Source: Candidatus Woesearchaeota archaeon
Lineage (GTDB): Archaea > Nanobdellota > Nanobdellia > Pacearchaeales > GW2011-AR1
Assembly: GCA_964572995.1 (NCBI GenBank)
Contig: CAZNIA010000001.1
Coordinates: 5,611 to 69,610 of the forward strand
Direction of reading: 5' to 3'
Length of the DNA stretch: 64,000 bases
Shown here: positions 1-64,000 of the stretch, in pieces
How positions within the stretch are numbered: position 1 is the stretch's first letter
How the letters are laid out: every line of letters begins with the position of its first letter
Notes under the pieces: model-generated
Databases searched by the model: none
What the model was told of the DNA's origin: nothing
Seen by the model: the letters and a program-made list of their open reading frames with translations, nothing else
Made by a program: the position numbers and the translations under genes

Positions 1-260
1 TCTGCATTATCTGCCAACATTATTGTACCTGTAACATTACCAAAGTAACCTTGCCAGGATTGTGTTATAGAATAACCTGAAATTTCAAGTTCAGTTACAT
101 TTCCTGCAATTGCAGTAGTGTTTCCTGCAATATCTGGATTTGCTCTTGTAGAACTTAAATTCACTACATTTGCACCAAATGGTTCAACTGCTGAGACAAA
201 TGCAAATAAAAAGACACTTAAAACGGTTGTTAATAATAACAATCTATTAAGTTTATTCAT
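1..260 (-). CDS. secreted protein, N-terminal fragment (gene continues beyond window start); paralog of 15206..15916 and 16698..17486
   Basis: Reverse-complement from the ATG at 258-260 translates to MNKLNRLLLLTTVLSVFLFAFVSAVEPFGANVVNLSSTRANPDIAGNTTAIAGNVTELEISGYSITQSWQGYFGNVTG..., which aligns with the N-terminus of the 262-aa protein at 16698..17486 (signal peptide plus a TQSWQGYFGNVTG motif). Confidence 0.6.
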   Translation of the reverse strand, partial: MNKLNRLLLLTTVLSVFLFAFVSAVEPFGANVVNLSSTRANPDIAGNTTAIAGNVTELEISGYSITQSWQGYFGNVTGTIMLADNA

Positions 261-418
261 CTCTTTTTTTACCCTCCTTTCAATTTTATAAAACTTTTAA
301 AGTTTATATAAGCAAATATCGTTTTGAATTTATAAATGTTTCCAAATTAGTAACTATTATTAAATTTATATTAATTTAAGTCTAATCTTAATTTAAATTA
401 AATATAAAGAGGGAAAAA

Positions 419-3400
419 TTAAAATATTTCAACGTAAAACGCTGCAGTTTTTGTGTCTTCTGAGTTATATTCTCTTAATCTTGCTGGAACTCTCAGTTCA
501 TAATCATAAGTACCATAAGTACCTGTGCTCTGTTTATTTATTGGAGAAATAAAAACTAAATCTTCCTTGTCAGCTAAATCAAATTCTCCAGAACTTCCAT
601 TTGTATCATCTGAAAAATCCCAAAGTATTCCTGTTACAAAATTAGAATTATTTGTTGAATTTATTATTGGAACTTGTTGTAAAAGATGGTTAAATGAATA
701 AATATTCTGAACATATTTAGGAACTCCTGAGTTTGTATAAACAGAATAAACTGAATCTTCAAAAGAATTTGTATCTAATGCTAAATCTATTTCCAAGAAA
801 TCAGAATTGCTATCTAAATTTAATTTATTTTTTCCTATTGCTTGCAAACTTGTCCAAGAAACATAAGAATCATAATCAGCAACATAAATATTTCCTTGAT
901 TGAAATTCTGCGTGCTCCAATTAATCAATTTGGTTGAATTGCTGTTTGCTAAAACAAGATTACTTGAGGTTAAAACATCTCCATAAAAGAAATGCCATGA
1001 ACCTACACTAATCATTTTAGACGCTTTGTTGTTGGATTCATTTAATTCTATATGTGTTCCGTTTGTAGCCAAAGGAGGATCAACTAAAACAAAAATCTCT
1101 GAAGAGCCTATTTGAGAGAACCAAGTTTGAGTTAAGTTAACTTGTCCAAATTTAGAGATGTTTGTAAATATATCTGAGCCTATCTTATACCCTCCTGAAT
1201 CAGGATCTCCGTTATAAAAACTAACTGTTACATTGGTTATATCTGCTCCTGCAAGATTTCTTATTGTTGCTATTATCTCTATTGTTTGATTCTCTCTTGG
1301 AGAAGTTTCATTTAAAAATATTTCTGAACTGTTCACTGAAAAATCTGGATAAGTTAAATTAAATTTCCTTAGTTCGCTTGTGTTTGTATTTCCTAACTGA
1401 TCCCAACAAGTTAAATTCCAAGAGTGTTCTCCTTGTCCTAAGACTGAAGTTAAAACATATTCTCTCTTTGAAGTTGCATTTGTAACCCAAACATTTGGTC
1501 TTCTAACTATTCCATCTATTGTTAAATTACATTGAAGGGTGTTATCTAAAACATCTATTGCTGTCCAATTAAAATAAACTCTGTCAAGATTATAATCTAT
1601 CCCAGAATTATTTTCAGGAGAATTTAAAAAAATAGATGGAGGGGAAACATCTCTGTAGAATATTCTTTCTGTTGACCAATTCCAATTATCATCTGAATCA
1701 CTGCAGTTTACTGTCCAGTTATGCATACCTTCGGGAATTCCGGTTACACTGAAATTATTAAGAATATTTTCTGGTACAGAAGAGTTTGTTGAATTTAATA
1801 CCCCATCAATATATAAACTGCAACTTTTTATATCTATTAAATCGTAAGGGATATATGAAAAATTAATCCAAGAACTTGTTGTCCTGAAATTTTCTATTGG
1901 ATTGATTAACTCTATTTGGGGAGGAGCTTCAACTGTAAAATTAATGATCTCACTGTAATTTGAATTGGATGCGTTGTCTGAGCAGTCTATTTTCCAAAAA
2001 TGATTTCCATCACTTAATATGGAATATCTTAAGATATTTGAATTGTTCTGATAAACATGTGATGATTCTAATTCTCCATCTAATGTGAAATTACAAAGAA
2101 GATGTTCTGCGAGATTATCCCAAGATGAAAAATTAAAAGTGACATTGTTGGAAGTTATTACTTGTGATTCATAAGGAGAATTTAATCTGATATTAGGAGA
2201 TTGTAAATCAACATAAAATCTTCTTTCAGAATCTATCCCTGTTAAACCTGTAGGATCTGTTACATTTATATTCCAGAAATAAGAACCATCTGAAAATCCG
2301 TTAATTGAGAAAGTATTGTAAGCTTGATTTATTATTTGAGAAGAATTACTTCTATTGTATATTCCGTTTATATAAAGTGAGGCATTTACTATCCCTCCGT
2401 CATCTTCTGGAAGATAAGTTAATTCAAAAGAGCTTGTGTTAAACCAAGTATTGTTTTCAGGAGAAATCAATGTTACTTTGGGTATTGTATATCTTGTAAA
2501 ATTGAATGTTTGACTTGCATTTATATTTCCTGAACCATCCCAACAAGTTAAATTCCAAACATTATAACCGTCTGCTATCCCTGAAATTGTTCTACTTGTA
2601 ATTGAACCATTGTATACTGTAAAATTAATGTCTCTTACAGGAGAATTTACAGTTAGATTACAAGAAAGATTTGAATCAATATAATCTGTAACAGTGAAAT
2701 TAAATGTTATATTTGAAGCATAGATATCATCTCCTTTAGGATAAAGAATATTTATTTGAGGTGGAGTCCTATCTGCGTAGAATGTTCTTGTCTCAGACTG
2801 ATTGATTAAACCAATGTAATCTCCGCAACGTACATACCAAGTATAAATCCCCTCAGGATGATTATTAAGGTAAAAGTAATTTTGTTGATTGTTTAATATC
2901 GGAGTTGAATTGGATTGATTAAGAGCCCCATTTATATAAAGGCTACAAGAACTTAAATTAGTGTTATCTGAAGGAGTGTAAGTTAAAGAGATTAAAGAAG
3001 AATTAAATTTAGAGTTGTTTGGTGTGTTGAGAACTACCTGAGGATATTCTGTTATATTAACTGACCAAGTTGAACTAATATTTGAATGAAGAGCATCATC
3101 TATACAAGTAACATTCCAGAATTTAACTCCATCTGTGAGATTATAAATTAATCTTGAAGAAACTTCTCCGGAATTTGAACTAAATTCATCAACTATTAAT
3201 CCATTAATAGTTAAATTACAATTTAAAGAAGAATCAAAACTATCATTAACTGTGAAATTGAAATAAACATCTGAATTCAAAGAGGTTCCAGAATTTGAAG
3301 GAGCATGGAGAGTTATAGATGGTTTGTACAAATCCATACTGAAATTTCTAGGAGAAGGCTTATAAGGGCTTGAACTTAAATCAAAACACTCAACAGTCCA

Positions 3401-6400
3401 GTTGTAATATCCTTCTAAAAATCCTTCAACATCGAAAGCATTATTTTGATAATTCATTATTGGTGAAGAATTTGTTTGATTGAAAACATTATCTATGTAC
3501 AAACTACAATTCAATAATCCTGAATTATCTGTAACATTGTAGATAAAAGAAATTACCCCGTCATTATCCAAATAATTTGGAGATGGAGAAACCAAGGTGA
3601 TATTTGGAGGAGTGTCTGAAATATTGAAGCTAAATGTTGAACTTGTAAAGTTTCTGAAAGCATTATCAGTACATGTTGCATTCCAATAATGTATTCCTCC
3701 TGTTAAAATTCCTGAAGAAACATTTGTGATAGCGTGACTTGTTGCCCATACTGAAGAAGGTAAAAATTCTCCATCAAGCATAATCTGACAGCTTAAATTT
3801 GTATCCATATTATCTGTTGCATTGAAACTTAAATTTAATTCATTGACTTCAAAAGAATCTCCTTCTCCAGGATAAATCAATGAGACATTTGGATTAATTA
3901 AATCAATATAAAATCTTCTTTGAGCAGTAGTATTTCTGTATCCTGCCTTGTCTGTTACATTGACTGTCCAATTGTATTCTCCGCTTGTGAAATTTATTGT
4001 GAAATTGTTGTAAGCATTGTTTATTATAGGAGTGGAATTTGTAAGATTAATTGCTCCATTGATAATTAATTCTGAAAGAGTTATGCCATTATTTAAATCA
4101 GAAACATTGTATGTTAAATTTAATTCTCCTTGTGAAAACCATTGATTATCTGAAGGAGATATTAAAAAAACACTTGGAGGAATACCTGTTTGGACATAAA
4201 ATTGTGTTTGATTTTCAATTAGAATTGTTTTAATACTAGTATTAATTGTAATATTATAATTACCGAATTCTGAAGGAGGAGTGAAATTGTATTTATAATT
4301 TCCATTTGAATCTGTTGTAAGGGCAGTGTAATTAAAAGTTAAATCTTTTAATACAGGAGATAAAGAAGGGGTTGTTGAAGTTAGTTCGACTTTATACTGA
4401 AGATATCTGCTGTAAATATTTGAATCATTTATTAAACCTCCATTTGAAACTTCTTTCCAAGATGTCCAAATTAATTTATCATTGGATGTTCTTATGTAAA
4501 CTTTAGCATTAGTACATTCACTTGATTGATATGCTACAGTTAATAGAGGTCTCTCTGAAGTTGTTGAATATTCACTGCTTCTGATATTTATTCCATTGCT
4601 TGTAGGCATGTTGAATATCCATCCATAATTTTCAGTTCCAGAAGCCCAACTCTTTAAAGAATTAGTTACATTTATTGTATATCCTCCAATTGAAGAAGCT
4701 GTAAAAGAATCATCCGCAGTTGTAGAACGTGAAGGACTTCCCGCACACCCTGTAGAACTCCAAGAAGTTCCAGTTAACCTGTTGTTATATGTTACTTCAT
4801 TCTCTGTCCAATTTTCTAGAATCTGATATACACTTACTTGATCTCCTGTATCTGAAACATAAAAAGTCAAATTAGCATTGTTTATAGTAGAGTTTTCAGG
4901 TATTTGATTGAATCCTTTTCCAATAATATCTTTAAATAGAATTAATCCTCTATCTGATGTTGGAGAACCATCTATTATTATTGAAGAGCCTGAACCATAA
5001 TTAATATTTGGGAACCCGCTACTAATATAACTGTCTTCTCCTCCATAATATAAATTAGAATCTCCGTATTGATAAGAGGAAACTCCTGAACAAGAAGCAC
5101 CTTGAAAGCTCCAAGACAAATTATTCCAGTAAACCATTGCACCTGCATCTAAAATCTTTGTGAAATTACCGTATGTCTCTCCATCAGATAATGTAAGATT
5201 TTGATTGTTTTCTATTTCGATGTTGTAAAATGTTCCTTGGGAGAATTCACTATTAGAAGTTTCCAAGAACTCTTTATAAAAATCATAAGTTCCTTCAGGA
5301 GTTAAATTTTGTAAAAATAATAGTTTTCCATTTAACCATAAATTAATTGGATAATTTGAAAGATTAGTTGAATTAGATAAATTAATATGTCCGAAAACTG
5401 AGATATTTACGGGAGATTCTATATAAAATTGACTAAGATTAATTGATGCGTTTCCTCCTAAAACAGTGAAATTAGAAGAGTAATTTATCTGAGAGCCTAA
5501 TGTATCATTTGCATAAATTGTGTAATTATAAAAGCCCCCCCAAGTTTGATTTGTTGGGATATCTGCTTTCCATAAAAAATTACCCAGATTAGTAAAGAAC
5601 ACTTTTACTTTTTCAATTCCTCCTACAACTGATTGCCAAACAACAACCCAAACATAATTGGTATTTACATCAGAGACATTAACAAAGAGTGTTAAATCTT
5701 CTCCCCTATTCAACCAATTAGTATTATTGATTATTCTGTTGTCTTCTCCTGTTTGATTAATAAAAGTTATTTCTGGTGCAGATAAATCATAATAAAATAC
5801 TCTTGTTTCGCTCCATGAAGAATTTCCGATTAAATCTGTTGCACGAACTCTCCAGTAATAAGTTCCTTCTTGAGTGATTCCTGTTGGTAAAATCCAAGTT
5901 GGAGAAGAAGTTTCAGGGATACTATAATTTGCAAAGACTATTGAAGAAAAATCTGAAACATTACTTACTTGGATTATATAATAAATTGAATCTCCATTCT
6001 GATCTGTTGAATTTGTCCAATTTAATCTGGGTATTGTTGCATAAGCTGTTGAATTAAGTGGACGATAAAGCTGAGGTACAGAAGGAGGTACTTGACTAGC
6101 AATAGTTATGTTTATTGTTTGAGAATTTGAGCTTGTATTATAATATGTCTGATAATTTAGATTATTTGAAGTTACAAAAAACTCCCATACTGAATTTAAT
6201 TCTCCTGTTGCATTAACATTCCAATTTACATCACAGGAACCTCCTGAAGATTTCATGTTGCTTAAACAACTAAATGTGGAAGAATCAAGAGGATTAGGAG
6301 TAGTAGTATAAAATGGAGTTGCTCCTATGACTGTTGAAATAACTCCTTTTGTTTTTTCTTCTTTAATTCCAAATGAAACAAGATTATTTTGATTGTTTAC

Positions 6401-9400
6401 TATTTGATAGGACTGATTTATCCAAGCTGCACTCCTTGTAGTATTGGAAATACGAACTTCATCCATTGAACCATTGAAAAATCCTCCTGTGGCATCAACT
6501 ACTCCCTCTCCTATTTTAACTGAATAGGTGGAGGTTCCATAATTAGATGTACTTGAACCTCCTGAAACTGCTTGAACTCCGTCAAAGTAGAGTAAAAGAT
6601 TTGAACCTGTTCCAACTGCAGTGATGTGGTGCCAAGCATCTAAACTATAAGGATAAGCAACAGATGTACTTCCTCCTCCATCTGTCCAAATCATTACTGT
6701 ATTTGAACCGTCAAGAAAAAATTCAACTACATCATTCTGTCCTATTAAGCTAACTCTTGACCCCCAAACACGGGGTTTAATCCATCCTTCAATTGTAAAC
6801 GAGCCTAAGTTGCTCAAAAAATTTGCTGTTGAATTAAGCGCATCATTATTCCCATCTAATAAATCTGCTCCATCTATTTTACCTGAAGTTTTTTCATCAT
6901 TATCATATCCACTTGAGGTGAAGTTTCTTCTGTACTTGCTATCATATCTTGTTCCAGTTCCTGATTCCTCTAAATGCTGAACAGTTAAATAGTTGTTATC
7001 CCAGACGCTAATTGGATTTTGGCCTGAAGAAACATATGGATTATTATAATACATACAAATTTGATTTGTTCCTGGAACAAAAGAAGGAATATTTATCCAA
7101 ATATCTGCTTTAGAAGAAGTGTAATTTTCAACTTCATAACTTAAAGATAAATAAGTTCCTGTTGAACCACAAGAACCATTGATAAATCTTATATCATCGA
7201 AATCATTCTGCATTTCATATTCTTTTGATAAGTTAAGATAAATAGGAAAATTAGATAATAAAGTAGATCCGGAGTTGGTTATGTTTATTGTCTTTCTATA
7301 ATTCCAAGATTCGTTCCACCAATTAGGAGGATCTAAAGTAACATTAGCATTACCACATTCTCCATTTATGCAGTTTATCCTTGAGCTAAATGTGAAAAAA
7401 GAATTTTTCATTACACTTGTATCTGAATTTGGATTGAGTAGATCAATTGAAAATGAGCCCCAAGGAACTTCCCAAGTAGAGGAATTTGTTCTTGAAAGAG
7501 ACTCGCTATCATAACAGGTAGCCATTATCTGAAATTGACCAGAATCATTTACAATCAAGTCTGGATTATCTAATGTCCAATAACCATCTGAATCATCTTC
7601 AAAAGTAAAATTATTGAAGAAAGTATAAGAGTCTGGAATATTTGTTAAATTAATGGAAGCGTTGGTTACTCCTCCTTCGGGATCAGTACAAAGAACTCTA
7701 ACTCTTGTTATTGTATCTCCAAAAGCAATTGAACTGCAATTATACCAAATTCCATTCTTTTCACAATTTATTTGTCTTGGACTAGGTGGATTATTAGAAA
7801 CACTTACATTCAAAAATCTAGTCTCTGAATTTCCAGCTCTTCCTGCAGAATCAGTACAATTTACTTTCCAAGTATAAAATGAATTTGCCAGAACAAATGA
7901 AAAAGTTAAATTTACATTTTTATTTAAATTTGAAGCAGTATCTGCTATAGAGTTGTTGATTACAAGATTACAACTTTGTATTTCAGATAAGTCGGAAACA
8001 TTAAAAATAAAGTCAATTGTATTTGAATAAGTTATTGTAGTTGAATTTGAAGGAGAAATTAAACTAACTACAGGAGGAGAGGAGTCATAATAAAATACTC
8101 TTTCTTCACTCCAAGAAGAATTTGATTTTAAGTCTGTTGCTAAAACTCTCCAATAATATTTTCCTTCTTGAGTTATTCCTGTAGGAGTCACTCCTGTTAT
8201 TATTGATTGCTCGGGTATGCTGTAATTTGCAAAAACTATTGAAGAAAAATCAGAAGAATTACTTATTTGAATAGCATAATAAACTTTATCTCCTGTTGGA
8301 TCTTGAGAATTACTCCAATTAAATTCTCCTATTGAAGTTAATGCGCTGTTATTTGCAGGGAAGTTTAATTCTGGTATTTCTGGAGGAAGATTTCCAATTG
8401 TTATATTAATTGAAGAAGAAACATCACTTGAATTGAAATAATTCAAATAATTTGTATTGTTTGCATAAACAAAAAATTCCCAAACTGAACCGACTCTTCC
8501 TGTTGCATTTACTTGCCAAGTAATATTACAAGTTGTTCCTCCTTTCATATTTGCTAAGCAACTTGTACCCAAGTAATCCATAGGGTTTCTGGATATTGTA
8601 TAAAAAGGAGTATCTCCGATAATTGTTGAAATTAATCCTTTTGAAGGTTTTTCTGGGTCTCCTAAAGAATAAGTGGGCTCAACATCAATTAATTTTCTTA
8701 ACCATACATCATCGAATTCAGAAACATCCCAAGAGTGAAGAAGCATTCCTCCTGAAGAAGTTGCTGTGCTCGTTACATTAAATATTACTCCTCCATCTTT
8801 ATATGCAACTATTCTACTTCCAAAAGTATTTATTTCTAATTCATAAGGAACTCCGGCCATTGTTGAAATTGTAGTTGAACCAAGATTAGCAGTGTTGTGG
8901 TTTCCTGTTGTTAATTCCAATTGCCCATTTTGATAACCAAAAGTGTATCCTGATGTAGGGGAGAGAGCAGAACGTATTGAAACTTTTAAATCTGCATCAT
9001 CTACAACTTGATTTGCTAATACTCTTAAAGAATGATTATTTGTAGAAGTTGTTCTTGTTAAATCACTATCACCATTCATAGTATTTCTTACCCATCCATT
9101 AATTATTTCCCATGTACCTGTTGTTTCTGTCCAACCATTTCCTACTGTCCCGCTATTTGCTCTGTTGAAATTATCAAAAAAGTCAAATACTCTGCTTCCA
9201 TTATTTGGAGGGCTAGAAGCTTCAGAATTAGTGTAATACATATAATAATTATCATCATATCCTCCAGCAGGAATATTAGATTGTATTCTAAACCAGATAT
9301 TTGTTGAATCAATATTGAAAAATGTGTCGTTGAATCTGTCTAATTCTATGTTATGAGAACCGTTCCAATGCACGATTCTTAAATCATCTCCATCATCTTG

Positions 9401-12253
9401 AAAATCTGTTCCTGTTGTGTCTACGACTAAAAGCATACTGTAATTTTCAACAAGAGTTAAAGAACTTGGATTAGTTATATTTATTAATCTTCTATTTTCA
9501 TAATCTAAATCCCACCAAGAACCTGTTGGATCTAAAGTTGCATTTACATTACCGCATTCTCCATTTATACAAGACACGCTTGCTGTAAAGTTAAAGAATT
9601 CATCTGGGTTTACATTAGTATTTGAGTTTGGATTTACTAAATTAACATCTAAACTTCCCCACGGTACATTCCAGTTTACAAAACCAGATGTTTGAGAAGA
9701 AGCCCCATAACAAGTACCTGTTAAATTAAATTCTCCTGAATCATTTATAGTTAAGTCGGGATTATTGTAAATCCACCAACTTGTTTCATTTGAAGAGGCA
9801 TTTAAATTGAAAAAAGTGTAAGAATCTGGAATATTTGTTAAATTGAAGCTTGCATTAGATACAACTCCTGTGCAATTAATTCTAACTCTTGTTAATACAT
9901 CTGAAAATCCCAATTCATTGCAATCTTTCCAAGAACCCAACTCTTCACACTGGATTTGAGCTGCAGAAGGAGGGTAATCAGAAGTTGTTAAAACATAAAC
10001 TGGAGTTGAATTCCTGTTTCCTGAAGTGTCATTAAAAAACCATCTATATCCAATAGGTGTTTGAGCTGTTGAAGAGAGAGCTTTAGTCACATTTGCCCAA
10101 GAAGGAGTTGAAGAAAAAGAAACAAAAGAATCATTGACCCAACTTCCAGAATTGTTTGTTGAAAATATATATCCTCCATTTGGATTTAAAGCATAATTAT
10201 CTGAAACATTTATTGCAAATCTTGTAGGTTTATCTGGGATTGTATTGTTTACAGAAACTCTGTTGTAAATTGGAGGAATTGTTTCTGCAGTATACTGAAC
10301 TGTAATTCCTACATAATCGATATAAATATAATCAGTAGAAGGGGTTCGATCATACTTACTACCCTCAACAACCACAATTAATTGATCGTTACTATCTATA
10401 TAACTGCTAATATCACTTGTTATATTTCTTGTTACATCTCCATTAACTGCAGGAGTTGTGCCTATTGGCATCCAAGTTGAATTTGCAAATCTCCAGATGT
10501 ATACTGTTGCTGTTTCTGCAGCATTATCATAACCTGTAAACTGAATAAAAATAGAAGATATAAAAGATGGATCCTCATTTATTGTGAAATTAAATCTGTA
10601 AAAGGGATAATCATTTCCATTGCCTGATGTTGGTCCAACCCTTGCATAAACCCCGTTTTCTGTTGAAAGAGCACCGTATTGTGCTAAAGAAGAATTTGTA
10701 CCTGACTGCCATCTATTTGAAGAAGTAGGCACCCCATAAACAGAATGCATACTTGAATTTACAGTATAAACTGTTTGAGGATCAATTATATGATCAAACT
10801 GTAAACTTCCTCCAACAACCTTTAAGTCAAATGTATCCTGCTGGTATTGAAGATTTGTTAAGTATACTTTGTTGTATTCGTTTGAAGCGAGGGCATTAAA
10901 TTGTGTGATTAATTCGCTTTTATTGTTTTCATAAACTTCAACTATTGGATTTCCTGAAATAATTCTTGGGAAGAGAGTTATATCTCTTGTACTATCCAAT
11001 GGAATTTCAAATGTAACTCTTACATATTCATTGTCTGAGATTGTTTCAGACCAAATATCATCAAGTTCTTTGACATCCTGATAGATATTTGAAATAAAAT
11101 ATTTGTTTGAATCTAAGTGTTCTGCTTTTGTTATAAGGATTATCTCAAAAGTTTGAGTCGATAAATGAGGGGCTATCCATTCTACATAATCCAAAAATCC
11201 ATTTCCATCTGTATCAGCGGCATTGAAATCTAGATAAGTGTTGTTTTCTTTCCAGTAAATTTTAATTAACTCTTCTTGTCCTGATGCTAATTTTTCAGGG
11301 ATGTTGGTGTATGCTAAAACTTCTTTATAATGGACATCTTCTGGAGAAGATATAACAACTTCTTTTTTGTTTTCTGAGATAAACTTTTCATGCAAAATGG
11401 GGGATTCTGTTATATAATTCAAAGAAAGAGTCTCGGAAACATTACTATTAATTAAAACATACTCTTTTCCATCAACTTCCACAAAACTATAAGCTGTAAA
11501 AATCTCTCCTTTTTCATCTTTTAATTCTATACTTAAAAAAGAAGGAATTTCAAAGAAATTTCCTTCTTCCAATAAATTAATTTTTTTAATCCAACTTACA
11601 GGCTTTCCTATTTCCGCCTTCCCTTGAATTAATTTGGGTTCAATGTATTTAACTGAAAAGAAGATATATGAAGTTTTTCCATTACCTTTTATAAAATCAA
11701 CAGAATATTCTCCTTCTTCTAAAAGTTCAAATATGAATCTATCATTAGAGCCTAATCTTGATGTCCTTTTACCAGAGGGGCTAGTAATAATCAATTCATA
11801 ATTTCCAAGCCCATTAAAGTTAAACTCTAAATCTCTTCCTAAAAAATAAGTATTAGAATTCTGAAAATTAAATGAATAATTGGATATTAAAGATTCTTCT
11901 GAGATAATTTCCTCTGAATTTGTTTGCCCTAAATCTTCTTGTGTTCCATAAACTTGAAATTCTAATTTTTCAGAAGAATCAGTGTATTGTATGTCAAAGG
12001 TATATCTTCCTGGCTCTTTAAAAGTAAAAGAAAATTTATTTTCACAATCAACTTTTAAATCTTCTGAAGGTGTTTTTATTTTCATAAAACAAGAAGAAGA
12101 ATCTTGCAAGTTCAATTTTATTTCATCTCCAACAAAATAAGAATCTTCGTCAGATGCAGAACTAAAGAATAAAGAGAAAATTAAGATTAAGAGTAATAAA
12201 ATAGATAATATTCCTGTACCCAATTTTATAATTCCTTTTTTATCCATCTTCAT
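419..12253 (-). CDS. giant (3944 aa) N-glycosylated surface protein with N-terminal signal-anchor. It has a conserved head module, many ~90-100-aa beta-sandwich/FN3-like repeats, a LamG/concanavalin-like lectin domain, two DUF2341-like WxxRxxIxI(T/N)N modules, and a C-terminal CARDB domain plus conserved tail
   Basis: Single uninterrupted ORF. The N-terminal hydrophobic segment is ILSILLLLILIFSLFFSS. The protein is extremely rich in N-x-S/T sequons and N/S/T residues. The LamG-like block runs from GKIDGADLLDGNNDALNST to FNGSMDEVRISNT. An FN3-like terminal motif appears (YYWRVLATD..SNSSWSE). The CARDB-like block runs from NQTIEIIATIRNLAG to VSFYNGDP. Confidence 0.85.
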   Translation of the reverse strand: MKMDKKGIIKLGTGILSILLLLILIFSLFFSSASDEDSYFVGDEIKLNLQDSSSCFMKIKTPSEDLKVDCENKFSFTFKEPGRYTFDIQYTDSSEKLEFQVYGTQEDLGQTNSEEIISEESLISNYSFNFQNSNTYFLGRDLEFNFNGLGNYELIITSPSGKRTSRLGSNDRFIFELLEEGEYSVDFIKGNGKTSYIFFSVKYIEPKLIQGKAEIGKPVSWIKKINLLEEGNFFEIPSFLSIELKDEKGEIFTAYSFVEVDGKEYVLINSNVSETLSLNYITESPILHEKFISENKKEVVISSPEDVHYKEVLAYTNIPEKLASGQEELIKIYWKENNTYLDFNAADTDGNGFLDYVEWIAPHLSTQTFEIILITKAEHLDSNKYFISNIYQDVKELDDIWSETISDNEYVRVTFEIPLDSTRDITLFPRIISGNPIVEVYENNKSELITQFNALASNEYNKVYLTNLQYQQDTFDLKVVGGSLQFDHIIDPQTVYTVNSSMHSVYGVPTSSNRWQSGTNSSLAQYGALSTENGVYARVGPTSGNGNDYPFYRFNFTINEDPSFISSIFIQFTGYDNAAETATVYIWRFANSTWMPIGTTPAVNGDVTRNITSDISSYIDSNDQLIVVVEGSKYDRTPSTDYIYIDYVGITVQYTAETIPPIYNRVSVNNTIPDKPTRFAINVSDNYALNPNGGYIFSTNNSGSWVNDSFVSFSSTPSWANVTKALSSTAQTPIGYRWFFNDTSGNRNSTPVYVLTTSDYPPSAAQIQCEELGSWKDCNELGFSDVLTRVRINCTGVVSNASFNLTNIPDSYTFFNLNASSNETSWWIYNNPDLTINDSGEFNLTGTCYGASSQTSGFVNWNVPWGSLDVNLVNPNSNTNVNPDEFFNFTASVSCINGECGNVNATLDPTGSWWDLDYENRRLINITNPSSLTLVENYSMLLVVDTTGTDFQDDGDDLRIVHWNGSHNIELDRFNDTFFNIDSTNIWFRIQSNIPAGGYDDNYYMYYTNSEASSPPNNGSRVFDFFDNFNRANSGTVGNGWTETTGTWEIINGWVRNTMNGDSDLTRTTSTNNHSLRVLANQVVDDADLKVSIRSALSPTSGYTFGYQNGQLELTTGNHNTANLGSTTISTMAGVPYELEINTFGSRIVAYKDGGVIFNVTSTATSSGGMLLHSWDVSEFDDVWLRKLIDVEPTYSLGDPEKPSKGLISTIIGDTPFYTISRNPMDYLGTSCLANMKGGTTCNITWQVNATGRVGSVWEFFVYANNTNYLNYFNSSDVSSSINITIGNLPPEIPELNFPANNSALTSIGEFNWSNSQDPTGDKVYYAIQISNSSDFSSIVFANYSIPEQSIITGVTPTGITQEGKYYWRVLATDLKSNSSWSEERVFYYDSSPPVVSLISPSNSTTITYSNTIDFIFNVSDLSEIQSCNLVINNSIADTASNLNKNVNLTFSFVLANSFYTWKVNCTDSAGRAGNSETRFLNVSVSNNPPSPRQINCEKNGIWYNCSSIAFGDTITRVRVLCTDPEGGVTNASINLTNIPDSYTFFNNFTFEDDSDGYWTLDNPDLIVNDSGQFQIMATCYDSESLSRTNSSTWEVPWGSFSIDLLNPNSDTSVMKNSFFTFSSRINCINGECGNANVTLDPPNWWNESWNYRKTINITNSGSTLLSNFPIYLNLSKEYEMQNDFDDIRFINGSCGSTGTYLSLSYEVENYTSSKADIWINIPSFVPGTNQICMYYNNPYVSSGQNPISVWDNNYLTVQHLEESGTGTRYDSKYRRNFTSSGYDNDEKTSGKIDGADLLDGNNDALNSTANFLSNLGSFTIEGWIKPRVWGSRVSLIGQNDVVEFFLDGSNTVMIWTDGGGSTSVAYPYSLDAWHHITAVGTGSNLLLYFDGVQAVSGGSSTSNYGTSTYSVKIGEGVVDATGGFFNGSMDEVRISNTTRSAAWINQSYQIVNNQNNLVSFGIKEEKTKGVISTVIGATPFYTTTPNPLDSSTFSCLSNMKSSGGSCDVNWNVNATGELNSVWEFFVTSNNLNYQTYYNTSSNSQTINITIASQVPPSVPQLYRPLNSTAYATIPRLNWTNSTDQNGDSIYYIIQVSNVSDFSSIVFANYSIPETSSPTWILPTGITQEGTYYWRVRATDLIGNSSWSETRVFYYDLSAPEITFINQTGEDNRIINNTNWLNRGEDLTLFVNVSDVNTNYVWVVVWQSVVGGIEKVKVFFTNLGNFLWKADIPTNQTWGGFYNYTIYANDTLGSQINYSSNFTVLGGNASINLSQFYIESPVNISVFGHINLSNSTNLSNYPINLWLNGKLLFLQNLTPEGTYDFYKEFLETSNSEFSQGTFYNIEIENNQNLTLSDGETYGNFTKILDAGAMVYWNNLSWSFQGASCSGVSSYQYGDSNLYYGGEDSYISSGFPNINYGSGSSIIIDGSPTSDRGLILFKDIIGKGFNQIPENSTINNANLTFYVSDTGDQVSVYQILENWTENEVTYNNRLTGTSWSSTGCAGSPSRSTTADDSFTASSIGGYTINVTNSLKSWASGTENYGWIFNMPTSNGINIRSSEYSTTSERPLLTVAYQSSECTNAKVYIRTSNDKLIWTSWKEVSNGGLINDSNIYSRYLQYKVELTSTTPSLSPVLKDLTFNYTALTTDSNGNYKYNFTPPSEFGNYNITINTSIKTILIENQTQFYVQTGIPPSVFLISPSDNQWFSQGELNLTYNVSDLNNGITLSELIINGAINLTNSTPIINNAYNNFTINFTSGEYNWTVNVTDKAGYRNTTAQRRFYIDLINPNVSLIYPGEGDSFEVNELNLSFNATDNMDTNLSCQIMLDGEFLPSSVWATSHAITNVSSGILTGGIHYWNATCTDNAFRNFTSSTFSFNISDTPPNITLVSPSPNYLDNDGVISFIYNVTDNSGLLNCSLYIDNVFNQTNSSPIMNYQNNAFDVEGFLEGYYNWTVECFDLSSSPYKPSPRNFSMDLYKPSITLHAPSNSGTSLNSDVYFNFTVNDSFDSSLNCNLTINGLIVDEFSSNSGEVSSRLIYNLTDGVKFWNVTCIDDALHSNISSTWSVNITEYPQVVLNTPNNSKFNSSLISLTYTPSDNTNLSSCSLYINGALNQSNSTPILNNQQNYFYLNNHPEGIYTWYVRCGDYIGLINQSETRTFYADRTPPQINILYPKGDDIYASNITFNFTVTDYIDSNLSCNLTVNSPVRDINFTVYNGSITSRTISGIADGYNVWNLTCWDGSGNINASQTFNFTRYTIPKVTLISPENNTWFNTSSFELTYLPEDDGGIVNASLYINGIYNRSNSSQIINQAYNTFSINGFSDGSYFWNINVTDPTGLTGIDSERRFYVDLQSPNIRLNSPYESQVITSNNVTFNFSSWDNLAEHLLCNFTLDGELESSHVYQNNSNILRYSILSDGNHFWKIDCSDNASNSNYSEIINFTVEAPPQIELINPIENFRTTSSWINFSYIPYDLIDIKSCSLYIDGVLNSTNSSVPENILNNFSVTGIPEGMHNWTVNCSDSDDNWNWSTERIFYRDVSPPSIFLNSPENNSGIDYNLDRVYFNWTAIDVLDNTLQCNLTIDGIVRRPNVWVTNATSKREYVLTSVLGQGEHSWNLTCWDQLGNTNTSELRKFNLTYPDFSVNSSEIFLNETSPRENQTIEIIATIRNLAGADITNVTVSFYNGDPDSGGYKIGSDIFTNISKFGQVNLTQTWFSQIGSSEIFVLVDPPLATNGTHIELNESNNKASKMISVGSWHFFYGDVLTSSNLVLANSNSTKLINWSTQNFNQGNIYVADYDSYVSWTSLQAIGKNKLNLDSNSDFLEIDLALDTNSFEDSVYSVYTNSGVPKYVQNIYSFNHLLQQVPIINSTNNSNFVTGILWDFSDDTNGSSGEFDLADKEDLVFISPINKQSTGTYGTYDYELRVPARLREYNSEDTKTAAFYVEIF

Positions 12254-12483
12254 TTCTTAATTTGCCAAAGGTTTATTCTTCCAACACGAAATCCAATGAC
12301 CTTTTGATTTAATTGAAGTCTTAAGCAACGAGTTTGAATAGAATGCCAAGGCTTTTGTATTTCATCTGCAATTTCCTGGGTGGATTTAGGATTTATAGAA
12401 TTTAATAAAGACTTAACTATCTGTACTTCCAGCACATCCTCTTTTTTGCGATTAACCGTACGGTTAATCTTACTTTTAATCAT
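12250..12483 (-). CDS. small (77 aa) winged-helix DNA-binding protein; its stop codon overlaps the start of giant gene 1
   Basis: The segment STQEIADEIQKPWHSIQTRCLRLQLNQKVI has HTH-like character, and there is a 4-nt stop/start overlap at 12250-12253. Confidence 0.5.
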   Translation of the reverse strand: MIKSKINRTVNRKKEDVLEVQIVKSLLNSINPKSTQEIADEIQKPWHSIQTRCLRLQLNQKVIGFRVGRINLWQIKK

Positions 12484-12570
12484 ACTATATAACGCAGTAA
12501 TTTTTGATTTAAATACCTTTTGTATATTAATATATTATTATAATATAAATAAAGAGGGGGTATAAATTAA

Positions 12571-13944
12571 TTAGAAAATATTTACTTTAAATGGTCCTTT
12601 TTCATAGACATAAGCGGAATAATAAATGTGGTTGCTATCTTCATTATACAATTCTAAATACACCTTGTCCTTATTCCCAAAAACCTCTATTGATTTTCCT
12701 TTTTCAACCTTAAAAACCAAGAAGATTTTATCTATATCTCTTTCTGGGATTGTGGTCAGTATAGTGAAATAATCTCCTTTATTTTTTCCTGATTTTATTT
12801 TCTCGAATTCTAGATTAGAATAAGAGCTTAAAATTTGCTTGTTGGGAAATATTGCAGCTGTCTTAACGTATCTTTCTGCAGATTCCAATAATATTGGCTG
12901 TTTAGGGGAACATTTTTGGATAAATGGGCTGTTAAAATGAGAATTGATAAAGGGTCTTTTGTTATGAAATGGAATAAATATAAACTTAAAAACACGTGCT
13001 TTGCTGATTAATTCGTAATTTTCAAATTTTTGATAAAACACATACTCTTTTTTAATAAATGCTTTAGGACTTTGCAAAATATAATCGATTGTAAACTCTT
13101 TCTGATTATCTATATTCTCGCTCAAAATCTTGTGGGTTGTACTAAAATCTTCCAAACCAGAGGAATTAAAAAAAATCCAATCAGAAGGAAAATAAAATAA
13201 AAAATTTCCTGAGATATTATGTGATGATTCGAAATGTGATGAGAAGGTTATATTCTTCTGAGAAGGTACAAAAAAATAGTTTGGTTTTGATTTACATTTA
13301 TCACAAGAAAGGTTCAAACTAAAATTAAAATAATCTAAATTATATACTATTATTTTCTCAGAAATATTTCTGTCCCCATAAGAAGTTAGAATTATTTCAT
13401 TTCTTCCTTTAAAGAGATTTACTGGAAATTCTACTTTTGTACAATCTTTGCATACCTGATCCTCTAGAAATCCATAAGAGTGATTTAGAGTATAATTTAA
13501 ATTATTGTAATGCTCTTCCAGAGAAATATTCAAAATAATAAAAGATTTATTGACAAATATTCTCTCTTCTGGAGAATTTAATATAATTGCTTTTTGGATA
13601 TTCATCTGTGGAAATAAGTCATATCCTTCCCCTGTTAAATATAAACTTACTGGGCCTGCAACAAACCCTGCTTCTTTATCAAAAACTTCAGCAAAAATCT
13701 TTTTTCCTACAGAATAATTAAAAGATGGAATTTCATCAAGGTCGCAACAAAATTTATTTTCTGGGCTTACACTACAGTGGACTATTTTAGAAAAATTCTC
13801 CTCTGGATAGATTATTACATTTGCCCAAGAGGAGGAAAATTCTTGTGAATTATTAACAAAACCACATACAAAATTAGAGCTTACAAAAGAAAGGCTAAAA
13901 ATTAAAACAAAAAATGTTATTAGATAATATCTTATTTTTTCCAT
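12571..13944 (-). CDS. exported Cys-rich hypothetical protein (457 aa) with signal peptide
   Basis: N-terminus MEKIRYYLITFFVLIFSLSFVSSNFVCG. The protein has several Cys pairs and many N-x-S/T sequons. Confidence 0.55.
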   Translation of the reverse strand: MEKIRYYLITFFVLIFSLSFVSSNFVCGFVNNSQEFSSSWANVIIYPEENFSKIVHCSVSPENKFCCDLDEIPSFNYSVGKKIFAEVFDKEAGFVAGPVSLYLTGEGYDLFPQMNIQKAIILNSPEERIFVNKSFIILNISLEEHYNNLNYTLNHSYGFLEDQVCKDCTKVEFPVNLFKGRNEIILTSYGDRNISEKIIVYNLDYFNFSLNLSCDKCKSKPNYFFVPSQKNITFSSHFESSHNISGNFLFYFPSDWIFFNSSGLEDFSTTHKILSENIDNQKEFTIDYILQSPKAFIKKEYVFYQKFENYELISKARVFKFIFIPFHNKRPFINSHFNSPFIQKCSPKQPILLESAERYVKTAAIFPNKQILSSYSNLEFEKIKSGKNKGDYFTILTTIPERDIDKIFLVFKVEKGKSIEVFGNKDKVYLELYNEDSNHIYYSAYVYEKGPFKVNIF

Positions 13945-13978
13945 AAAGGATAAACATTAAATCAGTATAAAAGATTTT

Positions 13979-15079
13979 CTAAATTCCAGTTAGATGAATA
14001 AATTCTTCTTCTGTTGTTCTGGATTTTGCAAGTATTAATATTCCCAAAATTATTATTGCTCCCCCAAACATTGAAAAAAATGTGGATAGAGTTGATGAAA
14101 AAGATAAATCTATGAAATCTTGATAGGAGATAATTATATTAAATCCAAGAATTAACAAAGAAATCTCTTTCATAAAAGTTCCCCCCCCGAAGAAAAATAA
14201 AAAAGCTACAAGAACAGGAACAAGAATACCCCCCCAAATCACTGTATCTAAAGAATCTACTGATTCAGAACATAAAATTTCCGTATGCGGCAGATTTCCT
14301 TCATATACTATTCTTTCTAAATCACAGTCTGTAAAAATTTTTGAAACAAAAAAATGCCCGGATTCATGAATAGCAATAGTCCCTATAAAGACAAAATTGG
14401 TTAAAATAACTATAAAAATAAAATACCTAAAAAAATCAAATAAATAATAATTTTTTCTTAATCTTTTTGAATTTTCATCGGTATAAAAAGAAATATTCTT
14501 CACATCAATTACAAAAAATAATACGAATAAAAAGAAAAATAAGTTAGAAATCAAACTCATTAAGGGAGACTGTTGATTTTTAAAGAGTAATGTTACCTCA
14601 AATAAAAGAGAGATAGAACAGTAAAATATTGCTAATTTAGAGAATCTCGTGAAGTTAGGAATGGAAATTAACAAAATGAATAATATCATTATAAGCATCA
14701 AAGAAGAAATTAAGAGAAATACTGGAAAATTCCATCCAATTAATATAGAAAAAACAAATATTAAATAAATAAAAAGCAAATAAAATAATTTTTTATTTCT
14801 CCTTATATCATATACAATTAAAAGGAAAAGAATTGATTCTGCTGAAATGAGAATTGAATGAATAAATAAAAAGTCTGAAGAATTGTAAACCGTTGCATTA
14901 AATATCCACAAAAAGAAAACTATTGAGTAAAGTAAAAAGATAAAACCCATAAGGAAGAATAGAAAGAACACTCTTTCCAATGCAGGGTGTGTCTTTTTCT
15001 TTTTTATAAAACTATAAATTAAGAATATTGCAATTACCAGTGATACTAAAGCATTTAACAAAAATAACAAATTTATCAT
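13979..15079 (-). CDS. polytopic membrane protein (366 aa, roughly 8-10 TM segments) with an HExxH motif, a putative membrane metalloprotease
   Basis: Hydrophobic helices run throughout. The motif IAIHESGHFFVSKIF sits next to a hydrophobic segment. The family assignment is uncertain. Confidence 0.45.
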   Translation of the reverse strand: MINLLFLLNALVSLVIAIFLIYSFIKKKKTHPALERVFFLFFLMGFIFLLYSIVFFLWIFNATVYNSSDFLFIHSILISAESILFLLIVYDIRRNKKLFYLLFIYLIFVFSILIGWNFPVFLLISSLMLIMILFILLISIPNFTRFSKLAIFYCSISLLFEVTLLFKNQQSPLMSLISNLFFFLFVLFFVIDVKNISFYTDENSKRLRKNYYLFDFFRYFIFIVILTNFVFIGTIAIHESGHFFVSKIFTDCDLERIVYEGNLPHTEILCSESVDSLDTVIWGGILVPVLVAFLFFFGGGTFMKEISLLILGFNIIISYQDFIDLSFSSTLSTFFSMFGGAIIILGILILAKSRTTEEEFIHLTGI

Positions 15080-15205
15080 TTTTTAATAACCTTTCCCAGA
15101 TTTAAGAAAGGGAAATATCTTATACAAACACTGTTAAAGGTATATTTAAATGTTTTTTAAAAAAAAGAAGAAGGGTATAAAAAAATATAAAAATAAAAAA
15201 TACCC

Positions 15206-15916
15206 TTATTCTAATTCTACCCAGAAGAAATAAGTTGTGGGATTTGTATCTAATCCATGTCCGTCTTCTAATACCATCATTTCGAAATCATGGGGGATGT
15301 TGTCAAAACCATTAGCATCGTTCAATAAAAGTGATGCAAAAACCAAACTTGGGCCGTCAGTAAGCAAGACCTCATCAAAGGTACCTACTCCTACGCTATT
15401 ATAAAGTTTTGTACTGTTACATGATCCTGTAGCAAACTGTTTACTATTTGTAAAAAACTCTGGATGGTTATTCAAATTAAATGTCTCATTCAACCCATCA
15501 GCATCTGCAGTAGATATTCCAAACATACTTTCAAAAAAAGTCATATTATTCGGTTCATCATAGCACTGAATTCCAGCCCAAGACACAGAAGATGCGTTTG
15601 AAGCATAAATTTCACCCTCTGGAGAAGCTAAGGACCAATTATACATGACATTATCATCAGAATTTGCTAATTGTATTGCCCCTGAAACATTACCAAAATA
15701 ACCTTGCCAAGACTGGGTAACTGATATTCCTGAAATAGTCAACTCGGTGATATTTCCTGCGATTGCAGAATTGTTTCCTGCATCTGATGCACTAGCTCTT
15801 GTACTAGATAAATTTGTCACAGTTGCTCCATTAGGAGCAGCAATTACTAATGAAGACAAAACAAAGATTAGAGAAACTGCTAAAATAAAATTAATTACTT
15901 TCTTCATTTTTTTCAC
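15206..15916 (-). CDS. secreted protein (236 aa), member of a 3-copy paralog family
   Basis: Signal peptide MKKMKKVINFILAVSLIFVLSSLVIAA. The TQSWQGYFGNVSG motif and the C-terminal ...YFFWVELE tail are shared with 16698..17486. Confidence 0.65.
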   Translation of the reverse strand: MKKMKKVINFILAVSLIFVLSSLVIAAPNGATVTNLSSTRASASDAGNNSAIAGNITELTISGISVTQSWQGYFGNVSGAIQLANSDDNVMYNWSLASPEGEIYASNASSVSWAGIQCYDEPNNMTFFESMFGISTADADGLNETFNLNNHPEFFTNSKQFATGSCNSTKLYNSVGVGTFDEVLLTDGPSLVFASLLLNDANGFDNIPHDFEMMVLEDGHGLDTNPTTYFFWVELE

Positions 15917-16526
15917 CTCCTTTCAGCTCTATGCTTTTTTTTAAAAAAATAGGATTTTGATAAATTGGAAAAAGAGAAGAAAAAGAAATTTTGTTTATAT
16001 CACTTAAAGAATAAAATTCAAGATTAATTTTATTAACCTGCTTTTTAGAAATATTTTCTATTGTTTGTTGTATTTTTTTATCATCCAAAAATATAATTAA
16101 AAAAGGATTTGAGTTTTTTATATCCACAAAAACAGCATGCACATTTTTGAAGTTATCCTTAATCTTATAAATAAAATCCTCTAAAAAGTACTGTAAAGAT
16201 TTATTTTCCAAAAGCCAAATTTTAAAAATTGATTTTTGATAATCCTCTAAATCTAAATTTCTTTTTTCTCCAAAACCATTAGTAAGTAAAATTGAATAAA
16301 AAATATCTTTTGAGATTGAAAAAAGATTTCTTGGTTTTCCTTTTTCAAATGCGCCTGTTTTCTCTTTTGAAACTATCTGTGCTGCTTCAAGTAATTTTAA
16401 CTGCTGACTCACAAAAGAAACTGTTGTTTTTGTCTTTTCTGCAATCTCTATAGGGGAGGATGGCTTCTCCGAGATAATCTTGAGAATTTCCCATCTCGGA
16501 GACGCCAGAAAAGAATCAAGTTCCAT
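15891..16526 (-). CDS. ArsR/SmtB-type winged-helix transcriptional regulator (211 aa) with a C-terminal extension; overlaps the start of the downstream secreted paralog
   Basis: SPRWEILKIISEKPSSPIEIAEKTKTTVSFVSQQLKLLEAAQIVSKEKTG matches the ArsR HTH pattern. The gene overlaps 15206..15916 by 26 nt. Confidence 0.6.
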   Translation of the reverse strand: MELDSFLASPRWEILKIISEKPSSPIEIAEKTKTTVSFVSQQLKLLEAAQIVSKEKTGAFEKGKPRNLFSISKDIFYSILLTNGFGEKRNLDLEDYQKSIFKIWLLENKSLQYFLEDFIYKIKDNFKNVHAVFVDIKNSNPFLIIFLDDKKIQQTIENISKKQVNKINLEFYSLSDINKISFSSLFPIYQNPIFLKKSIELKGGEKNEESN

Positions 16527-16697
16527 TAACTTATAGATATCTCAAAAGCTATTTAAATGTTTTGTTTAATTAATTAACTTAAATCTTTTATTTATAATTA
16601 TAATCAATTATAAATGCTTATTAACTAAATAAAGTAAATAGTTAAGTAGTTTATAAAAAATAGAACAAATTTTATTTAAAATCTCAAAAAAAGGCAA

Positions 16698-17486
16698 TTA
16701 CTCTAATTCTATCCAAAAATAATAAGTAGTGGTGTCAACATCTGTTAGATGTCCATTTTCCAAGACAAGCATCTCAAAATCATGGGGATTATTATCAAAA
16801 CCAAAAACATTTTCATTTAGTAAAGAAGCAAAAACCACACTATAAGTTGTTGGCTCATATAAAAGAACTTCTTCAAATTTGTTGTCTTCTCCATATCCTG
16901 CATTGGTAAATACTTGGGTATTTCTACATTCTCCCTCTGTAAACTCCAGATTGTTTGTGTAAAAAGTATTGTGACCTGAACCCAACAAAGTAAATGTCTC
17001 ATTTACTCCATCCACATCATCCTCTGCTATCCCAAACATTGCTTCTAGAATAGTCAAATTGGTTCCATGTTGATTTGTAGCTCCAGGTGTTTCAGCACCT
17101 ATATAAGTCCCATCTGCATCAAAATTAAAACATTGAATATCTGCCCAAGAAATAGAATCATTTGTAGAAGAATAAATTTCACCTTCTGGGGAAGCTAAAG
17201 ACCAATTATACATCACATTGTCTGTATTATCTGCTAACATAATTGTACCAGTAACATTCCCAAAATAACCTTGCCAAGATTGAGTTATAGAATATCCAAA
17301 AATACTTAATTCAGTAACATTTCCTGCTAAAGCAGGAATACCTGTTGCATCGTCTGGATTTGCTCTGGTAGAAGTTAAATTTACTACATTTGCCCCAAAA
17401 GGTTCAACTGCTAAAACCCCATAAGTGCTAAATAAAAAAATTAAAACAGCAACGAGTAAACATATGAATTTCATCCTCTTTACCAT
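16698..17486 (-). CDS. secreted protein (262 aa), paralog family member
   Basis: Signal peptide, AVEPFGANVVNLTSTRANPDDATG...TQSWQGYFGNVTG, and a ...YYFWIELE C-terminus. Confidence 0.65.
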   Translation of the reverse strand: MVKRMKFICLLVAVLIFLFSTYGVLAVEPFGANVVNLTSTRANPDDATGIPALAGNVTELSIFGYSITQSWQGYFGNVTGTIMLADNTDNVMYNWSLASPEGEIYSSTNDSISWADIQCFNFDADGTYIGAETPGATNQHGTNLTILEAMFGIAEDDVDGVNETFTLLGSGHNTFYTNNLEFTEGECRNTQVFTNAGYGEDNKFEEVLLYEPTTYSVVFASLLNENVFGFDNNPHDFEMLVLENGHLTDVDTTTYYFWIELE

Positions 17487-17530
17487 CGATAAAATAAGTA
17501 AAAAAGGCTTTATAATTCTTTCTTTTTGAG

Positions 17531-18394
17531 TTAATTAATTTCTCCTAATAAAGTCTTAAGTCTTTCTATATCCCTTGACAAAGGGCTTTTTTTCTGAATT
17601 TCTTTTAAGGCTTCTGTATACTTCTGCACTTTATCAAGAAGCTTATCTAGCTCTTCTTTTTCTGCAAAATTAAGGGCTTTTGTTTTAAGGTAATCTATGT
17701 CTTTTGAATTTTGTTCTATGCTTGCTTTTGATTCTTGTAATTGAGAATTAAATGTATCTAAATCCTGTATTTTCTTTCTCATATCGCTGTAAATTGTTTG
17801 GACTTTATCTGTTTGAATGTTAATTGTTCCCTCTATCTTTTTTATTCCGATGAGCTCTTTTTTTATTTCTTCACTTAATTTAATTATTTCTTCTATTCCT
17901 CTAAAAAAGCTCATCTTACGACGCATATCTTTTAACTCTTCCATAACTTGATCTATTATTGCTTCATTACCTTCTAGATTTGCTTTCAAAGCTTCTATCT
18001 TAACGTTCTGTCTTTCTAAATCCATCATAAATTTATCTGGCTTTATTGATTCAACTAAATCTATTGCCTTTACAGCCTTTAGTTCCATTGTTTGAATTGT
18101 TCTATCTCTATCCAATATCATAGACCTCAATTCTCCTATTTGTTCGCTAATCCGAGTAAATCTTTCAGTAAAAGATTTTCTTACTTCTTGAAATGCTTCC
18201 TGCCCTGCTTTCAATCTATCAATTTCTGTAGATAATCTAAGAATATTCTGAGAATCAGAAGAATTTGAAGAAACTAATGGTTTTTCTTCTTGTGGGGGTT
18301 TTGTGACTTGTTCTTGACCTTCTTCTTTGGTTTCACCTTCTGAATCTGCCCCTTCTTCTCCTTCTTTTTTCTTGGATTTTAAAAAATCAAACAT
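17531..18394 (-). CDS. acidic coiled-coil protein (287 aa)
   Basis: Heptad-rich and E/K-rich with no TM segment. The 8-nt overlap with the upstream ORF suggests an operon. Confidence 0.5.
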   Translation of the reverse strand: MFDFLKSKKKEGEEGADSEGETKEEGQEQVTKPPQEEKPLVSSNSSDSQNILRLSTEIDRLKAGQEAFQEVRKSFTERFTRISEQIGELRSMILDRDRTIQTMELKAVKAIDLVESIKPDKFMMDLERQNVKIEALKANLEGNEAIIDQVMEELKDMRRKMSFFRGIEEIIKLSEEIKKELIGIKKIEGTINIQTDKVQTIYSDMRKKIQDLDTFNSQLQESKASIEQNSKDIDYLKTKALNFAEKEELDKLLDKVQKYTEALKEIQKKSPLSRDIERLKTLLGEIN

Positions 18395-18716
18395 TTAATA
18401 TCTCCTCTTCTAGTTTATTTAATAAAGAATTTATTTTTTTAAAATCTTTCTCATTAAAGTCTGTTCTTAATAAAAGTATCTTTGAATGGATTATATTTGA
18501 TTTTACTGTTAATAGATGCTTCATTTTTTTGTCTTTTAATTTTTTAAATTTTAAATCCAAATTAAGTTGTCTTAATTTTAATTCAGATATTAAAGTATTT
18601 TTTAAAATTTCCAATCTTTCTTTTTTATCTCTTATCCTGTTTATCTTCTTGTGTTTATCCTCATCAATAAAAGAAGAAGAAAACTTCTTCATCCTCTTTA
18701 ATTCTTTCATAAACAA
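18387..18716 (-). CDS. small K/E-rich coiled-coil protein (109 aa)
   Basis: ORF in operon context with low-complexity coiled-coil composition. Confidence 0.35.
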   Translation of the reverse strand: MFMKELKRMKKFSSSFIDEDKHKKINRIRDKKERLEILKNTLISELKLRQLNLDLKFKKLKDKKMKHLLTVKSNIIHSKILLLRTDFNEKDFKKINSLLNKLEEEILNV

Positions 18717-18773
18717 GATAGTCTAATTTAGTTTTTATCTCTTTTGTTTTTAAGATAAAAGTTTAAGTAGAAG

Positions 18774-21700
18774 TTATTCATTCTTTTGTTTCTTCTGTTC
18801 TTCTTTCTCATAAACTTCTCTTGCTTTCTTTGCTTCTTCAACTGATTTTTGTATTTCTGCTGTATCAAGCAATTTTTTCTCTACTTTCTTTGGCTTCTTT
18901 CCTATCTTTTCCCACTGCTTTTGTAATCTTGGCCCAAGGCCTTCAACATAAATATCTACGACAGAAAAATTACCTGTCATGAGCTTATCTTTAATTAATT
19001 TTAATTCCATCTTTAAATCAAAGATATCTACTTTTTCTTTTTCAAGTTGATTTATTTGGTTTTCAAAATCATCTATTATATCATTGTATTTATTGTATTT
19101 TTCTAGTTCCTCATCTGAAAGTCTTCTTGTGTTGTGAAGAATCGGTCTAAAGTTTACAAAGTAAGGTTTACCCTTGTTGTATTCTGCATTCTGGAACATT
19201 GCAACCCCGACTTCGGCTCTTACCAAAGATTTCAAAAATTCCTCCCCATATTTTGTTTTGATTCTCTCTAAATCAGATTCTTCTATTGTTCTTGTTTGAA
19301 TTTCTGTGTTTATATTTGCTTTAACTTCTCCGACAAAATCGCTTAATACCTGTGAAATTAAAACCACTCCCATACCCCACTTTCTGAATTCTCTACAAGC
19401 TCTTTCGATTTGCAAGAAACCTTCTCCACTTCCACCAAATTTTGAAAGCAATCTATGGACTTCGTCAAAAACAAGAAGAACTTTTAATTCCTGAGCTTCT
19501 TTTGGATCTGATTTGAATATTTGTCTTATTACACTTGCAATAAACATATCTATATCTTTTGGATCAAGTTTATTTAATGCAAATATTTGTATCTGTCCTG
19601 GATGAATATACTTCTCTATTTCTATTACTTCTCTTGCATGTGAAATTTGTCGTATGTTTCCGGGGAATGCTCTTGCATCAGTTGATTTTAACCCAAATTT
19701 AGGATAAAATGAAATCATTTTTTTATCTTCGCATTTTCTTAATAATCCAGACCACTGAGCGGTTGGATCAAATACAATTACAGCAACATTTTTTAAAAGA
19801 GCCTCTTCTACTAAAACCTGCGCAGAAATACTTTTACCCATACCTGTAGCTCCTGCAACAATCGCGTGAGTTTTCAATCTTTCTGGTTCTAAATATACTG
19901 GATGCTTAGATTCAGCAATCAAACCCAATTTAAAGAAACTTTTATCTGCTTTTGGCAATGTGGACAAGTCAAGAGAGATACCATATCTTTTTCTTTTTTC
20001 CTTGTATCTTTTATAAATAAATATATTTAGTAAAACAAAACTAATAAATGAAAGTATTGCAAAAAATACCCAAAGAGGTATTCCTAAAAAAGAATAAAGA
20101 TAAATCGGTCTACGTACTGAAAAAGGGGCCGTAACACTTGAAGAAAAACCAAGATATTTTGCATTAACTACAAACAAATAATCCCCTTCTGAAAAATTAG
20201 AAGGAATGTTTATATGGTCTACTATAGATAATGCCTTCCTTATTTCAACTTCTTGTATTTCTCTATGGTAAACTGTTGAATCTTCTTCTCCAATAATAAG
20301 TTTTTCTAGAACAACCTTGTATTCTTGATCTATTAAAAGATTTTGAAGATTAAGCTTGTAATTAAGATTCTCTCCTGGATTCACAATATTCTTAAACAAA
20401 TCTATAGATAATAAAAGGGTCTCTATTGGAAGTCTGTTCTCAATAATTTTTACTTTTACAGGTATTTCTTTTTCAACATCTCCGGATAACTTTAAAATAC
20501 CTTCATAAGTGCCGATTGGTTTTGTTCCATAAAAAGTTATTTTTATTTCTTCTCCTTTTCCTGGTTCAAGTATCAAAGCATCTCTATCTAACTTTACGAA
20601 ATCGCTTATATCTGAAGATAATGAAATAAGAAGATTCATATTTGTAGTTTTAAAATTATATATTCCGATAGTATCATCTACGAATGTATTCTGTCTTATT
20701 TCTTTGAAGATGTCTTTTGTACTTATCCAATAATCTTCCCCTGTTCTTTGTATTTCTTCTATAATCTTTTGTATCTCTTCTCCTGGCTCTTCTTCATATG
20801 GGCCTGTTGGATAAGGATTATTTGTTTGACCTAAATTAACTAAAGTCATAGTTATATTGTGATTGAAATTGGTTGTATTCTGATAGAAGAATAATATTGC
20901 ATAATAATTGTTAAAACCCAATGTTGTAGCAATTATTGGATAATTTTGTGGAATAATCTCCGGAGTAAGGGAATAATAACCATTCTCATCAGTAACTGTT
21001 GATTCTCCTGCAAGGTAAATATTTACTCCGTCCAATGGATTGCCTAATGTATCATTTACATATCCCCACACAAATGGGAAAATTACTTCTCCTGTGCTTG
21101 GAGTAGCCGAATGCATAGTTATATTTTTGTAAATCATATAATTTGAGAAGTTAACTGTGATATTTGAAAAATACTCGTCATACCCTTCTCCATATGCTAT
21201 TAAATTATGGCTTCCAGGCATTAAGTCTAAAGTAATATTGTATATCCCATTTGAATCAGTAGTATAATTTGATCCTGCAATTACAACAGTTATATTTTCT
21301 AATGGTACCCCGTTGGTATCCTTAACATAACCATGAACTGTTGTAGCAATAACTTCCCCCATTCCTCCTTCTGGACACTCATCGTAAGGATCTGTGAAAA
21401 AATAATATCTTTGTGTTGAAGAAGGCAACATAGGTAAAAGCATCTGAAAGTTAACTGTTGAATCTGGACTATACCCTTTTTGTAATTCTTCTATGTGTGT
21501 TACATAAACTAAATTTCCTTCTCCGTCTACCAAAATACCCAAATCAAAGACCCCATTTTCTCCATCCCATCTGTAAGTATGTGTTGAAGGAATGTTTGTT
21601 ATATTTGTAGGCCCCACCATAATCCACATAGTGTCCAAAAAAGTATTAGAAGCACAATCCACACCTGTGCTACACCCTGTCCAAGCATCTATTTGAGAAG

Positions 21701-22136
21701 TGTCCGCAGGGGTCAGAGATTCAAAATCTATTGTTGAAGATGTTGATGCATAAATTTCTCTTCCACCTACAGCATCCTGTTGCATGCAATCAAAAAATAG
21801 TCCTGCAGAAGTTATTTCTCCTGAAGTAATATCCTCAAATATTTGCTCTGTATATCCTGGAACTCTTAAAGCTAAACCATATAATCCATGCCAATAAAAA
21901 GTTTGAAATTTTAATGTTACATTTAATTCGGAAATATATCCTGCTTCTGAAGGGATATAGGTTAAAAATCCTGTAGAAAGTATATTGGTTATAAACATTA
22001 TACATATTATAAATGAGGAAAGCAAAGCAAAAGTCAATAATAAAAACTCCACTAAATCTTCTTTTCTTTTATTTTTTAATTCCTTATTTGCAATAACTAT
22101 TGTATTTTGAGAAGCTCTTTCCTCTTTTTTATTCAT
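18774..22136 (-). CDS. membrane-spanning FtsK/HerA-superfamily (VirB4/DUF87-like) P-loop ATPase (1120 aa). It has an N-terminal signal-anchor, a ~650-aa extracellular region with two carboxypeptidase-regulatory-like (transthyretin-fold) domains, a central TM helix and a C-terminal cytoplasmic ATPase
   Basis: Walker A is AIVAGATGMGKS and Walker B is VLLVFDEVHRLL; an R...SQ segment (RKWGMGVVLISQ) is also present. The TM helix is IPLWVFFAILSFISFVLLNIFIY. CarboxypepD_reg-like motifs are VHGYVKDTNGVPLENITVVIAGSNYTTDSNGIYNI and VWGYVNDTLGNPLDGVNIYLAGESTVTDENGYYSL. Confidence 0.8.
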   Translation of the reverse strand: MNKKEERASQNTIVIANKELKNKRKEDLVEFLLLTFALLSSFIICIMFITNILSTGFLTYIPSEAGYISELNVTLKFQTFYWHGLYGLALRVPGYTEQIFEDITSGEITSAGLFFDCMQQDAVGGREIYASTSSTIDFESLTPADTSQIDAWTGCSTGVDCASNTFLDTMWIMVGPTNITNIPSTHTYRWDGENGVFDLGILVDGEGNLVYVTHIEELQKGYSPDSTVNFQMLLPMLPSSTQRYYFFTDPYDECPEGGMGEVIATTVHGYVKDTNGVPLENITVVIAGSNYTTDSNGIYNITLDLMPGSHNLIAYGEGYDEYFSNITVNFSNYMIYKNITMHSATPSTGEVIFPFVWGYVNDTLGNPLDGVNIYLAGESTVTDENGYYSLTPEIIPQNYPIIATTLGFNNYYAILFFYQNTTNFNHNITMTLVNLGQTNNPYPTGPYEEEPGEEIQKIIEEIQRTGEDYWISTKDIFKEIRQNTFVDDTIGIYNFKTTNMNLLISLSSDISDFVKLDRDALILEPGKGEEIKITFYGTKPIGTYEGILKLSGDVEKEIPVKVKIIENRLPIETLLLSIDLFKNIVNPGENLNYKLNLQNLLIDQEYKVVLEKLIIGEEDSTVYHREIQEVEIRKALSIVDHINIPSNFSEGDYLFVVNAKYLGFSSSVTAPFSVRRPIYLYSFLGIPLWVFFAILSFISFVLLNIFIYKRYKEKRKRYGISLDLSTLPKADKSFFKLGLIAESKHPVYLEPERLKTHAIVAGATGMGKSISAQVLVEEALLKNVAVIVFDPTAQWSGLLRKCEDKKMISFYPKFGLKSTDARAFPGNIRQISHAREVIEIEKYIHPGQIQIFALNKLDPKDIDMFIASVIRQIFKSDPKEAQELKVLLVFDEVHRLLSKFGGSGEGFLQIERACREFRKWGMGVVLISQVLSDFVGEVKANINTEIQTRTIEESDLERIKTKYGEEFLKSLVRAEVGVAMFQNAEYNKGKPYFVNFRPILHNTRRLSDEELEKYNKYNDIIDDFENQINQLEKEKVDIFDLKMELKLIKDKLMTGNFSVVDIYVEGLGPRLQKQWEKIGKKPKKVEKKLLDTAEIQKSVEEAKKAREVYEKEEQKKQKNE

Positions 22137-22257
22137 CTAATAATTGTGTAAAGAAAATTAATAAAGTTTCCTATAAAAAAATTATATGATTAACAGAGGA
22201 ATTACCAAAAAGTATTTAAAGAATTTTCGGCTTTTCATCAAATAAAAGGGATGAAAT

Positions 22258-22968
22258 ATGGCTTTATCAAAAATGTTTAAAAAAAACAATGCTCCTGATG
22301 AATTACCTGATTTGGCAATAGATGAGTTAAAGAAAGATTTAAAGAAAGATTATTCTGAAAAAGAAGAGCCAAAAGAGACTCTCCCTGAATTAAAAAAAGA
22401 AATCCCTTCTACTCCAGAGATAGTTGAAGAAAAGCCTGAAGAAGAAAATACTGGTGAAGAAGAGAAAGAAGCTACTGAAGATCCAGAAGAGAGCGTTGAA
22501 GAAAACGAAGAAGGAGATTCTGAAGAAAAGCCTGAAGAAGAAAATACTGGTGAAGAAGAGAAAGAGATAAAACCTTCCGAAGAAGAAAAAATTAATTTAG
22601 AAAAAAGTTTCTTTAACCCGCTTATAAATGAATTGAAAAAAGAAAATTTTGATCCTGCAAAAATAAACGCCTGGTATCAAAAAAGATTTTCTGATAAGAG
22701 TGCTATTGAAGAAATGAAAGAATATTGGGAGAAGCAAAAAAATGAATTTATAACAGAGACAGTTGAAAAAGAGTTTAAAGCAAGAATAAATGAAAGGATG
22801 CATCATCTACAAAAATTAGAATTAGAATGGCAAGAGATATATGTAAAACTAGTTGAAAAGGAAGAAGAAATGAAAAAAGAAGAAAAAAGTATAAAAAAAA
22901 TAATAAAAGATTTTTCAGAAGTAGTTAAAAGAAAAGGAAATCTTAAAAAAGCGCATAAGTCTAGATAA
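22258..22968 (+). CDS. highly acidic E/K-rich protein (236 aa) with an internal tandem repeat
   Basis: The 45-bp segment gaagaaaagcctgaagaagaaaatactggtgaagaagagaaagaa occurs twice with a 93-bp period (22425 and 22518), giving the EEKPEEENTGEEEKE repeat. Confidence 0.5.
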   Translation: MALSKMFKKNNAPDELPDLAIDELKKDLKKDYSEKEEPKETLPELKKEIPSTPEIVEEKPEEENTGEEEKEATEDPEESVEENEEGDSEEKPEEENTGEEEKEIKPSEEEKINLEKSFFNPLINELKKENFDPAKINAWYQKRFSDKSAIEEMKEYWEKQKNEFITETVEKEFKARINERMHHLQKLELEWQEIYVKLVEKEEEMKKEEKSIKKIIKDFSEVVKRKGNLKKAHKSR

Positions 22969-22971
22969 TTA

Positions 22972-23277
22972 ATGAAAAAAAAGAAATCTCACAAAACAGC
23001 AATTATTGTCTTTTGGGCGCTGGTTATATTACTTATTATATTAACTTTAATTAATTTAAAATTTTGGAAATATTTAGAAAAAAAAGAAATAGTTTTTGTT
23101 CCTCTTCAGGATAGGTGTTCAATAATGTTTGATAATCTTCTACATACGATTAAAGATGAATCTGGATGTGAAAATTACTGTAGAGCAGAATGTATTACTA
23201 GAGGTATTGAATTTTATAAAACAGAATTTTATTTAAAAGAAGATTCTTGCAATATCTGTAACTGTTATTGTAAATAA
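22972..23277 (+). CDS. small membrane-anchored Cys-rich protein (101 aa)
   Basis: N-terminal TM IVFWALVILLIILTLINL and C-terminal CENYCRAECITRG...CNICNCYCK with 8 Cys. It starts 4 nt after the upstream stop. Confidence 0.45.
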   Translation: MKKKKSHKTAIIVFWALVILLIILTLINLKFWKYLEKKEIVFVPLQDRCSIMFDNLLHTIKDESGCENYCRAECITRGIEFYKTEFYLKEDSCNICNCYCK

Positions 23278-23279
23278 AA

Positions 23280-23891
23280 ATGGGAGATATAGAAGAAGAA
23301 TATTTAGAGGGTATTGAAAAAGAGGAAGAGTTGTTTCTAGAGGGACTTAAAAATAATAAAAACCTTGCTGAACTTGAAGAAAAGTATTCCAAAAAAGTAA
23401 AAGAGATAAGAAGAATCTATGAAAAATCATTGAAAAAAGATCTTTATAGTAAAGATGAGATAAAAAACTTGAAAAAAAAGGAGAATAACGTTAAAGAAGT
23501 CGATGAATTTAAGGCAAAGGGTTTTGAACTTGAAAAAAATAAGATTGAAAAAACAAAAATAAAGTTGGAATCTGCAAATTACAAGATTTCAAGAAAAATA
23601 AAAAATTTCTTTTATAAATTTATCCCAAACAAAAGTATATATTTTGTACATAAGTTAAAGATATCTTTAAGGGCAATTCATAAAACATTTAAAATAAGAT
23701 TAAAAAGAGTTATTACAAAAATACTCAATAATTTAAACACAGTGTGGGTGTATATTAAAGAGGGATTTATGAAGGTAGTATCTGAAATTAAAAGAGCATC
23801 TTTATATTTCAAAAAAAACAAGAAAGACAATAAAAAAGAGGATAACATTCAAAAAGAGGAAAAGAAAGATGAAGATGGAAATAAAGAATAA
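23280..23891 (+). CDS. K/E-rich coiled-coil hypothetical protein (203 aa)
   Basis: ORF in a tight + strand cluster; low complexity. Confidence 0.4.
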   Translation: MGDIEEEYLEGIEKEEELFLEGLKNNKNLAELEEKYSKKVKEIRRIYEKSLKKDLYSKDEIKNLKKKENNVKEVDEFKAKGFELEKNKIEKTKIKLESANYKISRKIKNFFYKFIPNKSIYFVHKLKISLRAIHKTFKIRLKRVITKILNNLNTVWVYIKEGFMKVVSEIKRASLYFKKNKKDNKKEDNIQKEEKKDEDGNKE

Positions 23892-24264
23892 TCCAAAGAT
23901 GAATATAAAAAGAGAAAAAATTGAGGATATCTTAAAAGATATCTCAAAAAATGTAAGGGAAATATTCTTGTTGTTTATTTCTGAGAATCTTATTGATCTT
24001 AAGAAAATAGAATTTAAGGGAGATTTAGAAAGCAATATAAAACAAAAAATAGAAGACGCTATTAAAGACAGATACCAAAATATGAATGAAACCTTCTCTG
24101 AATTAAGAAAATCTGGAGTGGATTTAGGAGTATTAAATTTTAAGCTAGTGATGATCCCCTTAAAAATAAAGGTATTTCTTGCAACTTATGAAAAAAAAGA
24201 TGCAGAAAATGTAATTAATCGTATTAAAGATATAGAAAACGAGATAAATAAAATAAAAAACTAG
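23869..24264 (+). CDS. hypothetical K/E-rich protein (131 aa)
   Basis: ORF overlapping the upstream gene by 23 nt. Confidence 0.35.
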   Translation: MKMEIKNNPKMNIKREKIEDILKDISKNVREIFLLFISENLIDLKKIEFKGDLESNIKQKIEDAIKDRYQNMNETFSELRKSGVDLGVLNFKLVMIPLKIKVFLATYEKKDAENVINRIKDIENEINKIKN

Positions 24265-25931
24265 TCATCATCTTTATCTCTTCTTCTAGCAATTATGAAG
24301 AATATTATAAATATCAAAATTATAAATATCAATCCAAATATAACATAGGTTAATGGATTAAATCTTTGATAATTCAACTCCATCCTTACTTCTTTTGTAT
24401 TTACTAATGAATCTCTTCTTTCCCCATAGTAAGAAACAACTTTAATGAAATTGTTTTTAGTTAAATCCGATTCAGTTAAAATTTCATACATGTATATTCT
24501 TTTTGATCTCTTTGGAAGTAATTTTTCTGATTCCTCTGTCCCAATTGTTTGAGTAATTCTATTTATAACAATATCCTTTAATTCAACGCTTGCCCAACAT
24601 TCTACAGACACTTTATTTTTTAATTTCACAACAAAAGAGTTTTCCTGTTTGTTGTATTTTAACCATTTTATATCTAATTCGCATCTGTCTATAATATTAA
24701 CCATCTCAATTTCGTATGTTCCTTGTAATACTCTATCCAGAGAAGCAGGTGATTCCCCATACAAAACATAAACTTCTGCAGATGCTTCTTCTCCAGAAAT
24801 AACCACTCCTTCATAAACAACTGTTTTAAAATCTCCTGGAGCAATAAATACTTCTTCTAAATCTCCTACTCTAATTGGGCCTGAAGGAGTAATAATTGTT
24901 ATTGTTCCCCTAAGATATGCTGGCATATTTGAATCACTTTTGTAAGTTATTTCCAATCTTGAACTTGCTTTATTGTATTTTATTGAATAAACTGAAATAT
25001 TTAAATTTGGAACAGGAATATAAAATAAATCCAAACCCTCAACAGGAGAAACTCCTGATGTCCTCTCTCTTGCACTTCTAGCAAACTTAACCATTACATT
25101 TATTCCCGTAGATTGTCGTATGTTTGTTGCTGCTCCAATAAGTTCATTTCCAATTAAAACTCCGATCTCTATTTCAGAAGATTTTATGTATTCTGCTATT
25201 TTTGGTGGAACGTTTTCTCTTCCTGTAAACAACATTGTGTTTTTACCTTGCATAATTTCTTTTTCTATAAATTCTCCGTTGCTTAAAATAATCTGATTTA
25301 TAGAGCCAACTGTAGAATATTTTTTTACTATCTCTATATTATCTTGAAATCTATCTCCTGTATTTATTATTTCTGGATTATACTTAGACAATGTCTCTGT
25401 TACTTCTGAATCAACATAACCATATAAAATTATTTTATCTGCTCTTCCTTGTAGAATTGAATCTATCTCGTCTATATTTCCTCTATTTGCTAAAAAAACC
25501 CAAGAATCTGTAGCTAATGAATATGCAACTACTGCCATAGAATTATATCCATAAGCATCTCCTACAACTATGAAGTTTCTTATATTTGGGAGTTCTCTGA
25601 TAAGTTCAAGATTAGCAGAAGAAACTTCTATTTCTTCTACAGAATTAAATCCTTTTGACCTGGCTAATGAGGGGTAATTGAAAACAAGGGGATTGTCTTT
25701 TGAAGAGATTATAATTAAATCATTATTTTTATTTATTCCGTCAAGCAAAGTCGGCCCATGTGATGTACTTACAAGAAAATCGGAATTTAATCCCCTTAAA
25801 TTAGCATACAAAACTGCTGAATAAACATCCTGCCAATCTGCAGAATTAGAAACAACATAATCTTCTGCATAAACTAAAGATAATGTAAAAACCAAACATA
25901 AAGCAAAAACAAATACAAATCTCTTTTTCAT
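24261..25931 (-). CDS. exported protein (556 aa) with signal peptide and C-terminal TM anchor
   Basis: N-terminus MKKRFVFVFALCLVFTLSLVYA and C-terminal LTYVIFGLIFIILIFIIFFIIARRRDKDDD. It lies directly downstream of giant gene 2. Confidence 0.6.
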   Translation of the reverse strand: MKKRFVFVFALCLVFTLSLVYAEDYVVSNSADWQDVYSAVLYANLRGLNSDFLVSTSHGPTLLDGINKNNDLIIISSKDNPLVFNYPSLARSKGFNSVEEIEVSSANLELIRELPNIRNFIVVGDAYGYNSMAVVAYSLATDSWVFLANRGNIDEIDSILQGRADKIILYGYVDSEVTETLSKYNPEIINTGDRFQDNIEIVKKYSTVGSINQIILSNGEFIEKEIMQGKNTMLFTGRENVPPKIAEYIKSSEIEIGVLIGNELIGAATNIRQSTGINVMVKFARSARERTSGVSPVEGLDLFYIPVPNLNISVYSIKYNKASSRLEITYKSDSNMPAYLRGTITIITPSGPIRVGDLEEVFIAPGDFKTVVYEGVVISGEEASAEVYVLYGESPASLDRVLQGTYEIEMVNIIDRCELDIKWLKYNKQENSFVVKLKNKVSVECWASVELKDIVINRITQTIGTEESEKLLPKRSKRIYMYEILTESDLTKNNFIKVVSYYGERRDSLVNTKEVRMELNYQRFNPLTYVIFGLIFIILIFIIFFIIARRRDKDDD

Positions 25932-25965
25932 ATTAGTAACCTTGAATGTAAATATTTAAAACTTT

Positions 25966-28900
25966 CTAGGCTTGAGTATATAATGAATTTTGTGTAACTG
26001 AAACTTCGTAGCCTTTTTCTGGTTCAATTATAAAATTGGTTCCTATATAAGGAGGTATCCAAGGGACAGGCGAACCTGTTGAAATGTATCCCTGGGATGT
26101 TTGGTTAAATGAATTCCAATTAGTTACAGCATCTGAGTAAGAAACAGAAGAAATTAAGTTATATGCATTTGTTTTAGAAGAGTTATAATATAAAGAAACC
26201 CAGTTTTTTCCAAAAGAAGTTGAATTCTTTATTAAATCCACCTCTACTGGAGATTTTACTGCTCCTACAAGGCTCCAATTTGTAAAGATTGGAGAAGTTA
26301 AGTTGAGATTCATCTCATAACCTCTGCCGTCCTCTAGGTTGAAATTGCAGTTATTGAGGGTACATCCCGGATAATCTGGACAAGAGAAATTATTACATGT
26401 AACTCTTTTTTGTATTGTGCTATTCCACATTGTAAAGGAAGTTATATTGTTTATCTCGCCAAGAGCTTCTTTTGAATCTGTAATATTTGTTTCAATGTAT
26501 AAACCCATCCAGTTTCTGGTATTTATTGAGGGCTTGCTTTGTATATAATACACTGTTTTTCCAAAAGTAGAATTAGTAAAATTTTCTGCTATAGGGTTCC
26601 AAGAAGAAATTCTATAAAACCTTCTTCTACTCTGATTAGCATTTGAGTCAGTATAATTTAAGTTAAATGTCTCATTCAGCAATGCAAATGCAATTGAAGC
26701 ATTCTCTGTGTAATATATTCTATATTTATATGCATGAGCAGATGTGTTCCAGGATAAAAAAATATCTCCTGTCCCGTCATTCTTTGTTTGAGAAATATCT
26801 GTTAAAGGGGAATCAGGAGGTAAGAAAGCTGCAAAAGTGAAATTAGTTGAATTAAATGCAAAATTTCCTGAATTATCAAAACATAAGATGTTCCATAGAT
26901 AATATCCGTCTGTTACAACATTCTTATTTGAAAAATTAAGAGAAGCCCCTTTTTCAGGATAACTTGTTGTTTCATTTGCGTGCCATATACCATCCCAGGT
27001 TCCGTAAAGAGTACAATTTACCACATCATTAGAATCATTCACAGAATAATTTAAAAATGGAATTAAATAACCTGTAAAGTTTGAATTATTTTCTGTAAGT
27101 AAATTTACATTTGGAGGGATTGTATCCAATGTTATCTTTCTTGTTTCTGTGGTGTTTGAATAATTTACAACATCAAAAATAGTTACATTATAATAATAAG
27201 AACCCTCTGGAAGATTTGTCCAATTTATTATTCTTCTTGAATCTGTATAGGTTGAAGAATTGTAAACTGTATAATTAGAATAATATAAATTAAATGTGAT
27301 ATTTACCTCATTCTCTTCTATAACAGACGTATTTACATATACCCAAGTTTGGGATTTGTTTGAAGTATCATTTTCTGTCGATCCTGAATAACTTATCAGA
27401 GGGTAAGTGCTATCAAAAGTGAAAGTAAAATTATTGAGTGCCCAACCATCATATCCCAAAGAGTCATTACATTTAATATTCCATAAATAAACTCCATCTT
27501 CATACAAAGCAAGTGAAAAGTTTATTGCATAGTATAGTTCTTCATCGCCTTCATTATAACTGGGTTCAGGATAAATTAATTTTCTTATCCAGACATCATC
27601 AAATTGTTCTGTAGCCCATGCATGAAGCCCTGATGTCCCTGAAGCATAAGTTGAATCTGTTAAATTAAATATTAAATTTCCATCTTCATAAGCAACAATT
27701 CTATTTCCAAATGTATTTAATTCTAATTCATAATCTGTTCCAACAGAAGGGGAAAATCCATAACTTCCTAAATTAGAAAGTGTGTGTCCGGTTGAAGATA
27801 ATTGTAAATAGTTATTTTGATAACCATAAACATATCCATTTCCACTAGCAGAAGGCATTCTTGCCATTAATTTCCAATCTGAATCACTTGTCTCATGATT
27901 TACAATTGCTCTTATAGAATGATTTCCTGTAACTGTTGTTCTTGTTAAATCACTATCCCCATCTAGAGTATTTCTTACTCTGTTATTTAATATTGCCCAA
28001 GTTCCCCTTGTCTCTGTCCAGCCATTCCCAACTGTATCACTATTTGGTCTGTTAAAATCCTCAAAAAATTCAAAAACATTACTTCCATTATTTTTAGGAT
28101 TTGAAGCGTCTGAATTAGAATGATAAATATAATAATTATCGTCAAATTTTCCAGCAGAAATAGGGGCTTGAATTCTAAACCAAATTTCTGTACTGGGGTC
28201 ATCAAATGCTGTTGAATTATATCTATCTAATTCAATATTTTGAGAGCCGTTCCAATAAACAATTCTTAAATCATCTCCATTATCTAAGAAATCAGAACCC
28301 GTTGTATCCAAAGTTAATAACATTGAATAATTCTGCTCAAGGGTATACAAACTTGGATTGGTAATATTTATAAGTTTTCTCTTGCTCCAGCCTGAACTAT
28401 ACCAATTTATTTCTTTTGTCTGATTATTGTGCCATCCTCCATTCCAGGTTCCATATAGTGAACAATAACTTATTCCGTCTGCATCTGAGAAATTAAAATG
28501 AAATTCCTCATCATCAAAACTTGTAAAGTAAGAATTATCTTCCGGAGAGAATAAACTTACAGCAGGACCATAGATTGAAATTGAAAAAGTTCTCTTTGCT
28601 AGAGCAATATTTCCAAAAGTATCATTAGAATAAAAGTAAAGTGTATGAGTTGCTTCTGTTGTGTCAAAGGTAGTATTTGTTCCGCAGGATATTGATTGGT
28701 TTGCTTGATTATCCAAATTCCACCAACACATACTTAAACCCACAACATTATCATAAATTGTATAATTAAGGGGCAGACTTGTATTATATGCATAAACTTT
28801 TGGTTCTGGAGAGATTATAATAACAGTGGGTCCTGTATTATCTAATCCAATTTTTCTTGTGGATGTAAAATTAATATTATAAGCGAGGTCAAGAATAGTC

Positions 28901-31900
28901 ACATTGTAATAATAAATTCCGTCTGGAAGAGAAGTGAAATTGATAAACCTTCTTGAATCATTGTATGAGCTTGAATTTACTAAAATATTCTCTGAATTAT
29001 AAAGATTAAAAGTGATATTGGCAAAATTGCTTTCTACTATTGAGGTGTTTATATAAATCCAGGTTCTTGAAAAGTTTGTATTATCGTTTTCAGTAGGGAA
29101 AGTGTAGGAAATTTGAGGGGTTGTTCCATCATAATAAAAACTATTATTTGATGAACCAAAAGTGTTTCCTGCAATATCAGAAACTTTGTAATTCCAGCTG
29201 AAAAAACCTTCAGAAGGGAGATTATAAATAATTCCTTTCAATAAATTTGTTCCTGAAATATTTTGAATAGTTTGATTAATTAAATGGGTTTGATTATACA
29301 CAGAAAGAGTTAAATTAGATAATTTAAGATTGTCTGTTAAGTTTACTGTAAGATTTTGTGAAGATGAATTTACATAAGAGTTGTTTAGAGGGGAGATTAG
29401 GGTTGCATTTGGAGGAGTTGTATCTAACCCTATTTGTCTTGTTGAAGTTGAATTTACATTATAAGCTAAATCTACAAGAATTACATTATAATAATAAATT
29501 GCGTCTGGGAGATTTGTCCAGTTAATTTCTCTTCTTGAATCTGTATAAACTGTAGAGTTTACAAGAGTTCCATTTAAATAATTAAGTCTGAATGTTATGT
29601 TTGCTTCATTTAATTCTATAACTGAAACGTTAACATAAATCCAGTTTCTTGAAAAGTTTGAATAATCATTCTCTGTAAGAAGAGAATATACTATTTGAGG
29701 GTAAGTGGTGTCTATTGTAATTGTATTATTTTGTGTTTGAAAGCTATTTCCTGCCAAATCAAATATCTTATAAAACCATTTAAAAATTCCATCATATAAA
29801 AAGTTGTAAACTATTCCTGTAATTATATCTGTTCCTGAGATATCTTGAGTTGTTTCGTTTATTAAATTGGTTTCATTGTATAAAAATAAAGTCATATTTG
29901 ATAATCCTAGATTATCATTTGCATTAACTGTTAAATTCTGTAAAGTGGAATTTGCATAAGTTTCATTCTCTGGAGAAACTAAGGTTGCATTAGGGTTATT
30001 TGTATCCAGAGTAATTGCTCTAGTTAATGTTAAAAATTCCCCATCAAGATCATCAAAAAGAGTTACATTATAATAATATAGTCCTTGCTGAAGATTTGTC
30101 CAGTTGATTTCTCTTCTTGAATCTGTATAAATAGATTCATTTACTAAACCGGAAAGATTATACAATCCAAATGTGACATTTATCTCTTCATTTACATTTG
30201 ATGTGGAAGTGTTTACATAAACCCAATCTCTTGAAAGACTTGCAAGATTCTCTTCTGTTGGAAAAATAAAGTTTATACTTGGAAGAGTTAAATTCAAATT
30301 TATTTTTCTTGTAGAAGTTGAATTGGAAAGATTAACAAAATCAAAAACAGTGATATTATAATAATAAAATCCTTCTTCTAAATTTGTCCAGTTAATTGTT
30401 CTTCTTTTATCTAAATAAGTTGAAGAATTAATCAAATTATGAGCTGAGTTGTATAAATTAAAGGTGATATTTGCTTCATGCTCTTCTATAACTGAAGTAT
30501 TTACATAAATCCATAATCTTGCAAATTTAGTATTGTTATTTGCAGTCCCTATTCCAAAATCCACAAATGGAGGCAAAGTATCCAGTGTTATTTTTCTTGT
30601 TGAAGTAGTATTTGAAAGGTTTACCATATCAAAAACTGTTACATTGTATAAATAAGAATTGTCTAATAAAGAAGTAAAATTAATTGAGGTTCTTGTTGTG
30701 TCTGTGTAAGTAGTAGAGTTTACAAGAGTGTAATTAGAAAAATATAAGTTAAATGTTATATTTTTGGGGTTTAATTCTGTAATTGAAGTATTAATGTAAA
30801 TCCAGTTTCTTGAAAAATTTGCATAATTATTTTCTGTTGGAGAAGAATAATCAATTAAAGGTTTGGTTGTATCCAGTGTTATCTTTCTTGTTGAAGTAGT
30901 ATTTGAAAGATTTACCATATCAAAAACTGTTACATCGTATAAATAAGAATTGTCTAATAAAGAAGTAAAATTAATTGAAGTTCTTGTTGTATCTGTGTAA
31001 GTAGTAGAGTTTACAAGAGTGTAATTAGAAAAATATAAGTTAAAGGTTATATTTTTGGGGTTTAATTCTGTAATTGAAGTATTAATGTAAATCCAATTTT
31101 GGCTTTTATTTGAACCATTTATATCTGTGGGATAAACAAAATCTATTTGAGGGAATGTATTATCTAAAACGAATGTGTTATTTATAAATGCAAATGCTGA
31201 GCTTCCTAAAGTGTCATTACATCTAACGTTCCAAAGATAGTTTCCATCTACTGAAAGATTAACTAAGAAGGATAAAGAAGGGGATGTCGTCTCTCCTCCT
31301 AAGGTATAAAAAGAAGAAGGATTATTTTGATTTTGGAAAGAAGCATTAATCCAAACAGGGCTTCTTGAGGTATTTGAAACACGAATTTCATCAAAAGTAC
31401 CATTAAAATATCCTCCGCTTGCATCAACAACTCCTTCTCCAATCTTCACAAAATAAGCTGAAGATCCATAACTAGCGGTACTACTGCCTCCACTTGATGC
31501 TGGAGAACCATCAAAATATAAAGTCAAATTTGTTCCTGTACCTACTGCTACAACATGATGCCAACTATTTACTCCATATGTATAAGAAGTAGAAGTGCTT
31601 CCTCCTCCGCTTGTCCAAATCATTACTGTGTTTGTTCCATCTATAAAAAATTCCGTAACATCATTTTGCCCATACAAACTTACTCTTGAGCCCCAAGCCC
31701 TAGGATAAATCCATCCTTCCAATGTAAAAGAACCTAAATTACTCATAAAATTACTTGTGGAATTAAGCATATCGTTGCTTCCGTCCAAATTATCTGCTCC
31801 ATCTACCTTTCCTGTTATTGCTTCGTCTCCTTCATATCCTGCTGAAGTCATATTTCTACCATTAGAAGTGCTATCAACCCTGCTTCCTGTTCCTGTCTCT

Positions 31901-34900
31901 TCTAAATGCTGAACCATCATATAATTAGAATCCCAAACTTTCGATGGGTTTTGCTGATTTGCTGAATTTGAATTATTATAATACATATAAAAAACATTAT
32001 TTGAAACAGAAGAAAGATTAACTTTAATCCAAGCAATAAGATGGGCATGAGTTGAATTGTAATTTTTATCAAATAATTCTATTTCGTGATTCAATTTATT
32101 CTTTCCATCTAAAGAAGTAAATAATATATCATAACCATCTGTTCTTGAATAATCGTGCAATGCCGCATCATAAATATCAATTAACATTGGGAAATTAGTA
32201 AGATTTGCTGTTATCTTTGATGAAGATACATTAATCTGCCTTCTTTTATTCCATTCTGAGTGATACCAACTTGACCAGGATAGAGTCTGATTATTATGCC
32301 ATCCTCCATTCCAGGTTCCATATAGTGAACAGAAACCCAATCCATCTGAATCCATTGCTGTAAAGTTAAAAAAGTTATTTTGAAGGGAATTAAAATAAGT
32401 TTTATTAGTTGGAGTAACAAGAGTTATTGCTGGCCCAGTGGTTGATACTGAAAAGCTAACTTCCACTATAGATAAATGATTGAGAGTGTCATTAGAATAA
32501 AAATTAAGACTATGAGTTCCTTCACTTGTATCAAAAGTGGTATTTGTTCCACAGGCGATTGTTTGATTTACCTGATTGTCTATATTCCACCAACACATGC
32601 TTACGCCTGCAACATTATCTCTTATAGTATAAGTTAAAGGAAGGCTGGAATTATAACTATAAGCCTTGAGTTCTGGTTCAAGAATATCTACTGTGGGTCC
32701 AACTGTATCTAACCCTATTTTTCTTGTTAAAGTTGAATTTATATTGTATGCTAAATCGATTACAGTAACATTATAATAATAAACTCCATCATTTAAATCT
32801 GTCCAGTTAATCTCTCTTCTTGAATCATTATAAGTTGAAGAATTGAAAAGATTGTATCCTGAATCATAAAGATTAAATGTAACATTTGCTTCATTCAATT
32901 CTGTAACAGAAAGATTTACATAAATCCAGGTTCTTGAAAAGTTTGCATTGTTCTCTTCTGTACTAGAACTAAAAGAAATTAAAGAATAAGTAGTATCAAT
33001 AATTATTGTATTATTTTGTGTTTGGAAATTATTTCCTGATAAATCAAAGATATTATAAAACCATTTGAAAATTCCATCATATAAAAAGTTGTAAACTATT
33101 CCTGTAATTATATCTGTTCCTGAGATATCTTGAGTAGTCTCATTTATTAAATTAGTTTCATTGTATACAAATAAAGTCATATTTGATAGGCCATAATTGT
33201 CAGATGCATTTAATGTAAAATTCTGCAAAGAGGAATTTAAATAAGTATTATTCTCAGGAGAGACCAAGGTTGCATTTGGATTTTCTAAATCTATAATCGC
33301 AAATTGGGTTTCATTATAATAAATAGAATAATTAAAAAAATCATCTCTCATCATTGAAAAATTGTAAATGCCTACTGCCAATTCCTGTTCTGAGTTATTT
33401 GATATGAATGTTCCGTTTCTATATAATGTGAAAGGAGTTGTACAATTTGCCCAGACTAAAAAAACATCTGAATAATTTAAGGGACTAGTTGCATTGAATA
33501 AAACCTGACAATTTTCTGGATTTTTATTTAATGTAAAAAAACTTGTGTTATAAATAAAAGAATAATTTGAAGTGTCTGTTCTTTGAGCTGTAAAATTGAA
33601 ATATCCTGCCCCATTTATTTGTTCTGAATTATTTAATATTATTGTCCCATCTCTATATAACGTAAATGTGGAAGTGGCATTTGCCCAGACTAAAAAAGTG
33701 TCAGGATAAGTTAATGGACTGGTTGAATTGAATAAAACTTGAAAGTTTTCTGGGTTTTTATTAACAGTAAAGAATTGTGTATTTATTATGTTTGTATAAT
33801 TTGCAGTGTCTGTTCTTTGTACTGTTAAATTATAATATCCTGCCCCTGAATTAATCAATGAATTGTTTGAAGTTATTGTTCCGTTTAAATAAAAGGTGTA
33901 ACCTGATGAACAATTTGTATATGCAATAAATGTTTCAGGATAAGTTATTGGAGAAGTTGCATTGAAATAAACTCCACAATCATAATAGCTTGATTTATTT
34001 ATCTGAACTGTATATCTTGTCCAATTGATATTATTAGCTGTATCATTAATTGTAACATTAATTTCATAGTTACCTACTGCCAAAGAGGTTGCATTACTTA
34101 AAAATCCTGATTGATTTATTGAAAACCTTGTATCATTAACAGAATAATATCCAAATTCAATGTCGTCTGTTGCATCGAAGTCTACACCCAGAGATTCATT
34201 TCCATAAAAGAGTGATTCATTATCTGGAATCTTTGTAAAATATGGAGGAATAGTATCAACAATTCTAAATTGCGTCTGATTAAATAGCATAGAATAGTTT
34301 TGAGTGTCTGTCCTAAACATTGAAAAATTATATGCACTAACAGACAATACCTGTTCCGAATTATTTGAGATTAATGTTCCGTTTCTATATAATGTAAAAG
34401 GGGTTGTGCAATTTGCCCAGACTAAAAAGGTGTCAGGATAAGTTAATGGACTAGTTGCATTGAATAAAACCTGACAATTTTCGGGGTTTTTATTAACAGT
34501 AAAGAATTGTGTATCAATTATTTTTGAATAATTCTGTGTGTCTGTTCTTTGTACTGTTAAATTATAATATCCTGCCCCTGAATTAATCAATGAATTGTTT
34601 GAAGTTATTGTTCCGTTTAAATAAAAGGTGTAACCTGATGAACAATTTGTATATGCAATAAATGTTTCAGGATAAGTTATTGGAGAAGTTGCATTGAAAT
34701 AAACTCCACAATCATAATAGCTTGATTTATTTATCTGAACTGTATATCTTGTCCAATTGATATTATTAGCTGTATCATTAATTGTAACATTAATTTCATA
34801 GTTACCTACTGCCAAAGAGGTTGCATTACTTAAAAATCCTGATTGATTTATTGAAAACCTTGTATCATTAACAGAATAATATCCAAATTCAATGTCGTCT

Positions 34901-37008
34901 GTTGCATCGAAGTCTACACCCAGAGATTCATTTCTGTAGAATATAGAAGAGTTTTGGGGGATTTTAATAAAAGTTGGAGAAGTCAAATCAAGAAAAAACT
35001 CCCCTGTTGAAATAGCTATCCAACTAAATTCTCTTCCATTGCAATTATTTCTGGTATCATCATCTTCTGCTGTTACGCTGAAAGAAGTTGTTGTTTTCCC
35101 AGACACTTCTATTTCACAAGTATCTGCTGTACCTGTTCTTGATGCTGTTGTTAAAACAACGTAATTGGTGTTTGGAAATGAACTTCCTAATGAAATTGAT
35201 TTTGAAGTTGCCCCAGAAGCAGTGTCATTTCCCGATTTAATGATTATTCCTCCGACTGTTTCTGTACCATAAGAAACAGCACACCAATCAATACTGCTAA
35301 CAGCTTCTGCTGCTCCTCCATCATCTAAAATTACTGAATTCCAACTTCCTGCTGATTTTGAAGAATAACTAACTCTTGGAGAATCAGCATCCCAAGGAGT
35401 ATAAGCAACAACTGCATAGTTTGTATCTGGGAAACTGGATTCAAAATTTATTGTGGATGTGCTTGAACCTGAACCTGAATTACATTTAACAGAAATGTTC
35501 TGGAAATCAAATTCTCCAAAAGAAAGAGCAGCCCATTCAACCCCTGCTGATTCGTTTGCACCTCCATCATCATTAATCCTATTTATTCTGAATCCTGTTG
35601 CTGCCTTTCTATCATATTGTATTGAGAAAATTGCATCGGTATCTTGTTGGCCTGAAAATAAAATAGAATAATCTGCATCAGGCATAGCAGTTGAAAAAGA
35701 AATTGAAGTTGGGGTATTTGCAGTATACGAACTTACTCCTGTACGAGCATAAAAATTAGGATCAATAATGTGATCAAACTCAACATTTCCCCCAACAATT
35801 CTTAAATCAAATGTGTCTTGAATTTCTTGTAAATTTGTCAAATAGACCTTATTATAATTATTATTAGTTAAAGGATTAAATTCTGCAATTTTCTCTGTTG
35901 AATCCTTTTCATAAACTTCAATAACAGGGTTTCCACTTATTATTCTCGGATACAAGGTTATATCTCTGGTATTATCTAAAGGTATTTCAAATGTAATCCT
36001 TACATAATCCCCCTCTGAGATTTTCTCACTCCAAATATCATCTAATTCTTTAACTTCATTGTAAATATCTGAAATAAACTCTCTAGATGGAGAAAGGTGC
36101 TCTGCATTTGTTATAATTATTATTTCAAATGTTTGATTAGATAAATGAGGAACAATCCATTCAATATAATCCAATAATCCATTTTCATTTGTATCAGAAG
36201 CATTAAAATCAATGTATGTGTTATTTTCTTTCCAATAAATCTGGATTGACTTCTTATTTTGCGTCTCTTTAGGAAGATTTGTATAAGAAAGTACATCTTG
36301 ATAACTAATTTCTTCAGGAGAATAAATAACAACTTCTTTTTTGTTTTCAGAAACACTTATTTCCTCTATTTTTGGGGGCCCAGTAGAATATTCTAATGTG
36401 AGTTGCTCTAATGTGTATTCATTAATCTGGACGTATCTCTTTTCATTAGATTCTATTACCTCATAATTGGAAAAAACCTCTCCATTATTTTTTTTAATTG
36501 TTAAATTTGTTATTTCTGGAATTTCAACAAGAGTTTCATTCACTGTTTTTTTCCAACGCACATTTTTATTTATTTCTGCTTTCTCCTGAATTAATTCTCC
36601 TTTAGTAGGGGTGTTTAGGGGAGACTCAGGAATAAGAGGAATATTTGAAGATGAAGAAACTACAGCAAAGGAATAAGATTTTTTTTCGTTTCCTCTTTTA
36701 AAATAAATAGAATAATTTCCTTCTTCAAGAAGATCAATAGAAAATCTGTCATTTGAACCAATCCTAAAATTTCTTTCTCCAGAAGGATTCATAATTATAA
36801 TTTCATAGTTGCCCATTTTGGATAAATCAAATTTTAGAACTGTTCCAAGAACATATGTACTGTCTTGTTTAAAATCAAAAAAAATAGAATCTTTGGAAGT
36901 ATCTACTTCTCCAGAGGTTGTTGAAGAAAAAATTATAAAAAAGATTATTCCAAAAATAAATAAGATAAAAAATCCAAAAACCCCTGCTTTAATCAACCCT
37001 TTTTTCAT
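25966..37008 (-). CDS. giant (3680 aa) N-glycosylated surface protein. It shares the head module with giant 1 and carries LamG/concanavalin-like and two DUF2341-like modules, >10 copies of a ~97-aa repeat, two 246-aa near-identical repeats, and a C-terminal FN3-like region
   Basis: The N-terminal anchor is LIKAGVFGFFILFIFGIIFFIIFS. The head segment ...IQIYWKENNTYIDFNASDTNENGLLDYIEWIVPHLSNQTFEIIIITNAEHL... is about 70% identical to giant 1. The LamG block from GKVDGADNLDGSNDMLNSTSNF to FNGTFDEIRVSNTSRS is also about 70% identical to giant 1. TWNGGWHNNQT occurs twice. Confidence 0.85.
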   Translation of the reverse strand: MKKGLIKAGVFGFFILFIFGIIFFIIFSSTTSGEVDTSKDSIFFDFKQDSTYVLGTVLKFDLSKMGNYEIIIMNPSGERNFRIGSNDRFSIDLLEEGNYSIYFKRGNEKKSYSFAVVSSSSNIPLIPESPLNTPTKGELIQEKAEINKNVRWKKTVNETLVEIPEITNLTIKKNNGEVFSNYEVIESNEKRYVQINEYTLEQLTLEYSTGPPKIEEISVSENKKEVVIYSPEEISYQDVLSYTNLPKETQNKKSIQIYWKENNTYIDFNASDTNENGLLDYIEWIVPHLSNQTFEIIIITNAEHLSPSREFISDIYNEVKELDDIWSEKISEGDYVRITFEIPLDNTRDITLYPRIISGNPVIEVYEKDSTEKIAEFNPLTNNNYNKVYLTNLQEIQDTFDLRIVGGNVEFDHIIDPNFYARTGVSSYTANTPTSISFSTAMPDADYSILFSGQQDTDAIFSIQYDRKAATGFRINRINDDGGANESAGVEWAALSFGEFDFQNISVKCNSGSGSSTSTINFESSFPDTNYAVVAYTPWDADSPRVSYSSKSAGSWNSVILDDGGAAEAVSSIDWCAVSYGTETVGGIIIKSGNDTASGATSKSISLGSSFPNTNYVVLTTASRTGTADTCEIEVSGKTTTSFSVTAEDDDTRNNCNGREFSWIAISTGEFFLDLTSPTFIKIPQNSSIFYRNESLGVDFDATDDIEFGYYSVNDTRFSINQSGFLSNATSLAVGNYEINVTINDTANNINWTRYTVQINKSSYYDCGVYFNATSPITYPETFIAYTNCSSGYTFYLNGTITSNNSLINSGAGYYNLTVQRTDTQNYSKIIDTQFFTVNKNPENCQVLFNATSPLTYPDTFLVWANCTTPFTLYRNGTLISNNSEQVLSVSAYNFSMFRTDTQNYSMLFNQTQFRIVDTIPPYFTKIPDNESLFYGNESLGVDFDATDDIEFGYYSVNDTRFSINQSGFLSNATSLAVGNYEINVTINDTANNINWTRYTVQINKSSYYDCGVYFNATSPITYPETFIAYTNCSSGYTFYLNGTITSNNSLINSGAGYYNLTVQRTDTANYTNIINTQFFTVNKNPENFQVLFNSTSPLTYPDTFLVWANATSTFTLYRDGTIILNNSEQINGAGYFNFTAQRTDTSNYSFIYNTSFFTLNKNPENCQVLFNATSPLNYSDVFLVWANCTTPFTLYRNGTFISNNSEQELAVGIYNFSMMRDDFFNYSIYYNETQFAIIDLENPNATLVSPENNTYLNSSLQNFTLNASDNYGLSNMTLFVYNETNLINETTQDISGTDIITGIVYNFLYDGIFKWFYNIFDLSGNNFQTQNNTIIIDTTYSLISFSSSTEENNANFSRTWIYVNLSVTELNEANVTFNLYDSGYNLFNSSTYNDSRREINWTDLNDGVYYYNVTVIDLAYNINSTLTRKIGLDTVGPTVDILEPELKAYSYNSSLPLTYTIRDNVAGVSMCWWNIDNQVNQTIACGTNTTFDTSEGTHSLNFYSNDTLNHLSIVEVSFSVSTTGPAITLVTPTNKTYFNSLQNNFFNFTAMDSDGLGFCSLYGTWNGGWHNNQTLSWSSWYHSEWNKRRQINVSSSKITANLTNFPMLIDIYDAALHDYSRTDGYDILFTSLDGKNKLNHEIELFDKNYNSTHAHLIAWIKVNLSSVSNNVFYMYYNNSNSANQQNPSKVWDSNYMMVQHLEETGTGSRVDSTSNGRNMTSAGYEGDEAITGKVDGADNLDGSNDMLNSTSNFMSNLGSFTLEGWIYPRAWGSRVSLYGQNDVTEFFIDGTNTVMIWTSGGGSTSTSYTYGVNSWHHVVAVGTGTNLTLYFDGSPASSGGSSTASYGSSAYFVKIGEGVVDASGGYFNGTFDEIRVSNTSRSPVWINASFQNQNNPSSFYTLGGETTSPSLSFLVNLSVDGNYLWNVRCNDTLGSSAFAFINNTFVLDNTFPQIDFVYPTDINGSNKSQNWIYINTSITELNPKNITFNLYFSNYTLVNSTTYTDTTRTSINFTSLLDNSYLYDVTVFDMVNLSNTTSTRKITLDTTKPLIDYSSPTENNYANFSRNWIYINTSITELNPKNITFNLYFSNYTLVNSTTYTDTTRTSINFTSLLDNSYLYNVTVFDMVNLSNTTSTRKITLDTLPPFVDFGIGTANNNTKFARLWIYVNTSVIEEHEANITFNLYNSAHNLINSSTYLDKRRTINWTNLEEGFYYYNITVFDFVNLSNSTSTRKINLNLTLPSINFIFPTEENLASLSRDWVYVNTSTSNVNEEINVTFGLYNLSGLVNESIYTDSRREINWTNLQQGLYYYNVTLFDDLDGEFLTLTRAITLDTNNPNATLVSPENETYANSTLQNLTVNANDNLGLSNMTLFLYNETNLINETTQDISGTDIITGIVYNFLYDGIFKWFYKIFDLAGNSFQTQNNTITIDTTYPQIVYSLLTENDYSNFSRNWIYVNVSVIELNEANITFRLNYLNGTLVNSTVYTDSRREINWTNLPDAIYYYNVILVDLAYNVNSTSTRQIGLDTTPPNATLISPLNNSYVNSSSQNLTVNLTDNLKLSNLTLSVYNQTHLINQTIQNISGTNLLKGIIYNLPSEGFFSWNYKVSDIAGNTFGSSNNSFYYDGTTPQISYTFPTENDNTNFSRTWIYINTSIVESNFANITFNLYNSENILVNSSSYNDSRRFINFTSLPDGIYYYNVTILDLAYNINFTSTRKIGLDNTGPTVIIISPEPKVYAYNTSLPLNYTIYDNVVGLSMCWWNLDNQANQSISCGTNTTFDTTEATHTLYFYSNDTFGNIALAKRTFSISIYGPAVSLFSPEDNSYFTSFDDEEFHFNFSDADGISYCSLYGTWNGGWHNNQTKEINWYSSGWSKRKLINITNPSLYTLEQNYSMLLTLDTTGSDFLDNGDDLRIVYWNGSQNIELDRYNSTAFDDPSTEIWFRIQAPISAGKFDDNYYIYHSNSDASNPKNNGSNVFEFFEDFNRPNSDTVGNGWTETRGTWAILNNRVRNTLDGDSDLTRTTVTGNHSIRAIVNHETSDSDWKLMARMPSASGNGYVYGYQNNYLQLSSTGHTLSNLGSYGFSPSVGTDYELELNTFGNRIVAYEDGNLIFNLTDSTYASGTSGLHAWATEQFDDVWIRKLIYPEPSYNEGDEELYYAINFSLALYEDGVYLWNIKCNDSLGYDGWALNNFTFTFDSTYPLISYSGSTENDTSNKSQTWVYVNTSVIEENEVNITFNLYYSNYTVYNSSTYTDSRRIINWTNLPEGSYYYNVTIFDVVNYSNTTETRKITLDTIPPNVNLLTENNSNFTGYLIPFLNYSVNDSNDVVNCTLYGTWDGIWHANETTSYPEKGASLNFSNKNVVTDGYYLWNILCFDNSGNFAFNSTNFTFAAFLPPDSPLTDISQTKNDGTGDIFLSWNTSAHAYKYRIYYTENASIAFALLNETFNLNYTDSNANQSRRRFYRISSWNPIAENFTNSTFGKTVYYIQSKPSINTRNWMGLYIETNITDSKEALGEINNITSFTMWNSTIQKRVTCNNFSCPDYPGCTLNNCNFNLEDGRGYEMNLNLTSPIFTNWSLVGAVKSPVEVDLIKNSTSFGKNWVSLYYNSSKTNAYNLISSVSYSDAVTNWNSFNQTSQGYISTGSPVPWIPPYIGTNFIIEPEKGYEVSVTQNSLYTQA
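30581..31165. repeat. near-identical 291-bp (97-aa) tandem repeat units inside giant gene 2
   Basis: The stretch tccagtgtta(t/c)ttttcttgttgaagtagtatttgaaag(g/a)tttaccatatcaaaaactgttacat... at 30581 recurs at 30872 with only a few mismatches. More diverged copies follow upstream. Confidence 0.8.
33808..34941. repeat. 738-bp tandem duplication with a ~395-bp perfectly identical core inside giant gene 2
   Basis: 33808-34203 and 34546-34941 are identical by eye. This gives the protein two copies of IP(Q/D)N.S.FY.NESLGVDFDATDDIEFGYYSVNDTRFSINQSGFLSNATSLAVGNYEINVTINDTANNINWTRYTVQINKSSYYDCGVYFNATSPITYPETFIAYTNCSSGYTFYLNGT. Confidence 0.85.
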
Positions 37009-37092
37009 TTTATTAGTTAATATTCCCCTTTTTTATATATTATTGTAATGCAATTACTTCGGAGATTATTCTAAATATAATAAGGTTTAAAT

Positions 37093-37161
37093 ACTTTTAA
37101 AAGTACTTACTTAGTATAAAAAGAGGGCAAGTATATACTTTATATACCCTTTTAAAAGTAC
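37093..37161. promoter_or_regulatory. divergent promoter region with two copies of the palindrome-containing 13-mer CTTTTAAAAGTAC (37093-37105 region and 37149-37161) and TATA-like boxes
   Basis: ACTTTTAAAAGT at 37093-37104 is a perfect 12-bp palindrome. The second copy, cCTTTTAAAAGTAC, abuts the AbrB-like ATG. The region lies between divergent giant gene 2 and the AbrB-headed operon. Confidence 0.4.
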
Positions 37162-37320
37162 ATGGTTGAAATAACATTCAAAGACAATAAAATCCAAAAA
37201 GGGCATAGGATAAAAATCCCCAAGGCAATTGTAGATACCTTAAATCTTAAAGAAGGTGCAAAAATAATTTTGAAATTTGATCCAATAAATAAAAAAATAA
37301 CTGTGGAGGAAGAAAAATGA
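37162..37320 (+). CDS. AbrB/SpoVT-family (swapped-hairpin) small DNA-binding protein, 52 aa, missing from the ORF track
   Basis: The sequence MVEITFKDNKIQKGHRIKIPKAIVDTLNLKEGAKIILKFDPINKKITVEEEK matches the AbrB/MazE G.R..IPK.I...L.L..GD pattern. The TGA stop overlaps the ATG of 37317..37631 (ATGA). Confidence 0.6.
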   Translation: MVEITFKDNKIQKGHRIKIPKAIVDTLNLKEGAKIILKFDPINKKITVEEEK

Positions 37321-37631
37321 AAAAATACCTTCTTCCTTTAATTCTTGCAATTTTTTGTATTGGTGGGGTAATCATTGCAGATAATTTTGGGGGAGGAATA
37401 AAATTAGAAGAAGGAAAAAATATAATTGATATTGAGATTGGATTCAATCCAATCTATGTAACAGATTTAATTAAGCTTTATCCTGAAATTAATACAATAA
37501 CTTACAATGAAAGCGGGGAGGAGATAGGATATGTAAATGCATTTGGGGGAATTGGAGAAAATTTTATAATTTATGCTAATAAAACTTACGAAATCACAAC
37601 TAAACAGGAGGTTATTTTAAATTTAGGATGA
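37317..37631 (+). CDS. small secreted protein (104 aa)
   Basis: Signal peptide MKKYLLPLILAIFCIGGVIIA. It is the first structural gene of a tightly overlapping + strand operon. Confidence 0.55.
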   Translation: MKKYLLPLILAIFCIGGVIIADNFGGGIKLEEGKNIIDIEIGFNPIYVTDLIKLYPEINTITYNESGEEIGYVNAFGGIGENFIIYANKTYEITTKQEVILNLG

Positions 37632-38827
37632 AAAAAATATTAATTTTAAATATGGTCGTAATATTTCTTATTATACCTCTTTATTCTGCAGCACATTACA
37701 TAGTGGGTATTGTTGAAGATGCAAAAGATGGAACCAGTTCTAATGATCATACAGTTTTATTATGGAATCCTTCTGTTGGAATATTTGAAAATCTCACAGA
37801 TATAATTGGACCAAATGGGAACTCTCATGTGAACAATATTTATATGATTGATTGTGAACTTCTTCCAAGCGGATGCAATATAGGAGAGGATCTAACTTTA
37901 AAGGTAATAAATAATGGAGATAATTATATATCTGAAGAAAAAAATGTTACTGTGAATGGATTCGGATATGATATTGTAGGAAACATAACTTTAAACTCTC
38001 CGCCAAATATAACAAATATAAATGTTGAAGATGATTTAATCTTCCCGGAAAATGAAATTGATTTAATACCTGCAGAAACAAAAGAAGTCCAATGTGTATC
38101 GATTATAACTGAATATGATGGAGAAGATTCGTTAAATAATGCAAGCGCAGTATTTTTTGATAATGTCTATTCACATTTTAATGATTTGGATGATAATAAT
38201 CATCATTATACTAACAATAGTTGTGATATCGATTATTCTTATGGAAATCAATATGAAGCAGAAATAACCTGCTTATTTAATGTGTGGTATTATTCGAACT
38301 CTGAAGATTGGAATTGTACAATTGCGATACAGGATAATCTATCCATAATTTCTAAAGCTGGAGACATAACCTTCATCAATCCTCTTCTTGCATTGGGCGT
38401 GGATTCTGTAATAAACTTTGATCTATTTGGAGGAGAAGAGGTTACAAGAGAAAATGAAGTCAATGTAACGAATTATGGAAATGTTAAAATAAATTTGTCT
38501 TTAAGCGGATATGCTTTTGAGGAAAATGATGGATATGCTATGAATTGTACATTTGAAGGTGAAACAAGTAATATTTCTATAGAATATGAAAAATTCAATC
38601 TTACTCAATCTAGTCAGGGGGCTCTTAGTTTAAGTGAATTTGAAAGTAGATATGTTAACTTAACTTCTTCTCCCCAGGTAAAGAAATTTGACCTGGATTA
38701 TAGAAAACAAGACTCTCAAAATGAAGCAATAAATTCTACTTATTGGAGAATATATGTTCCTTCACAAGTATCTGGAGAATGCCAAGGAAATATAATTTTT
38801 GGTGCAGTGACTGCACCAGGAGATTAA
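37628..38827 (+). CDS. secreted protein (399 aa); its N-terminal ~110-aa domain is duplicated in 42048..43931
   Basis: Signal peptide. AAHYIVGIVEDAKDGTSSNDHTVLLWNPSVGIFENLTDIIGPNGNSHVNNIYMIDCELLPSGCNIGEDLTLKVINNGDNYISEEKNVTV is nearly identical to the N-terminus of the 627-aa protein. Confidence 0.65.
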   Translation: MKKILILNMVVIFLIIPLYSAAHYIVGIVEDAKDGTSSNDHTVLLWNPSVGIFENLTDIIGPNGNSHVNNIYMIDCELLPSGCNIGEDLTLKVINNGDNYISEEKNVTVNGFGYDIVGNITLNSPPNITNINVEDDLIFPENEIDLIPAETKEVQCVSIITEYDGEDSLNNASAVFFDNVYSHFNDLDDNNHHYTNNSCDIDYSYGNQYEAEITCLFNVWYYSNSEDWNCTIAIQDNLSIISKAGDITFINPLLALGVDSVINFDLFGGEEVTRENEVNVTNYGNVKINLSLSGYAFEENDGYAMNCTFEGETSNISIEYEKFNLTQSSQGALSLSEFESRYVNLTSSPQVKKFDLDYRKQDSQNEAINSTYWRIYVPSQVSGECQGNIIFGAVTAPGD

Positions 38828-38828
38828 A

Positions 38829-40034
38829 ATGTATAAAAATATAAACTTAATGAAGATGGGAATGATTTTCTTAATAGTTATTGTATTAGTTTCTTTTATT
38901 TCTGCTGCAAACATTGGAATAAGTCCAGCAAATGTTTATTTCAAAGATGTTTTAAGAGGAGGTTATGCTGAAAGAACAGTAATAATTACAATAGATTCTG
39001 AAGAACCCACACAAGTAAGTTTAACTCCAAGAGGAGAGATAGCAGAATGGATTTCCTTTGATGAAAAGGAGTTTGAAGTTTCAAAAGAAAATCCATATTA
39101 TCTCAAGATAATCATACAACCTCCTGTAGATATGCCAAATGGAAATTACTCTGGATTCTTGAGAGTTGCAACTTCCAGCGATTCTAAAGGAGCAGAAGGA
39201 CAAGCAACTGGAATAATAAATGCTGCACTTGATTTATACTCAGAAGTTGAAATAACTGACGTAGAATATTCTTTATGTAGAGCATGGAACTTTAATGTAG
39301 AATCAGCTGAAAAAGGAGATGATATCTTATTTAAGCTGAATATTTATAATCAAGGTAATATACGATTATATCCAACAATTAAAATTGATATTTGGGATAG
39401 AGATAGAATAAGCATAATAAAACAAGTGGAATTTTCCAATGATATGGTGATTCCAACTACTGAAAAAGAGATAATAATCCCGGTTAGTTCCTCTGATCTT
39501 GAAATTGGGCAATATTGGGCAGAAGTGACTTCTGTGGAATGTTATGCCTCTCAAACACTAACCTTTGATGTTCTTGAAGAAGGAGCCTTAAAGGCTCAAG
39601 GAACTCTTTTAAGTGTAATTTCTCCTCCTTGGATAAAGATAGGAGATACAACATTAATTGAAGCTGTATTCGAGAACACTGGTGAAAAAACTGTAAACGC
39701 GCGTTTCAAAGGGGAAATTACTCTTGGGAGTAAGATAGTTCAAATTTTAGAAAGTGAAATAAGTTCTGTTGAAATTGGAGAGAGAGAAACATTCAAATTC
39801 TATTTTACTCCAAAAGAAGAAGGAAGATACATTGTAAATGGGGTGGTTTTTTATGATGGAAAAAGAACTTTTGAAAAAAGCACTGTGATAAATGTTGAAA
39901 AAAGCGGCATTGACTGGAGTAAATTAAAGATTTATTTGATATATTTAATTTTAATTGTAGCAATAGCTTACTTAGCTTATAAGATAAAAAAAGAAAAATC
40001 TATTGAAATAAAAAAATGGAGGAGATTAAAATGA
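38829..40034 (+). CDS. exported protein (401 aa) with signal peptide and C-terminal TM anchor
   Basis: N-terminal MGMIFLIVIVLVSFISAA and C-terminal IYLIYLILIVAIAYLAYKIKK. Confidence 0.6.
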   Translation: MYKNINLMKMGMIFLIVIVLVSFISAANIGISPANVYFKDVLRGGYAERTVIITIDSEEPTQVSLTPRGEIAEWISFDEKEFEVSKENPYYLKIIIQPPVDMPNGNYSGFLRVATSSDSKGAEGQATGIINAALDLYSEVEITDVEYSLCRAWNFNVESAEKGDDILFKLNIYNQGNIRLYPTIKIDIWDRDRISIIKQVEFSNDMVIPTTEKEIIIPVSSSDLEIGQYWAEVTSVECYASQTLTFDVLEEGALKAQGTLLSVISPPWIKIGDTTLIEAVFENTGEKTVNARFKGEITLGSKIVQILESEISSVEIGERETFKFYFTPKEEGRYIVNGVVFYDGKRTFEKSTVINVEKSGIDWSKLKIYLIYLILIVAIAYLAYKIKKEKSIEIKKWRRLK

Positions 40035-42046
40035 ATAAAAGTATTAATGTTTTAATCTTGTTTGTAGTCCTATCGCTCTTAACTAGCTCTTTTGTTTCTT
40101 CTGCTTCTGCATTTGTTATAACAGCAAATTATGATTTTACAAACTCTTCATTTATAGATGGTAAAGTTTACAAAACAGATTCTGTTGTTCTTAGAATTAA
40201 AACAAATTCAGAGACAGAATGTGTTTATGGAAACTCTTACTCTCTTTCAAATAATTTTGATGGAGAATATGGTTTAACTCATGAGGCATACATCGAAAAT
40301 CTAGAAGAAGGATTCCATGAGTATTATATAAGGTGCGGGGAGATATATAATCCAATAATGAGAATAGGGTTTGCTACAAGCATTCCTATTTATGCTACAA
40401 TACAAATATCTGAAGAACCTCCTCTTAAAGAAGGCAAATATAAAATTAATTTAATTACATCTAAAACTAGTTTAGAGGCTCCAACACTTGAATATAGCTT
40501 TGATGAACTCGTATATAAGCCTATTTCTTTGAAAGGAGAAGGAGAAAACTGGGAAGGTAATTTAATTATCCCTGCATCTGTTGGAGAAAGTGTTTGTTCT
40601 TTCAGATTTAAGGCAAAAGATTTGGCTGGAGAAGAAGGAACAAAAATTGTTGGAGACACTTCATTTATCGTAGATAGTTTAAAACCTTCAACAATAAGCA
40701 TACTAAATGCAATAGGGTATCAAGGACAAATAAAATTAAACTGGTTTTCTGATGAAAAAGTTAAAGAATTTAATATATACAAGTCTGAAAATCCTCAATT
40801 AGATTATACTAACTTTTATGAAACGTCTTCAAAAGATTATTTTTATGATACTAATGTAGAAAAGGGCAAAACTTATTATTATAGAGTTGCAGGAATAGAC
40901 GAGGCTGGAAACGTCGGAGATTTGTCAATAGAAGTATACGCCACCGCATTATTAACAAATTCCTCTGGAACTTCTGGACTCAATCCAAGTTTAATAGGAA
41001 AAGTAGATAATTTCATATCTGAAATAAATTCAGTTATAAATAATATTGAAAACATAAACAACCTTCTTGAATTAAAAGAAGAGAAAGAAAAGGAATTATT
41101 TAAAGAAATTAAATTAGATAAAGAAATAGAATCATCATTATCTGAATTAAACTCTTTAAAAAGAGATGTAGGTATTTATAAGTTACAAGACTTGAGTTTA
41201 GAAGAATTAAATAAAAAATTAGATTCTTCTAATCTTAGATTGAGTATAATTAAAAAGAAAATACCTGAAGATATTATTATTAAAGAAGAAAAAGAAATAT
41301 CTAGACAATTAGATGAGGGGAACCTACAAAAAGTCTTTTTAGAATATTCTCAAAATTTGGAATCAGATTACAAAAAGGATATAAGCGAAACATTGAAGAT
41401 TATTAAAGAAAATGAAATTAAGATAACGGGGAGAATATATTCTTTAGAGATATTGTACTTAGATGGGACAAAAAAACAAATAACATTATTTAAAGAAGAA
41501 ATTGAAAGTGATTTAGAAGAAACAGAAAATTTGAAATTCATTTTGGTTGTTCCTAAAGAGGTTGCAGAAAAATCTTCTGAGATGAAGATATTAAATTTAG
41601 AATATGAAATAATCAAAGATGACCCTGTTCTATCTTTTAATTCGGATATAAAAAGCATAAGTTATTATTTAAGTAAAGAGGTGGCTACAAATTCTTTAGA
41701 AGATATTTTAATCTCTCCTGTGAAAATAAATGTTGAAGAATCTTCTAAGATAACAGGGAATTCTATATTTAATGGAGAATCCAAGAATCCATTTGGAATA
41801 ATTGTCTTGGCATTATTTGCTACAATATTGGCAGTATATCTTTTAAAGATAAAAAAAGAGCCAAAATTAAAACCCCTTCTGACAATAATTGAGGATATAA
41901 AGAAGTCTAAAGAGCTTTTAAAAGAGGGAAAGGAAAAAGAGGCTTTAAATTTGTATAATAATGCAAAAGAGAGATACAAAGACCTTAATGAAAAAGAAAA
42001 AAGAATGGTAATGAAAAGTATGAATAATATCGAGAGAGGAGGATAA
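40016..42046 (+). CDS. exported FN3-like-domain protein (676 aa) with coiled-coil region, C-terminal TM anchor and conserved cytoplasmic tail motif
   Basis: Signal peptide. FN3-like LNWFSDEKVKEFNIYKSEN...GKTYYYRVAGIDEAGNVGDLS. TM helix IIVLALFATILAVYLL followed by ...EKEALNLYNNAKERYKDLNEKEKR. Confidence 0.6.
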   Translation: MEEIKMNKSINVLILFVVLSLLTSSFVSSASAFVITANYDFTNSSFIDGKVYKTDSVVLRIKTNSETECVYGNSYSLSNNFDGEYGLTHEAYIENLEEGFHEYYIRCGEIYNPIMRIGFATSIPIYATIQISEEPPLKEGKYKINLITSKTSLEAPTLEYSFDELVYKPISLKGEGENWEGNLIIPASVGESVCSFRFKAKDLAGEEGTKIVGDTSFIVDSLKPSTISILNAIGYQGQIKLNWFSDEKVKEFNIYKSENPQLDYTNFYETSSKDYFYDTNVEKGKTYYYRVAGIDEAGNVGDLSIEVYATALLTNSSGTSGLNPSLIGKVDNFISEINSVINNIENINNLLELKEEKEKELFKEIKLDKEIESSLSELNSLKRDVGIYKLQDLSLEELNKKLDSSNLRLSIIKKKIPEDIIIKEEKEISRQLDEGNLQKVFLEYSQNLESDYKKDISETLKIIKENEIKITGRIYSLEILYLDGTKKQITLFKEEIESDLEETENLKFILVVPKEVAEKSSEMKILNLEYEIIKDDPVLSFNSDIKSISYYLSKEVATNSLEDILISPVKINVEESSKITGNSIFNGESKNPFGIIVLALFATILAVYLLKIKKEPKLKPLLTIIEDIKKSKELLKEGKEKEALNLYNNAKERYKDLNEKEKRMVMKSMNNIERGG

Positions 42047-42047
42047 A

Positions 42048-43931
42048 ATGAATAGAAAAAATATTTTAATTGTAACTTTATTTCTTTCTTTAGTTATACT
42101 TCTAATGAATATTATTTCTGCAGCACATTACATAGTGGGTATTGTGGAAGATGCAAAAGATGGAACCAGTTCTAATGATCATACAATTTTATTATGGAAT
42201 CCTTCTGTTGGAATATTTGAAAATCTCACAGACCTAATTGGACCAAATGGAAACTCTCATGTGAACAATATTTATATGATTGATTGTGAACTTCTTCCAA
42301 GTGGATGCAATATAGGAGAGAATCTAACTTTAAAGGTAATAAATAATGGGGAGAATTATATATCTGAAGAAAAAAATGTGACTGTGACTGGTGCCGGATA
42401 TGACCTTGTTAGCAATATAACATTAAACTCCCCTCCTGATGTAGGCCTAATTTTCCCTTACTCTTTTGCGAATATCTCTAGTTCAGAAATTAATTTTAAC
42501 TGTTCTATCTTTGACTTTGATTTAAACTTAAAGGAAGCGAGTTTATATGGAACTTGGGATGGAGGATGGAATTTAAATGAAACTAAGGGTATTATCTCAG
42601 AAGGAGGATTTATTACATTTAATAAAAATCTTTTGGAAGGCTTGTATGAATACAATTGTATGGCAACGGACAACCTTTTAACTTCATCCTTTGCAACAGA
42701 AAATATTACTTTCACTATTGATTTAACAAAACCGAATATTGAATCTATCTTTGTAAATTCAACTTATTCATGCGGCCAATCAAATTTTGTCAGAGTAAAT
42801 TGTACAACTTATGATACTTTACTTAATGTAGATAAGGTTATTATTCAAACTATTTCTCCTTCTGAAACAAAAAATTATACTGCCTCTCTTCTTACAAGTA
42901 ATACTTATTATTCAGATATTTTGTTGGATGAGGTTGGAGGCTGGACATTTAATTGTATTTCAAATGATACTGCTGGAAACGTAAACAATTTAACTTCTCA
43001 AATAGTGAATGTCTTCTCTAATTCTCCTGAATTATATATCAATTTTACAACTATTAGGTTAAGTGAAGAAAAACCTATAGAAAACCAAGAAATAAAAATT
43101 AATGCAGTTATTGAAAATTTTGGTTGTTCAATTGCTGAAAACGTATTGGTTAGTTTTTTTGAAGGCGACCCTTCTGAATCTGGAGATAATATTTATAACT
43201 ATACTTTAAACATAAGTTCTCTTTCAGCTTTTCCTGCAAATATTTCATGGATTGCTAAAATAGGTCCAAACAATATATTTGTTATTGCGGATTATGATAA
43301 TAAAATAAATGAAGAAAACGAGACTAATAATAAAGCAAATAACACCTTTTCTATAAATGCCTGGCAAGATATTTATGGAAATATTAGCTTAGATAAAATA
43401 ATTGGGGGGGATAATATTAGCATAAAGAAATGGTTCAATGAGAGTCAGCTTGAAGGCCATGTTTTCATAACAGATTCTGAATGCGAAGTGGATTGGCTTT
43501 CCTTGCAAGCCCTGGGGAAGTCTAAATCTGGTGAAGATAGTTCTAATGATTTTTTAGAAATTGATGAAGTATTAAATATGATTAATTTTGAAGATTCAAT
43601 ATCTAATGTCTTTTCAGATAATCAAAATCCTAAGAACACAAAAAATATGTTAATTTATCAAAAAGAGATAGAAAATGTTCCAGTCATAAAATCGACTAAT
43701 AATTCTAATTTCATAACAGGGCTCCTATGGGATTTTTCTGATGATAGAGAAGGAGAAAATGGAGAATTTGATACAATAGATAAAGAAGATATAGTTTTTG
43801 TTGCAGAAGTCAATAAAAGTTCTGAAGGAAATTATGGACTTTACGATTATGAGATAAAAATACCTTCAAGATTAAGAGAGTATAATAATTTAGATAATGA
43901 AGAGGTGTATCTTTATTACAATTTAAATTAA
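42048..43931 (+). CDS. secreted protein (627 aa). Its N-terminal domain is paralogous to 37628..38827, and its C-terminal CARDB-like module plus conserved tail is shared with giant protein 1
   Basis: The C-terminal ~250 aa (from ...EIKINAVIENFG to SFFEGDPSESGD, and STNNSNFITGLLWDFSDD...YGLYDYEIKIPSRLREYN) aligns with the giant 1 C-terminus (...STNNSNFVTGILWDFSDD...YGTYDYELRVPARLREYN). Confidence 0.7.
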   Translation: MNRKNILIVTLFLSLVILLMNIISAAHYIVGIVEDAKDGTSSNDHTILLWNPSVGIFENLTDLIGPNGNSHVNNIYMIDCELLPSGCNIGENLTLKVINNGENYISEEKNVTVTGAGYDLVSNITLNSPPDVGLIFPYSFANISSSEINFNCSIFDFDLNLKEASLYGTWDGGWNLNETKGIISEGGFITFNKNLLEGLYEYNCMATDNLLTSSFATENITFTIDLTKPNIESIFVNSTYSCGQSNFVRVNCTTYDTLLNVDKVIIQTISPSETKNYTASLLTSNTYYSDILLDEVGGWTFNCISNDTAGNVNNLTSQIVNVFSNSPELYINFTTIRLSEEKPIENQEIKINAVIENFGCSIAENVLVSFFEGDPSESGDNIYNYTLNISSLSAFPANISWIAKIGPNNIFVIADYDNKINEENETNNKANNTFSINAWQDIYGNISLDKIIGGDNISIKKWFNESQLEGHVFITDSECEVDWLSLQALGKSKSGEDSSNDFLEIDEVLNMINFEDSISNVFSDNQNPKNTKNMLIYQKEIENVPVIKSTNNSNFITGLLWDFSDDREGENGEFDTIDKEDIVFVAEVNKSSEGNYGLYDYEIKIPSRLREYNNLDNEEVYLYYNLN

Positions 43932-46288
43932 TCTTTCTTAACGGGCATTGTACTTTTAATAAACTGATCTATTATAATAGCAATCTTGGACTTATCCTTT
44001 TCTGCTGCTATTTTTTTAGATAAATCTTGTGATACCTGTTCAGCCCATTTTGCAATATCATTTTTATTTGAATTTACATGTAGAAGAAATATTTCCTGAT
44101 CTAATCCAGGCAGAGTTTCTTTTAATTCTTTAAGTGTAGATATCATTATTCCATTATCAAATGTAAGAGGTTTAAGTATTTTGGTTCCAATATTTTCTAC
44201 TTCTGCTTTTTTCTCTTCTTTTTTTTGTTTTTTCTGCTCTTCTTTTTCATAAACAGCCCTTGCTTTCTTTGCTTCTTCTACTGATTTCTCTATTTCTGAT
44301 ACATCTAATAACTTCTTCTCTACTTTCTTTGGTTTCTTTCCTATTTTCTCCCATTGTTTTTGTAATCTTGGACCTAGTCCTTCTACATAAATATCAACAA
44401 CAGAGAAATTTCCCGTCATCAATTTATCTTTAATAAGCTTTAATTCCATCTTGAAATCAAAGATGTCTATTTTTTCTTTATCTAACTGTTCAACTTGGTT
44501 TTCAAAATCATCAATTAAATCATTATACTTATTGTATTTCTCTAATTCTTCATCTGAAAGCCTTCTTGTATTATGAAGAATTGGCCTAAAATTAATAAAA
44601 TATGGTTTACCCCTATTGTAAGAAGTATTCACAAACATTCCTACCCCTACTGAAGCTTTAACTAGTGATTGTAAAAATTCTTCTCCATATTTTACTTTTA
44701 TTCTTCCTAAATCGCCTTCATCTCTTGTCCTCATTTGAATCTCTGTGTTTATATTTGCTTTTATTTCTCCTACAAAATCACTTAATACCTGAGAGACCAA
44801 CATTACTCCTATTCCCCACTTTCTAAATTCTCTACAAGCCCTTTCAATTTGCAAAAAACCTTCTCCATTTCCACCAAATTTTGAAAGCAACCTATGGACT
44901 TCATCAAAAACAAGAAGAACTTTCAAATCCGGTGTTTCTTTTGGATCTGACTTAAATATTTGTCTTATTACGCTTGCAACAAAAATATCCATATCGTTTG
45001 GATCTAATTTGTTTAATGCAAAAATCTGTATTTGTCCTGGATGAATGAATTTTTCTATTTCAATTATCTCTCTTGCATGAGATATCTGACGTATATTCCC
45101 AAAAAATGCTCTTGCATCTGTTTGCTTCAATCCAAAATTAGGATAATAAGAAAGCATTTTTTTGTCTTCACATTTTCTAAGCATACCTGACCATTGGGCT
45201 GTGGGATCAAAAACAATCACTGCTACATTTTTCAGAAGAGCTTCTTCGATTATTACTTGCGCTGCAATACTTTTGCCTCCACCTGTTGCTCCTGCAACAA
45301 TTGTATGTGTCTTAAGTTTATCTGGTTCTAAACAAGCCTTGAGCTTAGTCTCTGCAATTTTTCCCAAGATTAAAACTTCTTTGCTTGGTAAAGGTAATTT
45401 TTTTGTGTCCAACTCCATCCTATATTTTTTTGAAAGCTTAATGTGTCTTCTTATCAACAGATAAACAATTAAAAAAAGCAAGATAAACCCCAATCCGGAA
45501 AACAAAGCCCAAAGAGGAAGAAATCCAAAAATAACTCTGCTAAAAAATGGCTTTTTAATTATAAATTGGCTTAATGAAAAAATTGTTTCTCCAGAATAAG
45601 TTGCAAAAGTTTGTAATAAATATTCTCCTTTATCTGCCTGTTCTGGTATCTCGAATTTTCTAACAAGATAAAATGAACTTGTAAAATTAAATGATTCTTC
45701 TCCTAAGAAAAAGGATTCATTTTTTGAATTATTCAAATAATATCTAAGGGTTAAATTTTCTATTGGTCCTGATTTTATCCTATTTAAATAAATTTTAAAT
45801 CTCAATCCTTCATTTAATTTAAATGATTTTTTAAATGGTTCAGAATCTACAAAAAAAAGAGGGCTCAAATCAGAATCAACGATTCTTAATGTTATAGGAA
45901 GTTTATCTGTGATCCCTCCTGAAAGAGATAATTCTCCTGTATAATTTCCTATCTCTCCCCCTTTTATATAAAAATAGAAAGAAGTACTATTTTTTGGCGA
46001 TACCTCTATCCCAGAATAATCAAATTCTATGAAATCTGCTGCTGGCCCAGATACAGAAAAACCTACAGAAATTGATTGTGAATTTAAATTTTCTATTGTA
46101 ACAAAATCCTGGAACAACGTCCCTAATGCAACAGTTCTATCTATTTTACTTCTAGAAATAGAATAATGTTCTTTCTTTATTTCTTCTCCAAATGCAGAAT
46201 CTTCTGCAGATAAAAGAACTAAACTTAAATAAAATAAAATAACAAAAACGATACAGAATAGAGAGATATTTCTTTTAATTGAATTCAT
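43928..46288 (-). CDS. second membrane-spanning FtsK/HerA-superfamily (VirB4/DUF87-like) ATPase (786 aa). It has an ~245-aa extracellular N-terminal region, one TM helix and a cytoplasmic ATPase with a C-terminal extension
   Basis: Walker A is TIVAGATGGGKS and Walker B is VLLVFDEVHRLL. TM helix VIFGFLPLWALFSGLGFILLFLIVYLLI. The ATPase core is about 85-90% identical at the amino-acid level to 18774..22136. One ~85-aa stretch, ELEKYNKYND..PRLQKQWEKIGKKPKKVEKKLLD, is identical but for two conservative substitutions (I/L, V/I). Confidence 0.8.
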   Translation of the reverse strand: MNSIKRNISLFCIVFVILFYLSLVLLSAEDSAFGEEIKKEHYSISRSKIDRTVALGTLFQDFVTIENLNSQSISVGFSVSGPAADFIEFDYSGIEVSPKNSTSFYFYIKGGEIGNYTGELSLSGGITDKLPITLRIVDSDLSPLFFVDSEPFKKSFKLNEGLRFKIYLNRIKSGPIENLTLRYYLNNSKNESFFLGEESFNFTSSFYLVRKFEIPEQADKGEYLLQTFATYSGETIFSLSQFIIKKPFFSRVIFGFLPLWALFSGLGFILLFLIVYLLIRRHIKLSKKYRMELDTKKLPLPSKEVLILGKIAETKLKACLEPDKLKTHTIVAGATGGGKSIAAQVIIEEALLKNVAVIVFDPTAQWSGMLRKCEDKKMLSYYPNFGLKQTDARAFFGNIRQISHAREIIEIEKFIHPGQIQIFALNKLDPNDMDIFVASVIRQIFKSDPKETPDLKVLLVFDEVHRLLSKFGGNGEGFLQIERACREFRKWGIGVMLVSQVLSDFVGEIKANINTEIQMRTRDEGDLGRIKVKYGEEFLQSLVKASVGVGMFVNTSYNRGKPYFINFRPILHNTRRLSDEELEKYNKYNDLIDDFENQVEQLDKEKIDIFDFKMELKLIKDKLMTGNFSVVDIYVEGLGPRLQKQWEKIGKKPKKVEKKLLDVSEIEKSVEEAKKARAVYEKEEQKKQKKEEKKAEVENIGTKILKPLTFDNGIMISTLKELKETLPGLDQEIFLLHVNSNKNDIAKWAEQVSQDLSKKIAAEKDKSKIAIIIDQFIKSTMPVKKD

Positions 46289-48324
46289 TTTTTTGGTTTA
46301 TTTTTTTCCTCTTTCTTTTCTGAAACTTGTTTTTTAGTTTGTTTTTTGCTTTCTAATAAATTAAAGGCATTATTTATTTCTTCTCCCGGCCATCCTTTAT
46401 CCAAAAGAGACTTTTTTATATAATCATCTGCGATTCCTTTTTTTCTGCATTCGTTGATATAATTTATGTATTTCTCTGGTGGCAATTTAACCCCACTTTT
46501 TGAAGTGTTTGGGGAATCAGGAGAAACAATCTTTTTATCCTCTGTTTTATCTTCTAATTCTTTTTTGTCTTTTGAAAAAGAAGTATATAGTTCTGCAATC
46601 TCTTTCTTAAGTCTTTCTTTATCGTTAAACACCTCTTTTGGTATTGGCTCCCGATACATCTCCTTTATCTTCATGAATAATTCAAGAGCCTCTTCTTCTT
46701 TATTTTGCTTTATTAATTCTTTTAGTTTATTCAATAAGATATATAATTCCAATAATCTTTCTTTTTTCTTATCTCTTTTATATTTTGCCATGAAAACAGC
46801 CAAAAGTATTGCAAAAATTAGTATTAAAAGTATTATTGAACCAATTTTTACAAAAGAAGAAAAATTAAATCTTGTACCTACTTCAAAATCCACTGAATCT
46901 ATTGCAATATTTTTATTGTCTGAAGCTCTTACGTAAAATAAATAAGGCCCTTCTGGAGCTATTTCTGGAACCTGCAAACTTCTTTCTAAGAATAATGAAG
47001 AAAAGAAACTTACTTCTTCTTCAGAAAAGTTGTAAACCTTTCCTGTATAATCTTTTATTGCATAATACAGAGAAGCGTCTACATTCTTTAAATCTTTTAA
47101 ATTAATTAAAGTAATGTTCACTTTCACTTCTTTGCCTGGTTTAACCAATTTATATTCTTCAGAAATATTTAATACAATATCAAATTCAAGATCAATTCCT
47201 TGTATATCTAAAACCGTTGGAATGGATTTATTTATTTTAGGAGATTGAACATTTATATAACCGAAATACTGCCCGGGAATTGTTCTTTCTGGTGCATAAA
47301 AATCAAGAGTTATTTCTTTGGACTTTCCAGGAAGAATTGAAAAGTTTGTTGAACTAAAAACAGCAAAATCCTTTAACTTAGGGGAAGAAAGATTAATTAA
47401 AATCTCTTCTAACCCAATATTGGTTATTTTTAATACTCTTGTTTTAGATGTTCCTTGTTTAAGAGAAACCTTCAATTCATAAAAACTTAGCTGAAAATCT
47501 TCAACTTTTCTTACTTGCAAAACATCTATTTTTCCAAAAAGATCTGATAATCCTCCAGAATCCCCGCTATCTCCTCCACCCCCTCCTCCGCCCCCTCCTT
47601 CAGGAGGGAGTTCTTGAGCAGCAACTGTAAAATTTTGTATGTCTGTAACATTCATGTTTCCTGAACTATCAAATGCATAATATCTCCAATAAACTATATT
47701 GAATGCTGGAGCTCTTATTTGAACTTTTGAAGAAGAGATATTTTCTGTTCCTGAAAAACCAACTGCAGAATAATTATCCCATCCTGCCCCTTGATTTATT
47801 GAAAATATATATTCTTGTAAATTTCTGTCATCTGTCCAATTGGTATAAAAAGTTACAATATCATTTTGATAAACAATTGTCTTGTCTATATTTGGAAAAT
47901 ACCATTTTGGGGGCTCTGTGTCTAAGCCCACGGACAATGTAACTATATTGCTTAGAGTATCATACTGGGTGTCTGAAGCATAAAACGTGATGTTTTTTTG
48001 CCCTGAATATCCTGGTCTTGGAAAAAAAGAAACCATATTTGTTACGGGGTCTATAGATACATAAATATCATTTATTGAGGAGTTATAATAAATTAAAGGC
48101 ATTCCTTCTGGATCTTCAAAATATTCGTCTAAATCGAACGCATCAATTAGACTTTCATTTTCTGGCCAACTTTGGCTTGGTATTTCTTTTATTAGATAGG
48201 GGGGAGCATTGGGAACATTTAAACTAGTTTCGGTTTCAGCCAAAATAAAAGATACAAAAGACAGAATTACAAATAAGAACAATAAAAAAAAAGTTCTCTC
48301 TTTTAATAAACACCTCTGTTTCAC
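46285..48324 (-). CDS. exported protein (679 aa) with Gly-rich linker, TM anchor and cytoplasmic coiled-coil tail bearing the conserved tail motif. It sits in an operon with ATPase 2 (4-nt overlap)
   Basis: Signal/anchor FFLLFLFVILSFVSFILA. The linker is PPEGGGGGGGGGDSGDSGG. TM helix IGSIILLILIFAILLAVFMAKY, then ...NKEEEALELFMKIKEMYREPIPKEV. Confidence 0.65.
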   Translation of the reverse strand: MKQRCLLKERTFFLLFLFVILSFVSFILAETETSLNVPNAPPYLIKEIPSQSWPENESLIDAFDLDEYFEDPEGMPLIYYNSSINDIYVSIDPVTNMVSFFPRPGYSGQKNITFYASDTQYDTLSNIVTLSVGLDTEPPKWYFPNIDKTIVYQNDIVTFYTNWTDDRNLQEYIFSINQGAGWDNYSAVGFSGTENISSSKVQIRAPAFNIVYWRYYAFDSSGNMNVTDIQNFTVAAQELPPEGGGGGGGGGDSGDSGGLSDLFGKIDVLQVRKVEDFQLSFYELKVSLKQGTSKTRVLKITNIGLEEILINLSSPKLKDFAVFSSTNFSILPGKSKEITLDFYAPERTIPGQYFGYINVQSPKINKSIPTVLDIQGIDLEFDIVLNISEEYKLVKPGKEVKVNITLINLKDLKNVDASLYYAIKDYTGKVYNFSEEEVSFFSSLFLERSLQVPEIAPEGPYLFYVRASDNKNIAIDSVDFEVGTRFNFSSFVKIGSIILLILIFAILLAVFMAKYKRDKKKERLLELYILLNKLKELIKQNKEEEALELFMKIKEMYREPIPKEVFNDKERLKKEIAELYTSFSKDKKELEDKTEDKKIVSPDSPNTSKSGVKLPPEKYINYINECRKKGIADDYIKKSLLDKGWPGEEINNAFNLLESKKQTKKQVSEKKEEKNKPKK

Positions 48325-48451
48325 TTTTTATTACCAAGGATATATTGGAGTGCTATCCTTATATGAATATTGCCATCTATTTATTTAAATCTTCTTAAAA
48401 AAACATCAATAAAATGAAAAACTTTATAAAGTACATTTTGATTATTCTATA

Positions 48452-48658
48452 ATGCCTAAAAAGGACTTAAATGAGACTAAATCTAAAAGCGCTACAGTTA
48501 AGGGGACTATACCTTTAAATCAAAAAGAAGCGATTAGGAAATTAATAGGAGTTATTGGAAGCAATGAACAAGATGTTGTTGGGAAAATTATAACATTGTG
48601 GCTATATAATGAAGGATATCTTGTTAGTAAAATAAAGAGAGGTAAACAAGATGAATAA
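48452..48658 (+). CDS. small (68 aa) hypothetical protein; its stop overlaps the start of the 1106-aa surface gene
   Basis: ORF with an 8-nt overlap onto 48651. It is a possible small regulator, with no clear motif. Confidence 0.35.
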   Translation: MPKKDLNETKSKSATVKGTIPLNQKEAIRKLIGVIGSNEQDVVGKIITLWLYNEGYLVSKIKRGKQDE

Positions 48659-51600
48659 AAAATTTCTGAATATGGTTTGGGTAATCTCATTATCGGTGCT
48701 GCTAATCTTTTTTATAACTGCAGAGGAAAATCCAGCTAATCTTTCCAAAGAAAATTCTTCTTCTACAACTCTTGTTTTAGATGGAATAGAATCTTTAAGT
48801 AATTTAGAAGATATTACTGAAAATAATTTTTCATTTAATTTAAATTCTTCTGAAATTAATGAAGAAGAAACTCCTGAAATTTACACAAATTACAATTTAA
48901 ATCAAACAAATATAACGGGGGATTTGTCTAAAGAAAATTCTAAAGATACAATAAAAAACAATATTAGTAACGGGAGTAGTAGTACTTTGGATAATAATCA
49001 AGTTAATTCAACATTTCATTCTACAATATTATCTAAAGAGGGAGGCTCTTCTGGATCTAATTATATTGGTTTAGAAGAGTTAAATGAGTTAGATGAAAAT
49101 ATTTCTGAAGGGGCCCAAGTAGATTATTATGATGCCTTGCCCACAGATGCAAATTATACTTCTTTGCAAATCCGGGGTAAAAAGGAGATAGATATCGGAG
49201 GGTATGGAGAAATAAAAATAACCAAAGAAGAATTTGAAAAGAGTGAGTTTGAAAAAGAGGTGATTATTTCTAGCGAAGAGCATTATGAAGGGTATCTAAG
49301 AGTTTATGCTTCTCCAACACAAGAATCTAAGGAAGACTACATAAAAATATACTGGAAGAATCAAGAAGATTTAGAAATTACAAATATGGATGAATTTTCT
49401 GTAGAATATTATGATGAAAATGAAAACGGATTGATTGATAGAATCTCTTGGATTGTTCCGCATTTAAGTGAACAAAGATTTGATATTGTTATAAAAACAA
49501 ATTTTAGTGATAATGATAATCTAATTATTTTAGACGTTGAAGCTCCTTCAAGCTTAGCAATAAATCCTATAGAATTTAGGGTAAATGTAAGTTATGATTT
49601 TCCAGAAAAAATAAATTGCTCTTTAGAATTGAAAAAAGATGCTACAAGAATGTTTTTTGAATATTTTGAGGTCACAAATGGAACAATTGGAACTCCTAAT
49701 TTGCAGAATGGAAATTATACATGGGAGATAATTTGTTTTGATGTAGATAATTCAAACGCTTCGGCTAAAATTGGGGCTTTTGAAATTTCAGAAGACTTTT
49801 CTTCTTCGTTAGTAGAAGGAAAATTATATTTCTTAAATTTGGTTGAAAATAAAATAAAGAATCCTGAAACGATTATAATAAATTCCAGCACACCCTCCAA
49901 CTTTTCTGTAGATATAATTAAAAATGGAGGAGCAATTGTATTTAATAAATATTATTTGAACTCTGCTTCTCTTTTAATGAATGAAACAATCCTAAATAGT
50001 TATGGAAATTACGCATTAAGAGTATCTTTCAACGAGCCCTCTCCAGAATACGTAATATTAACTAACTTTTCTGTAACAAGTGCAAATATCAACATCAATA
50101 CTACAAATATAGAAGAAGGGGAATCTGTGAAAATTACCGCAAATGTTAATTCTCCAACCAAAATGATTTCCACAATAATCTTGGATTATGGGGATGGAAC
50201 AAATGATTATCGTGCTTCAAATTCAAATTCTTTCTCTGGAGAATTTACCAAAAAGTACAATCAGAAAGGCACTTATTCTCCTAAATTAATTATAACTATT
50301 CTTGGAGGAGATACATTTAATATTACTAAAAATGGTATAACTGTAACAGAAGCTGAAGACCCAGAAGACAAAGACCCTCCTTCTATAACCTTGTATGACC
50401 CTGCACACAAAGAGGTTCTTGATGAGGAAATAATAAATTTCTCATATAAAGCAAGCGATAATATTAAAATACAAAATTGTACATTTAAATTATATAATAA
50501 TTGTGCTTCTCTGAATTCTTGTTCAACAGGAGATTCTAACCTTATTTTTCCTCTAAATTCTCAACAAAGGGCAATTGCAAACAACTATTCTATGCAAAAC
50601 AATAAAGAGACTGTAATAAAATTACAAGATTTTGAAGATGGAATCTATTTATGGGAGGTGGAATGCTATGATAACTCTTCAAATTCTGATTTTGAGTGGA
50701 ATATTTTTCAAATAGCAAAGGATAATACCACTATTGTTTCGTCTGATTATGAACAAAAGGAAGAAATAGGGGCATTAAAGGAGCAAGCAGATAATTTCCT
50801 TAACTATGGTTTTGATCTTGAAGAGAAAGAGGTTTTAGACGGTTTAAACATAATAAATGAAACTAAATATTATAAAAAAAGACTTTTAGACATTCAAGAT
50901 TTCTTTGAAGAAAATTACAAATATGTTTCCACAGAAGAATTAAGGGAGAGAAAGACTGAAGAATATATCCAAGAACTAGAAAAAATAAAGAATAGTATAC
51001 CTGTAGACATCAGTGTAGAAGAAGATTATGAATATATCAAAAACAGTATGGATAAAGAATTCAAGGAAATTATAGAAGAATACTTTTCTTCTACAAATAC
51101 TCAGCTAAGTAAAGCTTCTTTAAGAAAATTAGAAGAGATAAATAAAGAAATACAAAATGAGATTTCTGTTTCCACAAATATTAAAAGAGTTAGCATAAAA
51201 TATGAAAACGGAACTCAAGAAATGGTTTTTATAAAAAAGAAAGTGGCCCTTAATGATGGTTCTTATAGTAGTCTTTTAGAGATAATTCCTGAAGAAATTG
51301 TTGAAGATCCTGCAGACATAGTCTTTATTACAGAAAAAAGAAGAGTTGGAGAAGGAAACATGTTTGAAATAGATTATGATGATTTAATTAATGGTGAAAT
51401 AATTTATTATATAACAAAACCAATAAAATTAAAAGATATTGAAAATACAGAAACTGTCTTATTTGAAGAATACTTAACAAACGTTGAAACAAGAGTCACG
51501 GGTTTCTTTGTTTTTAGTGGCGTTTCTGAAGATTTAACTATTTACATTGTAATTGCTTTTATTCTGTTAATTGTGTTGTTGGTTATCATTCCAATTGTGA

Positions 51601-51971
51601 TTAAAAAATTCAAGATGATTAGCTGGAAAAAGGAACCAAATGTGGTTAAGGTCATACATTTAATTGAAGAAATAAACCGGTTGTTGAAAGAAAGAGAAAT
51701 TGAGAAAGCGAGAGAGAATTATTATAAAATAAAAGAAATATATCCTGTTTTGCCTTATAAAACAAGGCCGTACTTTTACAAGAAGATAAGTGAAATGCTG
51801 GTTAAAATAGACAAAAAAGACATTTTTGGGTTAGTTAAAGAATATCAGGAAGCTAAAAAAAGATGGGACAAAGAGAACCTTATGAGATTATATGAAGACA
51901 TAAAAAAGATATACAAAAGGCTTCCAGAAAAAGACAGAAAAAAAGTATATGATATAATTAATGGGTACTAA
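48651..51971 (+). CDS. large surface protein (1106 aa). It shares the conserved head module with the two giant proteins, and has a C-terminal TM anchor plus two copies of the cytoplasmic tail motif
   Basis: Signal peptide. EVIISSEEHYEGYLRVYASPTQESKEDYIKIYWKNQEDLEI...ENGLIDRISWIVPHLSEQRFDIVIKTN is homologous to the giant head module. TM helix IYIVIAFILLIVLLVIIPIVI, then EKARENYYKIKEIYPVLPYKTR and MRLYEDIKKIYKRLPEKDRKK. Confidence 0.75.
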   Translation: MNKKFLNMVWVISLSVLLIFFITAEENPANLSKENSSSTTLVLDGIESLSNLEDITENNFSFNLNSSEINEEETPEIYTNYNLNQTNITGDLSKENSKDTIKNNISNGSSSTLDNNQVNSTFHSTILSKEGGSSGSNYIGLEELNELDENISEGAQVDYYDALPTDANYTSLQIRGKKEIDIGGYGEIKITKEEFEKSEFEKEVIISSEEHYEGYLRVYASPTQESKEDYIKIYWKNQEDLEITNMDEFSVEYYDENENGLIDRISWIVPHLSEQRFDIVIKTNFSDNDNLIILDVEAPSSLAINPIEFRVNVSYDFPEKINCSLELKKDATRMFFEYFEVTNGTIGTPNLQNGNYTWEIICFDVDNSNASAKIGAFEISEDFSSSLVEGKLYFLNLVENKIKNPETIIINSSTPSNFSVDIIKNGGAIVFNKYYLNSASLLMNETILNSYGNYALRVSFNEPSPEYVILTNFSVTSANININTTNIEEGESVKITANVNSPTKMISTIILDYGDGTNDYRASNSNSFSGEFTKKYNQKGTYSPKLIITILGGDTFNITKNGITVTEAEDPEDKDPPSITLYDPAHKEVLDEEIINFSYKASDNIKIQNCTFKLYNNCASLNSCSTGDSNLIFPLNSQQRAIANNYSMQNNKETVIKLQDFEDGIYLWEVECYDNSSNSDFEWNIFQIAKDNTTIVSSDYEQKEEIGALKEQADNFLNYGFDLEEKEVLDGLNIINETKYYKKRLLDIQDFFEENYKYVSTEELRERKTEEYIQELEKIKNSIPVDISVEEDYEYIKNSMDKEFKEIIEEYFSSTNTQLSKASLRKLEEINKEIQNEISVSTNIKRVSIKYENGTQEMVFIKKKVALNDGSYSSLLEIIPEEIVEDPADIVFITEKRRVGEGNMFEIDYDDLINGEIIYYITKPIKLKDIENTETVLFEEYLTNVETRVTGFFVFSGVSEDLTIYIVIAFILLIVLLVIIPIVIKKFKMISWKKEPNVVKVIHLIEEINRLLKEREIEKARENYYKIKEIYPVLPYKTRPYFYKKISEMLVKIDKKDIFGLVKEYQEAKKRWDKENLMRLYEDIKKIYKRLPEKDRKKVYDIINGY

Positions 51972-52004
51972 AACACAATAATTCTTAAAAAAGAGGAAAC
52001 TTAT

Positions 52005-52529
52005 TTGAGAGGCATGAGCAAAGACAAAAAAAGATATATCCTGCTTTTTGTAATTTTAATTTTAGTTGTTAGCTTGGTGCCTTCTGTTTTAGCAATTTCT
52101 AATTATGATCAAGCAGTTTACAAGATTGATTATAACTACAAAGAAGATTGTTGTTGCCAAAAAGATTATCCTCATAATACTCCCCAGCATTATTCTGATT
52201 ATCACGCAAATTACCCCCTACATGAAAAACGTAGTTATCAAAGTGAAAACTTTGAAAATAGGTACAGTTCAAAAAGCTACTTGAAAAATAAAAAAGGATT
52301 TTTGGGAACTGCTGTTAAAGAATACACTGTTGAAATAAAAAATCTCGGAGAGACAGGAAAATATTTTATAGTTACATTCAATCTTAAAGATAAGTATGGT
52401 TTTGAAAAAGTTGAGTCTGTAACCAAATATATTAAAACCAAAGAAACAAGAAAGTTTGTGTATAGGGATGTGCAATTTGAGAAAAACGAAATTTTAAGAT
52501 GGAGATATACAATAGATCAGACTTATTGA
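52005..52529 (+). CDS. small exported hypothetical protein (174 aa)
   Basis: Signal/anchor YILLFVILILVVSLVPSVLA. Confidence 0.5.
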   Translation: MRGMSKDKKRYILLFVILILVVSLVPSVLAISNYDQAVYKIDYNYKEDCCCQKDYPHNTPQHYSDYHANYPLHEKRSYQSENFENRYSSKSYLKNKKGFLGTAVKEYTVEIKNLGETGKYFIVTFNLKDKYGFEKVESVTKYIKTKETRKFVYRDVQFEKNEILRWRYTIDQTY

Positions 52530-52572
52530 AAAAACGCTTCTAAATGCCTTAAAATAGGGTATTTTTTGGGTT

Positions 52573-52592
52573 CGTACAAGATATATTGTACG
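52573..52592. terminator. hairpin (7-bp stem CGTACAA/TTGTACG, 6-nt loop) flanked by T-runs in a convergent intergenic region
   Basis: cgtacaagatatattgtacg is preceded by tatttttt and followed by tttta. It lies between the ends of the 52005..52529 (+) and 52629..52949 (-) genes. Confidence 0.35.
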
Positions 52593-52628
52593 TAGTTTTA
52601 AGGGTGTTTTAGAGATTTTTGAGAATTT

Positions 52629-52949
52629 TCAGTGATTTTTGTTTATTTTAGCTGTTTCGTTGATTTCTCTTGCTAATTTTGCAAGACCTTCAATACTATA
52701 ATAATTACCTTGTCCGATACAATCTTCAAAAGTTAATTGTTCACTTAGGTTAGCTTTGTTATCTGTTATAAATTTCTTGTAATATTGTAATAAATTAATT
52801 AAGTGAGGGATACTCTCTTCTTCTAGACGAATATACATCGCAGAATCAAACGCTTCTAAAGAAGAATCTGTGATTGAATAATTGTTTATTTTATCTGAAT
52901 AATGAATAAAATGATGGATGCATCCAAGGCAAGTTATTTGTTTTTTCAT
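52629..52949 (-). CDS. hypothetical protein (106 aa), member of a small locally duplicated family
   Basis: It contains the family repeat coding for ...KANLSEQ... (nucleotides cacttaggttagctttgtt at ~52745). Confidence 0.4.
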   Translation of the reverse strand: MKKQITCLGCIHHFIHYSDKINNYSITDSSLEAFDSAMYIRLEEESIPHLINLLQYYKKFITDNKANLSEQLTFEDCIGQGNYYSIEGLAKLAREINETAKINKNH

Positions 52950-52950
52950 T

Positions 52951-53457
52951 TTAATGATTTAGTCTTGAGTTTTTTGTGAAATCTGTTTCTCTTATAGGAT
53001 ATCTTTTATGCGCTTTTGATTTATCTACAATTATCTGTTCTGGACCTTTTGCACTTAGGTTAGCTTTGTGATATGTACTATCTTGAAGGTTTGCGATTCT
53101 GATTTCATTTTCTGAATTTTCTGAAAGCTTGAGAATTAGTTCTAAATGATTCAATTCTTCTTTTAATCTTTCTATCCTTGATTTAGCATAGGGAATTATA
53201 TTCTTTTTAATCTCTTTTTCTGATGAAATTTCTTTGTCCCAGCCATATTTTTTACAAGCAGGACATTCTATAACCGTATGTGGATCTCCATCATACGAGA
53301 TAATATATGCTCCATCAAGAGGACATCTGTGATTTGTTAATCGATCTCCAAAATCTAAACAAACAAAATCTTCTTTTCCATCTAATCCAATAAAGAAATA
53401 TTCTCTTTTTTCTCCAGGTTTTCCAATCTCAAAAAGGGAAGAAGGTAATCCAACCAT
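52951..53457 (-). CDS. hypothetical Cys-containing (possible zinc-ribbon) protein (168 aa)
   Basis: CLDFGDRLTNHRCPLDG...CPACKKYGW, and it contains the ...HKANLSAKGPEQ repeat motif. Confidence 0.4.
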   Translation of the reverse strand: MVGLPSSLFEIGKPGEKREYFFIGLDGKEDFVCLDFGDRLTNHRCPLDGAYIISYDGDPHTVIECPACKKYGWDKEISSEKEIKKNIIPYAKSRIERLKEELNHLELILKLSENSENEIRIANLQDSTYHKANLSAKGPEQIIVDKSKAHKRYPIRETDFTKNSRLNH

Positions 53458-53469
53458 TAAATATAGAAA

Positions 53470-53990
53470 AGCTAATCTTTTTTAAGATTTTGTATTGTTC
53501 AATGAGAAATTTTCTGAAATTTTCAATGCAATATCTTAAGTGTTTGCTCGCTTTTTGCACTTAGGTTAGCTTTGTTATCTTTAGTTAAGTTTTCTAATTT
53601 AGATGCTATAAACTTCTTTGTTAATTCTAAATCCTTCAAATATTCTTTTGAGTTAATTTGGTAAAAAGCACTCATTTCGATTTCTGCGATGGGTTGTAAG
53701 ATTTTTAAATTTTCTAAATCAAGATAAGAAATATTATCTGGATTTGCTATGCTTCTATAAAACCCTATTTAATTGGGGAGCCAGAGTAATCTACAATTTC
53801 AACTATTTTAATTCAAAGAATTCTATTTTTTTAATAATTTGGGTAATTAAATAGATGTAATTTAATGTATTTTTTAAAAAAAATTAAGTTGATTTTTGTT
53901 GTAAATTTTTTAAATTTTTATTTTGCTTCCTTCCTTTTTGCACTTAGGTTAAGTAAGTTATCTTTAGTTTTTTTAAACATCTCTATGAAA
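53470..53990 (-). pseudogene. decayed fragments of the KANLSAK-motif gene family
   Basis: There is no ORF >=60 aa. The 22-mer ttttgcacttaggttagctttgt (reverse complement encodes KANLSAK) recurs at ~53557 and in degenerate form at ~53938. A minus-strand fragment reads ...KFIASKLENLTKDNKANLSAKSEQ. Confidence 0.35.
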
Positions 53991-54388
53991 ATTTGTTGGA
54001 TAAATAATGCAAAAAAAAAAGAAAATGTGTTGTAAAGGGCAAAAATGTGTTGGAATATGTGTCTAGTTTATATAAAATGTGCTGGAATGAACGTTGAAGG
54101 GGTGTTCAAACAGCTGTTTAAATGTTTTTATCGACGGATAAACAAACAATCATGAAAAATAAAAAACAGGCGTTTTTGATGCTTAAACGGCTGTTTGTTG
54201 CTGTTTAGGGCTGTTTAAACAGGCTGTTTTTGATTAATTTTTTCAACAAACACCTTTTATTTTTTGTATAAAAATGTGCTGGAATTGTGCTGGAAAGATG
54301 CTCTTAAAAAAATATTTAGAAAAGATAAAATTGATTTTTATATCGATAAAAGCAAAACATTTTTAAAGTACGTTTTTTACTATATATT

Positions 54389-55024
54389 ATGTTTGGATGG
54401 TTTTCTTGGAAAAAAGAGAGTAACAAGATAAGAGAGGATACAAAAGTTGGATTTGACTTTGTAAAAAAAGATATTGCTTCCTTAACAGGATGGATTAAAC
54501 ACCTTGATTCTGAAAGAAATCTGCAAAAAAGAGATATAGATCAAATAAAAGATGATTTGTCATCGATAAAAAATGAAATAGAAGCTATGAAAAATGTTCT
54601 TTCTATAATGAACGAATTAAAACCCAAACAGGTGTTTAAAACAAACAGGGCGCTGTTGGACAAACAAACACCTGTTTATGCTGTTCAAACAGGTGTTCAA
54701 ACAGGTGTTCAAACACCAAATTTAGACCAATTTTCAGTTACAGAAAGGGCAATACTTTGGATCTTATTAAATGCAGATATGAAGCTAGGATATGATGACT
54801 TATCAACAATATTAGGAAAGGAAAAAAGCACAATAAGGGGACAGATAAATGCAATAAAATCAAAAAGTGAGGGGTTAATAGAAGAGAGTATTGAAAGAAA
54901 TGGGAAGAAAAGGGTGTTTATACCTGAAGAAATAAAGGAAAAAATGCTAAAAAAACCAAAAGTGAGAGTTGGAGAATCTAAAAATAACAAGAAATATGAG
55001 AAAAATGAGGAAAAAACCACATGA
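54389..55024 (+). CDS. coiled-coil plus C-terminal winged-helix DNA-binding protein (211 aa) with a (VQTG)3 peptide repeat
   Basis: The N-terminal half is heptad-rich. The repeat VQTGVQTGVQT is encoded by gttcaaacaggt x3. The HTH-like segment is ERAILWILLNADMKLGYDDLSTILGKEKSTIRGQINAIK. Confidence 0.5.
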   Translation: MFGWFSWKKESNKIREDTKVGFDFVKKDIASLTGWIKHLDSERNLQKRDIDQIKDDLSSIKNEIEAMKNVLSIMNELKPKQVFKTNRALLDKQTPVYAVQTGVQTGVQTPNLDQFSVTERAILWILLNADMKLGYDDLSTILGKEKSTIRGQINAIKSKSEGLIEESIERNGKKRVFIPEEIKEKMLKKPKVRVGESKNNKKYEKNEEKTT

Positions 55025-55271
55025 AAAAGACAAAAGTGAGAGTTAATAAAATAAAAAATCAAATAAAAAGGTATAAGAAACAGCTAAAGTGAGAGAAATT
55101 TTCAGTAAAAAACAAAAACTAGAAAAAGGGAGGAAAAATAAAAAGTAGAAGATAAAATAAATCTAAAAAAAGAAGGCGGAAAGGCTGAAAATGAGGCTTA
55201 AATTTAAGTGAATTAGAGTGTGAGAAGAGATAATTAAAGTTATTCTCTTTAACGAATAATTATAAATTGTA

Positions 55272-56207
55272 TTAAAGTGCTCTTAATTGCAGAATTGTTG
55301 GAAGAGAGGCTATTTTTTTTAGGTTAGAAGAGACTGAAAGATGAATCGTTTTATTGTTTATTTTTGTTTTCTCGACGGGAATTCCTTTTTTTATTAATCT
55401 TCCTATATAATCTCTAATTGAACTTTCTGTTAAACCTAATTTAATTGAAAGGTTCTTATAATCTGTATATCCCTCTTCTTCTGAAAGCTGATAAATTACA
55501 GAAAAAACTGAGAATTCTTGATCTGTTAATCTTTTAAATTTTAATCTAACTTCTTTTTTTATGCTATCCAGAGAATCTAATATTTTTGCAGCGTCGTTTA
55601 TATAATCTGAAGAAGAATCTTCTTCTGATTTAATTCCTATATTATACGAACCTTTATCTGTCTGTTGGTTTGTCTGCTGGTTTGTCTGTCTGTCTGTTGG
55701 AACCCCTTCATTTCCTGTGGAAACTACCTTATTTTCGTCTTTTAAGGCGCTATAAGGTAAATTATGTGCTGGATTTGTCTTAATTTTCTCTTTTTCTGTT
55801 GGATTTTTTGAGACTTGTGTTGGAATAAAATCGTTTTGAGGATAAGGAAGAGAGTGGAGAGGAACATTTTGTGTTGAAAGGGGATTTAAGATAGGGGTTA
55901 AGCATATTGGAAATCCTTTTTGAAAAGGACAATTATATATTGGATGAATTAAAGAATTATCCTCAGAAGGAATATTCTCTTTTTGAAATTTTTCTTTTAA
56001 TATGGGAAGCTCATCTTTCTCTTCTTTCTCTTCTTTTCCTGTTCTTTCCGCCTTTTCATTCTTTCTAGCAATTATTTGAAGAACATCACATATTTCAATT
56101 AATCTTTGTCTTGTATCTTTTAATCCTTCACTTAATGAAGCTACTTCTCCTTTCAAAGATTCTATATCTTGTTTAACTTTAGAAAAAGCCTCTTTTACCT
56201 GTTCCAT
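55272..56207 (-). CDS. coiled-coil plus C-terminal winged-helix DNA-binding protein (311 aa) with a QTNQQTNQQT repeat. Its architecture parallels 54389..55024
   Basis: N-terminal coiled coil MEQVKEAFSKVKQDIESLKGEVASLSEGLKDTRQRL. The HTH-like segment is EFSVFSVIYQLSEEEGYTDYKNLSIKLGLTESSIRDYIGRLIKKGI. Confidence 0.5.
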   Translation of the reverse strand: MEQVKEAFSKVKQDIESLKGEVASLSEGLKDTRQRLIEICDVLQIIARKNEKAERTGKEEKEEKDELPILKEKFQKENIPSEDNSLIHPIYNCPFQKGFPICLTPILNPLSTQNVPLHSLPYPQNDFIPTQVSKNPTEKEKIKTNPAHNLPYSALKDENKVVSTGNEGVPTDRQTNQQTNQQTDKGSYNIGIKSEEDSSSDYINDAAKILDSLDSIKKEVRLKFKRLTDQEFSVFSVIYQLSEEEGYTDYKNLSIKLGLTESSIRDYIGRLIKKGIPVEKTKINNKTIHLSVSSNLKKIASLPTILQLRAL

Positions 56208-56293
56208 TTCGATGAGAATAGCTTCAACTATAAAAAGATTAAGATTGCTAAAAATATATTTAATTTAATTTATATTAAATTATTCTTCTAAAA

Positions 56294-56560
56294 TTATTGT
56301 TTTTGTTTATATATTAAATAAGCTTTTTCACTTAATTTCCATCTGCTTCTCTTAAGATAATCTTTACCTTGAGGATTTTTTGTTATTTCTGTTACAAACT
56401 CTTTTTTCTTTAACTCTTTCAACAATCTTTTTACAAATTCTTCATCTCTTGCTATTTCTTTAGCTATGTGAAATGTAAAAAGAGGTTTTGGATTTGTTAT
56501 GTAAAGATAAGCTAATATCTGCTCTGAAATCTTTTCTTTTTTTTCCTTTGAAATATACAT
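56294..56560 (-). CDS. small winged-helix DNA-binding protein (88 aa)
   Basis: ISEQILAYLYITNPKPLFTFHIAKEIARDEEFVKRLLKELKKKEFV shows HTH-wing character. Confidence 0.45.
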   Translation of the reverse strand: MYISKEKKEKISEQILAYLYITNPKPLFTFHIAKEIARDEEFVKRLLKELKKKEFVTEITKNPQGKDYLKRSRWKLSEKAYLIYKQKQ

Positions 56561-56628
56561 TTAAGAATAAAGGGTAAATATCTTTTAAAGTTAACTTAAT
56601 TCAAAAAGAATATCTTTTAAAATTAGAA

Positions 56629-56943
56629 TCACATTAAATCTTCTTCAGAAACAATCATAAAATCACCTATAGCTATTATTGAACTATAAGGAATTAAAAA
56701 CTCTCCAGAAGAGGTTTTTTCAAGATTTAAATTTCTTGTATAAGGTGTTGAATCTCTTATTACAATTCCTATTAATTCACCAGATCTTGTTTCAAATGTT
56801 ATATCTTTAACAAAACCTAATCTTTTTCCCTCTTTTGTAACAATCATCTTTCCTAATAAAGCATTAAAAGGATTTTTTTCGCTTTGCATAAGGAAAATAA
56901 AAGAAAACAATTTATAAACTTTTCTGTGAATAAATATACTCAT
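56629..56943 (-). CDS. PRC-barrel domain protein. The true start is probably the internal Met at 56889 (86 aa), since the first 18 codons extend into the oriC AT-tract
   Basis: GKMIVTKEGKRLGFVKDITFETRSGELIGIVIRD...FLIPYSSIIAIGDFMIVSEEDL follows the archaeal PRC-barrel pattern. Confidence 0.55.
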   Translation of the reverse strand: MSIFIHRKVYKLFSFIFLMQSEKNPFNALLGKMIVTKEGKRLGFVKDITFETRSGELIGIVIRDSTPYTRNLNLEKTSSGEFLIPYSSIIAIGDFMIVSEEDLM

Positions 56944-57070
56944 TAAATCTTAAATTAACCCTCCCTCCCCTTGATTTCTTATGGAAATATTTATAAAGAA
57001 TTTTTTTATTTTTTTATTTTTTTATTTATTTTATAAAAATATATATAATATAATATATATATAATATAAT

Positions 57071-57105
57071 TAATAATTAATAATTAATAATTAATAATTA
57101 ATAAT
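57071..57105. repeat. (TAATAAT)5 perfect tandem repeat inside the origin AT-rich region (candidate duplex-unwinding element)
   Basis: taataattaataattaataattaataattaataat is read directly. Confidence 0.85.
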
Positions 57106-57213
57106 TTAAATTAATAATTTTTATAATAATTTATAATTTAAAAAAATTAATTTTAAAATTTTTCATTTAAGTGGATAATTTAATTGAAGTTAATTAATTT
57201 CATTGTTTAATTC

Positions 57214-57242
57214 AATTTTCCACAGGAAATAGAGGTGTCTCT
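57214..57242 (+). promoter_or_regulatory. origin recognition box (ORB/mini-ORB) 1
   Basis: AATTTTCCACAGGAAATAGAGGTGTCTC contains the dyad TTCCACAGGAAA, which matches the archaeal mini-ORB core (TTCCA..GGAAA), followed by a G-rich element. Confidence 0.75.
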
Positions 57243-57310
57243 CTTAATTAGTGGTTATAATCTTTTATATAATCTTTAATTTTTTTTCATCGATATTTCA
57301 AAGGAAAATT

Positions 57311-57340
57311 AATTTTCCACAGGAAATATACGTGTGAGGC
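57311..57340 (+). promoter_or_regulatory. origin recognition box (ORB/mini-ORB) 2, 97 bp downstream of ORB1 and 35 bp upstream of the orc1 ATG
   Basis: AATTTTCCACAGGAAATATACGTGTGAGGC has a 17-mer identical to ORB1. Confidence 0.75.
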
Positions 57341-57361
57341 ACAAGGGAAATTTGAATTAAA

Positions 57362-58576
57362 ATGAAGTTAGATATAGATAAAATATTTGATAATTTTGAT
57401 AAAAATAGTGTATTTAAAAATAAAGCTATTTTACAATCTAATTATGCACCTAGCGAAATTCCACATAGAGAAGAGCAGATAAGGCAAATAGCTTCAATTT
57501 TAGCTCCTGTTTTAAGAGGAGAGAAAACAAGTAATTTATTTTTATATGGAAAAACAGGTACTGGAAAGACTCTTGCAATGAAATTTGTTCAAGAAGAATT
57601 ATATAAACGAGTTAAGAAGGACGCAGATTTTAAACTTAAAATAGAATATTTAAATTGTAAGATGAAGAAAGTATCTGATACTGAATATAGAATTCTTGCT
57701 GAATTAATTAAAAAAATGGGAGGAGAAGTTCCATTAACAGGTTTGCCTACCCAAGCTATTTATAATAAATTTATTGAAACAATTGATTCCGAAAAAAACT
57801 TAATTGTGCTTATTTTAGATGAAATAGATCAAACTGTTAAGAAGATTTCAAATGATTTTTTGTATAGTCTTGTTCGATTAAATTCTGAATTATCCAAATC
57901 TCAAATATGTCTTGTGGGAATAAGCAATGATTTGAGGTTTTTAGAAGAATTAGACCCCCGAGTTAGAAGCTCTTTATCGGAAGAGGAAATACTCTTTCAT
58001 CCTTATAATGCTCTTCAAATACAAGATATTCTTAATCAAAGGGCAGAATTAGCCTTTAAAGAAGAAGTTTTACAAGAAGGAGTTATAAATAAATGCGCTG
58101 CTCTTGCAGCAAAAGAACATGGTGATGCTAGAAGAGCTTTAGATTTGTTGAGAGTTGCAGGAGAATTAGCTGAAAGAGATAATTCCAGGAAAATTTTGTT
58201 GAAATATATTGATTATGCTAATGAAAAGATAGAAAAAGATAAAATTTTAGAAACAATTTCTTCTGAACCCAAGCAATTTCAATTAGTTTTAAGATCAATT
58301 ATTTATCTTTTAGAGCATCAAAAAAATGATTTACCTGTTTTTACTGGAGAAGTATATGATTTTTATCAACAACTTTGTCTTAAAAATAGATTGGAAGTTT
58401 TAACTCAAAGGAGAGTGGGAGAAATTATTCAAGAATTAGATATGTTAGGAATAATTAATGTAAGAGTAATTTCTAAGGGAAGGGGAGGTAGAATGAGAGA
58501 AATAAAAATGGCAATCTCCAAAGAAATTACAAATAAAGCCAAAGAAATAATTGAAAACTCTCTTAATTATGTTTAA
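57362..58576 (+). CDS. cdc6: Orc1/Cdc6 origin recognition/replication initiator protein (AAA+ plus C-terminal winged helix)
   Basis: Walker A is LFLYGKTGTGKT and Walker B is LILDEIDQ. Sensor and winged-helix regions are present, and the size (404 aa) and position next to the ORBs fit. Confidence 0.95.
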   Translation: MKLDIDKIFDNFDKNSVFKNKAILQSNYAPSEIPHREEQIRQIASILAPVLRGEKTSNLFLYGKTGTGKTLAMKFVQEELYKRVKKDADFKLKIEYLNCKMKKVSDTEYRILAELIKKMGGEVPLTGLPTQAIYNKFIETIDSEKNLIVLILDEIDQTVKKISNDFLYSLVRLNSELSKSQICLVGISNDLRFLEELDPRVRSSLSEEEILFHPYNALQIQDILNQRAELAFKEEVLQEGVINKCAALAAKEHGDARRALDLLRVAGELAERDNSRKILLKYIDYANEKIEKDKILETISSEPKQFQLVLRSIIYLLEHQKNDLPVFTGEVYDFYQQLCLKNRLEVLTQRRVGEIIQELDMLGIINVRVISKGRGGRMREIKMAISKEITNKAKEIIENSLNYV

Positions 58577-58590
58577 ATTTATATTTAAAA

Positions 58591-60243
58591 ATGGATCCAA
58601 AGCAACTTTTGAAGTTTTGTTTAGAGAATGGTTTATTAGTGGATAAGGATGTTTTGAATCTTTTTGATAATACAAATGATTTTGATTCTGTTAAACTTAT
58701 TATAAGCAAAATAAAAAATTATGCTCATCAGAATATTATAACCAAAAATATCTTTTATGAACATAAAGATAAAGTAAATGAATTTTTTTATGAATTGCCT
58801 CAAAAGACTCAGCAAGAACTTGAAAGTCTTAAAATTAAATTGGGTTTAAGTATAGAAATTTCAAGAGAAAAAAAATTGGGAGTAGAAGAAAATGGTCTTT
58901 CTTTTATAAATAAGCAAAATCATTCATCAATTGTTTCTTCTAATCTTCCAGGAGAAGTTTTGATTTTATCTTCTTTTCCTGTTGTAAATAAAAAATTAGA
59001 AGTTCAGGATTTTGTTAATTATTTTAGGAGTCGCTTTATTGAAATGAGAGGTATTTTGCAATCTAGACCTGAATTAAATAATCCTATTTCTATAAGTAAA
59101 ATATTTGGGAATAAGCAAAAAATTTCAATTATTGGAATAGTTTCAAGCAAATCATTCACGAAAAATAGAAATATTATCTTTGAGGTAGAAGATATAACAG
59201 GAAGAATTAAAATAATTATCAACAAAGATAAAAAAGAATTATATGAAAAGGCAGAGAATGTTGCATTGGATTCTGTTGTTGGATTTAAAGGTTCGGGTAA
59301 TGAAGAAAGATTTTTTGCAGAAGATATAATCTATCCTGATTCTGCTCTTCCAGAGAGAAAATTTTCTTTAACTGATGAATATGCTGCATTTATTGGTGAT
59401 TTACATTTTGGAAGTAAGAGGTTTATGAAAAGTAATTTTCTTAAATTTATTGAATATTTGAATGGAAATCTAGAAGAAGATAAAGAAGCAAGAAAAATAA
59501 AGTATCTTTTTTTGGTTGGAGATATTGTAACTGGTATTGGAAATTATCCTAATCAAGAGAAGGATTTGGAAATTTCGGATTTAGAAGAACAATTTTTTGG
59601 ATTAGCAGAACTTTTAAGTAAGATAAGAAAAGATATCAAAATAATCATTTCCCCTGGAAATCACGATGGAGTGAGATTAATGGAACCTCAACCGTTTTTA
59701 GATCAAAAATATTCCTGGCCATTATATGAAATGGAAAATGTATTTATTACTTCAAATCCTTGTTATGTTAATATTGGAAAAAGAGAAAATTTTTCTGGAT
59801 TTACTGTTTTAACTTATCATGGATTTTCTTATCCTTATTATGCAAACAATATTCCTTCACTTATTCAAAAGAAGGCTATGAATTGTCCAGAAGAAATAAT
59901 GAAATATTTACTTAAAAATAGACATCTTGCTCCAACCCATGCTTCAACACAATATTTTCCTCTTGAAAAAGATGGGCTTTTAATAAGAGAAATACCAGAT
60001 ATCTTTGTATCTGCTCATACTCATAAGTGTGGAGTAACTTATTATAATAATATTTTAATTGTTTCTATTTCTTGCTGGGAAGAAATGACTCCTTATCAAG
60101 AAAAATTCGGAAATATTCCAGATCATTGTAAGGTTCCTATATTTAATCTTAAAACAAGAAAAGTTAAGATTTTGGATTTTGAAGAAAAAGAGAATGAAAA
60201 ATTAAATCTCTCTTTAGAAGTGGAAGGTAATAAATCAATTTAA
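58591..60243 (+). CDS. polB: DNA polymerase II (PolD) small subunit DP1 (calcineurin-like phosphoesterase 3'-5' exonuclease)
   Basis: Phosphoesterase motifs FIGDLHFGS, LVGDIVTG, GNHDG and SAHTHK. There is an OB-fold region, and the size (550 aa) fits. The gene lies directly upstream of the DP2 gene. Confidence 0.92.
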   Translation: MDPKQLLKFCLENGLLVDKDVLNLFDNTNDFDSVKLIISKIKNYAHQNIITKNIFYEHKDKVNEFFYELPQKTQQELESLKIKLGLSIEISREKKLGVEENGLSFINKQNHSSIVSSNLPGEVLILSSFPVVNKKLEVQDFVNYFRSRFIEMRGILQSRPELNNPISISKIFGNKQKISIIGIVSSKSFTKNRNIIFEVEDITGRIKIIINKDKKELYEKAENVALDSVVGFKGSGNEERFFAEDIIYPDSALPERKFSLTDEYAAFIGDLHFGSKRFMKSNFLKFIEYLNGNLEEDKEARKIKYLFLVGDIVTGIGNYPNQEKDLEISDLEEQFFGLAELLSKIRKDIKIIISPGNHDGVRLMEPQPFLDQKYSWPLYEMENVFITSNPCYVNIGKRENFSGFTVLTYHGFSYPYYANNIPSLIQKKAMNCPEEIMKYLLKNRHLAPTHASTQYFPLEKDGLLIREIPDIFVSAHTHKCGVTYYNNILIVSISCWEEMTPYQEKFGNIPDHCKVPIFNLKTRKVKILDFEEKENEKLNLSLEVEGNKSI

Positions 60244-60292
60244 ATTTTATAAAAAATGGAGAATTAAGAAAAAAGGACTATTTTAAACTAAA

Positions 60293-63200
60293 ATGAACAC
60301 AAAGGCATATTTTGAGAATTTAAAGAAAGATGTTGATGAAGTTTATTCTGTTGCTAGCTTGGCCCGCTCTAAGGGATATGATCCTGTTCATGAAGTTGAA
60401 ATCCCTCTTGCAATGAGTATGGCAGAAAAAGTGGTTGGGCTGATATCTACAATTTATCCTCAAATGAAGGGAGCTGGAATTGCAGAAAGGATTTTAGATT
60501 TAGAAAAAGAATATGGTAAATTGGATTCAACTATCCTGTTTAAAATTGCAGAAGAAGTAGCAAAGCAAAAATTCTGTAAATTTGAAAATTTATTGCAATC
60601 TATTGATGCTGGAATAAGGATTGCTTTTGCTTATACCACCTTAGGAGTTGTTTCTAGTCCAATAGAAGGTTTTACAGGAATAAAAACAAGAAAAACCAAA
60701 GATGGAAAAGATTATCTTGAAGCAAGTTTCTCTGGACCTATTAGAAGCGCAGGGACTACTGCAAGCTGTGTTATTTTAATTGTGATAGATTATTTAAGAG
60801 AAATTTTTGGTTTTGCAAAATATGATCCTACTCCAGATGAAATAAAAAGAGTTTATGCAGAATTAGAACATTTTCATGATAGAGTGAGTAATTTGCAGTA
60901 TATGCCTACAGAACAGGAAGCACTTTTTTTAGCAGCAAATCTTCCGATACAAGTTGCAGGAGATGCTTCAGAAACAATTGAAGTTCCAAATTATAAAAAC
61001 TTGGAAAGAGTGGACACAAATTATCTTAGAAGTGGTTTTTGTCTTATTATTGGAGAAGGATTAGCGCAAAAAGCAGCAAAAGGATTTAGATTACTTAATA
61101 GAGCAAAGAAAAACGGAATACAATCGACGGGTTTTGATTTTTTAGAAGAGTATATTAAAATACATGAAAAGAGGGACAAAGGAAAAGCAGATGATTCTCC
61201 CACATATATAAAAGATTTAGTTGCAGGAAGACCTATTTTTGGACATCCCTCTAAATCAGGGGGTTTTAGATTTAGATATGGAAGGGGAAGGGTTTCGGGT
61301 TTTAGTGCAACTTCTTTACATCCTGCAACTATGGCTGTAACAGATGATTTTATTGCAATAGGGACTCAACTTAAAATAGAAAAACCAACAAAAGGGTGTG
61401 CTGTTACTGTTTGTGATAGTGTAGAAGGACCCATTGTAAGATTATTTAATGGGAGTGTAAAAAAATTATCTTCTATGGAAGAAGCAAAGGCTTCTTATTC
61501 AGATATAGATGAAGTTATTTATCTTGGAGATATTCTTTTTCCTTTTAGTGATTTGGCAAATAGAAATGCTAATCTTATTAAACCGGGATATGTAGAAGAG
61601 TGGTGGCATTTAGAATTGCTTGAAAAAGACAATTTATTGAAGGAAATTAATCCCTTTACTATCTCTTTGGATAACGCAATAGAATTGAGTGAAAAATATT
61701 CTTTGCCTCTTCACCCAAAATATATTTTTTATTGGACTCAAATTTCTAGAGAAAATTTATTTGATTTATTTTCTTGGTTAGAAAATGCAAGAATAGAAAA
61801 GAAAATAATTTTGCCTTACAACAAATCTGAAAGAGAAAAATTTTCTTTGGGAAAAAGAACCTTGGAACTTTTAGGTGTTGAACATCAGGTTACAATAGAA
61901 AATGTTGTTTTAACAGAAGAAATAAGTAGGGCTCTTTTATTGAATTTAGGTCTTGATTTAATTGATTTGCAAGATAAAGAATCGAATTTTAAGAAAATTT
62001 TTGATTTTTATAATTCTAATCCGGATAAATCGGTTTTAGAAATTGTCAATTCTTTTTCTAAATTTATTATTAAAGACAAAGCCGGAGAATTTATTGGTGC
62101 ACGTATGGGTAGGCCAGAAAAAGCTAAATTAAGAAAACTTATTGGAAGTCCAAATGTTCTATTTCCTGTAGGCAAAGAAGGAGGAAGATTAAGAAGTTTA
62201 CAAGCTGCATGTAAAGAAGGAAAAGTTTGGGGAAGCTTTCCTTTATATTATTGCGAATCCTGTAAAAAGGAAACGATTTACCCTATTTGCGAAGAATGTA
62301 ATTTAAGCACAAAGTCTATGTATTATTTTATTGAAACAAAAGAGAAACTTTTCAATAAATCAAATGAAAATTCTTCTAAAGAAGGTATACGCTATTATAA
62401 TCGATCCGTTGATATTAATCACTATTATGATCATGCATTAAAGAGATTGGGGCTTTCAAAAGAAGAAGCACCTCTTTTGATTAAAGGAGTAAGAGGAACT
62501 TCGTCTGCAAATCATGCTATAGAAGATCTTTCAAAAGGTATCTTAAGGGCAAAGTATGACCTGCAGGTGAATAAAGACGGAACCATACGTTTTGATGCAA
62601 CAGAATTACCTTTGCTTTATTTTAAACCAAAAGAAGTTTATGTAAGTGTTGAAAAACTTAAGGAAATAGGATATGATCAAGATATATATGGAAAAGAATT
62701 GGAAAATGAAGATCAAATTTTGGAATTAATGCCTCATGATGTTTTATTGCCTAGTTCATTTGAGTCTCTTGATGAAAGAGCAGATGATGTATTTTTCAAA
62801 GTTTGCAATTTCGTAGATGAAGAATTAGAAAAAGTTTATGGGTTAAAAAAAATATATAATATTCAGAAAAAAGAAGATTTGATTGGTAAATTGGGTGTTT
62901 GTATGGCTCCCCATAATTGTGCAGGAGTTATTTGTAGGTTCGTGGGTTTTTCTAATACTCAAGGTTTATTTGCTAGCCCATATATGCATGCAGCCGTAAG
63001 GAGAGATTGTGACGGAGATGAAGCAGCAATTATGCTTTTAGGTGATGTTTTACTTAATTTTTCAAGAGAATTCTTACCTAGTCATAGGGGAGGTACGCAA
63101 GATGCTCCCTTAGTTTTAAATGCAAAAATTGATGCAGGGGAAGTTGATGACCAAATTTTGGATTTTGAATTTTTAAGAAATTATCCTCTGGAATTATATA

Positions 63201-63757
63201 GAACGGCTGAAAGAGGAGTGCATTCTTCTGAGGTTAAAATAAATACTGTAAGAGAAATTTTGAAAAGAGGAGAGAACCCATTTATTGGAGCAGGATTTAC
63301 TCACGATACAAATAATTTCAATGAAGGCGTTTTATGCTCTTCATATAAACGTTTGTTAACAATGAAAGATAAAGTAAATCATCAAATGAATTTAGTTGAA
63401 AAATTAAGATCTGTAGATACAGCAGATACAGCAAGGCTAATTATTGACAGACATTTTATACGAGATATGAGGGGTAACCTTAGAAAGTTTTCTATGCAAG
63501 AATTTAGATGTGTTGGTTGTAATGAAATTATAAGGAGAGTTCCACTTAATGGAGTTTGTCCACTTTGTAAAGGGAAACTTATTTTTACTATTCATGAAGG
63601 GGGGATAAAAAAATACTTGGATCCTGCGTTGGATTTAGCTAAAAAATACAATCTTTCCAGATACATGCAACAAAATTTGGAATTAGTTAAGAGATATGTT
63701 GAAAGTATTTTTGGGAGAGAATTAGAAAAGCAAGAGAACATAAGTAAATGGTTTTAA
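60293..63757 (+). CDS. polC: DNA polymerase II (PolD) large catalytic subunit DP2, no intein
   Basis: GRPIFGHPSKSGGFRFRYGRGR, ARMGRPEKA, the zinc-finger CESCKKETIYPICEECN and catalytic NCAGV...DCDGDEAA, and the C-terminal zinc-finger CVGCNE...CPLCKG. The length is 1154 aa. Confidence 0.95.
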   Translation: MNTKAYFENLKKDVDEVYSVASLARSKGYDPVHEVEIPLAMSMAEKVVGLISTIYPQMKGAGIAERILDLEKEYGKLDSTILFKIAEEVAKQKFCKFENLLQSIDAGIRIAFAYTTLGVVSSPIEGFTGIKTRKTKDGKDYLEASFSGPIRSAGTTASCVILIVIDYLREIFGFAKYDPTPDEIKRVYAELEHFHDRVSNLQYMPTEQEALFLAANLPIQVAGDASETIEVPNYKNLERVDTNYLRSGFCLIIGEGLAQKAAKGFRLLNRAKKNGIQSTGFDFLEEYIKIHEKRDKGKADDSPTYIKDLVAGRPIFGHPSKSGGFRFRYGRGRVSGFSATSLHPATMAVTDDFIAIGTQLKIEKPTKGCAVTVCDSVEGPIVRLFNGSVKKLSSMEEAKASYSDIDEVIYLGDILFPFSDLANRNANLIKPGYVEEWWHLELLEKDNLLKEINPFTISLDNAIELSEKYSLPLHPKYIFYWTQISRENLFDLFSWLENARIEKKIILPYNKSEREKFSLGKRTLELLGVEHQVTIENVVLTEEISRALLLNLGLDLIDLQDKESNFKKIFDFYNSNPDKSVLEIVNSFSKFIIKDKAGEFIGARMGRPEKAKLRKLIGSPNVLFPVGKEGGRLRSLQAACKEGKVWGSFPLYYCESCKKETIYPICEECNLSTKSMYYFIETKEKLFNKSNENSSKEGIRYYNRSVDINHYYDHALKRLGLSKEEAPLLIKGVRGTSSANHAIEDLSKGILRAKYDLQVNKDGTIRFDATELPLLYFKPKEVYVSVEKLKEIGYDQDIYGKELENEDQILELMPHDVLLPSSFESLDERADDVFFKVCNFVDEELEKVYGLKKIYNIQKKEDLIGKLGVCMAPHNCAGVICRFVGFSNTQGLFASPYMHAAVRRDCDGDEAAIMLLGDVLLNFSREFLPSHRGGTQDAPLVLNAKIDAGEVDDQILDFEFLRNYPLELYRTAERGVHSSEVKINTVREILKRGENPFIGAGFTHDTNNFNEGVLCSSYKRLLTMKDKVNHQMNLVEKLRSVDTADTARLIIDRHFIRDMRGNLRKFSMQEFRCVGCNEIIRRVPLNGVCPLCKGKLIFTIHEGGIKKYLDPALDLAKKYNLSRYMQQNLELVKRYVESIFGRELEKQENISKWF

Positions 63758-63764
63758 TTTTATT

Positions 63765-64000
63765 TTAAAATAAATATAATAATATTGTTGGGATAAGTAA
63801 ACAACCCATCATTTGAGTTTTTTTTATATTAAGTTGAATACAATATAATCCAACTGCTGTAGAAACAACAAAAACAAGAAACCCTAAAATTCCTGAAATT
63901 AATAATATTAAAACAGCAAGAAAAATTATTACTCCTTTAGAAAGTTTGTTGTAATTTATTTTTTGAATATATTTAAGAAAGATTATAGAAAGCTTTTTTA
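63765..64000 (-). CDS. C-terminal part of a membrane protein that continues beyond the window end
   Basis: The minus-strand frame reads ...GVIIFLAVLILLISGILGFLVFVVSTAVGLYCIQLNIKKTQMMGCLLIPTILLYLF*, which includes a TM helix. The frame is open to position 64000. Confidence 0.3.
   Translation of the reverse strand, partial: KKLSIIFLKYIQKINYNKLSKGVIIFLAVLILLISGILGFLVFVVSTAVGLYCIQLNIKKTQMMGCLLIPTILLYLF

Follow-up and report, generated by a model that had tools for sequence, protein, structure and literature searches.

Three genes for large surface proteins lie within 52 kb of each other in the window, by which we mean the whole 64,000-nt stretch of Candidatus Woesearchaeota archaeon DNA that was analysed (Table 1). 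The initial annotation had called open reading frames of 3944, 3680 and 1106 aa, and all three are present at these lengths; they are referred to here as G1, G2 and P3. Each opens with a hydrophobic N-terminal segment. In G1, this segment is followed by Ig-like domains, a conserved domain Z, domain A, domain B and a repeat-rich body in which Pfam identifies DUF2341, Big_7, LamG_3, Big_13 and CARDB. For the first 34 residues of G1, a Kyte-Doolittle scan is compatible with a signal peptide and with a signal-anchor, and the MKKG(L/I)IK N-termini make a class III (pilin-type) signal peptide a candidate that was considered. P3 has a different order: a signal peptide, a low-complexity linker, domain A alone, further ectodomain with a PKD-like stretch, a transmembrane helix and a cytoplasmic tail. 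Domain Z is common to G1, G2 and 46 of the 80 related loci; P3 lacks it. A six-frame HMM scan found no fourth carrier in the window.

Table 1. Positions of the three genes and of their domains, in window coordinates
Feature	Positions	Strand	Description
G1	419-12253	-	ORF; 3944-aa giant surface protein
G1 N-terminus, aa 1-34	12152-12253	-	basic MKMDKKGIIK, ~20-residue hydrophobic segment, SSAS (Kyte-Doolittle scan)
G1 domain Z, aa 205-279	11417-11641	-	upstream conserved domain, LIQGKAEIGKPVSW...
G1 domain A, aa 280-375	11129-11416	-	eight-strand beta-sandwich; IKIYWKE and WIAPHLSTQTFEII hairpin
G1 calcium-type loop, aa 347-358	11180-11215	-	DTDGNGFLDYVE
G1 domain B, aa 376-492	10778-11128	-	jelly-roll-like beta-sandwich, AEHLD...YVRVTFE...DITLFPR...QDTFDL...FDHIIDP
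G2	25966-37008	-	ORF; 3680-aa giant surface protein; head as in G1, different repeat-rich body
G2 domain A, aa 207-300	36109-36390	-	
G2 calcium-type loop	36160-36195	-	DTNENGLLDYIE, within domain A
G2 domain B, aa 301-417	35758-36108	-	
P3	48651-51971	+	ORF; 1106-aa protein
P3 domain A, aa 186-287	49206-49511	+	
P3 calcium-type loop	49413-49448	+	DENENGLIDRIS; Ser, not Glu, at position 12
P3 transmembrane segment, aa ~957-993	51519-51629	+	
P3 cytoplasmic tail, 113 aa	51630-51968	+	Lys/Glu-rich, directly after the transmembrane segment

Comparison of the three proteins

A conserved region of ~350 aa had been attributed to all three proteins. Between G1 and G2 the attribution holds: residues 128-492 of G1 align with residues 44-417 of G2 over ~380 aa (55% identity, 380 columns, E = 4e-120, BLASTP). 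The reported identity of about 70% is also correct, since 68.3% was measured over the quoted EVVI...EVYE core (G1 298-442 and G2 225-367). In P3, however, the similarity shrinks to ~85-100 aa at ~40% identity; in particular, residues ~198-285 are the sole part that aligns (40% to G1 297-377 and 43% to G2 224-302), and the 160-residue linker between the signal peptide and domain A, rich in N, S, T and E, has no alignment to G1 or G2. The shared stretch of P3 is nevertheless positionally conserved and is not a product of N/S/T low-complexity bias, as its Smith-Waterman score is 165 compared to 34 ± 6.5 in 2000 shuffles (maximum 66), a difference of 20 standard deviations. The family HMM matches P3 with an E-value of 2e-28, at profile positions 11-117 only.

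P3 ends in a C-terminal transmembrane anchor (957-993) and a cytoplasmic tail and carries domain A alone; it is therefore not a third copy of the G1/G2 head, as had been proposed, and belongs to another conserved family, type I membrane proteins in which domain B is missing and only A is present. Domain A lies ~700 residues from this anchor, the only certain membrane anchor of P3, and thus is not obligatorily membrane-proximal. The description of the bodies as repeat-rich applies to G1 (repeats within 736-3659) and G2 (436-3392) and fails for P3, where self-BLAST of sequence chunks found no internal repeats at an E-value of 1e-4. The bodies of G1 and G2 have two blocks in common, whose order differs: G1 913-1201 corresponds to G2 2869-3157, and G1 1602-1961 to G2 1527-1900.

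Fold and calcium-type loop of the A+B cassette

Domains A and B form an extracellular cassette of ~215 residues, present in one copy each in G1 and G2. An AF2 model of G1 280-497 is all-beta, with two domains and a pLDDT of 93.1; the model of P3 domain A (pLDDT 82.4) has the same strand order as in G1. In domain A (~90 residues), the D-x-[DN]-x-[ND]-G-x-x-D loop is invariant; it is placed between beta-strands and followed by W-I-V-P-H-L-S in a WIVPHLSxQ hairpin. Across 115 homologues, the loop has Asp at position 1 (115/115), Asp or Asn at position 3 (115/115), Asn or, less commonly, Asp at position 5 (114/115), Gly at position 6 (99/115), Asp at position 9 (115/115) and Glu at position 12 (105/115).

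This 12-residue loop fits the EF-hand consensus, in which Gly occupies position 6 and oxygen ligands occupy positions 1, 3, 5, 9 and 12, and it contains the Dx[DN]xDG linear motif within a loop. Unlike the helix-loop-helix of an EF-hand, it is flanked by predicted beta-strands (E65-67 and E77-84 of the AF2 model), and it is single and unpaired. Pfam EF-hand models (PF00036, PF13202 and PF13405) score 11-16 bits at the loop, below their cut-offs of ~25, and a sequence profile search of the PDB yielded weak matches, nearly all of them to EF-hand loops (best GCAP3, E = 0.005). A dockerin, defined by two tandem ~22-residue calcium loop-helix segments, was rejected; the loop is single and embedded in a beta-sandwich, and Pfam gives no Dockerin_1 match. 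Calcium loops built on Dx[DN]xDG also include the DxDxDGxxD hairpins of the integrin/FG-GAP type. Loops of the Dx[DN]xDG kind act as Ca2+ binders in twelve or more different structural settings (PMC3123361). From its sequence pattern, the loop of domain A is a putative Ca2+ site.

Domain B is a jelly-roll/CBM-like sandwich that ends in FDHIxDP, where D491-P492 is kept in 95-98% of homologues and sits exactly at the boundary between conserved and variable sequence. Domains A and B have no detectable homology to each other (hhalign probability 0.4%), which rules out an internal duplication. When the two-domain model was compared to the PDB using Foldseek, the matches had E-values from 6e-5 to 1e-3 and query-normalised TM-scores of just 0.22-0.31; they include Vip3 C-terminal domains, the CBM32 region of EngBF, the CBMs of GH98 and GH30, DDR1 and the collagen-binding domain of ColG. 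CBM/galactose-binding-like jelly rolls were the sole folds found there at E ≤ 1e-3. In the BFVD viral library, the two-domain model matched CBM-cenC, F5/8 type C and tail-fibre proteins, and a viral protein labelled 'SD-repeat B domain' ranked second by E-value with the highest query-normalised TM-score (0.37). Overall, Foldseek searches with the two-domain model (PDB and BFVD) and with P3 domain A (PDB) found generic sandwiches and no close solved structure. CBM32, CBM35, discoidin domains and domains IV and V of Vip3 are beta-sandwiches similar in size to domain B, but domain B has no sequence similarity to CBMs, no known sugar-binding residues can be aligned, and no Pfam CBM model matches the cassette. 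Conservation exceeds 90% at many polar positions that look exposed (R412, E416, D424, T426, H379 and D398). The cassette has neither an invariant Cys nor an invariant Lys/Asn pair, which rules out an isopeptide, a thioester or a catalytic triad.

Distribution, anchors and bodies among DPANN archaea

Attachment to other cells is the way of life of DPANN archaea, whose large surface proteins mostly lack annotation. The A+B cassette is an undescribed domain family found in thousands of these proteins. A profile search returned 2,457 clusters (at 50% identity) with E ≤ 1e-3, 943 of them with E ≤ 1e-30, and a scan of species-representative genomes located 322 loci, almost all of them DPANN and nearly all within the Woese-, Pace-, Nano-, Diaphero- and Parvarchaeota. 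Mean identity of the cassette is ~50% across phylum-level DPANN lineages, and genomes carry several paralogues that combine one cassette with different bodies. The domains are separable, with additional A-only or B-only copies in homologues and the P3 family having A alone. No Pfam-A (2025 copy) or NCBIfam 20.0 model covers G1 280-492 above threshold in the heads, the whole proteins or 25 homologues. Tea_mid (PF22889) reached 25.3 bits, compared to a cut-off of 27, in a single fragment (P0001), and was judged spurious because it is absent from G1, G2 and P3. The module was not described in any literature retrieved for the motif or for giant DPANN surface proteins.

The proposal of a conserved N-proximal module followed by divergent bodies is supported and holds across the family: all 80 related loci match G1/G2 over the cassette and just 4-17 match directly downstream, creating a sharp boundary. 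The cassette normally occurs once per protein and begins 125-680 aa beyond the N-terminal transmembrane segment, which is present in 115 of 121 complete-looking homologues. As most homologues bear this anchor, the module is membrane-proximal, in agreement with the initial annotation. Further, 77 of the 115 also have a cytoplasmic N-terminal domain and are therefore type II anchored. Altogether, three classes of N-terminal anchor accompany the cassette; the cassette itself is an extracellular beta-sandwich pair, and the suggestion that it serves as the anchoring or secretion determinant does not stand. There is no conserved neighbour gene, with the commonest neighbour family occurring in only 15 of 80 loci.

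The bodies are of the adhesin type, as had been supposed. Big_13, LamG_3, beta-helix and DUF2341 domains are present, and a Pfam scan of 25 homologues recovered varied adhesin-type domains. The proteins combine an export signal or anchor with a long ectodomain of tandem Ig-like, LamG or beta-helix modules, the make-up of modular giant surface adhesins. No S-layer Pfam domain was found in G1, G2 or P3. The accessible text of Castelle et al. 2021 (PMC8204110) describes large extracellular proteins of Pacearchaeota and Woesearchaeota with murein-transglycosylase domains, which share with G1 and G2 their lineages and their very large predicted extracellular or membrane class; it contains no mention of the cassette. 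Pfam identifies no transglycosylase domain in G1, G2 or P3, and the 25 scanned homologues show none in their listed families.

Possible roles of the cassette

Phage tail fibres and SLH-anchored S-layer proteins combine an invariant attached end with exchangeable distal parts. The cassette has the same arrangement, an invariant module at the attached end with swappable distal parts, without homology to either. We tentatively favour a reading that we rate somewhat short of an even chance, in which the cassette would be a calcium-rigidified, membrane-proximal base or connector that joins the anchor to exchangeable adhesive bodies and possibly docks to the cell's own envelope. As the invariant base of these giant proteins, it would bear the load of an adhesive body thousands of residues long, with bound Ca2+ stiffening domain A. 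Conserved polar faces on both domains may touch a constant part of the cell's own envelope (S-layer, glycan or membrane complex) rather than a variable host target, while host or substrate binding would be performed by the distal variable body. Two observations count against this base: P3 domain A is far from its only certain anchor, and no neighbour family that might supply a partner recurs in more than 15 of 80 loci.

A partial precedent is found in staphylococcal Sdr adhesins, whose Ca2+-stabilised Ig-like B domains pass force to the anchor and gain mechanical stability from calcium (PMC6232131). The B repeats (SdrD, SdrG) are Ig-like/CnaB-type domains adjacent to the cell-wall anchor. Like the cassette, they are small beta-sandwiches with EF-hand-like Dx[DN]xDG loops, and they likewise separate the anchor of a surface adhesin from the part that binds the ligand. 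The differences are substantial: the cassette has one loop per module, compared to three calcium sites in each Sdr B domain; it is a single-copy pair of unrelated domains and not a tandem array; and it belongs to an archaeon with an N-terminal membrane anchor, whereas Sdr proteins are bacterial with a C-terminal LPXTG anchor. The cassette has no sequence or Pfam match to Sdr B repeats or CnaB-type domains and was not assigned to them, being also single-copy; the sole link is the weak structural match in BFVD (query-normalised TM-score 0.37).

The CBM-type folds that domain B weakly matches are just as compatible with ligand binding. In that case, the cassette could be a lectin-like head, where the jelly roll of domain B and the loop of domain A bind a glycan of the host or of a polymeric substrate, making it the business end of the protein and not its base. 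The two-domain Foldseek matches, which are all carbohydrate-binding or discoidin-type sandwiches, point this way, as do the viral matches to CBM-cenC, F5/8 type C and tail-fibre proteins, the many highly conserved exposed-looking polar residues and the distance between P3 domain A and its C-terminal anchor. However, every match is weak (query-normalised TM-score ≤ 0.37) and no Pfam CBM model matches, type II anchored proteins have the cassette at their anchored end, its mean identity stays near 50% across lineages with presumably different hosts, and paralogues with the same cassette and different bodies would be odd for a host-recognition element; we regard such a head as possible, though rather unlikely. 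Without a specific partner, the cassette might be purely a structural spacer, a stable Ig-like/jelly-roll pair kept for folding or export. Its folds are generic beta-sandwiches without a close solved relative, tandem beta-sandwiches are the usual building blocks of giant adhesins, and none of the 80 loci revealed a conserved neighbour gene. This explanation is improbable, in that the Big_13, Big_7 and CARDB spacers of the same proteins are repeated and fast-diverging, whereas the cassette, as a rule present in one copy, keeps a fixed position and exceeds the rest of the protein by far in conservation. Moreover, alternating polar positions are conserved on its strands (Y-V-R-V-T-F-E and D-I-T-I-Y-P-R), which suggests a conserved surface besides the core.

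A maturation or autoprocessing module, directing either cleavage or a covalent link (such as at the Asp-Pro ending domain B) and so releasing the body from the anchor or fixing it there, would account for the conservation of D491-P492 at the conserved/variable boundary and for the nearly invariant H379, D398, R412 and D424. The motif is the whole basis for this proposal, which is very improbable; the cassette lacks similarity to the known self-cleaving types, among them SEA, GAIN, Hint and thioester or isopeptide domains, and has no conserved Cys or conserved Lys/Asn pair. That the similarity is itself an artefact, either of N/S/T low-complexity bias or of recent duplication or gene conversion in this genome, has a practically negligible likelihood. 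G1 and G2 are indeed N/S/T-rich (32-34%) and the three genes are close together, but the score far exceeds the shuffles, 45 columns are at least 90% conserved in 115 sequences drawn from 50%-identity clusters, and thousands of homologues occur in other genomes. In addition, G1 and G2 are 66% identical over A+B and use the same codon in only 57% of identical residues; their synonymous sites have diverged, which rules out a recent duplication or gene conversion. Shuffles, profile search, column conservation and codon comparison together refute the artefact, and the G1/G2 cassette is real, old and under selection.

A stronger form of the base-and-connector reading, which we consider doubtful, is that Z-A-B together are a DPANN-specific, calcium-dependent envelope-docking device, through which giant exchangeable host-interaction proteins plug into a single conserved element of the symbiont's own envelope (S-layer or membrane complex). 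If true, this would define a lineage-wide surface-display system. To this reading belongs a coding sequence of the cassette conserved enough for inteins to have colonised it, an uncommon thing in an extracellular structural protein. By itself, the cassette adds a domain family that is new but ordinary in kind, and does not reveal a new type of mechanism. It is the one element common to thousands of large DPANN surface proteins and marks the boundary between their constant and exchangeable parts, and with its profile, candidate genes for host interaction could be picked out at once from any DPANN genome. As a small, well-folding target (pLDDT 93), it is suited to structure determination, calcium-binding measurements, antibody labelling and pull-downs, which could be carried out in the few cultivable DPANN-host systems.

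Similarity of G1, G2 and P3

BLASTP aligns the N-proximal regions of the giant surface proteins G1 and G2 (residues 128-492 and 44-417) over 380 columns with 55% identity (E 4e-120), and identity reaches 68.3% in the EVVI...EVYE stretch quoted in the initial annotation, whose strings are real. In the third protein, P3, only about 85 residues match (198-285), with 40% identity to G1 and 43% to G2, so that P3 is indeed the more distant member, and the proposed head of about 350 residues holds for the two giants but not for P3. The P3 match is positional, and not a low-complexity N/S/T bias, because its Smith-Waterman score is 165 versus 34 ± 6.5 in 2000 shuffles. A compositional or recent-duplication artefact is excluded by shuffles, the homologue search, column conservation and a codon comparison. 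Within the cassette (domains A and B, about 215 residues), the same codon encodes only 57% of the residues identical in G1 and G2; the paralogues are therefore old, with their likeness kept by selection on the protein, and the cassette is under strong purifying selection.

All three ORFs have the annotated lengths, and a hydropathy scan places a hydrophobic segment at the start of each. Directly after this segment, G1 and G2 have one or two small Ig-like domains in common. Their heads are single-copy, while the bodies downstream of the cassette are repeat-rich, as annotated, with internal identity of up to 92% in G2. Near-identical G2 repeats (aa 701-900 and 945-1144, 89%; 673-800 and 917-1044, 92%) suggest a recent repeat expansion. 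G2 586-666 has a Pfam match to a phage tail-fibre Gp53-like C-terminal domain (E 3e-6). Two body blocks containing DUF2341 and LamG_3 (G1 913-1201 / G2 2869-3157 and G1 1602-1961 / G2 1527-1900; 59% and 51% identity) occur in differing order in the two giants; module shuffling therefore extends into the bodies.

P3 is rejected as a third giant. Its 43 relatives (E ≤ 1e-5) are, when full-length, nearly all about 1,050-1,220 aa long, and in all 43 domain A, at residues ~190-300, is the only cassette domain; in most, its loop reads DENxNGLIDR(I/V)SW. A signal peptide and, some 130-150 residues from the C-terminal end, a transmembrane helix are present in nearly all full-length relatives; in P3, a charged tail of 113 aa follows the helix (957-993). 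This family therefore reuses domain A in another architecture, in which the only certain anchor is far away.

Positions of the genes, domains and sites discussed (nt in the window unless marked aa)
Feature	Position	Strand	Remark
G1	419-12253	-	3944 aa
77-aa ORF	12250-12483	-	4-nt overlap with G1 start codon
First HerA/DUF87-type ATPase	18774-22136	-	CarboxypepD_reg domains in extracellular part
G2	25966-37008	-	3680 aa
Second HerA/DUF87-type ATPase	43928-46288	-	
679-aa protein	46285-48324	-	tail 46285-46800
68-aa ORF	48452-48658	+	likewise overlaps P3 start
P3	48651-51971	+	1106 aa; tail 51630-51968
Intergenic stretches	53458-54388, 56944-57361		noted with the Cdc6/PolD region
Cdc6/Orc1, PolD small, PolD large	57362-63757	+	directly consecutive
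Domain Z	G1 aa 205-279		QG.AEIGKPVKW
Domain A	G1 aa 280-375		
Domain B	G1 aa 376-492		
Calcium-type loop	G1 aa 347-358		between two strands of domain A
Equivalent of insertion site	G1 aa ~467-472 (nt ~10838-10855)		domain B loop

Fold of the cassette and its calcium-type loop

Alignment of 115 homologous segments delimits the family-wide conserved unit to G1 280-492 (consensus Y.T.AP...E....GK.V.I.GP...HYENVLAFT...IKIYW.EN...F...D.D.NG..DYVEWIVPHLSNQTFEII.ITKAEHLD.NR.FISDIY..VKELD..WSE.I....YVRVTFE.NLTS..DITIYPR..SG.P.IEVYE......IAEF......YNKVYLTNL...QDTFDL.V..GS.EFDHI.DP). The AlphaFold2 model of G1 280-497, from a 38-sequence alignment, is all-beta and confident (pLDDT 93.1, pTM 0.73), and is split into A and B because of its strand pattern and the separability of the domains in homologues; a model of P3 181-289, from the same kind of alignment, shows its strands in the same order as domain A (pLDDT 82.4). 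The cassette consists of two conserved extracellular beta-sandwiches and includes a calcium-type loop. No homology between A and B was detected by hhalign (probability 0.4%). The cassette is normally single-copy, and the additional A-only or B-only copy in several homologues, a minority, indicates that the domains can occur apart. Domain Z, upstream of A, is common to G1, G2 and 46 of 80 related loci, and is absent from P3.

A PDB structure search with the two-domain model returned 13 matches at E ≤ 1e-3, all weak (query-normalised TM-score 0.22-0.31): Vip3 C-terminal domains, the CBM32 region of EngBF, CBMs of GH98 and GH30 enzymes, allantoicase, the discoidin domain of DDR1 and the collagen-binding domain of ColG; domain A alone found nothing better than E 0.16. 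A viral structure library yielded equally generic sandwiches, including CBM-cenC and tail fibres, and an SD-repeat B-domain protein (query-normalised TM-score 0.37). Pfam and NCBIfam hold no model for A, B or Z, and no mention of them was found in the literature searched; the cassette is a new, large domain family without a model in the libraries searched.

The loop D-T-D-G-N-G-F-L-D-Y-V-E is nearly invariant: among 115 homologues, position 1 is D and position 3 is D or N in all, position 5 is N or D in 114, position 6 is G in 99, position 9 is D in all and position 12 is E in 105. Its sequence is the Dx[DN]xDG calcium motif; PMC3123361 describes this motif in EF-hands and in no fewer than 11 further structural contexts. 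When all PDB sequences were searched with a profile, mainly EF-hand proteins aligned at this loop, all weakly (best GCAP3, E 0.005), and Pfam EF-hand models match the same residues below threshold. An EF-hand domain is rejected because the flanks are predicted in the AlphaFold2 model as strands, not helices, leaving a loop of calcium type set between beta-strands, a putative calcium binder.

Distribution, anchoring and exchange of bodies

A cassette profile searched against 1.84 billion cluster representatives found 2,457 proteins at E ≤ 1e-3 (943 at E ≤ 1e-30), most of them very large, with a maximum of 5,817 aa, and 322 loci were confirmed by scanning a single genome for each prokaryotic species. 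The 80 loci kept are titled nearly all Woesearchaeota, Pacearchaeota, Nanoarchaeota, Diapherotrites/Iainarchaeum or Parvarchaeota, and the cassette is DPANN-wide. Three of them (L069, L074 and L076) lie in bins labelled Bdellovibrionales, Methanosarcinales and Amesbacteria, on contigs with 39-46% GC versus a median of 33% over all loci, which may reflect mis-binning or transfer; the 'Amesbacteria' protein has an N-terminus of typical DPANN type. Several genomes have two or more cassette loci, as in the window. The closest relative of G1, L010, comes from a MAG labelled Diapherotrites and is 80% identical to G1 over 2,501 aa.

In 121 homologues with a Met start and at least 600 aa, a simple hydropathy scan called an N-terminal transmembrane segment in 115. 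It is preceded by a cytoplasmic KYxxxxGKxxGPYxY motif in 46 and by a cytoplasmic domain of ~85 residues in 31; a further 24 have a short signal/anchor of the G1/G2 type, 14 another segment and six none detected. Anchoring must be of type II in the first two classes, which puts their cassette at the end of the ectodomain nearest the membrane. Across the family, 125-680 residues separate the segment from the start of the cassette, a fixed N-proximal position beside the membrane anchor; some homologues also have a C-terminal transmembrane segment with a short basic tail. The ~35-aa cytoplasmic motif reads MVYKRYIKRGGKxFGPYYYESYRD..GK (P0023, P0025, P0029), the ~85-aa domain is helical (P0066, P0070, P0077), and a Sigma70_r4_2 match occurs somewhere in three of 25 homologues scanned, hinting that some cassette proteins might signal or bind something intracellular.

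The boundary between cassette and exchangeable bodies is sharp. In the cassette, each of the 80 related carriers matches G1 and G2; within a few hundred residues downstream, significant matches fall to 17 and then 4-5 for G1, and for G2 first to 8 and finally to 1, in loci reaching only ~2,000 aa downstream. The bodies of 25 homologues contain Big_13, LamG_3, beta-helix, Gly-rich and other modules, with no other Pfam domain in common.

An intein-like insertion of 258-743 aa occupies a domain B loop of five homologues (P0049 at aa 768, P0081 at 590, P0121 at 686, P0144 at 549 and P0158 at 170), beginning (C/S)YD(S/N)ETE(I/V)LT..GWK and ending ...WSGN, with S following; the flanks rejoin to a normal LTNL...SQDTFDL. 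One of 25 homologues scanned has a Pfam Intein_splicing match, and G1, G2 and P3 have no such insertion. Inteins are unusual in structural proteins outside the cell.

Proposed role and genomic surroundings

We tentatively favor a reading in which the cassette would be the constant base of giant surface proteins, calcium would stiffen domain A, and conserved polar faces would touch a constant element of the envelope of the archaeon itself, leaving the variable body to meet the variable outside world. A constant partner is likelier because the cassette is constant across lineages, paralogues and three anchor types, an argument that applies equally to other systems in which the attachment end is conserved and the distal end varies. 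The proposed stiffening is likened to the B domains of staphylococcal adhesins, which PMC6232131 describes as calcium-stiffened and force-transmitting.

A lectin-type head would account for the CBM-like fold matches and the topology of P3, but runs against the conservation pattern, and we consider it rather unlikely. That the cassette is a plain spacer seems improbable, and a processing module acting at the invariant Asp-Pro boundary highly improbable. Overall, the observation of the initial annotation is partly confirmed, and its interpretation partly supported. In kind, the cassette is ordinary, a conserved anchor-proximal module of modular surface proteins; it is useful as a marker and as a handle for experiments on DPANN surface biology, but does not represent a mechanism of a new type.

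The window (~30% GC) is archaeal, because it encodes Cdc6/Orc1 and both PolD subunits; their adjacency suggests that the surface-protein island adjoins a replication origin region. Gene order around G1 and G2 is retained in a few Woesearchaeota MAGs, and no conserved neighbouring gene in the related loci compared points to a partner. The 77-aa ORF, kept in 8 of the 80 loci, resembles a winged-helix regulator when judged by eye; the 68-aa ORF is unrelated to it and has no match in related loci. The two HerA/DUF87-type ATPases are membrane-anchored paralogues (58% identity over 659 aa), each with an extracellular N-terminal part, a transmembrane segment and the ATPase, and the 679-aa neighbour shares their ectodomain (25-28% identity); together they could be surface or transfer machinery beside the giant-protein genes. 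The cytoplasmic tails of P3 and the 679-aa protein are marginally alike, with a KIKE(I/M)Y motif (Smith-Waterman 74 versus 46 ± 8 in shuffles, reached by 3 of 1000), and possibly represent a shared tail for a cytoplasmic partner.

Follow-up and report, generated by a model that had tools for sequence, protein, structure and literature searches.

Paralogous HerA-clade ATPases with ectodomains in an archaeal surface-protein island: a candidate ATPase-coupled surface or translocation system

The window analysed here, a 64,000-nucleotide stretch of a Candidatus Woesearchaeota archaeon contig, contains two uninterrupted open reading frames encoding ATPase 1 (1120 aa) and ATPase 2 (786 aa), which share 58% identity across 659 aa, of which ~230 aa belong to the ectodomain. 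Both are type-I membrane protein genes with a common layout: a signal peptide or anchor, a β-sandwich ectodomain, a single transmembrane (TM) helix, a cytoplasmic HerA-clade P-loop ATPase and a helical C-terminus. A preliminary description had presented them as ectodomain-TM-ATPase paralogs, and so they proved to be. Their parts are:

18774..22136, minus strand: ATPase 1 (N-terminal hydrophobic segment, distal 'tip', two CarboxypepD_reg domains, β-sandwich pair, TM helix, HerA-clade ATPase, helical tail)
21990..22046, minus strand: ATPase 1 N-terminal hydrophobic segment (aa 31-49), after a conserved charged N-terminus of 30 aa
21393..21962, minus strand: ATPase 1 distal tip (aa ~59-248) with several conserved Cys; hhalign (probability 99.3%, E 2.3e-20) shows its homology to the secreted paralogs 15206..15916 and 16698..17486
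20901..21341, minus strand: two CarboxypepD_reg β-sandwich domains of ATPase 1 (aa 266-412; Pfam PF13620, two stretches, E 2.2e-17; PF13715, E 2.1e-12)
20097..20783, minus strand: ATPase 1 membrane-proximal β-sandwich pair (aa ~452-680), common to ATPase 2 and its partner 46285..48324
20016..20072, minus strand: ATPase 1 TM helix (aa 689-707; hydropathy)
19137..19931, minus strand: ATPase 1 HerA-clade RecA-like ATPase with GATGMGKS, LLVFDEVH and the CREFRKWG arginine motif
43928..46288, minus strand: ATPase 2 (signal peptide, β-sandwich pair, TM helix, HerA-clade ATPase, conserved helical region, small C-terminal domain)
45554..46183, minus strand: ATPase 2 ectodomain, two β-sandwiches (aa 36-245) folding like tandem Ig/FnIII/ASH domains (RbmA, HYDIN; AlphaFold2 and structure search)
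45431..45514, minus strand: ATPase 2 TM helix (aa 259-286; hydropathy and AlphaFold2)
44579..45391, minus strand: ATPase 2 RecA-like ATPase (aa 300-570), without HAS-barrel
44219..44554, minus strand: ATPase 2 conserved helical region C-terminal of the ATPase (aa 579-690), many invariant residues
43952..44167, minus strand: ATPase 2 small C-terminal cytoplasmic domain (aa 708-779)

Hydropathy gives each protein one strong internal TM segment (aa 689-707 in ATPase 1, aa 261-279 in ATPase 2) besides an N-terminal hydrophobic segment, which in ATPase 1 could act either as a signal peptide or as a signal anchor that is retained. Basic residues trail the TM helix, consistent with an N-out/C-in orientation. 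AlphaFold2 modelled ATPase 2 (pLDDT 83.6) with β-sandwiches at residues 36-137 and 145-245 and the TM helix at 259-286, followed by the RecA-like domain. The predicted topology therefore holds in this model, and it holds in the 136 of 141 family representatives that have a TM helix immediately N-terminal of the ATPase. The two carboxypeptidase-regulatory-like β-sandwiches proposed for ATPase 1 were recovered as PF13620. The tip was modelled poorly, and no structural match was found with this low-confidence model as the query; its homology to the two co-encoded secreted paralogs, as judged from sequence, is a new observation here. ATPase 2 represents a short type that has the membrane-proximal module only, with no adhesin arm. 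Its small C-terminal domain is missing in ATPase 1 of the window and present in many ATPase-1-type relatives.

Profile and fold searches agreed with the proposed assignment to the FtsK-HerA superfamily and pointed to the HerA clade. Walker A (GATGMGKS in ATPase 1, GATGGGKS in ATPase 2) and Walker B (LLVFDEVH in both) are present as first described. Pfam DUF87, the HerA central domain, matched both proteins at 43 bits (cut-off, 23.2 bits; E 5.5e-11 and 7e-11) and HerA_C scored above its cut-off, while FtsK_SpoIIIE, AAA_10 and TrwB fell under theirs. Sequence matches in the PDB were exclusively to HerA, and the best Foldseek matches of the ATPase were HerA hexamers. The family profile alignment begins at HerA residue 117, with no HAS-barrel, and the HerA SQRPS motif has become SQVLSD. 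Both Walker motifs and CREFRKWG, which aligns with HerA REGRKFG and is presumably the arginine finger, are invariant in 46 homologs. By these criteria the family has lost the HAS-barrel and has kept a HerA-clade RecA-like domain that appears catalytically intact. An active oligomeric ATPase is likely, given the invariance of these motifs and the conservation of the ATPase while the ectodomains vary. The TM helix ends ~20 residues ahead of the first core strand, and in the two proteins the tether between helix and ATPase measures ~20-45 residues. This short spacing, the missing HAS-barrel and the near-constant layout make it likely that the ATPase sits flush with the membrane.

The family of membrane-anchored HerA-ectodomain ATPases comprises at least 354 clusters (50% identity), and species-representative genomes carry 483 copies, in many cases two each; every named member is from a DPANN archaeon. 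Among the 148 best representatives of the 50%-identity clusters, the ATPase domain is 48-80% identical to the query while ectodomain length and domain content vary hugely, and 45 of these proteins exceed 2,000 aa. Extracellular length across the family runs from ~34 to 5,603 aa. Outside the membrane, the conserved β-sandwich pair is followed by variable adhesin-like modules, and the distal parts are β-sandwich repeat stalks, as in P0136 with its 8 CarboxypepD_reg repeats. In many lineages, ectodomains of thousands of residues are covalently joined to the TM-ATPase unit; one such fusion, checked on a 620-kb Woesearchaeota contig, is real. We found no paper on this family in the literature, and it is large and DPANN-restricted, and apparently undescribed. 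The ATPase region of the window lies near orc1/cdc6 and PolD, as does that of the relative locus L004. A search of phage sequences gave zero matches, and a plasmid search gave two remote matches and no close copies. Together with the 483 copies, this argues for a chromosomal core gene, not a mobile element.

The ATPase-1-type module combines the ATPase with a coiled-coil protein of the cytoplasm, with secreted paralogs of the ATPase's tip domain and with giant adhesin-like proteins. In the ATPase-2-type module, a partner and the ATPase are accompanied by a divergent operon that encodes a 68-aa protein and an anchored protein. The neighbouring genes are listed below, with occurrence at ATPase-1-type or ATPase-2-type loci in brackets:

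419..12253, minus strand: giant surface protein, 3944 aa, paralog of 25966..37008 (matches in 10 of 10 type-1 loci)
15206..15916, minus strand: secreted paralog A, 236 aa, homologous to the ATPase 1 tip (8 of 10 type-1 loci)
15891..16526, minus strand: ArsR/HVO_A0114-type HTH regulator, between secreted paralogs A and B (7 of 10 type-1 loci)
16698..17486, minus strand: secreted paralog B, 262 aa, homologous to the ATPase 1 tip
17531..18394, minus strand: cytoplasmic coiled-coil protein, 287 aa, downstream of ATPase 1 (8 of 10 type-1 loci)
18387..18716, minus strand: small helical protein, 109 aa, between ATPase 1 and the coiled-coil protein
22258..24264, plus strand: divergent operon of four small proteins (acidic coiled-coil, 236 aa; Cys-rich single-TM, 101 aa; 203 aa; 131 aa)
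24261..25931, minus strand: anchored protein, 556 aa, signal peptide and C-terminal TM helix
25966..37008, minus strand: giant surface protein, 3680 aa, with LamG, DUF2341 and Ig domains and an N-terminal signal/anchor only
37162..43931, plus strand: surface-protein operon convergent with ATPase 2
46285..48324, minus strand: operon partner, 679 aa: signal peptide, Ig-like domains, the ATPases' membrane-proximal β-sandwich pair, TM helix, helical cytoplasmic tail (15 of 20 type-2 loci)
48452..48658, plus strand: conserved 68-aa protein, first gene of the divergent operon, a possible regulator
48651..51971, plus strand: anchored surface protein, 1106 aa: PKD-like domains, C-terminal TM helix, shared cytoplasmic tail motif (17 of 20 type-2 loci)

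The surface-protein island reported around the ATPases is thus borne out, with two giant LamG/Ig/DUF2341 proteins, secreted paralogs, coiled-coil proteins, and anchored proteins, three of which have a juxtamembrane cytoplasmic tail motif in common. The operon 37162..43931 encodes an AbrB/MazE-like protein of 52 aa, two proteins of 104 and 399 aa, an anchored ASH/CARDB protein of 401 aa, an anchored protein of 676 aa that has the shared tail, and a CARDB protein of 627 aa; the C-terminus of 419..12253 is homologous to its last part, 42048..43931. The suggested operon of ATPase 2 with an anchored protein was seen in the ATGA overlap between the partner's stop and the ATPase start, which couples the two translationally. 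Linkage to surface proteins persists in related genomes, the accessory genes recurring beside ATPases only 46-60% identical. The 556-aa protein is the best conserved of them (50-54% identity), the Cys-rich protein occurs in 9 of 10 ATPase-1-type loci, and the 131-aa protein has homologs directly after the ATPase in L003-L006. Segments of the window's free-standing giants, 25966..37008 among them, share homology with ectodomains found in giant ATPase fusions (P0216: 29% over 854 aa, E 7e-37), and a homolog of the coiled-coil protein lies directly downstream of a 4862-aa fusion (E 6e-26). Fusions like P0142 are nearly solitary, this coiled-coil protein being their sole neighbour from the module. 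A search of the gene cluster found no polytopic channel protein (VirB6- or CedA-like), nuclease, DNA-binding protein or pilin.

Could the unusual architecture be spurious? The 5' region of the relative L006 is split into three open reading frames, so MAG errors of this kind do occur, but a frameshift, misassembly or read-through gene call is contradicted by the intact frames in the window, by recurrence in hundreds of independent assemblies and by the continuous, high-confidence model of ATPase 2; we give it practically no weight. It is also very improbable that these are ordinary HerA proteins, either HerA-NurA end-resection helicases or anti-phage Sir2-HerA or DUF4297-HerA, located by chance in a surface island. 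Repair-type and anti-phage HerA do give the best sequence and structure matches, but the features of those families fail here: NCBIfam HerA equivalog scores are all 24-32 bits against cut-offs of 800-970, the HAS-barrel is missing, a membrane anchor and ectodomain are present, and NurA, Mre11, Rad50, Sir2 and DUF4297 are absent from the window and all inspected loci. Membership in canonical HerA-NurA, Ced, T4SS, T7SS or anti-phage HerA systems was rejected for both ATPases. Of the nearest analogues originally named, CedB, VirB4 and EssC, each fails on membership, so they stand as functional analogies only.

Two further explanations accept a membrane-bound ring. VirB4 works in pilus biogenesis, and a VirB4-like platform would move no cargo across the membrane; it would dock the cytoplasmic tails that the anchored proteins have in common and energise the insertion, ordering or polymerisation of surface components, with the secreted paralogs stacking on the homologous tip of ATPase 1 into a filament or cap. 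The tip homology to secreted paralogs that are linked in 8 of 10 ATPase-1-type loci, the common tail motif, the coupled partner with its matching ectodomain module and the conserved coiled-coil proteins after the ATPases all speak for such a platform. Against it, we found no donor-strand, sortase or isopeptide motif as a polymerisation signature, the tip model is of low confidence and lacks a structural match, and the near-solitary giant fusions imply that separate subunits to assemble are not universally required. We regard it as possible, if doubtful. Unlikely, in our view, is a mechanical actuator in which sequential hydrolysis around the ring would move six TM helices and six attached adhesin arms to grip, pull, release or walk on a host, much as the giant surface legs of Mycoplasma mobile are driven by an internal F1-like ATPase. 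Adhesin-like parts of widely varying length fused to a conserved motor, distal repeat stalks as in P0136 and the absence of channel or cargo-handling genes would suit this idea, but we know of no FtsK-HerA member that acts as an actuator, a lone TM helix transmits force poorly, and the short ATPase-2 type has no arm to move.

The reading of the locus as a candidate ATPase-coupled surface or translocation system of an episymbiotic archaeon is supported and emerges strengthened. Our tentative preference (probability about 0.4) is for a membrane-flush hexameric motor that forms the base of a host-contact apparatus and threads a polymer. Six copies would form a ring through the conserved arginine-finger interface, flush with the inner membrane face; the TM helices of the ATPases and of the partner bearing the same ectodomain module would bundle, and the ectodomains would serve the surface structure as its base or stalk. 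Secreted tip paralogs and giant adhesins would attach to this structure, to which they may be covalently fused in other lineages. ATP hydrolysis by the ring could then thread a polymer through ring and bundle, by analogy: to our knowledge, every characterised membrane-tethered FtsK-HerA ATPase does so. Surface coupling is supported by the module common to the partner, the conserved gene modules, the fusions to as many as 5,603 extracellular residues and the tip homology. The threading step is argued by analogy, and sequence and models do not distinguish DNA or protein translocation from surface-structure assembly or actuation. Our single best guess at the cargo would be nucleic acid, taken from or exchanged with a host or the environment, because nucleotide scavenging is expected of such an organism, as has been proposed for Pacearchaeota and Woesearchaeota (PMC8204110).

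Several points speak against threading: six or twelve single-pass helices do not amount to a proven channel, the cluster lacks the polytopic channel protein, nuclease, DNA-binding protein and pilin searched for, SQVLSD stands in place of the canonical SQRPS motif, and adhesin-repeat ectodomains of thousands of residues resemble tentacles more than a conduit. The co-encoded surface proteins have ordinary Sec-type signal peptides and so need no dedicated exporter.

Two paralogous genes encode proteins in which an ectodomain is joined through a single transmembrane (TM) helix to a P-loop ATPase of the FtsK/HerA superfamily, as a preliminary description of the window had proposed. ATPase 2 forms an operon with an anchored surface protein, the partner, whose stop codon overlaps the ATPase 2 start codon (ATGA):

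18774..22136, minus strand: ATPase 1, 1120 aa
43928..46288, minus strand: ATPase 2, 786 aa
46285..48324: partner, 679 aa

Walker A (GATGMGKS / GATGGGKS) and Walker B (LLVFDEVH) motifs are found in both ATPases, which are 58% identical over 659 aa. The aligned span takes in ~230 aa of the ectodomain as well as the TM helix, the ATPase and a helical region at the C-terminus. Hydropathy shows a single internal TM segment per protein, at aa 689-707 in ATPase 1 and aa 261-279 in ATPase 2, and an additional N-terminal hydrophobic segment in both. The AlphaFold2 model computed for ATPase 2 from 46 homologues (pLDDT 83.6) agrees with the single internal TM helix and is divided as follows:

aa 36-137 and 145-245: beta-sandwiches
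aa 259-286: TM helix
aa 300-570: RecA-like domain
aa 579-690: helical region
aa 708-779: small C-terminal domain

Compared with ATPase 2, ATPase 1 has two extra carboxypeptidase-regulatory-like domains, already noticed in the preliminary description and matched by Pfam CarboxypepD_reg at aa 266-412 (E 2e-17), and a distal domain of ~190 aa. In ATPase 1 and its orthologues, a conserved, charged stretch (aa 1-30, consensus ..IA..ELKK.K.E..) precedes the first hydrophobic segment, suggesting that this segment may be a retained signal anchor and not a cleaved signal peptide. If so, both ends of the protein would be cytoplasmic.

The ATPases are members of the HerA clade of the FtsK-HerA superfamily. 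Pfam DUF87, the HerA central domain, matched both with 43 bits (cut-off 23.2), and HerA_C was also above its cut-off in both. FtsK_SpoIIIE reached 17-18 bits in both ATPases (cut-off 24), AAA_10 20-22 bits (cut-off 27.5) and TrwB_AAD_bind 16.5-17.3 bits (cut-off 20.5). Sequence searches of the PDB returned HerA proteins only, and Foldseek placed HerA hexamers at the top for the ATPase part of the ATPase 2 model; the ectodomain of the same protein matched folds of the tandem Ig/FnIII/ASH kind, among them RbmA and HYDIN. The Walker A (GATG[MG]GKS) and Walker B motifs are invariant across 46 homologues, and the catalytic motifs of both window ATPases are intact.

Within the HerA clade the proteins form a distinct family that lies outside every named equivalog. 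The top NCBIfam match was CedD, which aligned only in part, around Walker A, and reached 36.5 and 40.6 bits (cut-off 600); the NCBIfam HerA equivalogs scored 24-32 bits (cut-offs 800-970). PADLOC HerA models, run on both ATPases, the partner and a neighbouring 556-aa protein, matched the domain in part only (E 1e-13 to 6e-17). The alignment of the family profile to HerA begins at HerA residue 117, upstream of which the family has its TM helix and linker; thus, the canonical HAS-barrel has no counterpart, and a TM helix and short linker stand in its place. The motif CREFRKWG, invariant in the family, aligns with REGRKFG of HerA and is the putative arginine finger. Where canonical HerA has SQRPS, the family has SQVLSD throughout (ATPase 2 aa ~499-504, window 44790-44810, minus strand; also in ATPase 1), so that the Arg and Pro are lost.

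We defined the family by a TM helix no more than ~60 residues upstream of the ATPase core, a membrane-proximal beta-sandwich pair, the motifs DPTAQWSG, CREFRKWG and SQVLSD, and a conserved helical region after the ATPase, all of which are present in both window ATPases. A word-indexed search found >700 relatives, labelled 'DUF87' or 'hypothetical' and assigned to Nanobdellota, Pacearchaeota, Woesearchaeota or Nanoarchaeia; more divergent members carry the labels Aenigmarchaeota and Altiarchaeota. An exhaustive phmmer search of 1.84 billion cluster representatives with the ATPase domain as query yielded 354 clusters at E < 1e-30, and architecture statistics were taken from the best 148 of these 354 representatives. 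Of the 141 whose upstream sequence is long enough, 136 have a TM helix directly ahead of the ATPase, only ~20-45 residues from the ATPase core. The part N-terminal to the TM-ATPase unit ranges from 34 to 5,603 aa (median 773 aa); 45 of the 148 proteins are longer than 2,000 aa and 27 longer than 3,000 aa, and the ATPase invariably sits at the extreme C-terminus. The beta-sandwich pair is detectable in 107 of the 148, including 30 of the 45 giants, and the median distance from its end to the cytoplasmic domain is 41 residues. The motor is extremely conserved, whereas the ectodomain is extremely variable; one family member has eight CarboxypepD_reg repeats. A 4,862-aa member, annotated 'DUF87 domain-containing protein [Candidatus Woesearchaeota archaeon]', is an intact gene among housekeeping genes on a 620-kb contig. 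The possibility that the fusion of ectodomain and ATPase is an artefact can be given next to no weight.

The window is chromosomal, with Orc1/Cdc6 and both PolD subunits encoded at 57.4-63.8 kb, and PolD is also adjacent in one related locus (L004). In the species-representative genomes scanned, the ATPase is present in 483 copies, the best 80 of which all come from DPANN metagenome-assembled genomes, and many genomes have two copies ~20 kb apart, as in the window. No match to the family was found in the phage collection searched, and the plasmid collection gave only two, both to one soluble haloarchaeal (Haladaptatus) DUF87 protein of different architecture. The family therefore has core chromosomal status.

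The expectation that linkage to surface proteins would be kept in relatives was borne out. The comparison took in relatives whose ATPases are only 46-60% identical to those of the window and whose loci extend 8 kb or more to either side, divided into ATPase-1-type and ATPase-2-type loci.

Table. Genes recurring beside the ATPase in related loci
Partner: 15 of 20 ATPase-2-type loci
1106-aa anchored protein: 17 of 20 ATPase-2-type loci
68-aa protein: 12 of 20 ATPase-2-type loci
Giant-protein homologues: 10 of 10 ATPase-1-type loci
Cys-rich 101-aa TM protein: 9 of 10 ATPase-1-type loci
Secreted paralogues: 8 of 10 ATPase-1-type loci
287-aa coiled-coil protein: 8 of 10 ATPase-1-type loci
HTH regulator: 7 of 10 ATPase-1-type loci
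9-TM HExxH protein: 7 of 10 ATPase-1-type loci

The partner contains the beta-sandwich pair common to both ATPases (E 1e-7 and 3e-5), after which come a TM helix and a cytoplasmic tail of helical structure; the juxtamembrane motif of this tail recurs in the anchored proteins 40016..42046 and 48651..51971. Elsewhere the coupling to adhesin-like surface proteins is covalent. The two free-standing giants of the window (25966..37008 and 419..12253) have segments homologous to the ectodomains of giant fusions (for example, 29% over 854 aa, E 7e-37; 46% over 158 aa). A homologue of the coiled-coil protein 17531..18394 lies directly downstream of the 4,862-aa fusion (E 6e-26); in four related loci (L003-L006), short ATPase-2-type genes are instead followed by homologues of 23869..24264. 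Homology of 23869..24264 to the C-terminal helices of the ATPases was tested and is unsupported. In L006, the 5' end of the ATPase-1-type gene (9525-12991) is split into three ORFs by frameshifts or assembly errors, and the giant-protein gene is apparently split too (688 aa and >2125 aa).

The distal ectodomain of ATPase 1, its tip domain (aa ~59-248), has conserved cysteines. Profile-profile comparison by hhalign against the secreted paralogues 15206..15916 and 16698..17486 (probability 99.3%, E 2e-20, 176 columns) establishes homology with both, a link that is new in this analysis; pairwise BLAST gives weak E-values of 0.014 and 0.42. The AlphaFold2 model of the tip domain has a pLDDT of 58, and Foldseek with this low-confidence model found no match at E < 0.1.

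Searches of ~25 neighbouring proteins against Pfam, NCBIfam and PDB sequences returned almost nothing besides Ig/CARDB/PKD/LamG domains, an ArsR-type HTH, an AbrB/MazE-like match and coiled-coil noise. The 556-aa anchored protein (24261..25931, minus strand) is 50-54% identical in distant relatives and keeps close to the ATPase. To the eye, its N-terminal half resembles a set of three CWB2-type (cell-wall-binding) alpha/beta repeats, a reading for which Pfam, NCBIfam and PDB sequences gave no supporting match. The nine-TM protein at 13979-15079 (minus strand), with the HExxH motif HESGH, likewise resembles by eye a site-2/M50-type intramembrane metalloprotease and has no match in Pfam or NCBIfam.

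The preliminary description named CedB, VirB4 and EssC as the nearest analogues. Kinship at the level of the superfamily holds, but the defining features of the Ced, T4SS VirB4/VirD4 and T7SS EssC systems are lacking, as are those of canonical HerA-NurA and anti-phage HerA. CedB and CedD of the crenarchaeal Ced DNA import system are, like the window proteins, HerA-clade ATPases held at the membrane by a TM segment on the N-terminal side, and the best NCBIfam match of the window proteins is CedD. The Ced ATPases have a VirB4-NTD-like cytoplasmic domain after the TM segment, and they need as partners the VirB6-like CedA/CedE and the pilin CedA1 (PMC11868833). The window family, which belongs to DPANN archaea, is the reverse: it has a large ectodomain and lacks the VirB4-NTD-like domain. 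Its conserved modules contain neither a recurrent polytopic VirB6-like protein nor a recurrent small pilin-like protein with two TM segments. The T4SS ATPases VirB4 (TrwK) and VirD4/TrwB form rings on the cytoplasmic side of a machine that crosses the envelope, and TrwB resembles the window ATPases in having a TM segment N-terminal to the ATPase. We know of no VirB4, VirD4 or TrwB protein with a large ectodomain; unlike T4SS, the window ATPases are not on mobile elements. Homologues of VirB2, B3, B6 and B8 are missing from the cluster, and T4SS genes are absent. FtsK/SpoIIIE and EssC/EccC are more distant: EssC has two TM segments and three tandem FtsK-like ATPase domains, against the single ATPase domain of the window proteins, which also lack an FHA domain and a polytopic N-terminal membrane domain.

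It is very improbable that these are ordinary repair or defence HerA proteins. They have in common with canonical HerA (Saccharolobus solfataricus HerA, PDB 4d2i; Thermococcus kodakarensis HerA-NurA, 9x1l) the Walker A and B motifs, the 'E(G/F)RK(F/W)G' motif and the 'VSQ' strand, but differ in lacking the HAS-barrel, in having SQVLSD in place of SQRPS and in the TM helix and ectodomain ahead of the ATPase. NurA, Mre11 and Rad50 are absent from the neighbourhoods in the window and in eight related loci (L001-L007 and L084). The anti-phage Sir2-HerA and DUF4297-HerA systems are soluble, with a HAS-barrel and an adjacent effector, whereas the window ATPases are membrane-anchored and have no Sir2, DUF4297 or nuclease effector beside them. 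In the one literature collection searched, we found no description of a HerA-type ATPase with an ectodomain or of a DPANN cluster like that of the window.

The ATPase would form a hexameric ring flush with the membrane, its TM helices and those of the partner would form a bundle, and the ectodomains an extracellular stalk or base. We favour, with a probability of roughly 0.4, a reading in which a polymer is threaded by the ring through the membrane; nucleic acid is the likeliest such polymer. It is suggested by the fact that every characterised membrane-tethered FtsK-HerA ATPase known to us is a translocation motor (FtsK/SpoIIIE, TrwB/VirD4, VirB4, EssC, CedB/D). It is also suggested by nucleotide scavenging, which has been proposed for these organisms (PMC8204110). 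Against it, a channel protein, a nuclease and a pilin are all absent from the cluster, the co-encoded surface proteins bear Sec-type signal peptides, and the giant adhesin arms are unlike a conduit.

A VirB4-like assembly or anchoring platform, working on the shared cytoplasmic tails and the tip-domain paralogues, is rather unlikely. Less probable again is a mechanical actuator that moves covalently attached adhesin arms. In Mycoplasma mobile gliding, giant surface 'leg' proteins are driven by an internal F1-like ATPase, legs and motor being separate proteins. The likeness would be one of analogy, namely giant adhesins mechanically coupled to a cytoplasmic RecA/F1-type ring ATPase in a host-associated cell with a reduced genome; there is no homology, and in many lineages of the window family arm and motor are one polypeptide. 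Polymer threading and arm movement are both contained in a wider proposal, which we hold as tentative: the family may be an undescribed trans-membrane machine, common among DPANN archaea, in which a HerA hexamer carries a host-binding arm of up to ~5,600 residues per polypeptide. This six-armed, ATP-driven contact organelle would either draw nucleic acid or cytoplasmic material from the host, its own ring and TM bundle serving as the pump and the passage into the symbiont, or set its arms in mechanical motion. [quoted passage not shown]

An open question about ultra-small DPANN archaea is how they attach to hosts and acquire building blocks such as nucleotides and lipids, and to our knowledge no molecular machinery for attachment or acquisition has been identified in Woesearchaeota or Pacearchaeota. 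The ATPase family is a concrete candidate, being strongly conserved, energy-consuming, membrane-spanning, equipped with its own accessory gene set and physically joined to rapidly diversifying adhesin-like surface proteins. We rate it as a membrane-bound motor of a known superfamily, with an architecture without precedent and accessory genes of its own. The range of the FtsK-HerA superfamily is widened by a TM helix that replaces the HAS-barrel and by ectodomains of up to ~5,600 residues fused to the ATPase.

Two very small, conserved proteins may be regulators of the system. An AbrB/MazE-like protein of 52 aa (37162-37320, plus strand; Pfam E 2e-4) is the first ORF of one surface-protein operon, and the 68-aa protein (48452-48658, plus strand) heads the other; the latter has no family match, and its counterparts in L004 and L005 are 54-69% identical to it. 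Two further proteins, 54389-55024 (plus strand) and 55272-56207 (minus strand), are encoded between the surface island and the region upstream of orc1/cdc6. Both carry a coiled coil at the N-terminus and an HTH-like domain at the C-terminus (HTH_36, E 6e-5, for 55272-56207); homologues occur in 6 of 20 ATPase-2-type loci. Scans of the 64-kb window for tRNAs and Rfam families found nothing.

The region 56980-57361 is probably a replication origin. An AT-rich stretch (GC ~0.24) precedes two exact direct copies of TTTTCCACAGGAAATA, located at 57216 and 57313. These copies have an ORB-like look and lie immediately upstream of orc1/cdc6 (57362..58576), itself followed by PolD DP1 and DP2. A third copy of TTTTCCACAGGAAATA, with 2 mismatches, is located on the minus strand at 55709.

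Follow-up and report, generated by a model that had tools for sequence, protein, structure and literature searches.

Two genes for HerA/FtsK-type ATPases lie 25 kb apart within a 64,000-nucleotide stretch of a Candidatus Woesearchaeota contig, hereafter the window, and they raise a simple question. How do two proteins whose ectodomains are only ~21% identical come to carry a C-terminal segment that is nearly the same in both, while the codons beneath it have drifted apart? The first-pass annotation of this DNA attributed the likeness to strong purifying selection on a shared surface for oligomerisation or partner docking, and argued against a recent gene conversion and a recent duplication. 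Comparison with relatives points to a different answer, to which we assign a probability of roughly 80%. The C-terminal likeness is probably explained by long-lasting, domain-restricted concerted evolution through gene conversion between the paralogs, with the last event in the window genome being old.

The first gene is referred to as A1 (the LONG paralog, protein numbering p1), and the second as A2 (the short paralog, protein numbering p2). Their features are as follows.

18774..22136, minus strand: LONG paralog A1, an open reading frame of 1120 aa
20007..20081 (approximately p1 686-710), minus strand: A1 transmembrane (TM) helix, a hydrophobic stretch in the translation between ectodomain and ATPase
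19137..19901 (p1 746-1000), minus strand: A1 RecA-like core, with Walker A GATGMGKS and Walker B LLVFDEVH
19362..19586 (p1 851-925), minus strand: A1 Walker-B region, with lowered synonymous divergence to A2
18858..19136 (p1 1001-1093), minus strand: A1 C-terminal helical segment, the counterpart of three helices in A2
18864..19013 (p1 1042-1091), minus strand: perfect 50-residue run, common to A1 and A2
18777..18857 (p1 1094-1120), minus strand: A1 Lys/Glu-rich tail; the homology to A2 stops at the A1 stop codon
43928..46288, minus strand: short paralog A2, an open reading frame of 786 aa
44576..45340 (p2 317-571), minus strand: A2 RecA-like core, with Walker A GATGGGKS
44297..44575 (p2 572-664), minus strand: A2 C-terminal helical segment, placed by alignment to A1, its helices modelled
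43931..44215 (p2 692-786, 95 aa), minus strand: A2 C-terminal extension, absent from A1

Structurally, A1 has a large ectodomain of 685 aa with two CarboxypepD_reg domains (Pfam, 64 bits). A single TM helix links it to a HerA/FtsK-type ATPase on the cytoplasmic side, which matches DUF87 at 43 bits (cut-off 23.2) and HerA_C at 37 bits. Its orthologs of ~1120 aa are found, with conserved synteny, in at least nine metagenome-assembled genomes (MAGs). A2, which also has orthologs and conserved synteny in other genomes, begins with an Ig-like ectodomain of ~255 aa, followed by a TM helix, the ATPase (DUF87, 43 bits) and the segment of three helices, and ends with a K/E-rich helix and a small domain at the C-terminus; its AF2 model reaches a pLDDT of 89. 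In the AlphaFold prediction the segment forms three consecutive helices (A2 579-604, 610-624 and 628-649, pLDDT >90), and the A2 stretch matching the Lys/Glu-rich tail of A1 is modelled, at lower confidence, as a long helix. The A2 extension, first estimated at ~110 aa, measures 95 aa. It takes in the last part of the K/E-rich helix, together with a small domain of ~75 aa, alpha/beta in fold, that has the motif PLTFDNG...HVN..KNDIA.W; the model reaches a pLDDT of ~90 here. This small domain has no match in Pfam or the PDB. A1 does lack it, as the annotation observed, but it is better read as lost from the LONG gene of the window clade than as gained by A2, because LONG-class genes of other lineages carry it.

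LONG and short are ancient paralogs, as is evident from their ectodomain identities (37-47% for LONG-LONG, 32-37% for short-short and 17-28% for LONG-short pairs) and from their conserved synteny. The two genes sit in two separately conserved surface-protein loci, and each locus keeps its synteny even in distant MAGs. Single-copy genes for cytoplasmic coiled-coil proteins lie directly downstream of LONG in all genomes; in the window, coiled-coil proteins of 109 and 287 aa are encoded at 18387-18716 and 17531-18394. A first tree suggested a young, lineage-specific duplication, which the ectodomain identities and the synteny rule out. That tree was misleading because the search had been seeded with A2 and because the core is itself homogenised over deep time.

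Within the window genome, p1 686-1120 aligns without gaps to p2 257-691, and chance cannot account for the similarity (tblastn E = 0). The codons of p1 946-1120 comprise 91 identical, 58 synonymous and 26 amino-acid-changing ones, a protein identity of 85%; in the final 120 residues (p1 1001-1120) the corresponding counts are 69, 40 and 11, with 91% identity in protein and 83% in DNA. The longest perfect protein run covers the 50 residues of p1 1042-1091 (KMELKLIK...KKLLD). The likeness in protein with synonymous divergence is therefore genuine, although the proportions first given for it need correction. Between 18860-19200 and the matching 44299-44639, 66 of 341 nucleotides differ, which is 19.4% and not ~15%, and synonymous codons account for about two thirds of the nucleotide differences (45/67, codons p1 979-1093), not for almost all of them. 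By the Nei-Gojobori method, the C-terminal segment gives pS 0.67, pN 0.059 and omega 0.036, and the core (p1 746-1000, 82% amino-acid identity) gives pS 0.61, pN 0.098 and omega 0.085. For p1 1001-1093 the amino-acid identity is 91%, with pS 0.70 and omega 0.031. Identical residues use the same codon in 48 of 82 cases (0.59), close to the 0.53 expected from independent draws on the codon usage of the family, and the synonymous sites are therefore saturated. A recent duplication is rejected by this saturation, by the 19% nucleotide difference and by the ectodomains, in agreement with the annotation. A nucleotide-level or overlapping-gene constraint is also rejected, since synonymous sites vary freely and the opposite strand is without a meaningful ORF.

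The pair carries no conversion tract in run tests (P = 0.89 and 0.53). A1 and A2 pair with 0% bootstrap in nucleotide trees, and their C-terminal nucleotide differences rank 9 among 54 LONG x short pairs. Synonymous divergence between A1 and A2 is lowered in the Walker-B region (p1 851-925), where pS is 0.30-0.36. The two genes have the same codon at 49 of 64 positions there, the background being 0.62 (uncorrected P = 0.01), and they differ at 28 nucleotides, rank 1 of the 54 pairs. The run test is not significant in this region and the bootstrap is only 5%, so an older conversion tract here in the window genome is suggestive only.

Seen from one genome, these values fit purifying selection acting alone. 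The segment would be the most constrained part of the protein, a shared interaction surface, and the copies would have been independent since duplication, with no exchange of DNA. The saturated, tract-free window pair agrees with this, as do the high-confidence helices and the 17 residues of the segment that are invariant over 88 family members. Purifying selection on the segment is indeed real, with an omega of ~0.03, but it is not exceptional. In 10 of 11 ortholog comparisons, conservation is lower in the segment than in the core (sign test P = 0.012), and over 697 cross-genome pairs the mean identity is 69% in the C-terminal segment and 76% in the core, the segment being lower in 90% of them. 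Between orthologs, core and segment have an equal omega, and each has an invariant fraction of 0.70. Constraint on the segment does not exceed that on the ATPase core, and between orthologs the segment changes as fast or faster. Independent divergence also predicts paralog-specific residues, and the C-terminal part has none. Paralog-diagnostic residues number 0/110 there (0/93 in p1 1001-1093 and 0/17 in the Lys/Glu-rich tail) against 27/255 in the core (P = 5e-5), and the TM region (p1 686-745) is strongly paralog-specific, with 26/60 diagnostic sites. The distinctive trait of the segment is that the two paralogs never differentiated there.

The relatives give the same picture on a larger scale. 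LONG and short of the same genome are 83-99% identical in the C-terminal segment in 9 of 9 genomes carrying both paralogs, and orthologs outside the clade have a mean identity of 62-75%, with the short class at most 70-75%. Four deep lineages have within-genome values of 91, 99, 83 and 94% against 60-75% in every cross-genome comparison. In the core, within-genome pairs are not closer than orthologs, except in JASFEO, where they are 97% identical over the whole 255-residue core. Neighbour-joining trees of nucleotides, built on short segments (225-315 nt), recover the LONG/short split with 99% bootstrap in the core and 0% in p1 1001-1105, where three same-genome pairs join at 100%; protein trees agree. 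Paralogs that are closer than orthologs in all nine genomes are not what independent copies under purifying selection would produce. That reading is already contradicted at the family level, and it is unlikely to be the whole explanation.

The DNA of five sister or distant genomes (CAZSPD, CAYWFA, CAYQKM, JAIORZ and CAZRBZ) argues further against it. Their paralogs contain tracts of 91-100% identity within p1 1016-1105, mostly centred on 1016-1075. The view of the annotation that the pattern speaks against gene conversion is not supported, even though the window pair itself has no tract. The hot spot, p1 ~1016-1090, corresponds to 18867-19091 of the window and encloses the 50-residue run. At p1 1016-1090 the nucleotide identity is 0.93-0.98 in the pair L001/L010, up to 1.00 in L047/L009 (100% across the 30 codons of p1 1016-1045), 0.91-0.96 in L003/L012, 0.96-0.97 in L036/L029 and 0.94-0.98 in L018/L026, against a cross-genome mean of ~0.82. 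Run tests on relatives give P = 2e-4, 2e-4 and 0.03, while 0 of 49 cross-genome pairs fall below 0.01, and a second run test agrees with the first. Pairs with young events have runs of 30-51 consecutive matching polymorphic sites, and pS as low as 0.31-0.42. Synonymous sites are saturated even between orthologs, which makes the events undatable. All relatives are MAGs, and some were co-assembled. Identical tracts that are very short might in theory reflect simplification of the assembly graph; the amino-acid-level pattern with diverged codons, as in L003/L012, the whole domain of JASFEO and the window pair, is immune to assembly effects.

Two further explanations have to be weighed against these tracts. 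Paralogs could remain alike through co-evolution with no exchange of DNA, if both bound one fast-evolving partner and parallel replacements were selected in each genome. The window pair, alike in protein with diverged codons, would fit such a process, and so would the genome-specific residues common to L003 and L012 (YIEGIAPR / SELKKS / REIF) and the coiled-coil genes that follow LONG as single copies. Parallel selection does not predict, however, that young events are alike in DNA including synonymous sites, as in the 30 identical codons of L047/L009, nor does it predict the long matching runs and the reduced pS, and we regard co-evolution alone as very unlikely. The other explanation is a recent duplication or an artefact, in which one copy is young, or paralog collapse or bubble-popping during metagenome assembly has made the copies alike. 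The tracts are short (~100-230 nt) and come only from MAG contigs, several of them co-assembled, as an artefact would have it. Nevertheless, both loci are syntenic over many independent assemblies, both flanks of every tract are still paralog-specific, and no chimeric LONG/short gene was seen. Assembly is also unable to create concert at the protein level with differing codons, or the homogenised core of JASFEO, and the divergence of the window copies, at synonymous sites and in the ectodomains, speaks against a young copy. This explanation is hardly credible.

Gene conversion between the paralogs accounts for the pattern as follows. The ectodomains and TM regions of LONG and short diverged long ago, while the cytoplasmic ATPase modules would occasionally swap DNA by inter-paralog (ectopic) conversion, most commonly over the C-terminal helical module, p1 ~1016-1090. 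The module would thus evolve in concert inside each genome and drift between genomes. For the window genome, this history would put the last homogenisation no later than the radiation of the close clade; synonymous sites would have become saturated since, and ordinary purifying selection (omega ~0.03, the same as in the core) would have kept the two proteins 91% alike. For the window pair, this history is inferred from the relatives and from the missing paralog-specific residues, its own DNA having no trace. Conversions may persist in the module because the paralogs are functionally interchangeable there, through one common docking partner, a common oligomer interface or a lack of paralog-specific function in the segment. 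Conversions in the core would be purged, as they would erase paralog-specific residues. It is also possible that the hot spot is purely mechanistic, with AT-rich Lys/Glu-rich codons producing extended stretches of identity from which recombination starts, close to the 3' end of the homologous region.

These findings bear on how single genomes are read. High protein identity with saturated synonymous sites between paralogs mimics plain purifying selection, and dN/dS between the paralogs of one genome can mislead where comparison with relatives reveals recurrent gene conversion. They also mark ~75-90 residues as the part in which otherwise differentiated paralogs stay interchangeable. The ATPase family is uncharacterised and very widespread in DPANN, and the segment is the best available lead to where the paralogs might bind a common partner or contact each other in an oligomer. 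The docking or oligomerisation surface first proposed would be compatible with gene conversion. A bolder and rather doubtful extension is that the three-helix module is the common docking or ring-forming surface of an undescribed DPANN cell-surface machine, in which conversions are favoured by selection and keep the motors compatible. If so, HerA/FtsK-type motors would be tethered covalently, through one TM helix, to adhesin-like ectodomains, and motors with different ectodomains would remain able to work with one common partner in the cytoplasm, or to combine with one another in mixed hexamers. That partner could be one of the coiled-coil proteins encoded downstream of LONG, or one of the helical tails that the 676-, 679- and 1106-aa membrane proteins have on the cytoplasmic side. 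The conversion hot spot would then mark the functional interface.

Among known systems, the proteins belong to the FtsK-HerA superfamily, with GATG(M/G)GKS and LLVFDEVH motifs, the DUF87 score and matching structures. Foldseek places the A2 model closest to HerA (4d2i, E = 1e-10), followed by TcpA and FtsK (to 1e-7). HerA (PDB 4d2i, 9x1l), an archaeal translocase of DNA-end resection, shares the RecA-like P-loop core with its Walker A/B motifs, and provides the best matches in structure and in PDB sequence. It differs in its N-terminal HAS-barrel, which is replaced here by an ectodomain and a TM helix, and the three-helix C-terminal module has no PDB counterpart. In a fold search of its own, this module has no match with E < 1; clustering at 50% identity yields 327 clusters that contain it, giant surface proteins among them, and proteins of relatives reach 6253 aa. 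The NCBIfam HerA equivalogs, with cut-offs of 800-970 bits, are matched at only 24-32 bits, and among the neighbouring genes scanned (about half of the large ORFs of the window) there is no match to NurA, Mre11 or Rad50. With PADLOC, the HerA and mad8 models reach 48-59 bits and match the P-loop core alone, and no effector was recognised. An anti-phage role, as in the Sir2-HerA or DUF4297-HerA systems, is made less likely by the membrane anchor and by the conserved chromosomal setting among genes for surface proteins.

FtsK/SpoIIIE, the type IV coupling proteins (TrwB, TcpA, VirD4) and the archaeal Ced ATPases (CedD, CedB) resemble A1 and A2 in joining an N-terminal membrane anchor to a cytoplasmic motor of the FtsK-HerA superfamily. 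Their anchor is polytopic, unlike the single TM helix and large ectodomain, giant in relatives, of the present proteins. Pfam FtsK_SpoIIIE reaches 17-18 bits, short of its cut-off of 24. FtsK has a C-terminal KOPS-binding winged-helix (gamma) domain; the small C-terminal domain of A2 matches nothing in PDB or Pfam. The best NCBIfam match is CedD (NF053655), at 36.5 and 40.6 bits where the cut-off is 600, and no Ced-like neighbours were recognised. The scanned neighbours gave nothing usable in Pfam and only generic P-loop matches in NCBIfam and PADLOC; genes for conjugation, pili or relaxases were not recognised among them. Our literature search returned nothing specific on this ATPase family in DPANN or Pacearchaeota.

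The evolutionary pattern has closer precedents. Long-lasting, domain-restricted conversion is described for mtrA-1/mtrA-2 of Methanococcales and Methanomicrobiales, archaeal paralogs with differing membrane parts (PMC4632066), and recurrent, long-lasting concerted evolution for 26 prokaryotic genes (PMC6053082). As in those cases, ancient paralogs with different outer parts have a soluble domain that is homogenised in each genome, and there the paralogs are closer to each other than to their orthologs. The present case differs from mtrA in that the window genome is without a recent tract, in that the loci lie far apart and not in one operon, and in that the effect is strongest in a sub-domain of ~90 residues and not over the whole soluble domain. 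The phenomenon is already known; here it probably acts on an uncharacterised family of HerA/FtsK-type DPANN ATPases.

The window has a G+C content of 29.5%. Its right end carries genes which resemble Orc1/Cdc6 and both DNA polymerase D subunits (translations read by eye), and it is syntenic with contigs as long as 358 kb in MAGs that are labelled Woesearchaeota, Pacearchaeota or Nanoarchaeota. The replication-type genes and this synteny therefore mark the window as a piece of a DPANN archaeal chromosome. It bears two paralogous ATPase genes:

18774-22136, minus strand: A1, the long paralog, open reading frame of 1120 aa (residue numbering p1)
43928-46288, minus strand: A2, the short paralog, open reading frame of 786 aa (residue numbering p2)

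Both share one layout, with a secreted ectodomain, a single TM helix and a cytoplasmic P-loop ATPase. The Pfam models DUF87 and HerA_C score above their cut-offs, and in the PDB the matches by sequence are HerA proteins. An AlphaFold2 model of A2 285-786 (pLDDT 89) has HerA 4d2i as its top structural match (E = 1e-10); the coupling protein TcpA comes next, then FtsK motors. No curated family was reached by either protein, CedD scoring 36-41 bits (cut-off 600) and the HerA equivalog models 24-32 bits (cut-offs 800-970).

The paralogs align without gaps from p1 686-1120 to p2 257-691. The first-pass annotation had described a C-terminal segment near-identical in protein despite synonymous divergence, and this description is borne out.

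Similarity of A1 and A2
Last 120 residues: protein 91%, nucleotide 83%; pS 0.67, pN 0.059, omega 0.036
RecA-like core, p1 746-1000: protein 82%, nucleotide 79.5%; pS 0.61, pN 0.098, omega 0.085

A perfect run of 50 residues spans p1 1042-1091 (window 18864-19013). The same codon is used at 48 of 82 identical residues, with 43.5 expected under independent draws, a level of sharing also seen between orthologs of different species. The synonymous sites are saturated; therefore, the observation is real and a recent duplication is excluded. Some of the earlier figures needed correction. The DNA difference, put at ~15% for the stretch then quoted, was measured at 19.4% of positions; about two thirds of the differences, rather than nearly all, lie in synonymous codons; and the C-terminal extension of A2 is present, being 95 aa and not ~110.

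A protein search returned 614 relatives, all from DPANN-type MAGs, with cytoplasmic parts 60-96% identical. Slow evolution characterizes the whole cytoplasmic module and not its end alone. A scan of species-representative genomes gave 53 loci in two architecture classes. The LONG class, including A1, has its Walker A near residue 760 and ~1070-1270 aa; the short class, including A2, has it near residue 330 and ~730-830 aa. The gene neighbourhood is conserved within each class and specific to it, distant genomes included, and ectodomain identity is 37-47% for LONG-LONG, 32-37% for short-short and 17-28% for LONG-short pairs. The LONG/short paralogy is therefore ancient. Both classes occur together in nine genomes. 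Among the near relatives of the window genome (the close clade), the Walker A (p1 766, window ~19839-19841; p2 337) reads GATGMGKS in every LONG gene and GATGGGKS in every short one, this M/G difference being one of 27 paralog-specific core residues.

The first-pass annotation attributed the similarity to strong purifying selection on a shared interaction surface, and argued against recent gene conversion. In four deep lineages, LONG and short copies inside one genome are 91, 99, 83 and 94% identical over the segment (p1 1001-1093), against 60-75% in any cross-genome comparison, orthologous or not. In 9/9 genomes the within-genome identity (83-99%) exceeds both the mean identity to out-of-clade orthologs and the best short-class ortholog (70-75%). 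Across 697 cross-genome pairs, the segment averages 69% and the core 76%, and in 90% of pairs the segment has the lower value. Close orthologs show equal omega in segment and core, and the segment is the less conserved in 10/11 comparisons (P = 0.012). Invariant columns make up a fraction of 0.70 in segment and core alike. Residues diagnostic of LONG or short number 27/255 in the core and 0/110 in the segment plus tail (P = 5e-5). On these cross-genome identities, omega values, invariant columns and diagnostic counts, the segment is therefore not exceptionally constrained. The alignments mark it as the stretch in which LONG and short were kept from differentiating.

The relatives bear traces of how this came about. 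Sliding-window nucleotide identity between same-genome paralogs was set against a cross-genome mean of ~0.82.

Tracts of raised nucleotide identity between LONG and short paralogs of one MAG (loci in brackets)
CAZSPD (L047/L009): p1 1016-1060, 0.97-1.00
CAYWFA (L001/L010): p1 1016-1075, 0.93-0.98
CAYQKM (L003/L012): p1 1046-1105, 0.91-0.96
JAIORZ (L036/L029): p1 1016-1075, 0.96-0.97
CAZRBZ (L018/L026): p1 1031-1075, 0.94-0.98

A GENECONV-style run test gave P = 2e-4, 2e-4 and 0.03 for the first three pairs, while 0/49 cross-genome pairs fell below 0.01; a second alignment left the picture unchanged. Bootstrapped NJ trees of the nucleotide sequences support the LONG/short split at 99% for the core and 0% for the segment, where three same-genome pairs are united at 100%. 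Assembly artefacts cannot account for the protein-level pattern where codons differ, nor for the paralog-specific flanks that remain intact to either side of every tract. Judged from these sequences, the mechanism of homogenisation is DNA exchange between the paralogs.

In the Pacearchaeota MAG JASFEO (L013 and P0055), the LONG and short genes lie ~7.5 kb apart, with proteins 97% identical in the core, 99% in the segment and 26% in the ectodomains. These values suggest that all of the cytoplasmic module was converted recently; with such a core identity, larger tracts therefore also occur.

For A1 and A2 themselves, run tests on two alignments found no conversion tract (P = 0.89 and 0.53), the bootstrapped NJ tree gave their pairing 0% support, and the alignment holds no genome-specific residues shared by the two. 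Their segment nucleotide differences rank 9th among 54 LONG x short pairs (median 61). The close-clade segments, LONG and short mixed, form one group separate from other lineages; on the window lineage the paralogs were therefore probably last homogenised on the stem of the close clade or early in its radiation, and purifying selection has maintained the protein from then on. Around Walker B (p1 851-925; A1 19362-19586, A2 44801-45025), pS of A1/A2 is lowered to 0.30-0.36, 49/64 codons are shared and the pair ranks first in similarity among the 54 close-clade LONG x short pairs. Similarity there is also raised inside JAIORZ and CAZRBZ; in A1/A2 it is not significant by run test or bootstrap. 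Conversion may have had a second, older hot spot here, a suggestion only. The earlier interpretation thus stands as to purifying selection and the lack of recent conversion in A1/A2, but not as to exceptional constraint: the extra similarity of the segment is best read as a legacy of concerted evolution.

Structure prediction replaced a single long coiled coil with three consecutive helices joined by short turns (A2 579-604, 610-624 and 628-649; pLDDT > 90 in two models). After these comes a long Lys/Glu-rich helix, predicted with lower confidence, to which A2 adds a small alpha/beta domain of ~75 residues. No counterpart of the three-helix module or of this small domain was found in the PDB or Pfam. 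The small domain is found also in LONG genes of other lineages and was therefore lost in the clade of A1, not gained by A2. At a 50% identity level, 327 clusters contain the module. Among the matches listed, the longer proteins (longest 6253 aa) have it no more than a few hundred residues from the C-terminal end, and two giant examples with lectin or Ig-like ectodomains have DUF87 directly upstream of it. The module is thus integral to the ectodomain-TM-ATPase family. In search matches P0139, P0170, P0200 and others, ATPase and module end giant proteins of 2400-6253 aa with lectin/Ig-like ectodomains, P0170 having a terminal DUF835 domain as well. It is unusual for a motor ATPase to be covalently joined to a giant ectodomain.

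Conversions might strike the whole homologous ATPase region, being purged where paralog-specific residues matter and tolerated in the C-terminal module, where the paralogs would be interchangeable. They might instead be favoured in the module, if the two motors have to be compatible with a common partner or with one another. A purely mechanistic bias would be a further possibility: recombination might start from the long identical runs of Lys/Glu-rich, AT-rich codons towards the 3' end of the homology. Gene context offers as candidate partners the single-copy coiled-coil genes that immediately follow LONG in all genomes, and the helical cytoplasmic tails of 676-, 679- and 1106-aa membrane proteins of the short locus. 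These three single-pass proteins (40016-42046, 46285-48324 and 48651-51971) have a similar helical tail motif, E-A-x-x-x-Y/F-x-x-I/A-K-E-x-Y-x-x-L/P..., found by regular expression and inspection by eye, apparently in two copies in the 1106-aa protein. The motif-bearing tails are candidate docking sites for the ATPases.

Other repeats occur in the window. At 37684-38004 and 42116-42436, directly after the signal peptides of a 399-aa gene (37628-38827, plus) and a 627-aa CARDB gene (42048-43931, plus), the DNA is 92.8% identical over 321 nt (~107 residues); 85 of 106 codons match, 13 differ synonymously and 8 change the amino acid. Between these surface-protein genes, both in the short-ATPase locus, an exchange or duplication took place much more recently. 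The 627-aa protein (43669-43931, plus) and a 3944-aa giant (419-700, minus) have in common a C-terminal domain of ~85 aa (NSTNNSNF.TG.LWDFSDD...GEFD..KED.VF...YG.YDYE...P.RLREYN), which could be a sorting or anchoring module. The giant surface-protein genes at 419-12253 (3944 aa) and 25966-37008 (3680 aa) share many diverged repeats, and internal repeats are present (e.g., 33620-34202 vs 34352-34934, 95% over 583 nt). An ArsR/HVO_A0114-like HTH gene sits between two paralogous secreted proteins of 236 and 262 aa (15206-15916, 15891-16526 and 16698-17486), an arrangement kept downstream of LONG in distant genomes. A third copy of the secreted paralog starts at the left window edge (1-224), with 79% nucleotide identity to 17221-17447.

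No literature on this DPANN ATPase family was found. The process is already known; the evidence here is clean, and it flags a likely shared-interface region in an unstudied family of DPANN surface motors. In process, the LONG and short ATPases, themselves an uncharacterised family, resemble the archaeal paralogs mtrA-1/mtrA-2, which differ in their membrane parts and undergo domain-restricted, long-lasting conversion (PMC4632066), as well as the 26 prokaryotic genes catalogued with recurrent, long-lasting concerted evolution (PMC6053082).

Follow-up and report, generated by a model that had tools for sequence, protein, structure and literature searches.

The giant gene on the minus strand at positions 25966-37008 of the 64-kb stretch of DNA that we analyzed (the window), called giant gene 2, contains two pairs of near-identical stretches that probably represent recent gene-conversion tracts, formed by non-reciprocal homologous recombination between misaligned, pre-existing paralogous units (we put the probability of this reading at roughly 0.7). 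Because the tracts are shorter than the period of the repeats, have sharp edges, and occur in a gene whose B-A-A-B-A domain order is shared with a sister species, gene conversion, and not fresh duplication, is the explanation that we favor. Self-BLASTN of the ORF and a search for exact matches across the window both recovered the repeats, in keeping with a preliminary description of this DNA that placed them inside a coding region; both pairs lie in frame within ORF 25966-37008. No competing ORF of at least 70 aa overlaps either tract, and an overlapping opposite-strand gene at the repeats was rejected because the region holds no such ORF.

The genome is that of a DPANN archaeon, as indicated by the Cdc6 and PolD genes in the window. 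These genes adjoin the region and, together with synteny in other DPANN genomes, indicate that it is chromosomal. A viral origin was rejected: scans of viral contigs, queried with the protein and with a 60-nt pattern from the core, gave no match, the hits to gp53-like tail fibre and terminase profiles were weak, and the region is chromosomal and syntenic in DPANN genomes. The window contains no tRNA genes. Two HerA/VirB4-like (DUF87, AAA_10) ATPase genes lie nearby (18774-22136 and 43928-46288) and are separate from the giant gene. Concerted evolution was also observed elsewhere in the window, at the 5' ends of the genes at 37628-38827 and 42048-43931.

Giant gene 2 is an uninterrupted ORF of 3,680 aa, and its product is predicted to be a secreted or N-terminally anchored cell-surface protein. 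Its lone hydrophobic segment spans aa 3-33, no C-terminal hydrophobic (membrane-anchor) segment was found in it, and it contains 216 N-glycosylation sequons (N-X-S/T; 95 are expected from composition). Repeated Ig-like units, mapped with HMMs trained on the protein's own units, make up ~55% of its length. The unit order is B A A B A A A followed by D C E F in the N-terminal part; in the middle, a DUF2341/LamG region is followed by C C C C D C D C E F; and at the end, a DUF2341 region is followed by C F and the C-terminal region. Pfam placed Gp53-like_C at aa 586-666, Laminin_G_3 at aa 1743-1887, and DUF2341 at aa 2910-2998. Most units are old and diverged, with 30-80% identity in tiled self-BLASTP queries. 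One 732-nt period encodes three beta-sandwich domains, as judged from an AlphaFold2 model of the B-A-A module that is all-beta with a mean pLDDT of 95.1. The best PDB matches to this model by Foldseek were tandem Ig/cadherin-like arrays, with E-values of 7e-9 to 1e-6 and sequence identities of 9-16%; low TM-scores (0.3-0.4) reflect a different orientation of the domains relative to one another. When the module was used to search the PDB by sequence, only an antibody match at chance level was returned. Pfam Cadherin (PF00028) did not match the module at E <= 1, the 13-18.7 bits reached by Cadherin_pro fell short of its 23-bit cut-off, and Big_13 was also below threshold. The arrays matched by Foldseek are of the beads-on-a-string Ig-like type (cadherin and protocadherin ectodomains, the grappling-hook protein GhpA of Aureispira, SGBP-B of Bacteroides, and the extender repeats of RTX adhesins), and the resemblance is one of fold class only.

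The longer of the two pairs lies within adjoining B-A-A modules on the minus strand, each one 732-nt period long and encoding three Ig-like beta-sandwich domains: module 1 (34258-34989, aa 674-917) is composed of B1-A1-A2, and module 2 (33526-34257, aa 918-1161) of B2-A3-A4, after which comes a further A unit, A5 (33289-33510, minus strand, aa 1167-1240). A perfect match of 397 nt links positions 34538-34934 in module 1 (aa 692-824, comprising B1 from residue 19 onward and the initial 58 residues of A1) with 33806-34202 in module 2 (aa 936-1068, B2 and the beginning of A3). No other exact repeat in the window comes close, the runner-up being 68 nt; the preliminary description gave the length of this core as ~395 bp. 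The unit length of 738 bp given there needs correction: the copies are offset by 732 nt from start to start, and at an offset of 738 the longest identical run is 5 nt. The wider alignment by self-BLASTN of the ORF (33620-34202 against 34352-34934) has 95.2% identity over 584 columns, with 26 mismatches and 2 gaps, and includes an older homogenized flank in each module (34352-34537, aa 825-886, in module 1; 33620-33805, aa 1069-1130, in module 2). These flanks are 86% identical and differ at 24 codons, 12 synonymously and 12 non-synonymously. Identity along the 732-nt pair is therefore a mosaic with sharp edges: 100% over 397 nt, 86% over the next 186 nt, and ~55-60% beyond. The alignment of the full 732-nt modules contains 100 mismatches and yet has one clean run of 397 nt; in 100,000 permutations that scattered these mismatches randomly, the longest clean run was 101 nt, which excludes chance. 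Had the core diverged at the rate of the flank, a stretch of 397 nt free of differences would occur with a probability of 1.5e-26.

The second pair involves two adjoining C units, with tracts of 231 nt on the minus strand at 30869-31099 (C1, aa 1970-2047) and 30578-30808 (C2, aa 2067-2144). The offset of 291 nt agrees with the preliminary description, whereas the identity of ~98% reported there for 291-bp units was found to be 97.0% over 231 nt by self-BLASTN (7 mismatches, of which 6 are synonymous; longest exact run, 53 nt), such that here, too, the tract is shorter than the period; beyond it, identity falls to ~50-57%. An older segmental repeat is formed by the D-C segments at 29419-29991 (aa 2340-2530) and 32704-33276 (aa 1245-1435), both on the minus strand, which are 81% identical at an offset of 3285 nt, contain a 68-nt exact run, and are part of a higher-order duplication of a D-C-E-F block. 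Tandem Repeats Finder, which is limited to periods of up to 500, reported only an older 234-nt period (33445-33879, 77% matches) and so missed the 732-nt period. We rejected a recent exchange between this gene and its paralogue, giant gene 1, as protein identity is at most 59% and no exact run reaches 30 nt.

Comparison with relatives indicates that the module order is older than the identical tracts. A syntenic orthologue in a sister species (L008:8552-14014) encodes 1,820 aa, compared with 3,680 aa in the window; its neighbors are in the same order, with flanking proteins 59-86% identical and two small adjacent ORFs 37-53% identical. Own-unit HMMs gave its unit order as B A A B A A A A C F, so that the first five domains, B-A-A-B-A, are common to both genes. 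Because the two module copies in the sister species occur in the same order and are only ~68% identical to each other (B1A1 versus B2A3, 92/134 aa), the duplication that produced the 732-nt modules is old. The B-A-A module had already been duplicated when the window lineage split from the sister species, as judged from this one sister species and, in part, from a third species.

The corresponding B1A1 and B2A3 stretches of the window match each other at 133/135 aa, and orthologous modules differ by ~30%. Both window cores match L008 B2A3 at 103-104/135 aa and L008 B1A1 at 91/134 aa, a modest margin that would point to transfer from module 2 to module 1, and they match module 2 of a third species (L017) at 95-97/135 aa. 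Among the relatives, only one sister species has both modules, and L017 has module 2 only. The 18 residues upstream of the tract contain SIFY in B1 of the window and of L008, and PYFT..IP.N.SLFY in B2 of the window, L008, and L017; this module-specific signal is weak (8-10/15 identities). Hypervariable patches are present in the sister species, and its own modules may have undergone conversion too. At the second pair, the relatives lack C1 and C2, and the C C D C D C of the sister species is collinear with C3 C4 D C D C of the window.

The family also varies in length, in agreement with the suggestion in the preliminary description that recombination between repeats would alter the size of the protein: orthologues have 1,820 aa in L008, 2,982 aa in L010, and 3,680 aa in the window. 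L010, a strain with 99% nucleotide identity to L008, has 3,486 nt extra, flanked by direct repeats of 1,209 nt with 99.2% identity; its two 1,209-nt copies differ from each other at 9 sites and from the copy of other strains at 60-82 sites. This extra block and its direct repeats indicate that the gene family is recombination-prone, and L008 may be a collapsed version of L010, because three other assemblies break at the 1.2-kb repeat. Contigs of L013 and L016 stop at aa ~830-838 of the orthologue, that of L011 begins within the 1.2-kb repeat, and at contig ends L017/P0001 and P0005 are "partial". The homologues carry the labels Pacearchaeota, Nanobdellota, or "Diapherotrites", and one of them (P0013) was named "cadherin repeat domain-containing protein" by NCBI. 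A homology search with a 700-aa query around the repeats returned no match above 77% identity, indicating that the database searched holds no fragment of the repeat region of the window species, and neither the giant protein nor the 399-aa protein upstream of it had an exact match on record in public assemblies. The downstream 556-aa gene and PolD DP2 are identical in ~7 other samples, in contigs that stop short of the repeats; the organism is present in SRR11845636, ERZ27282986, SRR8925820, SRR8925725, SRR8925740, ERR7570002, and SRR35833629.

The preliminary description had interpreted the repeats as "very recent intragenic tandem duplications", which would require a head-to-tail duplication of the 732-nt segment and another of the 291-nt segment, through unequal crossing-over or slippage during replication, recent enough for the copies to have barely diverged. 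The copies are indeed adjacent, direct, and in frame, with periods that correspond to whole numbers of domains, and large expansions do occur in the family, since aa ~1260-3200 of the window protein correspond to one C unit in L008. Moreover, the lack of a counterpart of C1 and C2 in the C C D C D C block of the sister species indicates that one or more additional C units are specific to the window lineage, by origin or by retention, and it is conceivable that C1 and C2 originated in a true lineage-specific duplication that was then partially overwritten. Recent duplication predicts identity over the full period, however, and the tracts cover only 397 nt of the 732-nt period and 231 nt of the 291-nt period, outside which identity drops sharply to 86% and ~55%; in addition, the B-A-A-B-A order, with diverged copies, was already present in the sister species. 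We consider a recent origin of both pairs by duplication unlikely, and it is the alternative named in the same description, ongoing concerted evolution, that is favored by the mosaic identity and the diverged modules of the sister species.

It is also rather improbable that the pattern arose during assembly, a caveat raised in the preliminary description, with copies that are merely similar, or present in a different number, being rendered identical by a short-read assembler that merged their differences or threaded one node twice. Short-read assemblies of relatives repeatedly break within this gene, as described above, L008 may itself be a product of collapse, and the 100% identity of the 397-nt core could in part be a consensus effect. 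Nonetheless, each copy of the core has its own upstream and downstream flank, in one frame and within an intact ORF of 3,680 aa, and these four distinct flanks mean that two entries into the core and two exits from it exist in the data. Merging by an assembler would remove small differences only, such that the core would still be far above the 86% of its flank and the mosaic would stay, and the C1/C2 pair retains 7 differences, mostly synonymous, as expected of real sequence. With the ORF intact and the differences between C1 and C2 distributed in this way, the sequences look real and constrained. A further alternative is that identity is held by selection on the protein and not by recency, with two domains having to match for function and differences being purged; the units do encode folded domains, according to the AlphaFold2 prediction, and the changes in the C1/C2 tract are mostly silent. 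Selection acting on the protein, though, has no means of preserving synonymous sites across ~130 codons, the adjacent flank of the same domains bears 12 non-synonymous changes in 62 codons, and orthologous modules have diverged at the protein level, all of which makes this explanation very improbable.

If gene conversion is responsible, the 397-nt piece of module 2 (B2/A3, the donor) would have overwritten the homologous piece of module 1 (the acceptor), with the conversion extending to the point at which older homology stops, and the 86% flank would have been left by an earlier, longer conversion tract. A similar, slightly older event of 231 nt would have homogenized the neighboring units C1 and C2. 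Recombination between the repeats that is resolved as crossover or slippage would cause blocks of domains to be gained or lost, which would explain why the lengths of the orthologues differ two-fold.

Near-identical tandem domain repeats are characteristic of repeat-variable bacterial surface adhesins, including alpha C/Rib of group B streptococci, SasG/Aap of staphylococci, and Bap/Esp. No sequence relationship between these families and the 3,680-aa protein was found. In both cases, identical or nearly identical DNA repeats are intragenic and in frame, each repeat encodes whole beta-sandwich domains that are extracellular (by prediction, in the giant protein), and recombination between repeats, as is probable for giant gene 2, homogenizes them and changes their copy number, with lengths that vary as they do among the relatives studied here. 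Unlike the adhesins, giant gene 2 has only two copies of each near-identical tract and no long uniform array, its tract edges are out of phase with the unit edges, most of its units are old and diverged, and it belongs to an archaeal host and encodes a sequon-rich protein with an N-terminal hydrophobic segment but without a C-terminal one.

Among DPANN archaea, the account of giant surface proteins given in PMC10266531 (citing Hamm et al. 2019) includes SPEARE-type proteins of Nanohaloarchaeota and LamG/PKD proteins, and two nanohaloarchaeal proteins differ by 529 aa in a tandem Ig-like domain block (PMC10266531). The protein described here is likewise encoded in a DPANN genome (described DPANN genomes are small) and has an N-terminal signal or anchor, long Ig-like runs, LamG lectin-like modules, and HerA/VirB4-like ATPase genes nearby; a strain-to-strain difference in tandem Ig-like domains, as reported for the nanohaloarchaeal proteins, may also exist in its family, between L008 and L010. 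In contrast to SPEARE proteins, it is less than half as large (3,680 aa compared with 8,880-9,409 aa; PMC10266531) and comes from a different DPANN lineage. Searches of the whole protein with Pfam and NCBIfam returned Laminin_G_3, DUF2341, Gp53-like_C, and Ig-like matches only, and detected neither a VirB4/TraG-like ATPase domain, as is typical of SPEARE-type proteins, nor the protease or endonuclease domains first proposed for them.

The tendency of short-read metagenome-assembled genomes to break or collapse at genes of this kind means that lengths and domain counts published for giant proteins of DPANN archaea should be regarded as provisional. DPANN archaea are believed to contact their hosts through giant surface proteins, whose genes often occupy a large share of a very small genome. 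By analogy with these proteins, a likely consequence of the events proposed here would be an altered reach and surface of a protein that contacts a host or substrate. A more far-reaching idea, which we regard as improbable, is that the Ig-like units of the giant gene, its paralogue, and its neighbors constitute a cassette system that, through frequent conversion and the gain or loss of blocks, generates variants of the host-contact protein of a DPANN episymbiont at the population level; if true, it would parallel, in archaea, the antigenic or adhesin variation of bacteria and would serve to switch or track hosts. Concerted evolution at three places in the window, together with strain-level structural variation and hypervariable patches in the sister species, would be compatible with such a system. 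Gene conversion is an ordinary evolutionary route for genes encoding repetitive surface proteins, and no new kind of mechanism is revealed by our data. Rather, the locus provides a clean, dated example of how giant genes change, with probable domain-scale gene conversion superimposed on old duplications, in a family in which close relatives also show gain or loss of blocks of ~1,200-1,900 residues.

Giant gene 2 (25966-37008, minus strand) is one uninterrupted open reading frame (ORF) of 3,680 aa. Self-BLASTN of this ORF and an exact-match scan across the whole window both recovered two pairs of internal repeats. The larger pair, 33620-34202 and 34352-34934, is 95.2% identical over 584 columns (26 mismatches and 2 gaps) at an offset of 732 nt, and it includes a core of 397 nt (33806-34202 and 34538-34934) in which the copies match exactly, the longest exact repeat of the window (the runner-up is 68 nt). 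The smaller pair, 30578-30808 and 30869-31099, is 97.0% identical over 231 nt (7 mismatches) at an offset of 291 nt. The preliminary description had therefore seen real repeats, with figures that were slightly off: a 738-nt unit (no alignment exists at that offset in the larger pair), a core of ~395 nt and ~98% identity in the smaller pair. No competing ORFs of 70 aa or more were found overlapping the 397-nt or 231-nt tracts.

Mapped with HMMs made from its own repeated Ig-like units (lettered A to F), the protein begins with an N-terminal region and the units B A A B A A A, followed by D C E F and a DUF2341/LamG region; C C C C D C D C E F, a DUF2341 region, C F and the C-terminal region complete it. 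B units are ~93 aa long, A units ~78 aa, and C and D units ~97 aa. A single B-A-A module, modelled with AlphaFold2 (mean pLDDT 95.1), forms three beta-sandwich domains in succession; together with the unit sizes, this model indicates that 732 nt correspond to three domains and 291 nt to one. The top PDB fold matches of the model are tandem Ig-like/cadherin-like arrays (SGBP-B, GhpA grappling-hook fragments, cadherin-23 and protocadherins), and the likeness to cadherins is one of fold class only, the Pfam Cadherin profile having no match in the module. Pfam matches in the protein are Gp53-like_C (aa 586-666), Laminin_G_3 (aa 1743-1887), DUF2341 (aa 2910-2998) and Big_7. The protein has a single hydrophobic segment (aa 3-33) and none at its C-terminus, Asn, Thr and Ser make up 34% of its residues, and 216 N-X-S/T sequons are present versus 95 expected from composition, an enrichment that suggests very dense N-glycosylation. 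The product is a giant “beads-on-a-string” protein, with extracellular location and glycosylation predicted.

Alignment of module 1 (B1-A1-A2, aa 674-917) with module 2 (B2-A3-A4, aa 918-1161) in coding orientation revealed a mosaic. Identity is ~55-60% across the first 18 codons and 100% across the 397 nt that directly follow. It then drops to 86% for 186 nt, where 26 mismatches affect 24 codons (12 synonymously, 12 non-synonymously), and beyond that it returns to background level. When 100 mismatches were placed at random in 732 nt, no clean run exceeded 101 nt in 100,000 trials, and the chance of zero differences in 397 nt at the flank rate is 1.5e-26. Both pairs had been attributed to very recent tandem duplication, but such an event is expected to leave the full period identical, and the identical tract spans only 397 of the 732 nt. 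The adjacent units C1 and C2 behave likewise (their tract covers 231 nt of a 291-nt period, and its flanks are ~50-57% identical), making a fresh duplication doubtful for them; six of their seven differences are synonymous, which speaks for genuine coding sequence under constraint. An assembly artefact that alters these conclusions is unlikely, since both copies of the core are bordered on either side by sequence of their own, the reading frame is intact, and assemblers erase only small differences, such that the mosaic would persist. A look-up of the exact protein in public assemblies found no record, a homology search with the repeat region returned no database fragment above 77% identity, and contigs from other samples with identical neighbour genes end before the repeats.

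Among GTDB representatives, the nearest genome is that of a sister species, “Ca. Diapherotrites archaeon ADurb.Bin253” (Nanobdellati, DPANN), and its contig L008 is syntenic with the window: neighbour genes are common to both and their order is kept, with proteins mostly 59-86% identical (37-53% for two small adjacent ORFs). The L008 orthologue has 1,820 aa and units B A A B A A A A C F; the B-A-A-B-A arrangement is therefore older than the split of the two lineages, and the 732-nt pair gives no support to a fresh tandem duplication. B1A1 and B2A3 share 92 of 134 residues in L008 versus 133 of 135 in the window. Both window cores match module 2 of the L008 orthologue (103-104/135 aa) better than module 1 (91/134 aa); the module-2 copy in L017, a third species, is also close to them (95-97/135 aa). 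Module-specific motifs are kept in the 18 residues upstream of the core: SIFY is common to B1 of the window and of L008, and PYFT..IP.N.SLFY to B2 of the window, L008 and L017. The most economical reading of these sequence comparisons is a non-reciprocal transfer from module 2 to module 1 in the window's lineage, a direction that comes from modest counts. An older, longer homogenised tract would have come first, leaving the 86% flank, and a piece of module 2 would then have overwritten module 1 on top of it; the core's common upstream edge would be expected if heteroduplex extension halts where homology ends. Concerted evolution, the other process named in the preliminary description, is supported by the mosaic and the outgroup comparison.

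The gene family also varies in length (1,820 aa in L008, 2,982 aa in L010 and 3,680 aa in the window), as had been anticipated. Residues 1-1255 and 3199-3680 of the window protein are collinear with the L008 orthologue, and aa ~1260-3200 correspond to one C unit there; the L017 orthologue likewise finishes with ...B A A A C F, and the unit order differs in more distant members of the family, e.g. BAAAABAAADCEDCEFCCDC. L010 (contig UPXM01000266, activated sludge), from the same species as L008 and 99% identical to it, has an additional 3,486 nt inside the gene, encoding units A C C D C D C and a second copy of aa 433-835. This block is edged by 1,209-nt direct repeats (L010:6364-7571 and L010:9850-11058; 99.2% identical) that differ from each other at 9 sites and from the single copy of other strains at 60-82, and strain differences in the segment are patchy, concentrating in one dense patch where the B1 domain begins and a second where it ends. 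Three more independent metagenome assemblies of this species break at the repeat (L013 and L016 stop at aa ~830-838, L011 begins within it), the L017 assembly likewise begins inside the orthologous gene, at or within its long repeat, and database entries for orthologous proteins are mostly “partial”. The difference between L008 and L010 is either a real deletion/expansion polymorphism via the 1.2-kb repeats or a collapsed L008 assembly; either way, the repeat is real in the sister species and the gene is hard for short-read assembly.

The window is archaeal, as it carries genes for Orc1/Cdc6 (57362-58576) and the small (58591-60243) and large (60293-63757) PolD subunits. Its GC content is ~30%, and the MAGs that carry homologues of the repeat region bear the labels Pacearchaeota, Nanobdellota and Nanoarchaeia. 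Directly upstream of Orc1/Cdc6, an AT-rich block (57000-57160) contains short tandem repeats with periods of 7, 8, 16 and 32 nt and, with the Orc1/Cdc6 and PolD genes, looks like a chromosomal replication origin. Giant gene 1 (419-12253, minus strand; 3,944 aa) and giant gene 2 are paralogues, 50-59% identical in three protein blocks (N-terminal, DUF2341 and LamG regions); giant gene 1 also has a DNRLRE domain and Big_13, Big_7 and CARDB matches, and no near-identical internal DNA repeats. Segments 37681-37998 and 42112-42430, the 5' parts of nearby surface-protein genes of 399 and 627 aa (CARDB only in the latter), share 93% identity across 319 nt, their exact runs reaching 50 nt, and the sister-species orthologues are only ~65% identical to these proteins; the pair looks like another case of concerted evolution, between genes. 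A 45-nt exact direct repeat (22425-22565, offset 96 nt) lies inside a small gene at 22258-22968 (plus strand).

Bacterial adhesins are well known for in-frame repeats that are nearly identical and for concerted evolution. In DPANN archaea, giant surface proteins that combine arrays of Ig-like domains with LamG domains have been described, along with a difference of 529 aa in tandem Ig-like domains between two nanohaloarchaeal proteins and with VirB4-like ATPases next to nanohaloarchaeal giant proteins (PMC10266531). Similarly, two large DUF87/HerA/AAA_10-type ATPase genes (18774-22136 and 43928-46288, both minus strand), one with N-terminal CarboxypepD_reg Ig-like domains, flank the giant-gene region; a weak PHROG “terminase” match is to this ATPase fold. 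Unlike SPEARE proteins of Nanohaloarchaeota, the giant gene 2 protein has no ATPase or protease domain in Pfam and NCBIfam scans, and the two are likened by architecture, not by homology. That the units act as a cassette-like variation system for host contact is improbable; what is supported in the giant gene 2 family is concerted evolution together with variability in length.
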